This document shows positions 1 through 64,000 of a DNA stretch of 64,000 nucleotides, one piece after another. The position numbers and the translations under genes were made by a program. The number at the start of each line of letters is the position of its first letter. Within the stretch, counting starts at the first letter, position 1. Under the pieces are notes generated by a model that made no database searches, was not told the DNA's origin, and saw only the letters and a program-made list of their open reading frames with translations. The DNA comes from Eledone cirrhosa. Lineage: Eukaryota. The DNA lies in NCBI GenBank assembly GCA_964016885.1, contig OZ024740.1:8866001-8930000 (forward strand), in the 5' to 3' direction.

Positions 1-3000
1 TATTGGTATAACAGTTTCGATTGGCATATCAATTTCGATTGGTATATCACTTTCGATTGGTATGTCAGTTTCTATTTGTATATCAGTATCTTTTGTATGT
101 CAGTTTCGATTGGTATGTCATTTTCTATTGGTATATCAGTTTTTATTGGTATGTTAGATTCTATTGGTATGTCAGGTCCGATTGGTATGTTAGTCCGCGA
201 TTCGTACGTCAGTTTCTATTGGTATATCAATTTTGATTGGTATGTCAGTTTCTATTGGTCTGTCAGTTTCTATTGGTATATCAGTTTCGATTGGTATGTC
301 AGTTTCGATTAGTATATCAGTTTCTATTGGTATGTCAGTTTCTATTGGTATATCAATTTCGATTGGTATATCAGTTTCTATTGGTATGTCAGTTTCGATT
401 CGTATGTCAGTTTCGATTGGTACATCAGTTTCGATTGGTAAGTCAGTTTCGATTTGTATGTCAATTTTGATTGGTATGTCAGTTTCGATTAGTATGTCAG
501 TTTTGATATGTATGTCAGTTTCTATTGGTATATCAGTTTTGATTGGTATATCAGTTTCTATTGGTATATCAGTTCCGATTGGTATGTCAGTTTCGATTGG
601 TATATCAGTTTCTATTGGTATATCAGTTTCGATTGATATACCAGTTTCGATTAGTATGTCAGTTTCTATTAGTATGTCAGTTTCGATTAGTATATCAGTT
701 TCTATTGGTATGCCAGTTTCGATTTGTATGTCAGTTTCTATTGGTATATCAGTTTCGATTGGTATATCAGTTTCGATTGGTATATCAGTTTCGATTGGTA
801 TGTCAGTTTATATTGGTATGTCAGTTTCTATTGGTATGTCACTTTCAATTGGTATATCAGTTTCGATTGATATGTCAGTTTTATTGGTATGTCAATTTCG
901 ATTGGTATATCAGTTTCGATTGGTATGTCAGTCTCTATTGGTATATCAGTTTATATTTGTATGTCAGTTTCGATTGGTATGTCAGTTTCTATTGGTATAC
1001 CAGTTTTGATTGGTATGTTAGTTTCTATTGGTATATCAATTTCGATTGGTAGGTCAGTTTCTATTGGTATATCAGTTTCTATTGGTATGTCAGTTTTGAT
1101 TGGTATGTCAGTTTCTATTGGTATGTCAGTTTCTATTGGTATATCAGTTTCGATTGTTATATCAGTTTCTATTGTTACATCAGTTCCGATTGGTATATCA
1201 GTTTCGATTAGTATATCAGGTACTATTGGTATATCAGTCCCGATTGGTATATCAGTTTCGATTGGTATGTCAGTTCCTATTGGTATATCAGTCTCGATTG
1301 ATATATCAGTTTCAATTAGTATGTCAGTTTCTATTGGTATGATAGTTTCGATTAGTATATCAGTTTCTACTGGTATATCAGTTTCGATTGGTATGTCAGT
1401 TTCTATTGGTATGTCAGTTTCTATTGGTATATCGATTTCGATTGGTAGGTCAGTTTCTATTGGTATGTCAGTTTCAATTTGTATGTCAGTTTCTATTGGT
1501 ATGTCAGTTTCTATTGATATATCAGTTTCTATTTGTATCTCAGTTTCGATTGGTATGTCAGTTTCTATTGGTATATCAGTTTCGATTGGTAAGTTAGTTT
1601 CTATTGTTATGTCAGTTTCGATTAGTTTATCAGTTTCTACTGGTATATCAGTTTCGATTGGTATGTCAGTTTCTATTGGTATGTCAGTTTCTATTGGTAT
1701 ATCGATTTCGATTGATATGTCAGTTTCGATTTGTTTGTCAGTTTCTATTGGTATATCAGTTTCGATTGGTATGTCAGTTTTGATTGGTATGTCAGTTTCT
1801 ATTATTATATCAGTTTCTATTGGTATGTGAGTTTAAATTGGTATATCAGTTTCTATTGGTATATCAGTTCCGATTGGTATATCAGTTTCGATTGGTATAT
1901 CAGTTTCTATTGGTATATCAGTTCCGATTGGTATATCAGTTTCAATTGGTATGTCAGTTTCTATTGGTATATCAGTTTCGATTGATATATCAGTTTCAAT
2001 TAGTATGTCAGTTTCTATTGGTATGTCAGTTTCGATTAGTATATCAGTTTCTATTGGTATGTCAGTTTCGATTTGTATGTCAGTTTCTATTGGTATATCA
2101 GTTTTGATTGGTATATCAGTTTTGATTGGTATATCAGTTTCGATTGGTATGTCAGTTTCGATTAGTATATCAGTTTCTATTGGTATGTCAGTTTCGATTG
2201 GTATGTTAGTCCTCGATTTGTATGTCAGTTTCTATTGGTATATCAATTTTGATTGGTATGTCAGTTTCTATTGGTATGTCAGTTTCTATTGGTATATCAA
2301 TTTCGATTGGTATTTCAGTTTCGATTTGTATATCAGTTTCGATTCGTATGTCAATTTCGATTGGTATGTCAGTTTCGATTGGTATATCAGTTTCGATTGA
2401 TATATTAGTTTCGATTGGTATATCGGTTTCCATTGGTATATCAGTTTTGATTGGTATATCAGTTTCTATTGTTATATCAGTTTCTATTGGTATGTCAGTT
2501 TCGAATGGTATGTCAGTTTCTATTGCTGTATCAGTTTTGATTGGTATATCAGTTTCTATTGGTATATCAGTTCCGATTGGTATATCAGTTTCGATTGGTA
2601 TATCAGTTTCTATTGGTATATCAGTTCCGATTGGTATATCAGTTTCGATTGGTACGTCAGTTTCTATTGGTATATCAGTTTCGATTGGCATATCAATTTC
2701 GATTGGTATATCACTTTCGATTGGTATGTCAGTTTCTATTTGTATATCAGTATCTTTTGTATGTCAGTTTCGATTGGTATGTCATTTTCTATTGGTATAT
2801 CAGTTTTTATTGGTATGTTAGATTCTATTGGTATGTCAGGTCCGATTGGTATGTTAGTCCGCGATTCGTACGTCAGTTTCTATTGGTATATCAATTTTGA
2901 TTGGTATGTCAGTTTCTATTGGTCTGTCAGTTTCTATTGGTATATCAGTTTCGATTGGTATGTCAGTTTCGATTAGTATATCAGTTTCTATTGGTATGTC

Positions 3001-6000
3001 AGTTTCTATTGGTATATCAATTTCGATTGGTATATCAGTTTCTATTGGTATGTCAGTTTCGATTCGTATGTCAGTTTCGATTGGTACATCAGTTTCGATT
3101 GGTAAGTCAGTTTCGATTTGTATGTCAATTTTGATTGGTATGTCAGTTTCGATTAGTATGTCAGTTTTGATATGTATGTCAGTTTCTATTGGTATATCAG
3201 TTTTGATTGGTATATCAGTTTCTATTGGTATATCAGTTCCGATTGGTATGTCAGTTTCGATTGGTATATCAGTTTCTATTGGTATATCAGTTTCGATTGA
3301 TATACCAGTTTCGATTAGTATGTCAGTTTCTATTGGTATGTCAGTTTCGATTAGTATATCAGTTTCTATTGGTATGCCAGTTTCGATTGGTATGTCAGTT
3401 TCTATTGGTATATCAGTTTCGATTGGTATATCAGTTTCGATTGGTATATCAGTTTCGATTGGTATGTCAGTTTTATTGGTATGTCAATTTCGATTGGTAT
3501 ATCAGTTTCGATTGGTATGTCAGTCTCTATTGGTATATCAGTTTATATTTGTATGTCAGTTTCGATTGGTATGTCAGTTTCAATTGGTATACCAGTTTTG
3601 ATTGGTATGTTAGTTTCTATTGGTATGTCAGTTCCGATTGGTATGTTAGTCCTCGATTCGTATGTCAGTTTCTATTGGTATATCAATTTCTATTGGTATG
3701 TCAGTTTTGATTGGTATGTCAGTTTCTATTGGTATATCAGTTTCGATTGTTATATCAGTTTCTATTGTTACATCAGTTCCGATTGGTATATCAGTTTCGA
3801 TTAGTATATCAGTTTCTATTGGTATATCAGTCCCGATTGGTATATCAGTTTCGATTGGTATGTCAGTTTCTATTGGTATATCAGTCTCGATTGATATATC
3901 AGTTTCAATTAGTATGTCAGTTTCTAATGGTATGTCAGTTTCGATTAGTATATCAGTTTCTATTGGTATATCAGTTTCGATTGGTATGTCAGTTTCTATT
4001 GGTATATCAGTTTCGATTGTTATATCAGTTTCGATTGGTATATAAGTTGCGATTGGTATGTCAGTTTCTATTGGTATGTCAGTTTCTATTGGTATATCGA
4101 TTTCAATTGGTAGGTCAGTTTCTATTGGTATGTCAGTTTCAATTTGTATGTCAGTTTCTATTGGTATGTCAGTTTCTATTGGTATATCAGTTTCGATTGG
4201 TAAGGTAGTTTCTATTGTTATGTCAGTTTCTATTATTATATCAGTTTCTATTGGTATGTGAGTTTAAATTGGTATATCAGTTTCTATTGGTATATCAGTT
4301 CCGATTGGTATATCAGTTTCGTTTGGTATATCAGTTCCTATTGATATATCAGTTCCGATTGGTATATCAGTTTCAATTGGTATGTCAGTTTCTATTGGTA
4401 TATCAGTTTCAATTTTTATATCAGTTTCGATTAGTATGTCAGTTTCTATTGGTATGTCAGTTTCGATTAGTATATCAGTTTCTATTGGTATGTCAGTTTC
4501 GATTGGTATGTCAGTTTCTATTGGTATATCAGTTTTGATTGGTATATCAGTTTTGATTGGTATATCAGTTTCGATTGGTTTGTCAGTTTCGATTAGTATA
4601 TCAGTTTCTATTGGTATGTCAGTTTCGATTGGTATGTTAGTCCTCTATTTGTATGTCAGTTTCTATTGGTATATCAATTTCGATTGGTATGTCAGTTTCT
4701 ATTGGTATGTCAGTTTCTATTGGTATATCAGTTCCGATTGGTATGTCAGTTTCGATTGGTATATCAGTTTCTATTGGTATATCAGTTTCGATTGATATAC
4801 CAGTTTCGATTAGTATGTCAGTTTCTATTGGTATGTCAGTTTTGATTAGCATATCAGTTTCTATTGGTATGCCAGTTTCGATTGGTATGTCAGTTTCTAT
4901 TGGTATATCAGTTTCGATTGGTATATCAGTTTCGATTGGTATATCAGTTTCGATTGGTATGTCAGTTTATATTGGTAGGTCAGTTTCTATTGGTATGTCA
5001 CTTTCAATTGGTATATAATTTTCGATTGATATGTCAGTTTTATTGGTATGTCAATTTCGATTGGTATATCAGTTTCGATTGGTATGTCAGTCTCTATTTG
5101 TATATCAGTTTATATTTGTATGTCAGTTTCGATTGGTATGCCAGTTTCTATTGGTATATCAGTTTTTATTGGTATGTTAGTTTCTATTGGTATGTCAGTT
5201 CCGATTGGTATGTTAGTCCGCGATTCGTACGTCAGTTTCTATTGGTTTATCAATTTCGATTGGTATGTCAGTTTCTATTGCTCTGTTAGTTTCTATTGGT
5301 ATATCAGTTTCTATTGGTATGTCAATTTTGATTAGTATGTCAGTTTCTATTGGTATATCAGTTTCGATTGGTATATCAGTTTCTATTGGTATATCTGTTC
5401 CGATTGGTCTATCAGTTTCGATTGGTATGTCAGTTTCGATTAGTATATCAGTTTCTATTGGTATGTTAGTTATGATTGGTATGTCAGTTTCTATTGGTAT
5501 ATCAGTTTCTATTGGTATATCAGTTTCTATTGGTATGTCAGTTTCTATTGGTATGTCACTTTCTATTGGTATGTTAGTCCTCGTTTTGTATGTCAGTTTC
5601 GATTTGTATATCAGTTTCGATTCGTATGTCAGTTTCGATTGGTATGTCAGTTTCGATTGTTATGTCAGTTTCGATTTGTATGTCAGTTTCGATTGGTATA
5701 TCAGTTTCGATTAGTATGTCAGTATCTATTGGTATGTCGGTTTCCATTGGTATATCAGTTTCAATTGGTATGTCAGTTTCTATTAGTATATCAGTTTCTA
5801 TTGGTATGTGAGTTTTGATAGGTATGTCAGTTTCTATTGGTATATCAGTTTTGATTGGTATATCAGTTTCTATCGGTATATCAGTTCCGATTGGTATGTC
5901 AGTTTCGATTGGTATATCAGTTTCTATTGGTATATCAGTTTCGATTGATATACCAGTTTTGATTAGTATGTCAGTTTCTATTGGTATGTCAGTTTCGATT

Positions 6001-9000
6001 AGTATATCAGTTTCTATTGGTATGCCAGTTTCGATTTGTATGTCAGTTTCTAATGGTATATCAGTTTCGATTGGTATATCAGTTTCGATTGGTATATCAG
6101 TTTCGATTGGTATGTCAGTTTATATTGGTATGTCAGTTTCTATTGGTATGTCACTTTCAATTGGTATATCAGTTTCGATTGATATGTCAGTTTTATTGGT
6201 ATGTCAATTTCGATTGGTATATCAGTTTCGATTCGTATGTCAGTCTCTATTGGTATATCAGTTTATATTTGTATGTCAGTTTCGATTGGTATGTCAGTTT
6301 CTATTGGTATACCAGTTTTGATTGGTATGTTAGTTTCTATTGTTATGTCAGTTCCGATTGGTATGTTAGTCCTCGATTCGTATGTCAGTTTCTATTGGTA
6401 TATCAATTTCGATTGGTAGGTCAGTTTCTATTGGTATATCAGTTTCTAGTGGTATGTCAGTTTTGATTGGTATGTCAGTTTCTATTGGTATATCAGTTTA
6501 GATTGTTATATCAGTTTCTATTGTTACATCAGTTCCGATTGGTATATCAGTTTCGATTAGTATATCAGTTTCTATTGGTATATCAGTCCCGATTGGTATA
6601 TCAGTTTCGATTGGTATATCAGTTTTTATTGGTATGTTAGTTTCTATTGGTATGTCAGTTCCGATTGGTATGTTAGTCCGCGATTCGTACGTCAGTTTCT
6701 ATTGGTTTATCAATTTCGATTGGTATGTCAGTTTCTATTGCTCTGTTAGTTTCTATTGGTATATCAGTTTCTATTGGTATGTCAATTTTGACTAGTATGT
6801 CAGTTTCTATTGGTATATCAGTTTCGATTGGTATATCAGTTTCTATTGGTATATCTGTTCCGATTGGTCTATCAGTTTCGATTGGTATGTCAGTTTCGAT
6901 TAGTATATCAGTTTCTATTGGTATGTCAGTTATGATTGGTATGTCAGTTTCTATTGGTATATCAGTTTCTATTGGTATATCAGTTTCTATTGGTATGTCA
7001 GTTTCTATTGGTATGTCACTTTCTATTGGTATGTTAGTCCTCGTTTTGTATGTCAGTTTCTATTGGTATATCAATTTCGATTGGTATGTCAGTTTCTATT
7101 GGTATGTCAGTTTCTATTGGTATATCAATTTCGATTGGTATGTCAGTTTCGATTTGTATATCAGTTTCGATTCGTATGTCAGTTTCGATTGGTATGTCAG
7201 TTTCGATTGTTATGTCAGTTTCGATTTGTATGTCAGTTTCGATTGGTATATCAGTTTCGATTAGTATGTCAGTATCTATTGGTATGTCGGTTTCCATTGG
7301 TATATCAGTTTCAATTGGTATGTCAGTTTCTATTGGTATATCAGTTTCTATTGGTATGTCCGTTTTGATAGGTATGTCAGTTTCTATTGGTATATCAGTT
7401 TTGATTGGTATATCAGTTTCTATCGGTATATCAGTTCCGATTGGTATGTCAGTTTCGATTGGTATATCAGTTTCTATTGGTATATCAGTTTCGATTGGTA
7501 TATCAGTTTCTATCGGTATATCAGTTCCGATTGGTATGTCAGTTTCGATTGGTATATCAGTTTCTATTGTTACATCAGTTCCAATTGGTATATCAGTTTC
7601 TATTGGTATGTCAGTTTCGATTAGTATATCAGTTTCTATTGGTATATCAGTTTCGATTGGTATGTCAGTTTCTATTGGTATATCAGTTTCGATTGGTATA
7701 TCAGTTTCGATTGGTATATAAGTTTCGATTAGTATATCAGTTTCTATTGGTATATCAGTTTCTATTGGTATGTCAGTTTCAATTTGTATGTCAGTTTCTA
7801 TTGGTATGTCAGTTTCTATTGATATATCAGTTTCTATTTGTATGTCAGTTTCGATTGGTATGTCAGTTTCTATTGGTATATCAGTATCGATTGGTAAGTT
7901 AGTTTCTATTGTTATGTCAGTTTCGATTAGTATATCACTTTCTATTGGCATGTCAGTTTCGATTGGTATGTCAGTTTCGATTGGTTTGTCAGTTTCTATT
8001 GGTATATGAGTTTCGATTGGTATGTCAGTTTTGATTGGTATGTCAGTTTCTATTATTATATCAGTTTCTATTGGTATGTGAGTTTAAATTGGTATATCAG
8101 TTTCTATTGGTATATCAGTTCCGATTGGTATATCAGTTTCGATTGGTATATCAGTTTCTATTGGTATATCAATTCCGATTGGTATATCAGTTTCAATTGG
8201 TATGTCAGTTTCTATTGGTATATCAGTTTCGATTGATATATCAGTTTCGATTAGTATGTCAGTTTCTATTGGTATGTCAGTTTCGATTAGTATATCAGTT
8301 TCTATTGGTATGTCAGTTTCGATTTGTATGTCAGTTTCTATTGGTATATCAGTTTTGATTGGTATATCAGTTTTGATTGGTATATCAGTTTCGATTGGTA
8401 TGTCAGTTTCGATTAGTATATCAGTTACTATTGGTATGTCAGTTTCGATTGGTACGTCAGTTTCTATTGGTATGTCAGTTTCTATTGGTATATCAATTTC
8501 GATTGGTATTTCAGTTTCCATTGGTATATCAGTTTTGATTGGTATATCAGTTTCTATTGTTATATCAGTTTCTATTGGTATGTCAGTTTCGAATGGTATG
8601 TCAGTTTCTATTGCTATGTCAGTTTCGATTGGTATATCTGTTTCTATTGGTATATCAGTTCCGATTGGTATATCTGTTTCGATTGGTATATCAGTTTCTA
8701 TTAGTATATCAGTTCCGATTGGTATATCAGTTTCGATTGGTATGTCAGTTTCTATTGGTATATCAGTTTCGATTGGCATATCAGTTTTGATTGGTATATC
8801 AGTTTTTCGATTGGTATGTCAGTTTCTATTGGTATGTCAGTTTCTATTGGTATGTCAGTTTCGATTGGTATGTCAGTTTTATTGGTATGTCAATTTCGAT
8901 TGGTATATCACTTTCGATTGGTATGTCAGTTTCTATTTGTATATCAGTTTCTTTTGTATGTCAGTTTCGATTGGTATGTCAGTTTCTATTGGTATATCAG

Positions 9001-12000
9001 TTTTTATTGGTATGTTAGATTCTATTGGTATGTCAGGTCCGATTGGTATGTTAGTCCACGATTCGTATGTCAGTTTCTATTGGTATATCAATTTCGATTG
9101 GTATGTCAGTTTCTATTGGTCTGTCAGTTTCTATTGGTATATCAGTTTCGATTGGTATGTCAGTTTTGATTAGTATATCAGTTTCTATTGATATATCAGT
9201 TTCTATTGGTATATCAATTTCGATTGGTATATCAGTTTCTATTGGTATGTCAGTTTCGATTCGTATGTCAGTTTCGATTGGTACATCAATTTCGATTGGT
9301 AAGTCAGTTTCGATTTGTATGTCAGTTTTGATAGTTATGTCAGTTTCTATTGGTATATCAGTTTTGATTGGTATATCAGTTTCTATTGGTATATCAGTTC
9401 CGATTGGTATGTCAATTTTGATTGGTATGTCAGTTTCGATTAGTATGTCAGTTTTGATAATTATGTCAGTTTCTATTGGTATATCAGTTCCGATTGGTAT
9501 GTCAGTTTCGATTGGTATATCAGTTTCTATTGGTATATCAGTTTCGATTGATATACCAGTTTCGATTAGTATGTCAGTTTCTATTGGTATGTCAGTTTCG
9601 ATTAGTATATCAGTTTCTATTGGTATGTCAGTTTCGATTAGTATGCCAGGTTCGATTGGTATGTCAGTTTCTATTGGTATATCAGTTTTGATTGTTATAT
9701 CAGCTTCGATTGGTATATCAGTTTCGATTGGTATATCAGTTTATATTTGTATGTCAGTTTATATTGGTATGTCAGTTTCTATTGGTATGTCACTTTCAAT
9801 TGGTATATCAGTTTCGATTGATATGTCAGTTTTATTGGTATGTCAATTTCGATTGGTATATCAGTTTCGATTGGTATGTCAGTGTCTATTGGTATATCAG
9901 TTTATATTTGTATGTCAGTTTCGATTGGTATGCCAGTTTCTATTGGTATATCAGTTTTTATTGGTATGTTAGTTTCTATTGGTATGTCAGTTCCGATTGG
10001 TATGTTAGTCCGCGATTCGTACGTCAGTTTCTATTGGTTTATCAATTTCGATTGGTATGTCAGTTTCTATTGCTCTGTTAGTTTCTATTGGTATATCAGT
10101 TTCTATTGGTATGTCAATTTTGATTAGTATGTCAGTTTCTATTGGTATATCAGTTTCGATTGTTATATCAGTTTCTATTGGTATATCTGTTCCGATTGGT
10201 CTATCAGTTTCGATTGGTATGTCAGTTTCGATTAGTATATCAGTTTCTATTGGTATGTCAGTTATGATTAGTATGTCAGTTTCTATTGGTATATCAGTTT
10301 CTATTGGTATATCAGTTTCTATTGGTATGTCAGTTTCTATTGGTATGTCACTTTCTATTGGTATGTTAGTCCTCGTTTTGTATGTCAGTTTCTATTGGTA
10401 TATCAATTTCGATTGGTATGTCAGTTTCTATTGGTATGTCAGTTTCTATTGGTATATCAATTTCGATTGGTATGTCAGTTTCGATTTGTATATCAGTTTC
10501 GATTCGTATGTCAGTTTCGATTGGTATGTCAGTTTCGATTGTTATGTCAGTTTCGATTTGTATGTCAGTTTCGATTGGTATATCAGTTTCGATTAGTATG
10601 TCAGTATCTATTGGTATGTCGGTTTCCATTGGTATATCAGTTTCAATTGGTATGTCAGTTTCTATTAGTATATCAGTTTCTATTGGTATGTCAGTTTTGA
10701 TAGGTATGTCAGTTTCTATTGGTATATCAGTTTTGATTGGTATATCAGTTTCTATCGGTATATCAGTTCCGATTGGTATGTCAGTTTCGATTGGTATATC
10801 AGTTTCTATTGGTATATCAGTTTCGATTGATATACCAGTTTTGATTAGTATGTCAGTTTCTATTGGTATGTCAGTTTCGATTAGTATATCAGTTTCTATT
10901 GGTATGCCAGTTTAGATTTGTATGTCAGTTTCTAATGGTATATCAGTTTCGATTGGTATATCAGTTTCGATTGGTATATCAGTTTCGATTGGTATGTCAG
11001 TTTATATTGGTATGTCAGTTTCTATTGGTATGTCACTTTCAATTGGTATATCAGTTTCGATTGATATGTCAGTTTTATTGGTATGTCAATTTCGATTGGT
11101 ATATCAGTTTCGATTCGTATGTCAGTCTCTATTGGTATATCAGTTTATATTTGTATGTCAGTTTCGATTGGTATGTCAGTTTCTATTGGTATACCAGTTT
11201 TGATTGGTATGTTAGTTTCTATTGTTATGTCAGTTCCGATTGGTATGTTAGTCCTCGATTCGTATGTCAGTTTCTATTGGTATATCAATTTCGATTGGTA
11301 GGTCAGTTTCTATTGGTATATCAGTTTCTAGTGGTATGTCAGTTTTGATTGGTATGTCAGTTTCTATTGGTATATCAGTTTCGATTGTTATATCAGTTTC
11401 TATTGTTACATCAGTTCCGATTGGTATATCAGTTTCGATTAGTATATCAGTTTCTATTGGTATATCAGTCCCGATTGGTATATCAGTTTCGATTGGTATA
11501 TCAGTTTTTATTGGTATGTTAGTTTCTATTGGTATGTCAGTTCCGATTGGTATGTTAGTCCGCGATTCGTACGTCAGTTTCTATTGGTTTATCAATTTCG
11601 ATTGGTATGTCAGTTTCTATTGCTCTGTTAGTTTCTATTGGTATATCAGTTTCTATTGGTATGTCAATTTTGATTAGTATGTCAGTTTCTATTGGTATAT
11701 CAGTTTCGATTGGTATATCAGTTTCTATTGGTATATCTGTTCCGATTGGTCTATCAGTTTCGATTGGTATGTCAGTTTCGATTAGTATATCAGTTTCTAT
11801 TGGTATGTCAGTTATGATTGGTATGTCAGTTTCTATTGGTATATCAGTTTCTATTGGTATATCAGTTTCTATTGGTATGTCAGTTTCTATTGGTATGTCA
11901 CTTTCTATTGGTATGTTAGTCCTCGTTTTGTATGTCAGTTTCTATTGGTATATCAATTTCGATTGGTATGTCAGTTTCTATTGGTATGTCAGTCTCTATT

Positions 12001-15000
12001 GGTATATCAATTTCGATTGGTATGTCAGTTTCGATTTGTATATCAGTTTCGATTCGTATGTCAGTTTCGATTGGTATGTCAGTTTCGATTGTTATGTCAG
12101 TTTCGATTTGTATGTCAGTTTCGATTGGTATATCAGTTTCGATTAGTATGTCAGTATCTATTGGTATGTCGGTTTCCATTGGTATATCAGTTTCTATTGG
12201 TATGTCCGTTTTGATAGGTATGTCAGTTTCTATTGGTATATCAGTTTTGATTGGTATATCAGTTTCTATCGGTATATCAGTTCCGATTGGTATGTCAGTT
12301 TCGATTGGTATATCAGTTTCTATTGGTATATCAGTTTCGATTGGTATATCAGTTTCTATCGGTATATCAGTTCCGATTGGTATGTCAGTTTCGATTGGTA
12401 TATCAGTTTCTATTGTTACATCAGTTCCGATTGGTATATCAGTTTCTATTGGTATGTCAGTTTCGATTAGTATATCAGTTTCTATTGGTATATCAGTTTC
12501 GATTGGTATGTCAGTTTCTATTGGTATATCAGTTTCGATTGGTATATCAGTTTCGATTGGTATATAAGTTTCGATTAGTATATCAGTTTCTATTGGTATA
12601 TCAGTTTCTATTGGTATGTCAGTTTCAATTTGTATGTCAGTTTCTATTGGTATGTCAGTTTCTATTGATATATCAGTTTCTATTTGTATGTCAGTTTCGA
12701 TTGGTATGTCAGTTTCTATTGGTATATCAGTATCGATTGGTAAGTTAGTTTCTATTGTTATGTCAGTTTCGATTAGTATATCACTTTCTATTGGCATGTC
12801 AGTTTCGATTGGTATGTCAGTTTCGATTGGTTTGTCAGTTTCTATTGGTATATGAGTTTCGATTGGTATGTCAGTTTTGATTGGTATGTCAGTTTCTATT
12901 ATTATATCAGTTTCTATTGGTATGTGAGTTTAAATTGGTATATCAGTTTCTATTGGTATATCAGTTCCGATTGGTATATCAGTTTCGATTGGTATATCAG
13001 TTTCTATTGGTATATCAGTTCCGATTGGTATATCAGTTTCAATTGGTATGTCAGTTTCTATTGGTATATCAGTTTCGATTGATATATCAGTTTCGATTAG
13101 TATGTCAGTTTCTATTGGTATGTCAGTTTCGATTAGTATATCAGTTTCTATTGGTATGTCAGTTTCGATTTGTATGTCAGTTTCTATTGGTATATCAGTT
13201 TTGATTGGTATATCAGTTTTGATTGGTATATCAGTTTCGATTGGTATGTCAGTTTCGATTAGTATATCAGTTACTATTGGTATGTCAGTTTCGATTGGTA
13301 CGTCAGTTTCTATTGGTATGTCAGTTTCTATTGGTATATCAATTTCGATTGGTATTTCAGTTTCCATTGGTATATCAGTTTTGATTGGTATATCAGTTTC
13401 TATTGTTATATCAGTTTCTATTGGTATGTCAGTTTCGAATGGTATGTCAGTTTCTATTGCTATGTCAGTTTCGATTGGTATATCTGTTTCTATTGGTATA
13501 TCAGTTCCGATTGGTATATCTGTTTCGATTGGTATATCAGTTTCTATTAGTATATCAGTTCCGATTGGTATATCAGTTTCGATTGGTATGTCAGTTTCTA
13601 TTGGTATATCAGTTTCGATTGGCATATCAGTTTTGATTGGTATATCAGTTTTTCGATTGGTATGTCAGTTTCTATTGGTATGTCAGTTTCTATTGGTATG
13701 TCAGTTTCGATTGGTATGTCAGTTTTATTGGTATGTCAATTTCGATTGGTATATCACTTTCGATTGGTATGTCAGTTTCTATTTGTATATCAGTTTCTTT
13801 TGTATGTCAGTTTCGATTGGTATGTCAGTTTCTATTGGTATATCAGTTTTTATTGGTATGTTAGATTCTATTGGTATGTCAGGTCCGATTGGTATGTTAG
13901 TCCACGATTCGTACGTCAGTTTCTATTGGTATATCAATTTCGATTGGTATGTCAGTTTCTATTGGTCTGTCAGTTTCTATTGGTATATCAGTTTCGATTG
14001 GTATGTCAGTTTTGATTAGTATATCAGTTTCTATTGATATATCAGTTTCTATTGGTATATCAATTTCGATTGGTATATCAGTTTCTATTGGTATGTCAGT
14101 TTCGATTCGTATGTCAGTTTCGATTGGTACATCAATTTCGATTGGTAAGTCAGTTTCGATTTGTATGTCAGTTTTGATAGTTATGTCAGTTTCTATTGGT
14201 ATATCAGTTTTGATTGGTATATCAGTTTCTATTGGTATATCAGTTCCGATTGGTATGTCAATTTTGATTGGTATGTCAGTTTCGATTAGTATGTCAGTTT
14301 TGATAATTATGTCAGTTTCTATTGGTATATCAGTTCCGATTGGTATGTCAGTTTCGATTGGTATATCAGTTTCTATTGGTATATCAGTTTCGATTGATAT
14401 ACCAGTTTCGATTAGTATGTCAGTTTCTATTGGTATGTCAGTTTCGATTAGTATATCAGTTTCTATTGGTATGTCAGTTTCGATTAGTATGCCAGGTTCG
14501 ATTGGTATGTCAGTTTCTATTGGTATATCAGTTTCGATTGTTATATCAGCTTCGATTGGTATATCAGTTTCGATTGGTATATCAGTTTATATTTGTATGT
14601 CAGTTTATATTGGTATGTCAGTTTCTATTGGTATGTCACTTTCAATTGGTATATCAGTTTCGATTGATATGTCAGTTTTATTGGTATGTCAATTTCGATT
14701 GGTATATCAGTTTCGATTGGTATGTCAGTTTCTATTGGTATACCAGTTTTGATTGGTATGTTAGTTTCTATTGGTATGTCAGTTCCGATTGGTATGTTAG
14801 TCCTCGATTCGTATGTCAGTTTCTATTGGTATATCAATTTCGATTGGTAGGTCAATTTCTATTGGTATATCAGTTTCTATTGGTATGTCAGTTTTGATTG
14901 GTATGTCAGTTTCTATTGTTATATCAGTTTCTATTGTTACATAAGTTCCGATTGGTATATCAGTTTCGATTAGTATATCAGTTTCTATTGGTATATCAGT

Positions 15001-15836
15001 CCCGATTGGTATATCAGTTTCGATTGGCATGTCAGTTTCTATTGGTATATCAGTCTCGATTGATATATCAGTTTCAATTAGTATGTCAGTTTCTATTGGT
15101 ATGTCAGTTTCGATTAGTATATCAGTTTCTGTTGGTATATCAGTTTCGATTGGTATGTCTGTTTCTATTGGTATATCAGTTTCGATTGGTATATCAGTTT
15201 CGATTGGTATATAAGTTTCGATTGGTATGTCAGTTTCTATTGGTATGTCAGTTTCTATTGGTATATTGATTTCGATTGGTAGGTCAGTTTCTATTGGTAT
15301 GTCAGTTTCAATTTGTATGTCAGTTTCTATTGGTATGTCAGTTTCTATTGATATATCAGTTTCTATTTGTATGTCAGTTTCGATTGGTATGTCAGTTTCT
15401 ATTGGTATATCAGTTTCGATTGGTAAGTTAGTTTCTATTGTTATGTCAGTTTCGATTAGTATATCACTTTCTATTGGCATGTCAGTTTCGATTGGTATGT
15501 CAGTTTCGATTGGTTTGTCAGTTTCTATTGGTATATGAGTTTCGATTGGTATGTCAGTTTTGATTGGTATGTCAGTTTCTATTATTATATCAGTTTCTAT
15601 TGGTATGTGAGTTTAAATTGGTATATCAGTTTCTATTGGTATATCAGTTCCGATTGGTATATCAGTTTCGATTGGTATATCAGTTTCTATTGGTATATCA
15701 GTTCCGATTGGTATATCAGTTTCAATTGGTATGTCAGTTTCTATTGGTATATCAGTTTCGATTGATATATCAGTTTCGATTAGTATGTCAGTTTCTATTG
15801 GTATGTCAGTTTCGATTAGTATATCAGTTTCTATTG
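1..15836. repeat. 18-bp tandem satellite, consensus ATTGGTATRTCAGTTTCK (block 1; continues beyond window start)
   Basis: Uninterrupted head-to-tail 18-mers read directly; occasional 17-bp variant monomers shift the frame; ends at ...CAGTTTCTATTG (15836). Confidence 0.99.
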
Positions 15837-15850
15837 TATCTCTCTCAGTT

Positions 15851-15878
15851 ATTTACCATGCGACCCTCAGTTCCTACC
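15851..15878 (+). repeat. Target-site duplication, left copy (ATTTACCATGCGACCCTCAGTTCCTACC)
   Basis: Identical 28-mer at 17753-17780, immediately after the nested copy's tail. Confidence 0.9.
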
Positions 15879-16086
15879 CCCCCCCCCCTCTCTATGCACT
15901 TCTTTAAGGCTTACTACCCTGTCTTTAACCTAATTCATTCAATCTGAAAATATTGAAGAGATAAGACACTTTCCCATTCTTCTCTGCTAAAATGTACCAC
16001 TAGAGCTGATTCAAATTTTCCCAGCCAGCCATCCATCTAATCTACGAAGGTATTTTAGCCTACATATTGTCGTTAATATTATGATG

Positions 16087-16136
16087 TTCCCTGCTGTATT
16101 AGCGTTAAATTTTCCCTGCTGTATTAGCGATAAATT
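16087..16136 (+). repeat. 25-bp tandem duplication TTCCCTGCTGTATTAGCG(T/A)TAAATT x2
   Basis: Two adjacent copies with one mismatch inside the foreign segment. Confidence 0.85.
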
Positions 16137-16219
16137 TTCGAGGGTTTCTCTTAGTAGCTTTTTTCATGACGTTATTATTGTTAATTTTACTGATGTAGTA
16201 TTAACTTGGATATTTACGG

Positions 16220-17459
16220 GGCATTTGTCGACCTTGAGAAAGCCTTTGACAGAGTTCCACGTGCAGTAATCTGGTGGGCTCTTAGAAAACTAGGAGTAGA
16301 TGAATGGCTTGTGAAAGCGGTACAAGCCATGTATAGGGGAGCAGTCAGCAAAGTTAGGATTGGCAATGAGTATAGCGAGGAATTTAGCGTACAGGTTGGG
16401 GTCCACCAGGGCTCTGTTCTTAGCCCTCTCCTGTTCATCATAGTCCTGCAGGCAATAACGGAGGAGTTTAAGACCGGATGCCCATGGGAACTCCTGTATG
16501 CTGATGACCTCGCACTCATAGCTGAATCTATGGTAGAACTAGAGAATAAATTCCAAACCTGGAAGCAGGGACTAGAGAGAAAGGGCCTCAAAGTCAACAT
16601 GACAAAGACTAAGGTCCTTATAAGTAGACGAGAAAACAGAACCCAGATCCCCTCAGGGAAATGGCCTTGCTCAGTATGTAGGAAAGGTGTAGGTAGGAAC
16701 TCCATTCTCTGCCCCAAATGCAAACAATGGGTACACAAGAGATGTAGCGGGATCTCAGGAAGCTTAATTAAGAATGTAGGATTCACATGCAGCAGCTGTG
16801 CTGAAACAGCAAGCAAACAGCCACAGGAAACAAGTACCACCAATCTCTGGGAGGGCCCTGTAGAAACAGTAGACAGCTTCTGCTACCTAGGTGACCGAAT
16901 TAGCAACGGAGGTGGGTGCTCAGAAAGTACAATAACTAGGGTAAGAACGGGATGGAAGAAGTTTAGGGAACTACTACCACTGCTAGCTGCAAAAGGCTTC
17001 TCCCTCAGAATGAAAGGCAGACTGTATGATGCGTGTATCCGAACAGCGATGTTGCATGGTAGTGAGACCTGGGCGCTGAAGGTGGAAGACTTACGTAGAT
17101 TAGAGAGAAACGAAGCCTGCATGCTCCGATGGATGTGTAACAGTAATATACGTGAACGACAAAGCATAAATGAATTGAGAGAGAGACTGAGCATAAGAGG
17201 AATCAAATGCTGCGTGCAGGAGAGGCGGTTACGCTGGTATGGACATGTGATGCGTATGAAGGATGACAGCTGCATAAAAAGGTGCAGAGCACTAGAAGTT
17301 GATGGAAACCGCGGAGTGGGGAGACCCAAGATGACTTGGGATGAGGTGATAAAAGCCGACCTTACCCAACTACACCTCTCAAAGTCAATGACACACGACC
17401 GTGACTTCTGGCGTCACGCAGTAATACAGGGTACCCGACCTCCCATGGGTACATGCTGA
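16220..17459 (+). pseudogene. 5'-truncated RT/PHD/C-terminal part of family A ORF (open frame, no endonuclease)
   Basis: Translation AFVDLEKAFDRV...LLYADDL...TRPPMGTC* is identical to the C-terminal ~412 aa of 18024-21143; the track's start at 16206 is a TTG in the foreign flank. Confidence 0.92.
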
Positions 17460-17752
17460 AGCATATAAACAATATGCCCCCCCCCCCCCACCGCAAGGTG
17501 GTCGTGGAGGTGCCACGGCAAAAAAGCACCCAGCCCACACTGTAAAGTGGACGTGTAGGCGCCACGAAAAAGCACCCAGCACTCACTGTAAATGAGGTTG
17601 GTGTTAGGAAGGGCATCCAGCTGTGGAAATCAAGCCAGATCAGTTCCTGTATGAGCAAGGCATGGTCAGCCGACCAGACACTGCCCACAACAGGACAACC
17701 CGTCTAACTCATGCTAGCGTGGAAGAACGGACGTAAAACGGTGATGATGATG

Positions 17753-17780
17753 ATTTACCATGCGACCCTCAGTTCCTACC
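17753..17780 (+). repeat. Target-site duplication, right copy
   Basis: Identical to 15851-15878. Confidence 0.9.
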
Positions 17781-18023
17781 TCACAATTTCCCTCCCCCCC
17801 ACCCCCACACACCACCATAGTCTATTCGACCAATCAAACCTAGCATGCCATTTCCACTGCTGCTGCTGCTACTACCTGCCTAACTAACTCTCTCCTCCTC
17901 TGGCGCATCCCAACACACCCTGCCATTACCCCACCACCACTGTCCTTCTAGCCCTCAATTTTCCCACCGTTATGGATGGATGAGCTGGGAATACACGAGC
18001 AACTCTGAATCAATAGATGAAAT

Positions 18024-21000
18024 ATGAATCTGCGAGCTACCAAGCACCCACGTGAAGTGCCAACCCAGAGACCCTCCCCTACGAGTGTCGACAAATGCCC
18101 AAAACTCCGAGTTGGTACCATCAATGTAGGCTCAATGAAAGGAAGAGCAGGAGAAATCGTAGAAATGCTAGAGCGAAAGGAAGTTGATGTATGCTGTGTG
18201 CAAGAGACTAGATGGAGAGGAGGGTCTGCTAGAGTCCTTGTAGGAAAAAGCCAGTGCTACAAATTTTTCTGGGTGGGAAATGACGATGGGATGGGTGGTG
18301 TAGGTATACTATTAGCTGACAAGTGGGTAGATAAAGTAATCTCAGTGTACAGGGTAAATGCAAGAATCATTAAACTCAGACTAGTCCTGAATAAGACAAT
18401 TACCACAATAATATCAGCTTACGCACCCCAATCGGGGCTGCCAGACGAACTTAAGGATAGGTTTTACGAGTCCCTAATACACACTACTGCTCTAACAGAC
18501 GACAAGGACTTCCTAATCATTGCAGGAGATTTTAACGGACACGTAGGTAAACACTGCGACGGCTTCAATAGAGTACATGGAGGCCATGGAGTTGGCACAA
18601 GGAATGAGGAAGGATTCAGACTTCTAGAATTCTGCGACGCCAATGACATGTCGATATGTAACACAAACTTTAAAAAACCCGACAACCACCTGATCACCTA
18701 TAGATCAGGGGAGCACTCTAGTCAGTTAGATTTTATCCTCATCAGAGGACGTGACAGATGGACGGTCGTAAACACAAAAGCCTTCCCTAGTGAGGAATGT
18801 ACATCCCAACATAGCTTAGTTGTCAGCGACCTCACGGTCAGAACTAGACGAGCCCTGAAACAGAGGCCAACCTGGAGAAGAAAGATCTGGAAGCTGAAAG
18901 TCCCCTCAACCAGTAACAGATTTAAAGATATTTTACTCAACGCCTACGACAGTAAAGAAGAACAGATAGAGACATTTAACGTAGAAGAGAACTGGGAGTT
19001 TCTAAAAAATAACTTACTAGAGGCGACGGATGAGGTTTGTGGCTGGAGTAAGACCTCAAGCAGGAGGAGAGTGACTTGGTGGTGGAACAATAAGGTAGAT
19101 GAAGCAGTCAAGGCCAAGAGACAGGCATGGAAAGAATGGAAGAACGGGGGGAGCAGGGTACATTACATAGAGACCAAGAGGGAAGCTAGGCGACAAGTAT
19201 ACTTAGCTAGGAGGGAAGCAGAGGATAGAAAATTCAAGCATGTTTTACAACGTGAGGACCAGAAACAGGAGGTATTCAAGATTGCGAGGCAGTGTGTCAG
19301 AGATAGTTGTGATGTCATTGGAGAGAAGTGTATCCGGAATGATAAAGGTGAGCTTGCCCTCACAAGTGCTGAGAAGAAAGATGCATGGAAGAGTCATTAT
19401 GATAGATTACTAAATGAGGAGAATGCATGGGAAGAAGAGACCCTACCCCACGTAGACCCTATAGAGGGACCAGCAGTACAAGTCAGCGGCAGCGTAGTAA
19501 GTAAGGCAATCAGAGATATGAAGATAGGGAAGGCAACCGGTCCATCGGGTATAGCTGCCGAGATGCTGAAGGCATCTGGGTCTGTAGGTCACACTATAAC
19601 CACACGTATCGTTAACCAGGTAATACTAGAGGGGGCCATACCAAAAGATTGGTGCAGTAGCATCATTGTCAACTGCTACAAAGGTAAAGGCGATGCACTA
19701 GATAGAGGAAACTATAGAGGTATAAAGTTGATGGACCAGGTCATGAAAGTAACAGAAAGAGTTATAGCACAGCTGATTAGGGACCGGGTGAATATAGACG
19801 AGATGCAATTTGGGTTTGTACCAGGGAAAGGCACCACTGATGCGCTCTTCCTTGTGAGGCAATTACAGGAAAAGTACCTAGCTAAAAGTAAGCCACTCTA
19901 CTTGGCATTTGTCGACCTTGAGAAAGCCTTTGACAGAGTTCCACGTGCAGTAATCTGGTGGGCTCTTAGAAAACTAGGAGTAGATGAATGGCTTGTGAAA
20001 GCGGTACAAGCCATGTATAGGGGAGCAGTCAGCAAAGTTAGGATTGGCAATGAGTATAGCGAGGAATTTAGCGTACAGGTTGGGGTCCACCAGGGCTCTG
20101 TTCTTAGCCCTCTCCTGTTCATCATAGTCCTGCAGGCAATAACGGAGGAGTTTAAGACCGGATGCCCATGGGAACTCCTGTATGCTGATGACCTCGCACT
20201 CATAGCTGAATCTATGGTAGAACTAGAGAATAAATTCCAAACCTGGAAGCAGGGACTAGAGAGAAAGGGCCTCAAAGTCAACATGACAAAGACTAAGGTC
20301 CTTATAAGTAGACGAGAAAACAGAACCCAGATCCCCTCAGGGAAATGGCCTTGCTCAGTATGTAGGAAAGGTGTAGGTAGGAACTCCATTCTTTGCCCCA
20401 AATGCAAACAATGGGTACACAAGAGATGTAGCGGGATCTCAGGAAGCTTAATTAAGAATGTAGGATTCACATGCAGCAGCTGTGCTGAAACAGCAAGCAA
20501 ACAGCCACAGGAAACAAGTACCACCAATCTCTGGGAGGGCCCTGTAGAAACAGTAGACAGCTTCTGCTACCTAGGTGACCGAATTAGCAACGGAGGTGGG
20601 TGCTCAGAAAGTACAATAACTAGGGTAAGAACGGGATGGAAGAAGTTTAGGGAACTACTACCACTGCTAGCTGCAAAAGGCTTCTCCCTCAGAATGAAAG
20701 GCAGACTGTATGATGCGTGTATCCGAACAGCGATGTTGCATGGTAGTGAGACCTGGGCGCTGAAGGTGGAAGACCTACGTAGATTAGAGAGAAACGAAGC
20801 CTGCATGCTCCGATGGATGTGTAACAGTAATATACGTGAACGACAAAGCATAAATGAATTGAGAGAGAGACTGAGCATAAGAGGAATCAAATGCTGCGTG
20901 CAGGAGAGGCGGTTACGCTGGTATGGACATGTGATGCGTATGAAGGATGACAGCTGCATAAAAAGGTGCAGAGCACTAGAAGTTGATGGAAACCGCGGAG

Positions 21001-21143
21001 TGGGGAGACCCAAGATGACTTGGGATGAGGTGATAAAAGCCGACCTTACCCAACTACACCTCTCAAAGTCAATGACACACGACCGTGACTTCTGGCGTCA
21101 CGCAGTAATACAGGGTACCCGACCTCCCATGGGTACATGCTGA
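18024..21143 (+). CDS. Family A polyprotein: APE-type endonuclease + reverse transcriptase with embedded PHD finger (1039 aa, intact)
   Basis: APE motifs VGTINVG, CVQETRW, SAYAPQ, GDFNGH, QLDFIL, SQH; RT motifs NYRGIKL, QFGF, FVDLEKAFDRV, GVHQGSVLSPLLF, YADD; RTE-like C-terminus RLRWYGHV...GRPK.TW; single-ORF layout and tandem-repeat tail fit the RTE clade. Confidence 0.96.
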   Translation: MNLRATKHPREVPTQRPSPTSVDKCPKLRVGTINVGSMKGRAGEIVEMLERKEVDVCCVQETRWRGGSARVLVGKSQCYKFFWVGNDDGMGGVGILLADKWVDKVISVYRVNARIIKLRLVLNKTITTIISAYAPQSGLPDELKDRFYESLIHTTALTDDKDFLIIAGDFNGHVGKHCDGFNRVHGGHGVGTRNEEGFRLLEFCDANDMSICNTNFKKPDNHLITYRSGEHSSQLDFILIRGRDRWTVVNTKAFPSEECTSQHSLVVSDLTVRTRRALKQRPTWRRKIWKLKVPSTSNRFKDILLNAYDSKEEQIETFNVEENWEFLKNNLLEATDEVCGWSKTSSRRRVTWWWNNKVDEAVKAKRQAWKEWKNGGSRVHYIETKREARRQVYLARREAEDRKFKHVLQREDQKQEVFKIARQCVRDSCDVIGEKCIRNDKGELALTSAEKKDAWKSHYDRLLNEENAWEEETLPHVDPIEGPAVQVSGSVVSKAIRDMKIGKATGPSGIAAEMLKASGSVGHTITTRIVNQVILEGAIPKDWCSSIIVNCYKGKGDALDRGNYRGIKLMDQVMKVTERVIAQLIRDRVNIDEMQFGFVPGKGTTDALFLVRQLQEKYLAKSKPLYLAFVDLEKAFDRVPRAVIWWALRKLGVDEWLVKAVQAMYRGAVSKVRIGNEYSEEFSVQVGVHQGSVLSPLLFIIVLQAITEEFKTGCPWELLYADDLALIAESMVELENKFQTWKQGLERKGLKVNMTKTKVLISRRENRTQIPSGKWPCSVCRKGVGRNSILCPKCKQWVHKRCSGISGSLIKNVGFTCSSCAETASKQPQETSTTNLWEGPVETVDSFCYLGDRISNGGGCSESTITRVRTGWKKFRELLPLLAAKGFSLRMKGRLYDACIRTAMLHGSETWALKVEDLRRLERNEACMLRWMCNSNIRERQSINELRERLSIRGIKCCVQERRLRWYGHVMRMKDDSCIKRCRALEVDGNRGVGRPKMTWDEVIKADLTQLHLSKSMTHDRDFWRHAVIQGTRPPMGTC
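20352..20483 (+). other. PHD-type zinc finger (C4HC3) inside family A RT region
   Basis: CSVC-x10-CPKC-KQWV-H-KR-C-x14-CSSC; W two residues before H and F two before the 7th ligand, as in canonical PHD fingers. Confidence 0.85.
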
Positions 21144-21172
21144 AGCATATAAACAATATGCCCCCCCCCCCC

Positions 21173-21418
21173 CCACCGCAAGGTGGTCGTGGAGGTGCCA
21201 CGGCAAAAAAGCACCCAGCCCACACTGTAAAGTGGACGTGTAGGTGCCACGAAAAAGCACCCAGCACTCACTGTAAATGAGGTTGGTGTTAGGAAGGGCA
21301 TCCAGCTGTAGAAATCAAGCCAGATCAGTTCCTGTATGAGCAAGGCATGGTCAGCCGACCAGACACTGCCCACAACAGGACAACCCGTCTAACCCATGCT
21401 AGCGTGGAAGAACGGACG
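21173..21418 (+). other. Predicted structured 3' UTR of family A (GCAA tetraloop hairpin, two pseudoknot + hairpin modules, terminal stem-loop)
   Basis: Base pairing worked out by hand; compensatory changes versus family B (see findings). Confidence 0.65.
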
Positions 21419-21446
21419 TAAAACGGTGATGATGATGATGATGATG

Positions 21447-21554
21447 ATGTCAGTTTCGATTTGTATGTCAGTTTCTATTGGTATATCAGTTTTGATTGGT
21501 ATATCAGTTTTGATTGGTATATCAGTTTCAATTGGTATGTCAGTTTCGATTAGT
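21447..21554. repeat. 18-bp satellite, exactly 6 monomers (108 bp) between two insertions
   Basis: Starts ATGTCAG, ends GATTAGT; matches ~13156-13263. Confidence 0.97.
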
Positions 21555-21896
21555 CGTCCCGCCACCACCCCCACCCCATCCACACCACCCCGTTCTATGT
21601 AAAGTTATGTTGGTGCCGCGCCATCCAGGCCGAAACAAATGAGATCGTGTAGGTGTCACGACAAAAAAACACACAGTCCACACTGTAATGTGGCCGTGTA
21701 GGCAACACGGTAAAAACCTCCCACACCCACACTGTAAATGTGGTTGGTGTTAGGAAGGGCATCCAACTGTAGAAAACCTGCCTGACAGTCCTATGCGAGC
21801 AAGACAATCACTCTTGCCTCAAGTGGGACTACCCCCGTCCAAACCCATGCAAGCGTGGAACACGGACGTTAAACGTTGATGATGATGATGATGATG
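21555..21896 (+). mobile_element. Family B 3'-UTR-only copy (severely 5'-truncated) with (GAT)n tail
   Basis: Matches 26847-27191 with about three substitutions; inserted at GATTAGT^ATATCAGTTACT with no duplication or deletion (empty site ~13257-13275). Confidence 0.95.
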
Positions 21897-23235
21897 ATAT
21901 CAGTTACTATTGGTATGTCAGTTTCGATTGGTATGTTAGTCCTCGATTTGTATGTCAGTTTCTATTGGTATATCAATTTTGATTGGTATGTCAGTTTCTA
22001 TTGGTATGTCAGTTTCTATTGGTATATCAATTTCGATTGGTATTTCAGTTTCCATTGGTATATCAGTTTTGATTGGTATATCAGTTTCTATTGTTATATC
22101 AGTTTCTATTGGTATGTCAGTTTCGAATGGTATGTCAGTTTCTATTGCTATATCAGTTTCGATTGGTATATCAGTTTCTATTGGTATATCAGTTCCGATT
22201 GGTATATCAGTTTCGATTGGTATATCAGTTTCTATTGGTATATCAGTTCCGATTGGTATATCAGTTTCGATTGGTATGTCAGTTTCTATTGGTATATCAG
22301 TTTCGATTGGCATATCAGTTTTGATTGGTATATCAGTTTTTCGATTGGTATGTCAGTTTCTATTGGTATGTCAGTTTCTATTGGTATGTCAGTTTCGATT
22401 GGTATGTCAGTTTTATTGGTATGTCAATTTCGATTGGTATATCACTTTCGATTGGTATGTCAGTTTCTATTTGTATATCAGTTTCTTTTGTATGTCAGTT
22501 TCGATTGGTACGTCAGTTTCTATTGGTATATCAGTTTTTATTGGTATGTTAGATTCTATTTGTATGTCAGGTCCGATTGGTATGTTAGTCCGCGATTTGT
22601 ACGTCAGTTTCTATTGGTATATCAATTTCGATTGGTATGTCAGTTTCTATTGGTCTGTCAGTTTCTATTGGTATATCAGTTTCGATTGGTATGTCAGTTT
22701 CGATTAGTATATCAGTTTCTATTGATATGTCAGTTTCTATTGGTATATCAATTTCGATTGGTATATCAGTTTCTATTGGTATGTCAGTTTCGATTCGTAT
22801 GTCAGTTTCGATTGGTACATCAATTTCGATTGGTAAGTCAGTTTCGATTTGTATGTCAATTTTGATTGGTATGTCAGTTTCGATTAGTATGTCAGTTTTG
22901 ATAGTTATGTCAGTTTCTATTGGTATATCAGTTTTGATTGGTATATCAGTTTCTATTGGTATATCAGTTCCGATTGGTATGTCAGTTTCGATTGGTATAT
23001 CAGTTTCTATTGGTATATCAGTTTCGATTGATATACCAGTTTCGATTAGTCTGTCAGTTTCTATTCGTATGTCAGTTTCGATTAGTATATCAGTTTCTAT
23101 TGGTATGCCAGTTTCGATTGGTATGTCAGTTTCTATTGGTATATCAATTTCGATTGGTATATCAGCTTCGATTGGTATATCAGTTTCGATTGGTATGTCA
23201 GTTTATATTGGTATGTCAGTTTCTATTGGTATGTC
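21897..23235. repeat. 18-bp satellite (block 3)
   Basis: Tandem 18-mers continuing the variant order of block 1. Confidence 0.99.
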
Positions 23236-23356
23236 TGTATTTTTGTTATCTATTTAAGGTTTAAATACGGTGTTTTTGTCGTATTGAATAGAACAAATCT
23301 TGCAGTTTTGCTTTTTGTTAAATCGCTTGTTAAACATTCATAACCTTCCAGCTAGC

Positions 23357-23416
23357 TACCCCACACCCCTCCCTCCCGCCCCCACACGCCACCATACTTA
23401 ATACGTGGACCAATCA
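23357..23416 (+). promoter_or_regulatory. Candidate internal promoter block (C-rich/GC-box-like + GACCAATCA CCAAT box) shared by A and B 5' UTRs
   Basis: CTACC.CACA...CCCTCCC...CCCCACAC.CCACCATA...GACCAATCA recurs at ~17776-17836 in family A although the rest of the UTRs do not align by eye; promoter function is inferred. Confidence 0.45.
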
Positions 23417-23534
23417 TAAGCCAGAGCCCCCCCCCCCCCCGCATCACCACCATTATTATAAGCCAGAGCCCCCCACCCCCACCCCCACGCATCACCATTA
23501 TTATTATTACGCGGACCAAATCATAAGCCAGAGG
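23407..23534 (+). repeat. Imperfect tandem repeats in family B 5' UTR (ATAAGCCAGAG x3 with poly-C and GCATCACCA)
   Basis: ATAAGCCAGAG at 23416, 23458, 23523; GGACCAA(A)TC precedes the first and third. Confidence 0.8.
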
Positions 23535-23579
23535 CCTATACTATCGCTTGCCCGGTTGCCTTCGATATATGATGGATGG

Positions 23580-26500
23580 ATGGATGGACGGACGGACTGC
23601 GGAAACCTGGAGAGTGGAAGGGAGAGAAAAATCTGGACGCCCAGAGCGAAAATGCCAAAGTTAAAGTCAAATTCACCTCGTGGACGAGAATGCGAGCACT
23701 CCTCTTTGTTTCGTCCGCGGATGGCTAACATAACCCTATCTCCTCCCGCCCCCCACCACCCCCACCCTCCAAACGCAACCCAAAACTTCAGAGTTGGTAC
23801 CATAAATGTAGGCACCCTAAAGGGTCGCGCTAACGAGGTTGTAGAAATGCTTGAACGTAAGGAGGTCGATGTTTGTTGTATTCAAGAGACCAGGTGGAGG
23901 GGTGGGTCTGCTAGATTCATTGAGGGTAAAAAACGATGTTATAAGCTTTTCTGGGTGGGAAACGACGATGGGCTGGGTGGAGTAGGAATCATGGTAGCAG
24001 AAAAGTGGGCAGATAAGATAATAGACGTAAATAGAGTGAACGACAGAATAATTAAAATAAGACTTGTCCTCAATAGAACTACGGTGACAGTAATATCTGC
24101 GTACGCACCCCAATCCGGACTGCCCGGCACTATAAAAGATAGATTCTATGAGACACTGTTGCTAACTACCTCCCAAATATCTGACAGTGACTATATAATT
24201 ATTGCAGGCGACCTAAATGGTCACGTTGGACAACATTGTGACGGCTACGACGAAATCCATGGAGGCTATGGGTTTGGTACTAGAAATGAGGAAGGCTCCA
24301 GAATTCTGGAATACTGTGATGCAAATAACCTAACTATCTGTAACACTAACTTCAAAAAACGTGACAATCACCTGATTACCTATAGATCCGGGGATCACAC
24401 AAGCCAGGTAGATTATATCCTTACCAGAAGACGTGACAGAGTGTCTGTTGTAAACACTAAATCCCTCCCCCATGAAGAATGCACCTCCCAACATAGACTG
24501 ATAATTAGCGACCTCACAGTCAGGACGAGACGTACCCGACAGCAGAAGAGGACTATCCTCAGGAGGAAAATATGGAAACTAAAGGACCCCACAGCCAGAA
24601 ATAAATTTCAAAGCATATTACTTGATGCTTTCGACAGTAAGGAAGAGCATCTAGAATCGGACAATATAGAGGGACAGTGGAAATTTCTGAAAGCAAACCT
24701 GCTGTTGGCGACAGACGAAGTCTGTGGCTGGAGCAGGCCTGTAGGCAGGAGGAGAGTAACATGGTGGTGGAACAATAGGGTGGAGGGGTCAATTAAGGCC
24801 AAAAAGCAGGCTTGGAAAGTATGGCGGGATGGGGGAAGTAGAGTAGACTATCAAGTGGCCAGGAGGGAAGCTAGGAGAGAAGTGTACTTAGCAAGAAGGG
24901 AAGCTGAGGAAAGAAAGTTCAAGCATGTTCTACAACGCGATGACCAAAAACGTGAGGTGTTCAGGATTGCCAGGCAATGCGTCAAGGAAAACCGTGATAT
25001 TGTCGGGGAGAAGTGTGTACTTAACGATGATGGCATACTTGCCATCACCGACACTGATAAGAAGGTAGCTTGGAAGTGTCACTATGAAAGGCTACTAAAT
25101 GAGGAGAATAAATGGGAGAAAGACAGTCTCCCCCATATCGACCCGATAGAGGGACCAGCAGTGTTAGTCGAGGGGAGTATAATAAGTAAGGCAATCAAGG
25201 ATATGAAGACTGGTAAGGCGGCTGGGCCTTCGGAAATAGTTGCTGAGATGCTGAAGGCATCTGGCACGGTGGGACACACCATGGTCACCCGCATAGTTAA
25301 CCAAGTCGTACAGAATGGGGTTGTTCCGAAGGACTGGCATAGCAGCATCATCGTTAACTGTTATAAGGGTAAAGGAGATGCCCTAGATAGGAGTAACTAT
25401 AGAGGCATTAAATTAATCGACCAGGTCATGAAGGTCACGGAAAAAGTAATAGCGCAACTAATCAGAGAGAGAATTGATCTAGATGAAATGCAGTTCGGGT
25501 TTGTGTCAGGCAAAAGCACCACAGACGCTCTTTTCATAGTACGACAACTACAGGAGAAGTACCTAGCTAAAGGTAAACCCCTCTACTTAGCTTTTGTCGA
25601 CCTGGAGAAAGCCTTCGACAGAGTCCCCCGCTCCATTATCTGGTGGGCTCTTAGAAAACTAGGCGTTGACGAATGGCTTGTGAGGGCTATACAAGCCATG
25701 TATAAAGAAACAGTCAGCAAGGTTAGAATTAACAACGAATATAGTGAAGAGTTTAGCGTAAAAGTTGGCATCCATCAGGGCTCTGTTCTCAGCCCCCTAC
25801 TATTTATTATTGCCCTTCAGGCTATAACAGAGGAGTTCAAGACAGGCTGCCCATGGGAACTCCTATACGCAGACGACCTGACACTCATAGCGGAATCAAT
25901 GGCCGAGCTAGAGAAGAAATTCCAAACATGGAAGCACGGCCTAGAGTCAAAAGGACTTAAAATTAACCTGGCTAAGACCAAAGTTCTAGTTTGTAGGAAA
26001 GAAAACAAGGCGGCGGTCCCTTCTGGGAAATGGTCGTGCTCGGTATGTAGGAAAGGCGTAGGTAGAAACTCCATCTTATGTCCTAAATGCAAAGTATGGG
26101 TGCATAAAAGATGTAGTGGGATCACAGGTAAGCTAACTAAGAACATAGACTTTACATGTGGCCGGTGTTCTGGTGCAATAAGTAGCAGCAAGTGCCCACA
26201 AAATACTAGCTCTTTCAATTGCGCAGAGGGTTCTATAGAAATAGTGGACAGCTTCCGTTACCTGGGCGATAAAATCAGCAGTGGGGGAGGGTGCTCTGAA
26301 AGTACTATAGCTAGAGTCAGAACTGGTTGGAAAAAGTTCAGAGAGCTTATACCACTATTAGCTGCTAAAGGGTTCTCCCTAAAAATGAAAGGCAGGTTGT
26401 ACGATGCCTGCATACGAACAGCAATGTTGCATGGTAGTGAGACCTGGGCATTGTGTGCAGAGGATATACGCAGACTAGAGAGGAACGAAGCTTGCATGCT

Positions 26501-26834
26501 CCGCTGGATGTGTAACAGTAATATACGTGAACGGCAAAGCATAAACGAACTAAGGAAAAAATTAGAGATAAGAGGGATCAGATGTTATTTACTCGAGAGA
26601 AGGCTGCGTTGGTATGGACACGTGATGCGCATGAAAGTCGATAGCTGTATTACAAAGTGCAGGGCAATAAAGATAGACGGTAGCCGCGGAATAGGCAGAC
26701 CTAGAAAAACATGGGATGAGCTGATAAACTCCGACCTCACACACTTACACCTCTCCAAGACAATGTCACTGGACCGTGACCTTTGGCGGTACTCAGTAAC
26801 AGAGAAGACCCGCCTTGCCAGTAGGCATCTCTAA
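23580..26834 (+). CDS. Family B polyprotein: APE-type endonuclease + reverse transcriptase with embedded PHD finger (intact; start uncertain, first in-frame ATG 23580, frame open from 23556)
   Basis: Same APE (VGTINVG, CIQETRW, SAYAPQ, GDLNGH, QVDYIL, SQH) and RT (NYRGIKL, QFGF, GIHQGSVLSPLLF, YADD) motifs; colinear with family A but clearly diverged. Confidence 0.95.
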   Translation: MDGRTDCGNLESGRERKIWTPRAKMPKLKSNSPRGRECEHSSLFRPRMANITLSPPAPHHPHPPNATQNFRVGTINVGTLKGRANEVVEMLERKEVDVCCIQETRWRGGSARFIEGKKRCYKLFWVGNDDGLGGVGIMVAEKWADKIIDVNRVNDRIIKIRLVLNRTTVTVISAYAPQSGLPGTIKDRFYETLLLTTSQISDSDYIIIAGDLNGHVGQHCDGYDEIHGGYGFGTRNEEGSRILEYCDANNLTICNTNFKKRDNHLITYRSGDHTSQVDYILTRRRDRVSVVNTKSLPHEECTSQHRLIISDLTVRTRRTRQQKRTILRRKIWKLKDPTARNKFQSILLDAFDSKEEHLESDNIEGQWKFLKANLLLATDEVCGWSRPVGRRRVTWWWNNRVEGSIKAKKQAWKVWRDGGSRVDYQVARREARREVYLARREAEERKFKHVLQRDDQKREVFRIARQCVKENRDIVGEKCVLNDDGILAITDTDKKVAWKCHYERLLNEENKWEKDSLPHIDPIEGPAVLVEGSIISKAIKDMKTGKAAGPSEIVAEMLKASGTVGHTMVTRIVNQVVQNGVVPKDWHSSIIVNCYKGKGDALDRSNYRGIKLIDQVMKVTEKVIAQLIRERIDLDEMQFGFVSGKSTTDALFIVRQLQEKYLAKGKPLYLAFVDLEKAFDRVPRSIIWWALRKLGVDEWLVRAIQAMYKETVSKVRINNEYSEEFSVKVGIHQGSVLSPLLFIIALQAITEEFKTGCPWELLYADDLTLIAESMAELEKKFQTWKHGLESKGLKINLAKTKVLVCRKENKAAVPSGKWSCSVCRKGVGRNSILCPKCKVWVHKRCSGITGKLTKNIDFTCGRCSGAISSSKCPQNTSSFNCAEGSIEIVDSFRYLGDKISSGGGCSESTIARVRTGWKKFRELIPLLAAKGFSLKMKGRLYDACIRTAMLHGSETWALCAEDIRRLERNEACMLRWMCNSNIRERQSINELRKKLEIRGIRCYLLERRLRWYGHVMRMKVDSCITKCRAIKIDGSRGIGRPRKTWDELINSDLTHLHLSKTMSLDRDLWRYSVTEKTRLASRHL
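26037..26168 (+). other. PHD-type zinc finger (C4HC3) inside family B RT region
   Basis: CSVC-x10-CPKC-KVWV-H-KR-C-x14-CGRC; all eight ligands conserved with family A. Confidence 0.85.
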
Positions 26835-27191
26835 CAAACTACACCCCGTCCCGCCACCACCCCCACCCCATCCACACCACCCCGTTCTATGTAAAGTTAT
26901 GTTGGTGCCGCGCCATCCAGGCCGAAACAAATGAGATCGTGTAGGTGTCACGACAAAAAAACACACAGTCCACGCTGTAATGTGGCCGTGTAGGCAACAC
27001 GGTAAAAACCTCCCAGACCCACACTGTAAATGTGGTTGGTGTTAGGAAGGGCATCCAACTGTAGAAAACCTGCCAGACAGTCCTATGCGAGCAAGACAAT
27101 CACTCTTGCCTCAAGTGGGACTACCCCCGTCCAAACCCATGCAAGCGTGGAACACGGACGTTAAACGTTGATGATGATGATGATGATGATG

Positions 27192-30100
27192 ATGTCACTT
27201 TCAATTGGTATATCAGTTTCGATTGATATGTCAGTTTTATTGGTATGTCAATTTCGATTGGTATATCAGTTCCGATTGGTATATCAGTTTCGATTGGTAT
27301 ATCAGTTTCTATTGGTATATCAGTTCCGATTGGTATATCAGTTTCAATTGGTATGTCAGTTTCTATTGGTATATCAGTTTCGATTGATATATCAGTTTCG
27401 ATTAGTATGTCAGTTTCTATTGGTATGTCAGTTTCTATTGGTATATCAATTTCGATTGGTATTTTAGTTTCGATTTGTATATCAGTTTCGATTCGTATGT
27501 CAATTTCGATTGGAATGTCAGTTTCGATTGGTATATCAGTTTCTATTGCTATATCAGTTTCGATTGGTATATCAGTTTCGATTGGCATATCAGTTTTGAT
27601 TGGTATATCAGTTTTTCGATTGGTATGTCAGTTTCTATTGGTATGTCAGTTTCTATTGGTATGTCAGTTTTATTGGTATGTCAATTTCGATTGGTATATC
27701 ACTTTCGATTGGTATGTCAGTTTCTATTTGTATATCAGTTTCTTTCGTATGTCAGTTTCGATTGGTATGTCAGTTTCTATTGGTATATCAGTTTTTATTG
27801 GTCTGTTAGATTCTATTGGTATGTCAGGTCCGATTGGTATGTTAGTCCGCGATTCGTACGTCAGTTTCTATTGGTATATCAATTTCGATTGGTATGTCAG
27901 TTTCTATTGGTCTGTCAGTTTCTATTGGTATATCAGTTTCGATTGGTATGTCAGTTTCGATTAGTATATCAGTTTCTATTGGTACGTCAGTTTCTATTGG
28001 TATATCAATTTCGATTGGTATATCAGTTTCTATTGGTATGTCAGTTTCGATTCGTATGTCAGTTTCTATTGGTATGTCAGTTTCGATTGGTATATCAGTT
28101 TCGATTGGTATATCAGTTTCTATTGGTATATCAGTTCCGATTGGTATATCAGTTTCAATTGGTATGTCAGTTTCTATTGGTATATCAGTTTCGATTGATA
28201 TATCAGTTTCGATTAGTATGTCAGTTTCTATTGGTATGTCAGTTTCTATTGGTATATCAATTTCGATTGGTATTTTAGTTTCGATTTGTATATCAGTTTC
28301 GATTCGTATGTCAATTTCGATTGGAATGTCAGTTTCGATTGGTATATCAGTTTCTATTGCTATATCAGTTTCGATTGGTATATCAGTTTCGATTGGCATA
28401 TCAGTTTTGATTGGTATATCAGTTTTTCGATTGGTATGTCAGTTTCTATTGGTATGTCAGTTTCTATTGGTATGTCAGTTTCTATTGGTATGTCAGTTTT
28501 ATTGGTATGTCAATTTCGATTGGTATATCACTTTCGATTGGTATGTCAGTTTCTATTTGTATATCAGTTTCTTTCGTATGTCAGTTTCGATTGGTATGTC
28601 AGTTTCTATTGGTATATCAGTTTTTATTGGTCTGTTAGATTCTATTGGTATGTCAGGTCCGATTGGTATGTTAGTCCGCGATTCGTACGTCAGTTTCTAT
28701 TGGTATATCAATTTCGATTGGTATGTCAGTTTCTATTGGTCTGTCAGTTTCTATTGGTATATCAGTTTCGATTGGTATGTCAGTTTCGATTAGTATATCA
28801 GTTTCTATTGGTACGTCAGTTTCTATTGGTATATCAATTTCGATTGGTATATCAGTTTCTATTGGTATGTCAGTTTCGATTCGTATGTCAGTTTCGATTG
28901 GTACATCAGTTTCGATTGGTAAGTCAGTTTCGATTTGTATGTCAATTTTGATTGGTATGTCAGTTTCGATTAGTATGTCAGTTTCTATTGGCATATCAGT
29001 TTCTATTGGTATGTCAGTTTTGATTGGTATGTCAGTTTCTATTGGTATATCAGTTTCGATTGGTATATCAGTTTCTATTGGTATATCAGTTCCGACTGGT
29101 ATATCAGTTTCGATTGGTATGTCAGTTTCGATTAGTATATCAGTTTCTATTGGTATGTCAGTTATGATTGGTATGTCAGTTTCTATTGGTATATCAGTTT
29201 CTATTGGTATATCAGTTTCTATTGGTATGTCAGTTTCTATTGGTATATCAGTTTCTATTGGTATGTCAGTTTCTATTGGTATATCAATTTCGATTGGTAT
29301 GTCAGTTTCGATTTGTATGTCAGTTTCGATTAGTATATCAGTTTCTATTGGTATGTCAGTTTCGATTGGTATGTTAGTCCTCGATGTGTATGTCAGTTTC
29401 TATTGGTATGTCACTTTCAATTGGTATATCAGTTTCGATTGATATGTCAGTTTTATTGGTATGTCAATTTCGATTGGTATATCAGTTTCGATTGGTATGT
29501 CAGTTTCTATTGGTATATCAGTTTTGATTGATATGTCAGTTTTATTGGTATGTCAATTTCGATTGGTATATCAGTTTCGATTGGTATGTCAGTTTCTATT
29601 GGTATATCAGTTTCGATTAGTATGTCAGTTTTGATAGTTATGTCAGTTTCTATTGGTATATCAGTTTTGATTGGTATATCAGTTTCTATTGGTATATCAG
29701 TTCCGATTGGTATGTCAGTTTCGATTGGTATATCAGTTTCTATTGGTATATCAGTTTCGATTGAGATACCAGTTTCGATTAGTATGTCAGTTTCTATTGG
29801 TATGTCAGTTTCGATTAGTATATCAGTTTCTATTGGTATGCCAGTTTCGATTGGTATGTCAGTTTCTATTGGTATATCAGTTTCGATTGGTATATCAGCT
29901 TCGATTGGTATATCAGTTTCGATTGGTATGTCAGTTTATATTGGTATGTCAGTTTCTATTGGTATGTCACTTTCAATTGGTATATCAGTTTCGATTGATA
30001 TGTCAGTTTTATTGGTATGTCAATTTCGATTGGTATATCAGTTTCGATTGGTATGTCAGTCTCTATTGGTATATCAGTTTTTATTTGTATGTCAGTTTCG

Positions 30101-33100
30101 ATTGGTATGTCAGTTTCTATTGGTATACCAGTTTTGATTGGTATGTTAGTTTCTATTGGTATGTCAGTTCCGATTGGTATGTTAGTCCTCGATTCGTATG
30201 TCAGTTTCTATTGGTATATAAATTTCGATTGGTAGGTCAGTTTCTATTGGTATATCAGTTTCTATTGGTATGTCAGTTTTGATTGGTATGTCAGTTTCTA
30301 TTGGTATATCAGTTTCGATTGTTATATCAGTTTCTATTGTTACATCAGTTCCGATTGGTATATCAGTTTCGATTAGTATATCAGTTTCTATTGGTATATC
30401 AGTCCCGATTGGTATATCAGTTTCGATTGGTATGTCAGTTTCTATTGGTATATCAGTCTCGATTGATATATCAGTTTCAATTAGTATGTCAGTTTCTATT
30501 GGTATGTCAGTTTCGATTAGTATATCAGTTTCTATTGGTATGCCAGTTTCGATTGGTATGTCAGTTTCTATTGGTATATCAGTTTCGATTGATATATCAG
30601 CTTCGATTGGTATATCAGTTTCGATTGGTATGTCAGTTTATATTGGTATGTCAGTTTCTATTGGTATGTCACTTTCAATTGGTATATCAGTTTCGATTGA
30701 TATGTCAGTTTTATTGGTATGTCAATTTCGATTGGTATATCAGTTTCGATTGGTATGCCACTCTCTATTGGTATATCAGTTTATATTTGTATGTCAGTTT
30801 CGATTGGTATGTCAGTTTCTATTGGTATACCAGTTTTGATTGGTATGTTAGTTTCTATTGGTATGTAAGTTACGATTGGTATGTTAGTCCCCGATTCGTA
30901 TGTCAGTTTCTATTGGTATATCAATTTCGATTGGTAGGTCAGTTTCTATTGGTATATCAGTTTCTATTGGTATGTCAGTTTTGATTGGTATGTCAGTTTC
31001 TATTGGTATATCAGTTTCGATTGTTATATCAGTTTCTATTGTTACATCAGTTCCGATTGGTATATCAGTTTCGATTAGTATATCAGTTTCTATTGGTATA
31101 TCAGTCCCGATTGGTATATCAGTTTCGATTGGTATGTCAGTTTCTATTGGTATATCAGTCTCGATTGATATATCAGTTTCAATTAGTATATCAGTTTCTA
31201 TTGGTATGTCAGTTTCGATTAGTATATCAGTTTCTATTGGTATATCAGTTTCGAGTGGTATGTCAGTTTCTAATGGTATATCAGTTTCGATTGGTATATC
31301 AGTTTCGATTGGTATATAAGTTGCGATTGGTATGTCAGTTTCTATTGGTATGTCAGTTTCTATTGGTATATCGATTTCGATTGGTAGGTCAGTTTCTATT
31401 GGTATGTCAGTTTCAATTTGTATGTCAGTTTGTATTGGTCTGTCAGTTTCTATTGGTATATCAGTTTCTATTTGTATGTCAGTTTCGATTGGTATGTCAG
31501 TTTCTATTGGTATATCAGTTTCGATTGGTAAGTTAGTTTCTATTGTTATGTCAGTTTCGATTAGTATATCACTTTCTATTGGCATGTCAGTTTCGATTTG
31601 TATGTCAGTTTCGATTGGTTTGTCAGTTTCTATTTGTATATCAGTTTCGATTGGTATGTCAGTTTTGATTGGTATGTCAGTTTCTATTATTATATCAGTT
31701 TCTATTGGTATGTGAGTTTAAATTGGTATTTCAGTTTCTATTGGTATATCAGTTCCGATTGGTATATCAGTTTCGATTGGTATATCAGTTTCTATTGGTA
31801 TATCAGTTCCGATTGGTATATCAGTTTCAATTGGTATGTCAGTTTCTATTGGTATATCAGTTTCGATTGATATATCAGTTTCGATTAGTATGTCAGTTTC
31901 TATTGGTATATCAATTTCGATTGGTATGTCAGTTTCTATTGGTATGTCAGTTTCTATTGGTATATCAATTTCGATTGGTATTTCAGTTTCGATTTGTATA
32001 TCAGTTTCGATTCGTATGTCAATTTCGATTGGTATGTCAGTTTCGATTGGTATATCAGTTTCTATTGCTATATCAGTTTCGATTGGTATATCAGTTTCGA
32101 TTGGCATATCAGTTTTGATTGGTATATCAGTTTTACGATTGGTATGTCAGTTTCTATTGGTATGTCAGTTTCTATTGGTATGTCAGTTTCGATTGGTATG
32201 TCAGTTTTATTGGTATGTCAATTTCGATTTGTATGTCAGTTTCGATTGGTATGTCAGTTTCTATTGGTATATCAATTTTTATTGGTATGTTAGATTCTAT
32301 TGGTATGTCAGGTCCGATTGGTATGTTAGTCCGCGATTCGTACGTCAGTTTCTATTGGTATATCAATTTCGATTGGTATGTCAGTTTCTATTGGTCTGTC
32401 AGTTTCTATTGGTATATCAGTTTCGATTGGTATGTCAGTTTCGATTAGTATATCAGTTTCTATTGGTATGTCAGTTTCTATTGGTATATCAATGTCGATT
32501 GGTATATCAGTTTCTATTGGTATGTCAGTTTCGATCCGTATGTCAGTTTCGATTGGTACATCAGTTTCGATTGGTAAGTCAGTTTCGATTTGTATGTCAG
32601 TTTCTATTGGCATATCAGTTTCTATTGGTATGTCAGTTTTGATTGGTATGTCAGTTTCTATTGGTATATCAGTTTCGATTGGTATATCAGTTTCTATTGG
32701 TATATCAGTTCCGACTGGTATATCAGTTTCGATTGGTATGTCAGTTTCGATTAGTATATCAGTTTCTATTGGTATGTCAGTTATGATTGGTATGTCAGTT
32801 TCTATTGGTATATCAGTTTCTATTGGTATATCAGTTTCTATTGGTATGTCAGTTTCTATTGGTATATCAGTTTCTATTGGTATGTCAGTTTCTATTGGTA
32901 TATCAATTTCGATTGGTATGTCAGTTTCGATTTGTATGTCAGTTTCGATTAGTATATCAGTTTCTATTGGTATGTCAGTTTCGATTGGTATGTTAGTCCT
33001 CGATGTGTATGTCAATTTCTATTGGTATATCAGTTTCGATTGGTATATCAGTTTCGATTGGTATATCAGTTTCGATTGGTATGTGAGTTTATATTGGTAT

Positions 33101-36100
33101 GTCAGTTTCTATTGGTATGTCACTTTCAATTGGTATATCAGTTTCGATTGATATGTCAGTTTTATTGGTATGTCAATATCGATTGGTATATCAGTTTCGA
33201 TTGGTATGTCAGTCTCTATTGGTATATCAGTTTATATTTGTATGTCAGTTTCGATTGGTATGTCAGTTTCTATTGGTATATCAGTTTTGATTGGTATGTT
33301 AGTTTCTATTGGTATGTCAGTTCCGATTGGTATGTTAGTCCTCGATTCGTATGTCAGTTTCTATTGGTATATCAATTTCGATTGGTATGTCAGTTTCTAT
33401 TTGTATGTCAGTTTCTATTGGTATATAAGTTTCGATTGGTATGTCAGTTTCGATTAGTATATCAGTTTCTATTGGTATGTCAGTTTTGATTGGTATGTTA
33501 GTTCTCGATTTGTATGTCAGTTTCTATTTGTATATCAGTTTCAATTGGTATATCAGTTTCGATTGGTATGTCAGTTTCGATTGGTATATCAGTTCCGAAT
33601 GTTATGTCAGTTTCGATTGGTATATCAGTTTCGATTGCTATGTTAGTTCTCGATTTGTATGTCAGTTTCTATTTGTATATCAGTTTCAATTGGTATGTCA
33701 GTTTCGATTGGTATATCAGTTTCGAATGTTATGTCAGTTTCGATTGGTATGTCATTTTCGATTGCTTTATAAGTTTCGATTGGTATGTCAGTATCGATTG
33801 TTATGTCAGTTTCTATTTGTATATCAGTTTCGACTGGTATGTTATTTTCGATTGGTATGTTAGTCCTCGATTTGTATGTCAGTTTCTATTGGTATATCAG
33901 TTTCGATTAGTATATCAGTTACTATTTGTATGTCAGTTTCTATTGGTATATCAGTTTCGATTGGTATGTCAGTTTCGATTCGTATGTAAGTTTCGATTGG
34001 TATATCAGTTTCGATTGGTATGTCAGTTTTGATTAGTATATCAGTTTCTATTGGTATGTCAGTTTCGATTTGTATATCAGTTTCGATTAGTATGTCAGTT
34101 TCTATTAGTATATCGGTTTCCATTAGTATATCAGTTTCGATTGGCATTTCAGTTTCTATGGGTATATCAGTTTCTATTTGTATGTCAGTTTCAATTGGTA
34201 TGTCAGTTTCTATTGGTATATCAGTTTCGATTGATATATCCGTTTCGATTAGTATGTCAGTTTCTATTGGTATGTCAGTTTCGATTAGTATATCAGTTTC
34301 TATTGGTATGTCAGTTTCGATTGGTATGTCAGTTTCTATTGTTATGTCAGTTTCGATTGGTATATCAGTTTAGATTGGTATATCAGTTTCGATTGGTATG
34401 TCAGTTTCTTTTATTATGTCAGTTCCAATTGGTATATCAGTTTCGATTGTTATGTAAGTTTTATTGGTATTTCAGTTTCGATTGGTATATCAGTTTCGAT
34501 TGGTATGTCAGTTTCGATTGGTATATCAGTTTCGATTGATATATCAGTTTCTATTGGTATATCGGTTTCCATTAGTATATCAGTTTCGATTGGTATTTCA
34601 GTTTCTATTGGTATATCAGTTTCGTTGATATATCAGTTTCGATTAGTATGTCAGTTTCTATTGGTATGTCAGTTTCGATTGGTATGTCAGTTTCTATTGT
34701 TATGTCAGTTTCGATTGGTATATCAGTTTAGATTGGTATATCAGTTTCGATTGGTATGTCAGTTTCTATTATTATGTCAGTTCCAATTGGTATATCAGTT
34801 TCGATTGTTATGTAAGTTTTATTGGTATTTCAGTTTCCATTGGTATATCAGTTTCGGTTGGTATATCAGTTTCGATTGGTATGTCAGTTTCTATTGGTAT
34901 ATCAGTTTCGATTGGTATGTCAGTTTCTATTGGTATGTCAATTTTGATTAGTATATGAGTTTCTATTGGTATATCAGTTTCGATTGATATATCAGTTTCG
35001 ATTAGTATGTCAGATTCTATTGGTATGTCAGTTTCGACTGGTATATCAGTTTCGATTGGTATATCAGTTTCGATTGGTATCTCCGTTTCGATTGGTATAT
35101 CAGTTTCGATTGGTATGTCAGTTTCGATTGGTATGTAAGTTTCGATTAGTATATCAGTTTCGAATGGTATGTCAGTTTCTATTTGTATGTCAATTTTGAT
35201 TAGTATATTAGTTTCTATTGGTATGTCAGTTTCGATTGGTATATCAGTTTCGAATGGTATGTCAGTTTCTATTGGTATGTCAGTTTCGATTAGTATATCA
35301 GTCTCGATTGCTATGTTAGTTCTCGATTTGTATGGCAGTTTCTATTTGTATACCAGTTTCGATTGGTATATCAGTTTCGATTGGTATGTCAGTCTCTATT
35401 GGTATATCAGTTTCGGTTGGTATGTCAGTTTCTATTTGTATGTCAATTTTGATTAGTATATTAGTTTCTATTGGTATGTCAGTTTCGATTGGTATATCAG
35501 TTTCGAATGGTATGTCAGTTTCTATTGGTATGTCAGTTTCGATTAGTATATCAGTCTCGATTGCTATGTTAGTTCTCGATTTGTATGGCAGTTTCTATTT
35601 GTATATCAGTTTCGATTGGTATGTCAGTTTCGATTGTTATGTCAGTTTCTATTGCTTTATCAGTTTCGATTAGTATGTCAGTTACGATTGTTATGTCAGA
35701 TTCTATTGGTATATCAGTTTCGATTGGTATGTCAGTTTCTATTGGTCTGTCAATTTTGATTAGTATATGAGTTTCTATTGGTATGTCAGTTTCAATTGGT
35801 ATATAAGTTTCGAATGGTATGTCAGTTTCGATTGGTATGTCAGTTTGGATAGGTATATCAGTTTCGATTGATATATCAGTTTCGATTAGTATGTCAGTTT
35901 TTATTGGTATGTCAGTTTCGATTATTATATCAGTTTCGATTGCTATGTTAGTTCTCGATTTGTATGTCAGTTTCTATTTGTATATCGGTTTCAATTTGTA
36001 TATCAGTTTCGATTAGTATATCAGTTTCTATTGTTATGTCAGGGTCTATTGGTATATAAGTTTCGATTGGTATGTCATTTTCGATTGCCTTATCAGTTTC

Positions 36101-39100
36101 GATTGGTATGTCAGTTTCGAACGGTATATCAGTTTCGATTTGTATATCAGTTTCGATTGGTATATCAGTTTCTATCGTTATGTCAATTTTGATTAGTATA
36201 TGAGTTTCTATTGGTATGTCAGTTTCGATTGGTATATCAGTTTCGTATGGTATGTCAGTTTCGATTGGTATATAAGTTTCGATTGCTATGTTAGTTCTCG
36301 ATTTGTATGTCAGTTTCTATTTGTATATCGGTTTCGATTGGTATGTCAGTTTCGATTAGTATATCAGTTTCTATTGGTATGCCAGGCTCTATTGGTATAT
36401 AAGTTTCGATTTGTATGCCATTTTCGATTGCTTTATCAGTTTCGATTGGTATGTCTGTTTAGATTGGTATATCAGATTCGATTTGTATATCAGTTTCGAA
36501 TGGTATGTCAGTTTCTATTGGTATATCAGTTTCTATTGGTATATCAGTTTCGATAGATATATCAGTTTCGATTAGTATGTCAGTTTCTATTGGTATGTCA
36601 GATTCGATTACTATATCAGTTTCTATTGGTATGGCAGTTTCGATTGGTATATCAGTTTCTATTGGTATATCAGTTTCGATTGGTATGTCAGATTCTATTG
36701 GTATACCAGTTTTGAGTGGTATGTCAGTTTCGATTGGTATGTCAGTTTCGATTGGTATGTCAGTTACTATTTGTATGTCAATTTCTATTCGTATATCAGT
36801 TTCGATTGGTATGTCAGTTTCGATTGGTATGTCAGTTTCTATTGTTATGTCAGTTTCGATTGGCATGTCAATTTCTATCGTTATGTCAGTTTCGATTGGT
36901 ATATCAGTTTTGATTGTTATGTAAGTTTTATTGGTATTTCAGTTTCGATTGGTATATCAGTTTCGGTTGGTATGTCAGTTTCGATTGGTATGTCAGTTTC
37001 TATTGGTATGTCAGATTCGATTAGTATATCAGTTTCGAATTCTATGTCAGTTTTGATTGGTATATCAGTTTCGATTGGTATGTCAGTTTCGATTGGTATG
37101 TCAGTTTCGATTGGTATATCAGTTTCGAGTAGCATGTCAGTTTCTATTGGTATATCAGTTTCCATTGGTATATCAGTTTCGATTGGTATTTCAGCTTCTA
37201 TTGGTATATCAGTTTCTATTATTATGTCAGTTTCTATTGGTATATCAGTTTCGATTGGTATGTCAGTTTCGATTGGTATGTAAGTTTCGATTAGTATATC
37301 ATTTTCGATTGGTATGTCAGTTTTGATTGGTATGTCAGTTTCGATTGGTATATCAGTTTCGATTAGTATGTCAGTTTCTATTAGTATATCGGTTTCCATT
37401 AGTATATCAGTTTCGATTGGCATTTCAGTTTCTATGGGTATATCAGTTTCTATTTGTATGTCAGTTTCAATTGGTATGTCAGTTTATATTGGTATATCAG
37501 TTTCGATTGATATATCCGTTTCGATTAGTATGTCAGTTTCTATTGGTATGTCAGTTTCGATTAGTATATCAGTTTCTATTGGTATGTCAGTTTCGATTGG
37601 TATGTCAGTTTCTATTGTTATGTCAGTTTCGATTGGTATATCAGTTTAGATTGGTATATCAGTTTAGATTGTTATATCAGTTTCGATTGGTATGTCAGTT
37701 TCTTTTATTATGTCAGTTCCAATTGGTATATCAGTTTCGATTGTTATGTAAGTTTTATTGGTATTTCAGTTTCGATTGGTATATCAGTTTCGATTGGTAT
37801 GTCAGTTTCGATTGGTATATCAGTTTCGATTGATATATCAGTTTCTATTGGTATATCGGTTTCCATTAGTATATCAGTTTCGATTGGTATTTCAGTTTCT
37901 ATTGGTATATCAGTTTCGTTGATATATCAGTTTCGATTAGTATGTCAGTTTCTATTGGTATGTCAGTTTCGATTGGTATGTCAGTTTCTATTGTTATGTC
38001 AGTTTCGATTGGTATATCAGTTTAGATTGGTATATCAGTTTCGATTGGTATGTCAGTTTCTATTATTATGTCAGTTCCAATTGGTATATCAGTTTCGATT
38101 GTTATGTAAGTTTTATTGGTATTTCAGTTTCCATTGGTATATCAGTTTCGGTTGGTATATCAGTTTCGATAGGTATGTCAGTTTCTATTGGTATATCAGT
38201 TTCGATTGGTATGTCAGTTTCTATTGGTATGTCAATTTTGATTAGTATATGAGTTTCTATTGGTATATCAGTTTCGATTGATATATCAGTTTCGATTAGT
38301 ATGTCAGATTCTATTGGTATGTCAGTTTCGATTGGTATAACAGTTTCGATTGGTATATCAGTTTCGATTGGTATCTCAGTTTCGATTGGTATATCAGTTT
38401 CGATTGGTATGTCAGTTTCGATTGGTATGTAAGTTTCGATTAGTATATCAGTTTCGAATGGTATGTCAGTTTTGATTGGTATATCAGTTTCGATTGGTAT
38501 GTCAGTTTCTATTGGTATATCAGTTTCGATTGGTATATCAGTTTCAATTGGTATGTCAGTTTCGATTGGTATATCAGTTTCGATTGGTATGTCAGTTTCG
38601 ATTGGTATGTAAGTTTCGATTAGTATATCAGTTTCGAATTCTATGTCAGTTTTGATTGGTATATCAGTTTCGATTGGTATGTCAGTTTTGATTGGTATAT
38701 CAGTTTCGAGTAGCATGTCAGTTTGTATTGGTATATCAGTTTCCATTGGTATATCAGTTTCGATTGGTATTTCAGTTTCTATTGGTATATCAGTTTCTAT
38801 TATTATGTCAGTTTCGATTGGTATATCAGTTTCGATTGGTATGTCAGTCTCTATTGGTATATCAGTTTCGGTTGGTATGTCAGTTTCTATTTGTATGTCA
38901 ATTTTGATTAGTATATTAGTTTCTATTGGTATGTCAGTTTCGATTGGTATATCAGTTTCGAATGGTATGTCAGTTTCGATTAGTATATCAGTCTCGATTG
39001 CTATGTTAGTTCTCGATTTGTATGGCAGTTTCTATTTGTATATCAGTTTCGATTGGTATGTCAGTTTCGATTGTTATGTCAGTTTCTATTGGTATATCAG

Positions 39101-42100
39101 TTTTGATTCGTATGTCAGTTTCTATTGGTATGTCAGTTTCGATTAGTATATCAGTTTCTATTGGTATGTCATTTTCGATTGCTTTATCAGTTTCGATTAG
39201 TATGTCAGTTTCGATTGTTATGTCAGATTCTATTGGTATGTCAGTTTCTATTGGTCTGTCAATTTTGATTAGTATATGAGTTTCTATTGGTATGTCAGTT
39301 TCGATTGGTATATAAGTTTCGAATGGTATGTCAGTTTCGATTGGTATGTCAGTTTGGATAGGTATATCAGTTTCGATTGATATATCAGTTTCGATTAGTA
39401 TGTCAGTTTCTATTGATATGTCAGTTTCGATTATTATATCAGTTTCGATTGCTATGTTAGTTCTCGATTTGTATGTCAGTTTCTATTTGTATATCGGTTT
39501 CAATTTGTATATCAGTTTCGATTAGTATATCAGTTTCTATTGGTATGTCAGGGTCTATTGGTATATAAGTTTCGATTGGTATGTCAGTTTCGATTGGTAT
39601 GTCAGATTCTATTGGTATATCAGTTTCGATTGGTATATCAGTTTCTATCGTTATGTCAATTTTGATTAGTATATGAGTTTCTATTGGTATGTCAGTTTCG
39701 ATTGGTATATCAGTTTCGATTGTTATGTAAGTTTTATTGGTATTTCAGTTTCGATTGGTATATCAGTTTTGGTTGGTATGTCAGTTTCGATTGGTATGTC
39801 AGTTTCTATTGGTATGTCAGATTCGATTAGTATATCAGTTTCGAATTCTATGTCAGTTTTGATTGGTATATCAGTTTCGACTGGTATGTCAGTTTCGATT
39901 GGTATGTCAGTTTCGATTGGTATATCAGTTTCGAGTAGCATGTCAGTTTCTATTGGTATATCAGTTTCCATTGGTATATCAGTTTCGATTGGTATTTCAG
40001 TTTCTATTGGTATATCAGTTTCTATTATTATGTCAGTTTCGATTGGTATATCAGTTTCGATTGGTATGTAAGTCTCTATTGGTATATCAGTTTCGGTTGG
40101 TATGTCAGTTTCTATTTGTATGTCAATTTTGATTAGTATATTAGTTTCTATTGATATGTCAGTTTCGATTGGTATATCAGTTTCGAATGGCATGTCAGTT
40201 TCTATTGGTATGTCAGTTTCGATTAGTATATCAGTCTCGATTGCTATGTTAGTTCTCGATTTGTATGGCAGTTTCTATTTGTATATCAGTTTCGATTGGT
40301 ATGTCAGTTTTGATTGTTATGTCAGTTTCTATTGGTATATCAGTTTTGATTCGTATGTCAGTTGCTATTGGTATGTCAGTTTCGATTAGTATATCAGTTT
40401 CTATCGGTATGTCTGGCTCTATTGGTATATAAGTTTCGATTGGTATGTCATTTTCGATTGCCTTATCAGTTTCGATTGGTATGTCAGTTTCGATTGGTAT
40501 GTCAGATTCTATTGGTATATCAGTTTCGATTGGTATATCAGTTTCTATCGTTATGTCAATTTTGATTAGTATATGAGTTTCTATTGGTATGTCAGTTTCG
40601 ATTGGTATATAAGTTTCGATTGCTATGTTAGTTATCGTTTTTTATGTCAGTTTATATTTGTATATCAGTTTCGATTGGTATGTCTGTTTAGATTGGTATA
40701 TCAGTTTCGATTTGTATATCAGTTTCGAATGGTATGTCAGTTTCTATTGGTATATCAGTTTTCTATTGGTATATCAGTTTCTATTGGTATATCAGTTTCG
40801 ATAGATATATCAGTTTCGATTAGTATGTCAGTTTCTATTGGTATGTCAGATTCGATTAGTATATCAGTTTCTATTGGTATGGCAGTTTCGATTGGTATAT
40901 CAGTTTCTATTGGTATATCAGTTTCTATTGGTATGTCAGTGTCAATTGGTATATCAGTTTAAAATTGGTATGTCAGTTTTATTGGTATGTCAATTTCGAT
41001 TGGTATATCATTTTCGGTTGGTATGTCAGTATCGATTGGTATGTCAGATTCTATTGGTATACCTGTTTTGATTGGTATGTCAGTTTCGATTGGTATGTCA
41101 GTTACTATTTGTATGTCAGTTTCTATTCGTATATCAGTTTCGAATGGTATGTCAGTTTTGATTGGTATATCAGTTTCGATTGGTATGTCAGTTTCGATTG
41201 GTATGTCAGTTTCTATTGTTATGTCAGTTTCGATTGGCATGTCAATTTCTATTGTTATGTCAGTTTCGATTGGTATATCAGTTTCGATTGTTATGTAAGT
41301 TTTATTGGTATTTCAGTTTCGATTGGTATATCAGTTTCGGTTGGTATGTCAGTTTCGATTGGTATGTCAGTTTCTATTGGTATGTCAGATTCGATTGATA
41401 TATCAGTTTTGATTGGTATGTCAATTTCGATTGGCATGTCATTTTCGATTGGTATAAGTTTCGATTGGTATGTCAGTTTCGATTGGTATGTAAGTTTCGA
41501 TTGGTATATCAGTTTCGATTGTTATGTCAGTTTCTATTGGTATATCAGTTTCGACTGGTATGTTATTTTCGATTGGTATGTTAGTCCTTGATTTGTATGT
41601 CAGTTTTTATTGGCATATCAGTTTCAATTAGTATATCAGTTACTATTTGTATGTCAGTTTCTATTGGTATATCAGTGTCGATTGGTATATCAGTTTCGAT
41701 TGGTATGTCAGTTTCGATTGGTATGTCAGTTTCGATTGGTATGTCAGTTTCGATTGGTATGTAAGTTTCGATTAGTATATCAGTTTCGAATGGTATGTCA
41801 GTTTTGATTGGTATATCAGTGTCGATTGGTGTGTCAGTTTCGATTGGTATGTCAGTTTCGATTGGTATATCAGTTTCGATTAGTATGGCAGTTTCGATTG
41901 GTATGTAAGTTTCCTTTGGTATATCAGTTTCGATTGGTATTTCAGTTTCTATTGGTATATCAGTTTCGATTGATATATCAGTTTCGATTAGTATGTCAGT
42001 TTCCATTGGTATGTCAGTTTCGATTAGTATATCAGTTTCTATTGGTATATCAGTTTCGATTGGTATTTCAGTGTCAATTGGTATATCAGTTTTAATTGGT

Positions 42101-43899
42101 ATGTCAGTTTTATTGGTATGTCAATTTCGATTGGTATATCAGTTTCAGGTTGGTACGTCAGTTTCGATTGGTAGGTCAGATTCTATTGGTATACCAGTTT
42201 TGATTGGTATGTCAGTTTCGATTGGTATGTCAGTTTCGATTGGTATGTCAGTTTTTATTGGTATATCAGTTTTGATTGGTATGTCAGTTTCGATTAGTAT
42301 ATCAGTTACTATTTGTATGTCAGTTTCTATTGGTATATCAGTTTCGATTGATATATCAGTTTCGATTGGTATTTCAGTTTCTATTGGTATATCAGTTTCG
42401 ATTGATATATCAGTTTCGATTAGTATGTCAGTTTCTAATGGTATGTCAGTTTCGATTAGTATATCAGTTTTTATTGGTAAGTCAGTTTCGATTGGTATGT
42501 CAGTTTCGATTGGTATGTCAGTTTCTATTGGTATATCAGTTTCGATTGGTATGTCAGTTTCTATTGGTATGTGAGTTTCTATTGGTATATCAGTTTCGAT
42601 TGGTAAGTCAGTTTCTATTGGTATGTGAGTTTCTATTGGTATATCAGTTTCGATTGGTATGTCAGTTTCGAATGGTATGTCAGTTTCGATTGGTATATCA
42701 GTTTCGATTAGTATTTCAGTTTCTATTGGTATATCGGTTGCCATTGGTATATCAGTTTCGATTGGTATTTCAGTTTCTATGGTTATATCAGTTTCTATTT
42801 GTATGTCAGTTTCAATTGGTATGTCAGTTTCTATTGGTATATCAGTTTCGATTGCTATATCAGTTTCGATTAGTTTGTCAGTTTGTATTGGTATGTCAGT
42901 TTTGATTAGTATATCAGTTTCTATTGGTATGTCAGTTTCGATTGGTATGTCAGTTTCGATTGTTATCTCAGTTTCAATTGGTATATCAGTTTTGATTGTT
43001 ATGTAAGTGTTATTGGTATTTCAGTTTCGATTGGTATATCAGTTTCGGTTGGTATGTCAGTTCTGATTGGTATGTCAGTTTCTATTGGTATATCAGTTTC
43101 GATTAGTATGTTGGTTTCTATTGGTATGTCAGTTTCGATTAGTATATCAGTTTCGATTGCTATGTTAGTTCTCTATTTGTATGTCAGTTTCTAATTGTAT
43201 ATCAGTTTCGATTGTTATGTCAGTTTCTATTAGTATGTCAGTTTTTATTGGTATATCGGTTTCCATTGGTATATCAGTTTCCATTGGTATGTCAGTTTCT
43301 ATTGTTATATCAGTTTCGATTGGTATATCAGTTTCTATTGGTATATCAGTTCCGATTGGTATATCAGTTTCGGTTGGTATGTCAGTTTCGATTGGTATGT
43401 CAGTTTCTATTGGTATATCAGTTTCGACTTGTATGTTAGTTTCGATTGGTATGACAGTTTCGATTTGTATGTCAGTTTCGATTGGTATATCACTTTCGAT
43501 TGTTATGTCAGTTTCTATTGGTATATCAGTTTTGACTGGTATGTCACTTTCTATTGGTATATCAGTGTCAATTGATATATCAGTTTTAATTGGTATGTCA
43601 GTTTCGATTGGTATATCAGTTTCGAATGATAAGTCAGTTTCGATTGGTATGTCAGTTTCAATTGGTTTATCAGATTCGATTAGTATGTCAATTTCTATTG
43701 GTATGTCAGTTTCTATTGGTATATCAGCTTCTGTTGGTATGTCAGTTTCTATTGGTATGTCAGTTTTTATTGGTATATCAGTTTCGATTGGTATATCAGT
43801 TTCGATTGGTATGTCAATTCGATTGGTATGTAAGTTTCGATTAGTATATCAGTTTCGAATGGTATGTCAGTTTTGATTGGTATATCAGTTTCGATTGGT
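27192..43899. repeat. 18-bp satellite (block 4), containing a change in variant repertoire near 33.5 kb
   Basis: Tandem 18-mers; marker TTAGTCCTCG/TTAGTCCGCG largely replaced by TTAGTTCTCG from ~33498. Confidence 0.99.
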
Positions 43900-44306
43900 T
43901 GCATGGTGGTGAGACCTGGGCGCTGAAGGTGGAAAACTTACGTAGATTAGAGAGAAACGAAGCCTGCATGCTCTGATGGATGTGTAACAGTAATATACGT
44001 GAACGACAAAGCATAAATGAATTGAGAGAGAAACTGAGCATAAGAGGAATCAAATGCTGTGTGCAGGAGAGGCGGTTGCGCTGGTATGGGCATGCGATGC
44101 GTATGAAGGGTGACAGCTGCATAAAAAGGTGCAGAGTACTAGAAGTTGATGGAAACCGCGGAGTGGGGAGACCCAAGATGACCTGGGATGAGGTGATAAA
44201 AGCCGAACTAACCCAATTACCCCTCTCAAAGACAATGACACACGACCGTGACTTCTGGCGTCACGAAGTAATACAGAGTACACGACCTCCCATGGGTACA
44301 TGCTGA
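43900..44306 (+). pseudogene. C-terminal remnant of family A ORF
   Basis: ...CNSNIRERQSINELREKL...TRPPMGTC*; premature stop upstream. Confidence 0.9.
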
Positions 44307-44590
44307 AGCATATAAACAATATGCCCCCACACCCCCCACCGCAAGGTGGTCGTGGAGGTGCCACGGCAAAAAAGCACCCAGCCCACACTGTAAAGTGGAC
44401 ATGTAGGCGCCACGAAAAAGCACCCAGCACTCACTGTAAATGAGGTTGGTGTTAGGAAGGGCATCCAGCTGTAGAAATCAAGCCAGATCAGTTCCTGTAT
44501 GAGCAAGGCATGGTCAGCCGACCAGACACTGCACACAACAGGACAACCCGTCTAACCCATGCTAGCGTGGAAGAACGGACGTAAAACGGT
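43900..44590 (+). mobile_element. 5'-truncated, decayed family A copy lacking the (GAT)n tail
   Basis: Matches ~20737-21427 with many substitutions; CGA>TGA nonsense at 43974-43976; ends ...GTAAAACGGT directly into satellite. Confidence 0.94.
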
Positions 44591-47500
44591 TGGTGTGTTA
44601 GTTTCTATTGGTATGTCAGTTTCTATTAGTATATCAGTTTTTATTGGTATGTTAGTTTCGATTGGTATGTTAGTTCTCGATTTGTATGTCAGTTTCTATT
44701 GGTATATCAGTTTCGATTGGTATGTCATTTTCTATTGGTATATCAGTGTCGATAGGTATCTCAGTTTCGATTGGTATGTCAGTTTCAATTGGTAAGTCAA
44801 TTTCGATTGGTTTATCAGATTCAATTAGGATGTCAATTTCTATCGGTATATCAGTTTCCATTGGTATATCAGTTTCGATTGGTATGTCAGTTTCGATTTG
44901 TGTATCAGTTTCGATTGGTATGTCAGTTTCGATTGGTTTATCAGATTCGATTAGTATGTCAATTTCTATTGGTATATCAGTTTCGACTGGTATGTTATTT
45001 TCGATTGGTATGTCAGTTTCTATTGGTACATCAGTTTCGATTAGTATATCAGTTACTATTTGTATGTCAGTTTCTATTGGTATATCAGTTTTGATTGGTA
45101 TGTAAGTTTTGATTGGTATATCAGTTTCGATTGGTATGTCAGTTTCGATTGGTATGTAAGTTTCGATTAGTGTATCAGTCTCGAATGGTATGTCAGTTTT
45201 GATTGGTATATCAGTTTCGATTGGTATATCAGTTTCGATTGGTATGTCAGTTTCGATTGGTATATCAGTTTCGAATTGTATGTCAGTTTCTATTGGTATA
45301 TCGGTTTCCATTGGTATATCAGTTTCGATTGGTATTTCAGTTTCTATGGGTATATCAGTTTCGATTGATATATCAGTTTCGATTAGGATGTCAGTTTCTA
45401 TTGGTATGTCAGTTTCGATTAGTATATCAGTTTCTATTGGTATGTCAGTTTCGATTGGTATGTCCGTTTCCATTGTTATGTCAGTTTCGATTGGTATATC
45501 AGTTTCGGTTGGTATGTCAGTTTCTATTGGTATATCAGTTTCGATTGGTATGTCAGTTTCTATTGGTAAGTCAATTTTGATTAGTATATGAGTTTCTATT
45601 GGTATGTCAGTTTCTATTGGTATATCAGTTTTGAATGGTATGTCAGTTTCGATTGGTATGTCAGTTTGGACAGGTATATCAGTTTCGATTGACATATCAG
45701 TTTCGATTAGTATGTCAATTTCGATTGGTATGTCAGTTTCGATTGGTATGTCAGTTTCTATTATTATGTCAGTTTCAATTGGTAGATCAGTTTCGATTGC
45801 TATGTCAGTTTCGATTTGTATGTCAGTTTCTATTGGTATATCAGTTTCGATTGATATGTCAGTTTCTATTGGTATGTCGATTTTGATTAGTATATGAGTT
45901 TCTATTGGTATGTCAGTTTCGATTGGTATATCAGTTTCGAATGGTATGTCAGTTTCGATTGGTATGTCAGTTTGGACAGGTATATCAGTTTCGATTGATA
46001 TATCAGTTTCGATTAGTATGTCAGTTTCTATTGGTATGTCAGTTTCGATTAGTATATCAGTTTAGATTGCTATGTTAGTTCTCGATTTGTATGTCAGTTT
46101 CGATTCGTATATCAGTTTTGATTGGTATGTCAGTTTCGTTTGGTATGTCAGTTTCTATTGGAATATCAGTTTCGATTGTTATGTCAGTTTCGATTATTAT
46201 ATCAGTTTCAATTGGTATATCAGTTTTTATTGGTATATCGGTTTCCATTGGTATATCAGTTTCCATTGGTGTGTCAGTTTCTATTGGTATATCAGTTTCG
46301 ATTGTTATATCAGTTTCTATTGGTATATCAGTTCCGATTGGTATATCAGTTTCGATTGGTATGTCAGTTTCGATTAGTATATCGGTTTCTATTTGTATGT
46401 CAGTTTCTATTGGTATATCAGTTTCCTTTGGTATATTAGTTTCGATTGGTATGTCAATTTCGATTGGTATGATTAGTTTCGATTGGTATATCAGATTCGA
46501 CTGGTATATAATTTCTATTGCTATATCAGTTTCGATTGGTATGTCAATTTCAATTGGTATATCAGTTTCGATTCGTATGTCAGTTTCTATTGGTATGTCA
46601 GTTTCGATTAGTATATCAGTTTCTATTGGTATATAAGTTTTGATTGGTATGTCATTTTCGATTGGTATATCAGTTTTGATTGGTATGTCAGTTGCTATTG
46701 GTATATCGGTTTCCATTGGTATATCAGTTTCGAATGGTATGTCAGTTTCTATTGGTATATCAGTTTCTATTGGTATATCAGTTTCGATAGATATATCAGT
46801 TTCGATTAGTATGTCAGTTTCTATTGGTATGTCAGATTCGATTAGTATATCAGTTTCTAGTGGTATGTCAGTTTCGATTGGTATGTCAGTTTCTATTGGT
46901 ATATCAGTGTCAATTGGTATATCAGTTTTAATTGGTATGTCAGTTTTATTGGTATGTCAATTTCGATTGGTATATCAGTTTCGGTTGGTATGTCAGTTTC
47001 GATTGGTAAGTCAGTTTCGATTGGTATGTCAGTTTCAATTGGTTTATCAGATTCGATTATTATGTCAATTTCTATTCGTATGTCAGTTTCTATTGGTATA
47101 TCAGTTTCTGTTGGTATGTCAGTTTCTATTGTTATGTCAGTTTCGGTTGTTATAACAGTTTCGATTGTTATGTCAGTTTCTATTGGTATATCAGTTACGA
47201 TTGGTATATCAGTTTCGATTGGTATGTCAATTTCGATTGGTATGTTAGTTTCGATTGGTATGTATGTTTCAATTAGTATATCAGTTACTATTGGTATATC
47301 ATTTTCTTTTGGTATATCAGTTTCGATTGGTATGTCAGTTTCGATTGGTATATCAGATTTGACTGGTATATAATTTCTATTGCTATATCAGTTTCTATTG
47401 GTATGTCAGTTTCGATTGGTATGTCACTTTCTATTGGTATATCAGTTTTGAATCATATGTCATTTTCTATAGGTATGTCAGTTTCGATTAGTATATCAGT

Positions 47501-50500
47501 TCCTATTGGTATGTCATTTTCGATTGGTATATCAGTTTCGATTGGAATGTCAGTTTTGATTGGTATGTCAGTTTCGATTGGTATATCAGTTTCGAATGGT
47601 ATGTCAGTTTGGATAGGTATATCAGTTTCGATTAGTATTTCAGTTTCTATTGGTATATCGGTTTCCTTTGGTATATCAGTTTCGAATGGTATGTCAGTTT
47701 CTATTGGTATATCAGTTTCGATTGGTATGTCAGTTTGTATTGGTATGTCAGTGTCTATTGGTATATCAGTTTTAATTGGTATGTCAGTTTTATTGGTATG
47801 TCAATTTCGATTGGTATATCAGTTTTGATTGGTATGTCAGTTTCGACTTGTATGTCAGTTTCGATTGGTATGTCAGTTTCTATTGGTATATCAGTTTCGA
47901 TTTGTATGTCAGTTTCGATTAGTATATCAGTTTCTATTGGTATGTGAGTTTCTATTGGTATATCAGGTTCGATTGGTATATCAGTTTCGATAGGTATGTC
48001 AATTTCTATTGGTATGTCAGTTTCGCTTGGTATGTCAGTTTCTATTGGTATATCAGTTTCTGTTCGTATGTCAGTTTCTATTGGTATGTCAATTTTTATT
48101 GGTATATCAGTTTCGATTGGTATATCAGTTTCGATTGGTATGTTAGTTTCTATTGGTATGTCAGTTTCGATTAGTATATCAGTTTCGAATGGTATGTCAG
48201 TTTTTATTGGTATATCAGTTTCGATTGGTATATCAGCTTCGATTGGTATGTCAGTTTCGATTGGTATGTCAGTTTTGATTGGTATATCAGTTTCGACTGG
48301 TATGTTATTTTCGATTGGTATGTTAGTCCTCGATTTGTATGTCAGTTTCTATTGGTATATCAGTTTCGATTAGTATAACAGTTTAGATTGGTATATCAGT
48401 TTCGATTGGTATGTCAGTATCTATTATTATGTCAGTTTCAATTGGTAGATCCGTTTCGATTGTTATGTTATTTTTATTGGTATTTCAGTTTCTATTGGTA
48501 TATCAGTTTTGGTTGGTATGTCAGTTTCGATTTGTATGTCAGTTTCTATTGGTATATCAGTTTCGATTGATATGTCAGTTTCTATTGGTATGTCAATTTT
48601 GATTAGTATATGAGTTTCTATTGGTATGTTAGTTTCGATTGGTATATCAGTTTCGAATGGTGTGTCAGTTTCGATTGGTATGTCAGTTTGGACAGGTATA
48701 TCAGTTTCGATTGATATATCAGTTTCGATTAGTATGTCAGTTTCTATTGGTATGTCAGTTTCGATTAGTATATCAGTTTCGATTGCTATGTTAGTTCTTG
48801 ATTTGTATGTCAGTTTCGATTTGTATATCAGTTTTGATTGGTATGTCAGTTTCGATTGGTATGTCAGTTTCGATTAGTATATCGGTTTCTATTGGTATGT
48901 CAGTTTCTATTGGTATATCAGTTTCCTTTGGTATATTAGTTTCGATTGGTATGTCAATTTCAATTGGTATGATTAGTTTCGATTGGTATATCAGATTCGA
49001 CTGGTATATAATTTCTATTGTTATATCAGATTCGATTGGTATATCAGTTTCTATTGGTATGTCAGTTTCGATTAGTATATCAGTTTCTATTGGTATATAA
49101 GTTTTGATTGGTATGTCATTTTCGATTGGTATATTAGTTTTGATTGGTATGTCAGATTCTGTTGGTATATCGGTTTCTATTGGTATATCAGTTTCGAATG
49201 GTATGTCAGTTTCTATTGGTATATCAGTTTCTATTGGTATATCAGTTTCGATAGATATATCAGTTTCGATTAGTATGTCAGTTTCTATTGGTATGTCAGA
49301 TTCGATTAGTATATCAGTTTCTAGTGGTATGTCAGTTTCGATTGGTATGTCAGTTTCTATTGGTATATCAGTGTCAATTGGTATATCAGTTTTAATTGGT
49401 ATGTCAGTTTTATGGGTATGTCAATTTCGATTGGTATATCAGTTTCGGTTGGTATGTCAGTTTCGATTGGTTAGTCAGTTTCGATTGGTAAGTCAGTTTC
49501 GATTGGTATATCAGTTTCGAATGATATGTCAGTTTCGATTGGTATGTCAGTTTCAATTGGTTTATCAGATTCGATTAGTATGTCAATTTCTATTCGTATG
49601 TCAGTTTCGATTGGTATGTCAGTTTCTATTGGCATATCAGTTTCTGTTGGTATGTCAGTTTCTATTGGTATGTCAGTTTCTATTGATATGTCAGTTTCAA
49701 TTGGTATATCAGTTTCTATTGGTATGTCAGTTTTATTGGTATGTCAGTTTTGGTTGGTATATCAGTTTCGATTGTTATGTCAGTTTCTATTGGTATATCA
49801 GTTTCGACTGGTATGTTAGTTTCTATTGGTATGTCAGTTTCGATTAGTATATCAGTTTCTATTGGTATATCAGTTTCGATTGGTATGTCAGTTTCGATTA
49901 GTGTATCAGTTTCTATTGGTATATCAGTTTCTATTGGTATATCAGTTTCGATAGATATATCAGTTTCCATTGGAATGTCAGTTTCGATTGGTATGTCAGT
50001 TTCGATTGGTATATCAGTTTCGATTGGTATGTCAGTTTCTATTGGTATGTCAGTGTCTATTGGTATATCAGTTTTAATTGGTATGTTAGTTTTATTGGTA
50101 TGTCAATTTCGATTTGTATATCAGTTTCGGTTGGTATGTCAGTTTCGATTGGTATGTCAGACTCTATTGGTATGCCAGTTTTGATTGGTATGTCAGTTTC
50201 GACTTGTATGTCAGTTTCGATTGGTATGTCAGTTTCTATTGGTATATCAGTTTCGATTTGTATGTCAGTTTCGATTAGTATATCAGTTTCTATTGGTATG
50301 TGAGTTTCAATTGGTATATCAGTTTCGATTGGTATGTCAATTTCTATTGGTACGTCAGTTTCGATTGGTATGTCAGTTTCTATTGGTATATCAGTTTCTG
50401 TTCGTATGTCAGTTTCTATTGGTATGTCAATTTTTATTGGTATATCATTTTCGATTGGTATATAAGTTTCGATTGGTATGTTAGTTTCTATTGGTATGTC

Positions 50501-53500
50501 AGTTTCGATTAGTATATCAGTTTCGAATGGGATGTCAGTTTTTATTGGTATATCAGTTTCGATTGGTATATCAGCTTCGATTGGTATGTCAGTTTCGATT
50601 GGTATGTCAGTTTTGATTGGTATATCAGTTTCGACTGGTATGTCAGTTTCTATTGGTATATCAGTTTCGATTAGTATATCAGTTACTATTTGTATGTCTG
50701 CTTCTATTGGTATATCAGTTTCGATTGGTACGTCAGTTTCGATTGGTATATCAGTTTCGATTGGTATGTCAGTTTCGATTGGTATGTAAGTTTCGATTAG
50801 TATATCAGTTTCGTATGGTATGTCAGTTTTGATTGGTATATCAGTTTTGATTGGTATATCAGTTTCGATTGGTATGTCAGTTTCTATTATTATGTCAGTT
50901 TCAATTGGTAGATCCGTTTCGATTGTTATGTTAGTTTTATTGGTATTTCAGTTTCTATTGGTATATAAGTTTCGGTTGGTATGTCAGTTTCGATTTGTAT
51001 GTCAGTTTCTATTGGTATATTAGTTTCGATTGGTATGTCAGTTTCTATTGGTATGTCAATTTTGATTAGTATATGAGTTTCTATTGGTATGTCAGTTTCG
51101 ATTGGTATATCAGTTTTCAATGGTATGTCAGTTTCGATTGGTATGTCAGTTTGGACAGGTATATCAGTTTCGATTGACATATCAGTTTTGATTACTATGT
51201 CAGTTTCTATTGGTATGTCAGTTTCGATTGGTATGTCGGTTTCTATTGGTATGTCAGTTTCGATTAGTATATCAGTTTCGATTGCTATGTTAGTTCTCGA
51301 TTTGTATGTCAGTTTCGATTTGTATATCTGTTTTGATTGGTATGTCAGTTTCGATTGGTATGTCAGTTTCGATTGGTATGTCAGTTTCTATTAGAATATC
51401 AGTTTTGATCGTTATGTCAGTTTCGATTATTATATCACTTTCTATTGGTATATCAGTTTATGTTGGTATATCAGTTTCCATTGGTATATCAGTTTCCATT
51501 GGTGTGTCAGTTTCTATTGGTATATCAGTTTCGATTGTTATATCAGTTTCTATTGGTATATCAGTTCTGATTGGTATATCAGTTTCGATTGGTATGTCAG
51601 TTTCGATTAGTATATCGGTTTCTATTTGTATGTCAGTTTCTATTGGTATATCAGTTTCCTTTGGTATATTAGTTTCGATTGGTATGTCAATTTCAATTGA
51701 TATGATTAGTTTCGATTGGTATATCAGATTCGACTGGTATATAATTTCTATTGCTATATCAGTTTCGATTGGTATGTCAATTTCTATTGGTATATCAGTT
51801 TCGATTCGTATGTCAGTTTCTATTGGTATGTCAGTTTCGATTAGTATATCAGTCTCTATTGGTATATAAGTTTTGATTGGTATGTCATTTTCGATTGGTA
51901 TATCAGTTTTGATTGGTATCTCAGTTTCTATTGGTATATCGGTTTCCATTGGTATATCAGTTTCGAATGGTATGTCAGTTTCTATTGGTATATCAGTTTC
52001 TATTGGTATATCAGTTTCGATAGATATATCAGTGTCGATTAGTATGTCAGTTTCTATTGCTATGTCAGATTCGATTAGTATATCAGTTTCTAGTGGTATG
52101 TCAGTTTCGATTGGTATGTCAGTTTCTATTGGTATATCAGTGTCAATTGGTATATCAGTTTTAATTGGTATGTCAGTTTTATTGGTATGTCAATTTCGAT
52201 TGGTATATCAGTTTCGGTTGGTATGTCAGTTTCGATTGGTAAGTCAGTTTCGATTGGTATATCAGTTTCTGTTGGTATGTCAGTTTCTATTGGTATGTCA
52301 CTTTCTATTGGTATGTCAGTTTCGGTTGGTATATCAGTTTCGATTGTTATGTCAGTTTCTATTGGTATATCAGTTTCGACTGGTATGTTAGTTTCTATTG
52401 GTATGTCAGTTTCGATTAGTATATCAGTTTCTATTGGTATATCAGTTTCGATTGGTATGTCAGTTTCGGTTAGTGTAGCAGTTACTATTTGTATGTCAGT
52501 TTCTATTGGTATATCAGTTACGATTGGTATATCAGTTTCGATTGGTATGTCAATTTCGATTGGTATGTTAGTTTCGATTGGTATGTATGTTTCAATTAGT
52601 ATGTCAGTTTCTATTGGTATATCATTTTCCTTTGGTATATCAGTTTCGATTGGTATTTCAGTTTCGATTGGTATATCAGATTCGACTGGTATATAATTTC
52701 TATTGCCATATCAGTTTCTATTGGTATGTCAGTTTCGATTGGTATGTCAATTTCTATTGGTATATCAGTTTTGATTCATATGTCATTTTCTATAGGTATG
52801 TCAGTTTCGATTGGTATATCAGTTTCTATTGGTATGTCAGGCTCTATTGATAAATAAGTTTCGATTGGTATGTCATTTTCGATTGGTATATCAGTTTCGA
52901 TTGGAATGTCAGTTTGGATAGGTATATCAGTTTTGATTAGTATTTCAGTTTCTATTGGTATATCGGTTTCCATTGGTATATCAGTTTCGAAATGGTATGT
53001 CAGTTTCTATTGGTATATCAGTTTCTATTGGTATATCAGTTTCGATAGATATATCAGTTTCGATTAGTATGTCAGTTTCTATTGGTATATCAGATTCAAT
53101 TAGCATATCACTTTCTATTGGAATGTCAGTTTCGATTGGTATATCAGTTTCTATTCGTATATCAGTTTCGATTGGTATGTCAGTTTCTATTGGTATGTCA
53201 GTGTCAATTGGTATATCAGTTTTAATTGGTATGTCAGTTTTATTGGTATGTCAATTTTGATTGGTATATCAGTTTTCGGTTGGTATGTCAGTTTCGATTG
53301 GTATGTCAGATTCTATTGGTATACCAGTTTTTATTGGTATGTCAGTTTCGACTTGTATGTCAGTTTCGCTTGGTATGTCAGTTTCTATTGGTATATCAGT
53401 TTCGATTTGTATATCAGTTTCGATTGGTATGTCAGTTTCTATTGGTATATCAGTTTTCTTTGGTATATTAGTTTCGATTGGTACGTCAATTTCAATTGGT

Positions 53501-56500
53501 ATGATTAGTTTCGATTGGGATATCAGATTCGACTGGTATATAATTTCTATTGTTATATCAGTTTCGATTGGTATGTTCAATTTTTATTGGTATATCAGTT
53601 TCGATTCGTATGTCAGTTTCTATTGGTATGTCAGTTTCGATTAGTATATCAGTTTCTATTGGTATATAAGTTTCGATTGGTATGTCATTTTCGATTGGTA
53701 TATCAGTTTCGATTGGTATGTCAGTTTCTATTGGTATATTGGTTTCCATTGGTATATCAGTTTCGAATGGTATGTCAGTTTCTATTCGTATATCAGTTTC
53801 TATCGGTATATCAGTTTCGATAGATATATCAGTTTCGATTAGTATGTCAGTTTCTATTGGTATGTCAATTTCGATTGGTATATCAGTTTCGGTTGGTATG
53901 TCAGTTTCGTTGGTAAGTCAGTTTCGATTGGTATATCAGTTTCGAATGATATGTCAGTTTCGATTGGTATGTCAGTTTCAATTGGTTTATCAGATACGAT
54001 TAGTATGTCAATTTCTATTGGTATATCAGTTTCTGTTGGTATGTCAGTTTCTATTGGTATATCAGTTTCAGTTGGTATGTCAGTTTCTATTGGTATGTCA
54101 GTTTCTATTGGTATGTCAGTTTTATTGGTATGTCAGTTTCGGTTGGTATATTAGTTTCGATTGGTATGTCAATTTCGATTGGTATGTCAGTTTCGATTGG
54201 TATGTCTGTTTCGATTGGTATGTCAGTTTGGATAGGTATATCAGTTTCGATTAGTATGTCAGTTTCTATTGGTATATCGGTTTCCATTGGTATATCAGTT
54301 TCGAATGGTATGTCAGATTCTTTTTGGTATATCAGTTTCTATTGGTTTATCAGATTCGATTAGTATGTCAATTTCTATTGGTATATCAGTTTCTGTTGGT
54401 ATATCAGTATCTATTGGTATGTCAGTTTTTATTGGTATATCAGTTTCGATTGGTATATATCAGTTGCTATTGGTATATCAGTTTCGAATGATATGTCAGT
54501 TTCTTTTTGGTATATCAGTTTCTATTGGTATGTCAGTTTCGTTTGGTATATCAGTTTCGAATGATATGTCAGTTTCGATTGGTATGTCAGTTTCAATTGG
54601 TTTATCAGATTCGATTAGTATGTCAATTTCTATTGGTATGTCAGTTTCGATTGGTATGTCAGTTTCTATTGGTATATCAGTTTCTGTTGGTATGACAGTT
54701 TCTATTGGTATGTCAGTTTTTATTGGGATATCAGTTTCGATTGGTATATCAGTTTCGATTAGTATATCAGTTACTATTTGTATATCAGTTTCTATTGGTA
54801 CATCAGTTTCGATTGGTATGTCAATTTCGATTGGTATATCAGTTTCGATTAGTATATCAGTTACTATTTGTATATCAGTTTCTATTGGTATATCAGTTTC
54901 GATTGGTATGTCAGTTTTGATTGGTATATCAGTTTTGATTGGTATATCAGTTTCGATTGGTATGTCAGTTTCTATGGGTATATCAGTTTCTATTTTTATG
55001 TCAGTTTAAATTGGTATGTCAGTTTCTATTGGTATATCTATTTCGATTGATAAATCAGTTTTAATTAGTATGTCAGTTTCTATTGGTATGTCAGTTTCGA
55101 TTAGTATATCAGTTTCGATTGTTATGTAAGTTTTATTGGTATATCAGTTTCGGTGGGTAGGTTAGTTTCGATTGGTATGTCAGTTTCTATTGGTATATCA
55201 GTTACGATTGGTATGTCAGTTTCTATTGGTATGTCAATTTTGATTAGTATATGAGTTTCTATTGGTATGTCTGTTTCGATTGGTATATGAGTTTCGAATG
55301 GTATGTCAGTTTCGATTGGTATGTCAGTTTGGATTAGTATGTCATTTTCTATTGTTATGTCATTTTCGATTAGAATATCAGTTTCGATTGCTATGTTAGT
55401 TCTCGATTTGTATGTCAGTTTCTATTTGTATATCAGTTTTGACTGCTATGTCAGTTTCGATTGGTATGTCAGTTTCTATTGGAATATCAGTTTCGATTAG
55501 TATATCGGTTTCCATTGTTATATCAGTTTCCATTGGTGTGTCAGTTTCTATTGGTATATCAGTATCGATTGGTATGTCAGTTTTGATTGGTATGTCAGTT
55601 TCTATTCGTATATCAGTTTCGATTGGTATATCAGTTTCTATTGGTATATCAGTTCCGATTGGTATATCAGTTTCGATTGGTATGTCAGTTTCGATTAGTA
55701 TATCTGTTTCTATTGGTATGTCAGTTTCTATTGGTATATCAGTTTCCTTTGGTATATCAGATTCGACTGGTATAAAATTTCTATTGCTATATCAGTTTCG
55801 ATTGGTATGTCAATTTCTATTGGTATATCAGTTTCGATTCGTATGTCAGTTTCTATTGGTATGTCAATTTCAATATGTATATCAGTTTCGGTTGGTATAT
55901 CAGTTTCGATTGGTAAGTCAGTTTCGATTGGTATATCAGTTTCGAGTGATATGTCAGTTTCGATTGGTATGTCAGTTTCAATTGGTTTATCAGATTCGAT
56001 TAGTATGTCAATTTCTATTGGTATGTCAGTTTCGATTGGTATGTCAGTTTCTATTGGTATATCAGTTTCTGTTGGTATGTCAGTTTCTATTGGTATGTCA
56101 GTTTTTATTGGGATATCAGTTTCGATTGGTATATCAGTTTTCGATTGGTATGTTAGTTTCGATTGGTATGTCAGTTTCGATTGGTATATCAGTTTCGATT
56201 GTTATGTCAGTATCTATTGGTGTATCAGTTTCGACTGGTTTGTTAGTTTCTATTGGTATGTCAGTTTCGATTAGTATATCAGTTTAGATTGGTATGTCAG
56301 TTTCGATTGGTATGTCAGTTTCGATTGGTATGTAAGTTGCGATTAGTATATCAGTTTCCATTGGAATGTCAGCTTCGATTGGTATGTCAGTTTCTATTGG
56401 TTTATCAGATTCGATTAGTATGTCAATTTCTATTGGTATGTCAGTTTCCATTGGTATATCAGTTTTGATTCATATGTCAGTTTCTATTGGTATGTCAGAT

Positions 56501-59500
56501 TCGATTATTATATCAGTTTCCATTGGAATGTCAGTTTCGATTGGTATGTCAATTTCTATTGGTTTATCAGATTCGATTAGTATGTCAATTTCTATCGGTA
56601 TATCAGTTTCTATTGGTATATCAGTTTCGATTGGTATGTCAGTTTCTATTGGTATATCAGTTTCTATTGGTATATCAGTTTCGATAGATATATCAGTTTC
56701 GATTAGTATGTCAGTTTCTATTGGTCTGTCAGATTCGATTAGCATATCACTTTCTATTGGAATGTCAGTTTCGATTGGTATGTCAGTTTCTATTCGTATA
56801 TCAGTTTCGATTGGTATGTCAGTTTCTATTGGTATGTCAGTGTCAATTGGTATATCAGTTTTAATTGGTATGTCAGTTTTATTGGTATGTCAATTTCGAT
56901 TGGTATATCAGTTTTCGGTTGGTATGTCAGTTTCGATTGGTATGTCAGATTCTATTGGTATACCAGTTTTTATTGGTATGTCAGTTTCGACTTGTATGTC
57001 AGTTTCGCTTGGTATGTCAGTTTCTATTGGTATATCAGTTTCGATTTGTATATCAGTTTCTATTGGTATGTCAGTTTCGATTGGTATATCAGTTTTCTTT
57101 GGTATATTAGTTTCGATTGGTACGTCAATTTCAATTGGTATGATTAGTTTCGATTGGTATATCAGATTCGACTGGTATATAATTTCTATTGCTATATCAG
57201 TTTCGATTGGTATGTTCAATTTTTATTGGTATATCAGTTTCGATTCGTATGTCAGTTTCTATTGGTATGTCAGTTTCGATTAGTATATCAGTTTCTATTG
57301 GTATATAAGTTTCGATTGGTATGTCATTTTCGATTGGTATATCAGTTTCGATTGGTATGTCAGTTTCTATTGGTATATCGGTTTCCATTGGTATATCAGT
57401 TTCGAATGGTATGTCAGTTTCTATTCGTATATCAGTTTCTATCGGTATATCAGTTTCGATAGATATATCAGTTTCGATTAGTATGTCAGTTTCTATTGGT
57501 ATGTCAGTTTCGTTGGTAAGTCAGTTTCGATTGGTATATCAGTTTCGAATGATATGTCAGTTTCGATTGGTATGTCAGTTTCAATTGGTTTATCAGATAC
57601 GATTAGTATGTCAATTTCTATTGGTATATCAGTTTCTGTTGGTATGTCAGTTTCTATTGGTATATCAGTTTCAGTTGGTATGTCAGTTTCTATTGGTATG
57701 TCAGTTTCTATTGGTATGTCAGTTTTGATTAGTGTATCAGTTACTATTTGCATGTCAGTTTCTATTGGTATATCAGTTTCGATTGGTATATTAGTTTCGA
57801 TTGGTATGTCAATTTCGATTGGTATGTCAGTTTCGATTGGTATGTCTTTTTCGATTGGTATGTCAGTTTGGATAGGTATATCAGTTTCGATTAGTATGTC
57901 AGTTTCTATTGGTATATCGGTTTCCATTGATATATCAGTTTCGAATGGTATGTCAGTTTCTTTTTGGTATATCAGTCTCTATTGGTTTATCAGATTCGAT
58001 TAGTATGTCAACTTCTATTGGTATGTCAGTTTCGATTGGTATGTCAGTTTCTATTGGTATATCAGTTTCTGTTGGTATGTCAGATTCTATTGTTATGTCA
58101 GTTTTTATTGGTATATCAGTTTCGATTGGTATATATCAGTTGCTATTGGTATATCAGTTTCGAATGATATGTCAGTTTCTTTTTGGTATATCAGTTTCTA
58201 TTGGTATGTCAATTTCAATATTTATATCAGTTTCGGTTGGTATATCAGTTTCGATTGGTAAGTCAGTTTCGTTTGGTATATCAGTTTCGAATGATATGTC
58301 AGTTTCGATTGGTATGTCAGTTTCAATTGGTTTATCAGATTCGATTAGTATGTCAATTTCTATTGGTATGTCAGTTTCGATTGGTATGTCGGTTTCTATT
58401 GGTATATCAGTTTCTGTTGGTATGTCAGTTTCTATTGGTATGTCAGTTTTTATTGGGATATCAGTTTCGATTGGTATATCAGTTTCGATTAGTATATCAG
58501 TTACTATTTGTATATCAGTTTCTATTGGTATATCAGTTTCGATTGGTATGTCAATTTCGATTGGTATATCAGTTTCGATTGGTATGTCAGTTTCGATTGG
58601 TATGTAAGTTTCGATTAGTATATCAGTTTCGTATGGTATGTCAGTTTTGATTGGTATATCAGTTTCGATTGGTATGTCAGTTTCGATTGGTATATCAGTT
58701 TCGATTAGTATGTCAGTTGCTATTGGTATATCGGTTTCCATTGGTATATCAGTTTCGATTGGTATTTCAGTTTCTATGGGTATATCAGTTTCTATTTTTA
58801 TGTCAGTTTAAATTGGTATGTCAGTTTCTATTGGTATATCTATTTCGATTGATATATCAGTTTTAATTAGTATGTCAGTTTCTATTGGTATGTCAGTTTC
58901 GATTAGTATATCAGTTTCGATTGTTATGTAAGTTTTATTGGTATTTCAGTTTCGATTGGTATATCAGTTTCGGTTGGTATGTTAGTTTCGTTTGGTATGT
59001 CAGTTTCTATTGGTATATCAGTTTCGATTGGTATGTCAGTTTCTATTGGTATGTCAATTTTGATTAGTATATGAGTTTCTATTGGTATGTCTGTTTCGAT
59101 TGGTATATGAGTTTCGAATGGTATGTCAGTTTCGATTGGTATGTCAGTTTGGATTAGTATGTCAGTTTCTATTGTTATGTCATTTTCGATTAGAATATCA
59201 GTTTCGATTGCTATGTTAGTTCTCGATTTGTATGTCAGTTTCTATTTGTATATCAGTTTTGACTGGTATGTCAGTTTCGATTGGTATGTCAGTTCCGATT
59301 GGTATATCAGTTTCGATTGGTATGTCAGTTTCGATTAGTATATCTGTTTCTATTGGTATGTCAGTTTCTATTGGAATATCAGTTTCCTTTGGTATATCAG
59401 ATTCGACTGGTATAAAATTTCTATTGCTATATCAGTTTCTATTGGTATGTCAATTTCCATATGTATATCAGTTTCGGTTGGTATATCAGTTTCGATTGGT

Positions 59501-60346
59501 AAGTCAGTTTCGATTGGTATATCAGTCTCGAGTGATATGTCAGTTTCGATTGGTATGTCAGTTTCAATTGGTTTATCAGATTCGATTAGTATGTCAATTT
59601 CTATTGGTATGTCAGTTTCGATTGGTATGTCAGCTTCTATTGGTATATCAGTTTCTGTTGGTATGTCAGTTTCTATTGGTATGTCAGTTTTTATTGGGAT
59701 ATCAGTTTCGATTGGTATATCAGTTTCGATTGGTATGTTAGTTTCGATTGGTATGTCAGTTTCGATTGGTATATCAGTTTCGATTGTTATGTCAGTTTCT
59801 ATTGGTGTAACAGTTTCGACTGGTTTGTTAGTTTCTATTGGTATGTCAGTTTCGATTAGTATATCAGTTTCGATTGGTATGTCAGTTTCGATTAGTGTAT
59901 CAGTTACTATTTGTATGTCAGTTTCTATTGGTATATCAGTTTCGATTGTTATATCAGTTTCGATTGGTATGTCAATTTCGATTGGTATGTCAGTTTCGAT
60001 TGGTATGTAAGTTGCGATTAGTATATCAGTTTCCATTGGAATGTCAGCTTCGATTGGTATGTCAGTTTCTATTGGTTTATCAGATTCGATTAGTATGTCA
60101 ATTTCTTTTGGTATGTCAGTTGCCATTGGTATATCAGTTTTGATTCATATGTCAGTTTCTATTGGTATGTCAGATTCGATTATTATATCAGTTTCCATTG
60201 GAATGTCAGTTTCGATTGGTATGTCAGTTTCTATTGGTTTATCAGATTCGATTAGTATGTCAATTTCTATCGGTATATCAGTTTCTATTGGTATATCAGT
60301 TTCGATTGGTATGTCAGTTTCGATTGGTATGTCAATTTCAATTGGT
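44591..60346. repeat. 18-bp satellite (block 5, more diverged variants)
   Basis: Tandem 18-mers with a higher density of variant monomers and indels. Confidence 0.99.
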
Positions 60347-61680
60347 GCAGTTCGGGTTTGTGTCAGGCAAAAGTACCACAGACGCTCTTTTCATTGTACG
60401 ACAACTACAGGAGAAGTACCTAGCTAAAAGTAAACCCCTATACTTAGCTTTCGTCGACTTGGAGAAAGCCTTCGACAGAGTCCCCCGTTCCATTATCTGG
60501 TGGTCTCTTAGAAAACTAGGTGTTGACGAATGGCTTGTGAGAGCTATACAAGCCATGTATAAAGAAACAGTCAGTAAGGTTAGAATTAACAACGAATATA
60601 GTGAAGAGTTTAGCGTAAAAGTTGGTGTCCATCAGGGCTCTGTTCTTAGCCCCCTACTATTTATTATTGCCCTTCAGGCTATAACAGAGGAGTTCAAGAC
60701 CGGCTGCCCATGGGAACTCCTATACGCAGATGATCTAACGCTCATAGCTGAATCAATGACCGAACTAGAAAAGAAATTCCAAACATGGAAGCACGGCCTA
60801 GAATCAAAAGGCCTTAAAATTAACCTGGCTAAGACTAAAGTTCTAGTTTGTAGGAAAGAAAATAAGGCGGCGGTCCCATCTGGGAAATGGCCATGCTCAG
60901 TGTGTAGGAAAGGCGTAGCTAGAAACTTCATTTTATGTCCCAAATGCAAAGTATGGGTGCATAAAAGATATAGTGGGATCACAGGTAAGCTAACTAAGAA
61001 TATAGATTTTACATGTGGCCGGTGCTCTCTGTGCAATAAGTAGCAGCAAGTGCCCACGAAATACTAGCTCCTTCAACTGCGCAGAGGGTTCTATAGAAAT
61101 AGTGGACAGCTTCCGTTATCTGGGTGACAAAATCAGCAGTGGGGGAGGGTGCTCTGAAAGTACAGTAGCTAGAGTCAGAACTGGATGGAAAAAGTTCAGA
61201 GAGCTTATACCACTATTAGCCGCTAGAGGGTTCTCCCTAAAAATGAAAGGCAGGTTATACGATGCCTGCATACGAACAGCAATGCTGCATGGCAGTGACA
61301 CCTGGGCATTGTGTGCAGAGGATATACGCAGACTAGAGAGGAACGAAGCTTGCATGCTCCGCTGGATGTGCAATAGTAATATACGTGAACGGCAAAGCAT
61401 AAACGAACTAAGGAAAAAATTAGAAATAAGAGGGATCAGATGTTGTTTACTCGAGAGAAGGCTACGTTGGTACGGTCACGTGATGCGCATGAAAGACGAC
61501 AGCTGTATAACAAAGTGCAGGGCAATAAAGATAGACGGTAGCCACGGAGTAGACAGACCCAGAAAAACATGGGACGAGCTGATAAATTCCGACCTCACAC
61601 GCTTACACCTCTCCAAGACAATGTCACTGGACCGAGACCTTTGGCGGTACTCAGTAATAGAGAAGACCCGCCTTACCTAA
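60347..61680 (+). pseudogene. Truncated, frameshifted family B RT/PHD coding remnant
   Basis: QFGFVSGK...YADD... with +1 frameshift near 61028, PHD ligand C>Y (HKRY), C-terminus TRLT*. Confidence 0.92.
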
Positions 61681-61848
61681 ATACAAAGTAAAAACCTACT
61701 ACAGTCAGTAGGCATCTCTATCAAAACACACCCCCGTCCCACCACCTCCACCCCACCCACACCACCCCTTTCAATGTAAAGTTATGTTGGTCCCACAACA
61801 TCCAGGCCAAAACAAATGAGATCGTGTAGGTGTCACGACAAAAAACAC

Positions 61849-62080
61849 ACAGTCCACGCTGTAAATGTGGCCGTGTAGGCAACACGGTAAAAACCTCCCA
61901 GCCCCACACTGTAAATGTGGTTGGTGTTAGGAAGGGCATCCAGCTGTAGAAAACCCGCCAGACAGTCCACGCTGTAATGTGGCCGTGTAGGCAACACGGT
62001 AAAAACCTCCCAGCCCCACACTGTGAATGTGGTTGGTGTTAGGAAGGGCATCCAACTGTAGAAAACCCGCCAGACAGTCC
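61849..62080 (+). repeat. ~112-bp tandem duplication within the 3' UTR, bounded by ACAGTCC
   Basis: Units 61849-61961 and 61962-62073; ACAGTCC at 61849, 61962, 62074; absent from the other two B copies. Confidence 0.92.
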
Positions 62081-62187
62081 TATGCGAGCAAGACAACCAC
62101 TCTTGCCTCAAGTGGGAAAACCCCCGTCCAAACCCATGCAAGCGTGGAACACGGACGCTAAACCTGATGATGATGATGATGATGATG

Positions 62188-64000
62188 ATATCAGTTTTGA
62201 TTCATATGTCAGTTTCGATTAGTATATCAGTTTCTATTGGTATGTCAGGCTCTATTGATATATAAGTTTCGATTGGTATGTCAGTTTCGATTGGAATGTC
62301 AGTTTCGATTGGGATGTCAGTTTCGATTGATATATCAGTTTCGAATGGTATGTCAGTTTCGATTGGTATGTCAGTTTAGATAGGTATATCAGTTTCGATT
62401 AGTATGTCAGTTTCTATTGGTATATCGGTTTCCATTGGTATCTCAGTTTCTATTGGTATATCAGTTTCGATAGATATATCAGTTTCGATTAGTATGTCAG
62501 TTTCTATTGGTATGTCAGATTCGATTAGTATAACAATTTCCATTGGAATGTCTGTTTCGATTGGTATGACAGTTTCCATTGGTATATCAGTTTCGATTGG
62601 TATTTCAGTTTCTATGGGTATATCAGTTTCTATTTTTATGTCAGTTTAAATTGGTAAGTCAGTTTCTATTGGTATATCTATTTCGATTGATATATCAGTT
62701 TTAATTAGTATGTCAGTTTCTATTGGTATGTCAGTTTCGATTAGTATATCAGTTTCGATTGTTATGTAAGTTTTATTGGTATTTCAGTTTCGATTGGTAT
62801 ATCAGTTTCGATTGGTATATCAGTTTCTATTGTTATATCAGTTTCAATTGGTATGTTAGTTTCTATTGGTATGTCAGTTTCTATTAGTATATCAGCTTCT
62901 ATTGGTATGTCAGTTTCGATTGGTAGGTTAGTCCTCGATTTGTATGTCACTTTCTAGTGGTATATCAGTTTCGATTGGTATGTCAGTTTCAATTAGTATA
63001 TCAGTTTCTATTGGTATGTCAGTTTCTATTGCTATATCAGTTTCTATTGGTGTATCAGTTTCGATTGGTATGTCAATTTCGATTGGTATGTCAGTTTCGA
63101 TTGGTATATCAGTTTCGAATGGTATTTCAATCTCGATTGGTATGTCAGTTTCGATTAGTATATCAGTTTCTATTGGTATATCAGTTTGTTTGGTATATCA
63201 GTTTCTATTGGTATGTCATTGGTATATCAGTTTCGATCAGTATGTCAGTCTCTATTGGTATATCAGCTTCGATTGGTATGTCAGTTTCGATTGGTATATC
63301 AGTTTCGATTGGTATCTCAGTTTCGATTGGTATGTTAGTTTCTATTGGTATGTCAGTTTCGATTAGTATAACAGTTTCTATTGGTATGTCAGTTTCTATT
63401 GCTATATCAGTTTCTATTTGTATATCAGTTTTGATTGGTATGTCAGTTTCGATTGGTATGTCAATTTCGATTGGTATATCAGTTTTGATTGGTATATAAG
63501 ATTCTATTGCTATATCAGTTTCTATTTGTATATCAGTTTCGATTGGTATGTCAGTTTCTATTGTTATGTCAGTTTCGTTTATTATATCAGTTACTATTTG
63601 TATGTCAGTTTCGATTGGTATGTCAGATTCAATTTTTATTTCAGTTTCGATTGGTATATCAGTTTCGATTGGTATATCAGTTTTCTATTGGTATGTTAGT
63701 TTCTATTGGTATGTCAGTTTCGATTAGTATATCAGTTTCTATTGGTATGTCAGTTTCGATTGGTATGTTAGTCCTCTATTTGTATGTCAGTTTCTATTGG
63801 TATATCAGTTTCGATTGGTATGTCAGTTTCGATTAGTATATCTGTTGCTAATGGTATGTCAGTTTCTATTGGTATATCAGTTTCGATTGGTATATCAGTT
63901 TCGATTGGTATGTCAGTTTCTATTGGTATGTCAATTTTGATTAGTATATGAGTTTCTATTGGTATGTCAGTTTCGATTGGTATATCAGTTTCGAATGGTA
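62188..64000. repeat. 18-bp satellite (block 6; continues beyond window end)
   Basis: Tandem 18-mers. Confidence 0.99.

Follow-up and report, generated by a model that had tools for sequence, protein, structure and literature searches.

A shared insertion phase of two dispersed, probably RTE-type LINE families in an 18-bp satellite of Eledone cirrhosa likely reflects a general short target

Introduction

If retrotransposons enter a satellite at one base and in one direction, do they recognise that satellite? The question is raised by a 64,000-nucleotide stretch of the Eledone cirrhosa genome (the window). From end to end (1..64000, + strand) the window belongs to an 18-bp satellite with the unit ATTGGTATRTCAGTTTCK (numbered A1..K18), a segment of a single array at about 7.23-9.59 Mb of G000:C1. 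The satellite is interrupted by exactly five non-satellite blocks, every one on the + strand, and they belong to two LINE families, A and B. According to the original prediction these families recognise the satellite. SART/TRAS, Waldo, Kibi and Koshi, from the R1 and Tx1 clades, are APE LINEs with sequence-specific insertion. These clades are the two target-specific groups among APE elements (PMC4640811).

Results

The first block is a full-length family A LINE (15837..21446, +) with a (TGA)n tail. Its 5' UTR holds a nested, 5'-truncated family A copy (16218..17752, +) that is 99.6% identical to its host, lies at a T^ATT site and is framed by a 6-bp target duplication, ATTTAC (16212-16217 and 17753-17758). 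Next come a (TGA)n-tailed family B 3' fragment (21555..21896, +), inserted in sense at an A7 site and sharing 99% identity with the full copy, and the full-length family B LINE (23236..27191, +), which has an exact 5-bp target duplication, ATGTC (23231-23235 and 27192-27196). An older family A 3' fragment (43900..44590, +; 96% identical) has lost its tail and thus offers no 3' junction whose phase could be read. The last block is a 5'-truncated copy of the B2 subfamily of family B (60347..62187, +; 92% identical; sense, A7 site) with a 112-bp duplication within its 3' UTR. Copies in the window are 92-99.6% identical within a family, and A and B share about 76%.

What had been read from the window itself was confirmed. 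The five insertions are separate events, since 5' ends and flanks differ from copy to copy. All four tailed 3' junctions restart at ATRTCA (21447, 21897, 27192, 62188), the one at 27192 reading ATGTCAC, not ATGTCAG; were any AT usable, four junctions at a single site would have a p of about 0.007. The 5' junctions end in ...GT at 21554, 43899 and 60346, 2 nt short of it at 15836 and 5 nt past it at 23235; at 43899 and 60346 the "exact GT" ends are imprecise, because 1-3 nt there are shared with the element as microhomology.

Each element is one long + strand frame with the domains Exo_endo_phos and RVT_1 and no separate ORF1. The single family A ORF (18021..21143, +; 1040 aa stop to stop) carries APE, RT and a PHD finger, with the catalytic APE residues and a YADD motif present; the open frame of family B (23334-26834) has the same three parts. 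The C4HC3 PHD finger of family A (20346..20483, +; residues ~776-821) is predicted to be inserted in a loop behind the RT core. Its eight ligands and a Trp are invariant in 68 of 68 close relatives, and it resembles histone-reading PHDs. The closest solved structure to the element model is L1 ORF2p. Named protein matches are endonuclease-RTs of Bombyx, Solanum, Ancylostoma and fish together with CFDP2-named proteins (E 1e-132 to 1e-187), compared with E 1e-32 for L1 ORF2p in another database. A Bombyx endonuclease-RT (ADI61822) is 34% identical and has no PHD; it is presumably one of the BmRTE elements, although a search for this accession gave no match. Both families end in short tandem (TGA)n repeats, not poly(A). 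Ahead of the tail, the 3' UTR has about 285 nt in A and 335 nt in B, longer than the "unusually short" 3' UTR given as a trait of the RTE clade (PMC1291365) suggests; RTE-2_OV, however, has about 600 nt and is put in the RTE clade by phylogeny (PMC9115989). Our RT tree was built by a quick method with a midpoint root, from sequences other than labelled clade references or an outgroup. We class A and B as RTE-type and probably members of the RTE clade.

Across the whole array, 106 junctions collapsed to 85 independent ones, 16 clusters being post-insertion duplicates. The insertion site in the unit is the A7-T8 dinucleotide, whose AT is used at 83 of the 85 (binomial p ~4e-30 against AT availability): 72 are sense at A7 and 11 antisense at A8'. 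The remaining two, at A1, are both T^AT sites, one of them in a variant unit reading T^ATAGG, and bring the totals to 74 sense and 11 antisense. A gap-free sample (17 sense, 4 antisense) lies entirely at the A7-T8 AT. All 28 independent exact-match B1 copies in the array are sense, and a third family (C) and a SINE insert at the same phase. Thus the proposed single 3' phase holds array-wide while the proposed single orientation does not. Nor does a fixed 5' phase extend beyond the window, as the ends of 63 sense sites are spread over 17 different positions of the monomer, most often position 10. Target duplications in the array are mostly 3-6 bp long. Of 30 sense sites whose overlap is 3-6 bp, 26 show an exact match, the A/G variant included, and 9 of the 11 antisense sites have 4-8 bp duplications beginning ATAC. 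The array itself is uniform, about 2.4 Mb long and 0.08% of the genome, and runs almost wholly in one direction (16,536 versus 117 dimers), so that satellite strand and chromosome direction are confounded.

Genome-wide, we counted copies by exact 3'-end sequence patterns and read orientations from the DNA of each copy. Exact 3' ends number 10,775 for family A and 11,798 for family B (B1), on both strands; the B pattern misses subfamily B2, and B counts are thus lower bounds. Only 72 of the 22,573 ends (0.32%) lie in the array and 99.7% lie elsewhere. Density in the array (30.5 copies per Mb) is 4-fold above the genome mean (7.5). It falls to 13.8 in the 7.2 Mb next to the array and to about 3 in DNA that is not TA-rich. 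A density similar to that of the array (24) occurs in the first 1.86 Mb of C1, and TA microsatellites exceed it with an estimated 80 copies per Mb. The SINE shows no enrichment in the array (11 of 16,981 copies; 4.7 versus 5.7 per Mb).

Dispersed copies lie mostly in TA microsatellites. Among 124 sampled copies, all from C1 0-17.8 Mb, 78 have a TA-rich 3' flank; the corresponding share is 5.9% for random positions and 18% for AT positions. The 5' flank is TA-rich in 52 of 90, and both sides are in 40. Because 5' flanks are TA-rich as well, the TA repeat preceded insertion, and we rejected growth of these flanks out of the element tail as the main cause. Among forward family A copies, the only ones counted here, TATATA occurs within 24 nt in 3,637 of 7,061. 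A scan of metagenome contigs for flanks of relatives found none.

Does the target of dispersed copies predict the satellite phase? Of 58 dispersed copies, about 74% have T and 14% have C at the base before the insertion (P-1), P1 being fixed as A by construction. Satellite sense sites are preceded by T in 52 of 52 cases, a position that is T in 97% of units anyway. A short matrix trained on non-satellite copies gives the two used sites 86% (P-1..P3) or 97% (P-2..P4) of the weight. Hence non-satellite copies alone predict the phase, as expected from the caveat of the original prediction that a general T^AT preference might be at work. The same matrix predicts a polarity of about 1:1, against 72:11 observed, and a wide matrix (P-3..P8) places the sense site only third. 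YATR occurs at 107 per kb of satellite and 83 per kb of random DNA.

The polarity may have a more distant source. Read from the sequence, TTT stands at P-11..P-9 of the sense site and is missing from the antisense site. This matches the Tn-TA signature published for RTE elements, an A that follows T and has three thymines some ten nucleotides upstream (PMC13295347), which makes the T tract a likely source of the sense bias. Forward copies of the partner SINE weakly back this source: 829 have TTT 12-14 nt upstream and 450 have AAA, whereas the distal control, TTT at 27-29 nt, gives 628. Relative to that control, which covers TTT alone, the excess is just 1.3-fold, and it comes from a SINE rather than from A or B. 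Where dispersed LINE copies have non-TA DNA upstream (25 copies), no T tract can be seen. Its conservation at satellite sites (50 of 52, versus 89.6%) is not significant (p=0.08), and the analysis of variant bases at insertion sites was without statistical power.

Discussion

A and B are RTE-type LINEs, present in many dispersed copies and inserted mostly in TA microsatellites, and we consider it probable that their satellite phase comes from a general short target, Y^ATR. Each 18-bp unit offers one fitting site per strand, so a single phase is likely. The APE domain would nick the priming strand at 5'-YAT/R-3', in agreement with the T/purine step implied originally; the nick position is uncertain by 2 nt owing to the AT common to tail and target. 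By pairing with AU in the (UGA)n tail of the RNA, the freed ...AT-3' end could then act as the primer for reverse transcription, and a second nick a few bases off would leave 3-6 bp duplications starting AT. The 6.5:1 sense bias would likely stem from the TTT that only the sense site has. The excess density in the array (30.5 versus 7.5 per Mb) is not obviously given by a 4-nt motif.

Genuine satellite targeting like that of R1 and Tx1 elements, with proteins that recognise the 18-bp unit, would explain the use of one dinucleotide at 83 of 85 junctions, the uniformly sense B1 copies and the 4-fold density. It does not agree with 99.7% of exact 3' ends lying elsewhere, with TA microsatellites being denser than the array (80 versus 30 per Mb) and the first 1.86 Mb of C1 similarly dense, with 11 antisense events, or with family C and the SINE sharing the phase. 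We regard this reading as largely refuted and very unlikely to be right. Slightly less credible still is that tail-target microhomology alone chooses the site, with no nuclease preference. RTE 3' microhomology has been described (PMC6007223), and A, AT or ATG is common to tail and target at nearly every junction. Yet for the six AT positions per unit microhomology predicts 17, 8, 17, 17, 8 and 17 uses, whereas 72, 0, 2, 11, 0 and 0 were observed (chi-square p ~4e-46). The best tail matches, the 4-nt TGAT on the bottom strand and A9 on the top strand, are used in 0 of 85 cases and top-strand A1 in 2 of 85. Specificity therefore exceeds tail AT microhomology, as originally claimed, and the site counts exclude it as sole cause.

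A few old insertions might also have multiplied along with the array, phase and orientation being inherited, and the 16 duplicate clusters show that some copies did. We give this almost no weight, because the 85 junctions differ in 5' truncation points and flanks, belong to several families with 91-100% identity to the window copies, and include the gap-free sample with its 17 sense and 4 antisense events at the same AT; such distinct junctions exclude multiplication as the main cause. A doubtful but more serious contender takes the phase from the local YATR preference and assigns polarity and extra density to chromosome-level factors such as the direction of replication forks or transcription across the array, a PHD finger that reads chromatin, or relaxed selection in heterochromatin. 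The local matrix indeed fails to predict the sense bias, the array has almost one orientation, and the invariant, histone-reader-like PHD finger would fit. Against it, the copies at C1:7893731 and C1:8071729, with inverted-satellite 3' flanks, follow the satellite strand and not the chromosome (the inversions may, however, be younger than these copies), the SINE has a position-specific TTT excess genome-wide, and it lacks array enrichment. Somewhat less improbable, but still unlikely, is that a widespread PHD-finger RTE-type lineage truly targets microsatellites through a two-part code (TTT, a helical turn, Y^ATR) combined with PHD chromatin reading. This lineage would then be a third target-specific APE lineage beside R1 and Tx1, and the satellite its best natural read-out.

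A and B come closest to the RTE-clade LINEs and SINEs with the Tn-TA signature (Bov-B, plant RTEs, Sauria, Au-like; PMC6007223, PMC13295347). These share the single APE and RT ORF, the short-repeat tail, dispersal, a duplication whose first base is an A behind a T and, as far as the favoured satellite site goes, a run of three T some ten bases upstream. A and B differ in a much stronger draw to (TA)n or RY-alternating repeats (half or more of copies), 3-6 bp satellite duplications, a PHD within the reading frame and a T-tract signal that is weak beyond the satellite. As far as the available portions of the papers go, lepidopteran (TGA)n-tailed RTEs (PMC2887409) and schistosome SR3 (PMC1291365) likewise have a single APE-RT ORF of about 1000 aa and AT-rich sites without strict specificity, and single-phase insertion is not described in those portions. 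RTE-2_OV, placed in the RTE clade in the accessible text of PMC9115989, resembles A and B in having EN, RT and a zinc finger together in one ORF (about 1100 aa) and a microsatellite at its 3' end; we set it beside them by description only, its finger is called C2H2, and that text holds no target-site analysis. R1/Tx1 LINEs share with A and B in the array a single position within a repeat, but A and B have 99.7% of copies outside it, in both orientations, with a code made up of some 4 nt and a weak element further away. Celine, a centromere-enriched L1-clade LINE of poplar, also builds up in a repeat-rich domain, with 84% of its copies in centromeric chromatin (PMC11288735) as opposed to 0.32% of A and B in the array. 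Our search of mainly open-access literature turned up neither an RTE specific to a satellite or to (TA)n nor an RTE whose ORF contains a PHD.

The integration machinery of RTE elements still awaits experimental evaluation (PMC13295347). Being a uniform 2.4-Mb array with at least 85 separate insertions, the satellite serves as a natural cleavage assay and a clean read-out of the target code of an RTE-type endonuclease, giving nick position at base level, duplication length and strand bias. It also turns the Tn-TA model into a two-oligo test. The window also carries a warning: single-phase, single-strand insertions in a stretch of satellite are not evidence of targeting. With the shares measured here, four sense insertions out of four are expected with a chance of 51%.

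Insertion sites in the satellite

An 18-bp satellite (unit ATTGGTATRTCAGTTTCK) fills the window and is broken by five blocks, each a plus-strand LINE piece, from two families together: A at 15837–21446 and 43900–44590, B at 21555–21896 and 23236–27191, and subfamily B2 at 60347–62187. The copy at 43900 has no tail. The 3' junctions of all four tailed copies continue at ATRTCA (21447, 21897, 27192 and 62188), and the 5' junctions also agree with the original description; the one at 23235 shows an exact 5-bp duplication. The A element at 15837–21446 harbours, within its 5' UTR, a nested A copy that entered a T^ATT site with a 6-bp duplication.

This pattern had been read as A and B targeting the satellite at one phase and in one orientation. 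Our census covered 748 kb of merged array DNA, namely the surroundings of all 72 listed 3' ends and a gap-free 200 kb. It held 111 (TGA)n tails, five of which were removed: three because their flanks are not satellite, one as a tail stutter and one because no element is attached. Once 16 duplicate clusters are merged, the remaining 106 junctions amount to 85 independent events. Automatic scoring gave 69 insertions at the sense site A7, 11 at the antisense site A8', three at another AT position (A1) and two at position 8; hand reading moved three of the five odd junctions to A7 (one tail variant, two downstream indels). The final census is 72 at A7, 11 at A8' and two at A1, both at T^AT. A7 and A8' are one AT dinucleotide seen from opposite strands. 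Hence, the single phase holds for 72 + 11 of the 85 events, but the single orientation does not, with 11 antisense insertions. AT availability as the sole determinant of the junctions is rejected (p ~4e-46, 85 events). The polarity of 72:11 differs from 1:1 (p=4e-12); it is 17:4 in the gap-free 200 kb alone and, among exact-pattern copies, 26:7 for A and 28:0 for B1.

A fixed 5' phase is not general in the array: 5' ends at 63 sense sites fall on 17 different positions (mode 10). Sense-site overlaps of 3–6 bp are exact duplications in 26 of 30 cases, although part of the overlap may be microhomology shared with the element by chance. Antisense sites show 4–8 bp duplications in 9 of 11 cases, preceded by T in five and C in four. 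The census leaves out eleven segments that lack a scorable (TGA)n tail; three of these are SINEs, whose TGAAA-type tails likewise continue at ATRTCA.

Copies outside the array

We searched the whole 3.0-Gb assembly, counting copies by exact 3'-end patterns. Over both strands there are 5,300 + 5,475 ends of A and at least 5,830 + 5,968 of B, whose pattern excludes B2. The window occupies positions 8,866,001–8,930,000 of contig C1. The array extends over ~7.23–9.59 Mb of that contig, as judged from fetched DNA, and small pieces are possible elsewhere. It contains at least 40 A ends (followed to 9.570 Mb) and 32 B ends, or at least 72 of 22,573 (0.32%) in 0.079% of the genome. There is thus an excess in the array (30.5/Mb versus 7.5/Mb genome-wide), but nearly all copies lie outside it. 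The adjoining 7.2 Mb have a density of 13.8/Mb, and over the initial 1.86 Mb of C1 it is 24/Mb.

Outside the array, we sampled 124 dispersed copies, which all lie at 0–17.8 Mb of C1. The 3' flank is TA-rich (at least six TA steps in its first 22 nt) in 78 of 124, compared with 5.9% of background positions (20 stretches of 10 kb on 11 contigs) and 18% of background positions starting AT. Among the 90 with a visible 5' junction, the 5' flank is TA-rich in 52 and both flanks in 40; hence, these copies entered pre-existing TA repeats. Genome-wide, TATATA lies no more than 24 nt from where the tail begins in 3,637 of 7,061 forward A copies. Rough copy densities are ~80/Mb in TA-type DNA and 3/Mb elsewhere, which places the array between the two.

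A probable local target code and its polarity

Read on the element strand, both satellite sites are Y^ATR, as is (TA)n. A target matrix trained on non-satellite copies only and scored over 36 positions puts 86% (P-1..P3, where P1 is the A of AT) or 97% (P-2..P4) of its weight on the two observed sites; in a wide version, trained likewise, the sense site comes only third. The pattern is real and probably reflects a strong local target code that a uniform array makes visible; targeting of the satellite itself is not supported. We propose that the first nick would fall at 5'-YAT/R-3' on the priming strand, that its AT end would pair with the tail RNA, and that a second nick would follow a few bases further on. 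Since AT is common to tail and target, the nick position may be off by 2 nt.

The matrix predicts a polarity of ~1:1 against the observed 72:11. TTT occupies P-11..P-9 in the sense site and is lacking in the antisense site. This arrangement fits the Tn-TA signature, described in parts of PMC13295347 and PMC6007223 as three thymines about ten nt upstream of a duplication that begins with A after T. Evidence for a role of the T tract is mixed. Among forward copies of the SINE that shares 3' sequence with A and C, TTT lies 12–14 nt upstream in 829 and AAA in 450, with TTT at 27–29 nt in 628. A T peak is absent upstream of 25 dispersed LINE copies, and base variants within the satellite gave no significant result for the T tract. 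Because the array runs nearly uniformly one way (16,536 forward versus 117 reverse satellite dimers in the whole assembly), polarity may alternatively come from the direction of replication or transcription, or from chromatin.

The protein family and known systems

A and B each encode a single ORF (1040 aa, and 1087 aa as translated; 75% identical) with APE, RT and an intact C4HC3 PHD finger, at 20346–20483 in A and 26037–26168 in B. The finger is similar to histone-reading PHDs (best match Pygopus 2, E=3e-5). In a structure model (pLDDT 89.8) it sits in a loop that follows the RT core; the fold closest to the model is that of L1 ORF2p. A search of protein sequences identified 146 relatives with E<=1e-50, and the 120 of them that were listed are mostly unnamed. 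We aligned 90 selected proteins and split them by rank at a point we set: the eight ligands and the Trp are kept in 68 of 68 top-ranked relatives, and the other 22 RTE-type proteins lack the domain. A quick-method RT tree with 109 rows joins A and B to a third family, C, on one branch (support 100) within a 79-row group containing all 64 PHD-pattern rows; the named proteins from Bombyx, Solanum, nematodes and fish are among the remaining 30. Because the tree has no labelled references, the predicted placement in the RTE clade is only probable.

The target-specific APE groups treated in part of PMC4640811 are Tx1 and R1, and A and B depart from these on two defining tests. RTEs prefer AT-rich sites without tight specificity, according to an excerpt of PMC1291365. 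Part of PMC2887409 shows elements with (TGA)n tails, as in A and B, and an RTE with a zinc finger appears in a portion of PMC9115989. The LINE in the relevant part of PMC11288735 is truly domain-enriched, in contrast to A and B. A literature search of limited coverage found no (TA)n-specific or PHD-bearing RTE in main texts, and no paper on a PHD finger inside such an ORF.

Other elements and array rearrangements

Family C (1025-aa open frame with PHD, 64–66% identical to A and B) uses the same phase as A and B; its copies at C1:9080347 and 9096281 were duplicated with the array. A SINE of ~330 nt (e.g., C1:9005355–9005690) shares 3' sequence with A and C and has 16,981 exact heads in the assembly. 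It inserts at the same phase as A and B and shows no enrichment in the array. Its head is putatively tRNA-like.

Compared with the full copy at C1:8642596, the A copy in the window has a longer 5' UTR (15837–16217), in which, with the nested copy set aside, a 29-nt stretch (15850–15878) recurs ~360 nt away, which suggests 5' tandem units. Tandem B2/B1 chimeric units at C1:9108020–9121293 are separated by a short degenerate satellite spacer, showing that element and satellite were duplicated together locally. An 8.4-kb composite block (C1:7897794–7906240) comprises a poly-A start, B, A in a TA repeat, and B2, and ends at the A7 phase. Short inverted satellite segments lie at C1 ~7.893 and 8.067–8.075 Mb; at 7893742 a B fragment has its 5' end where the satellite orientation switches. 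Within the window, satellite positions 1–15800 contain long internal duplications, a higher-order repeat, and an open-frame pattern at 8088–9972 recurs at 12934–14752, offset by 4,846 nt.
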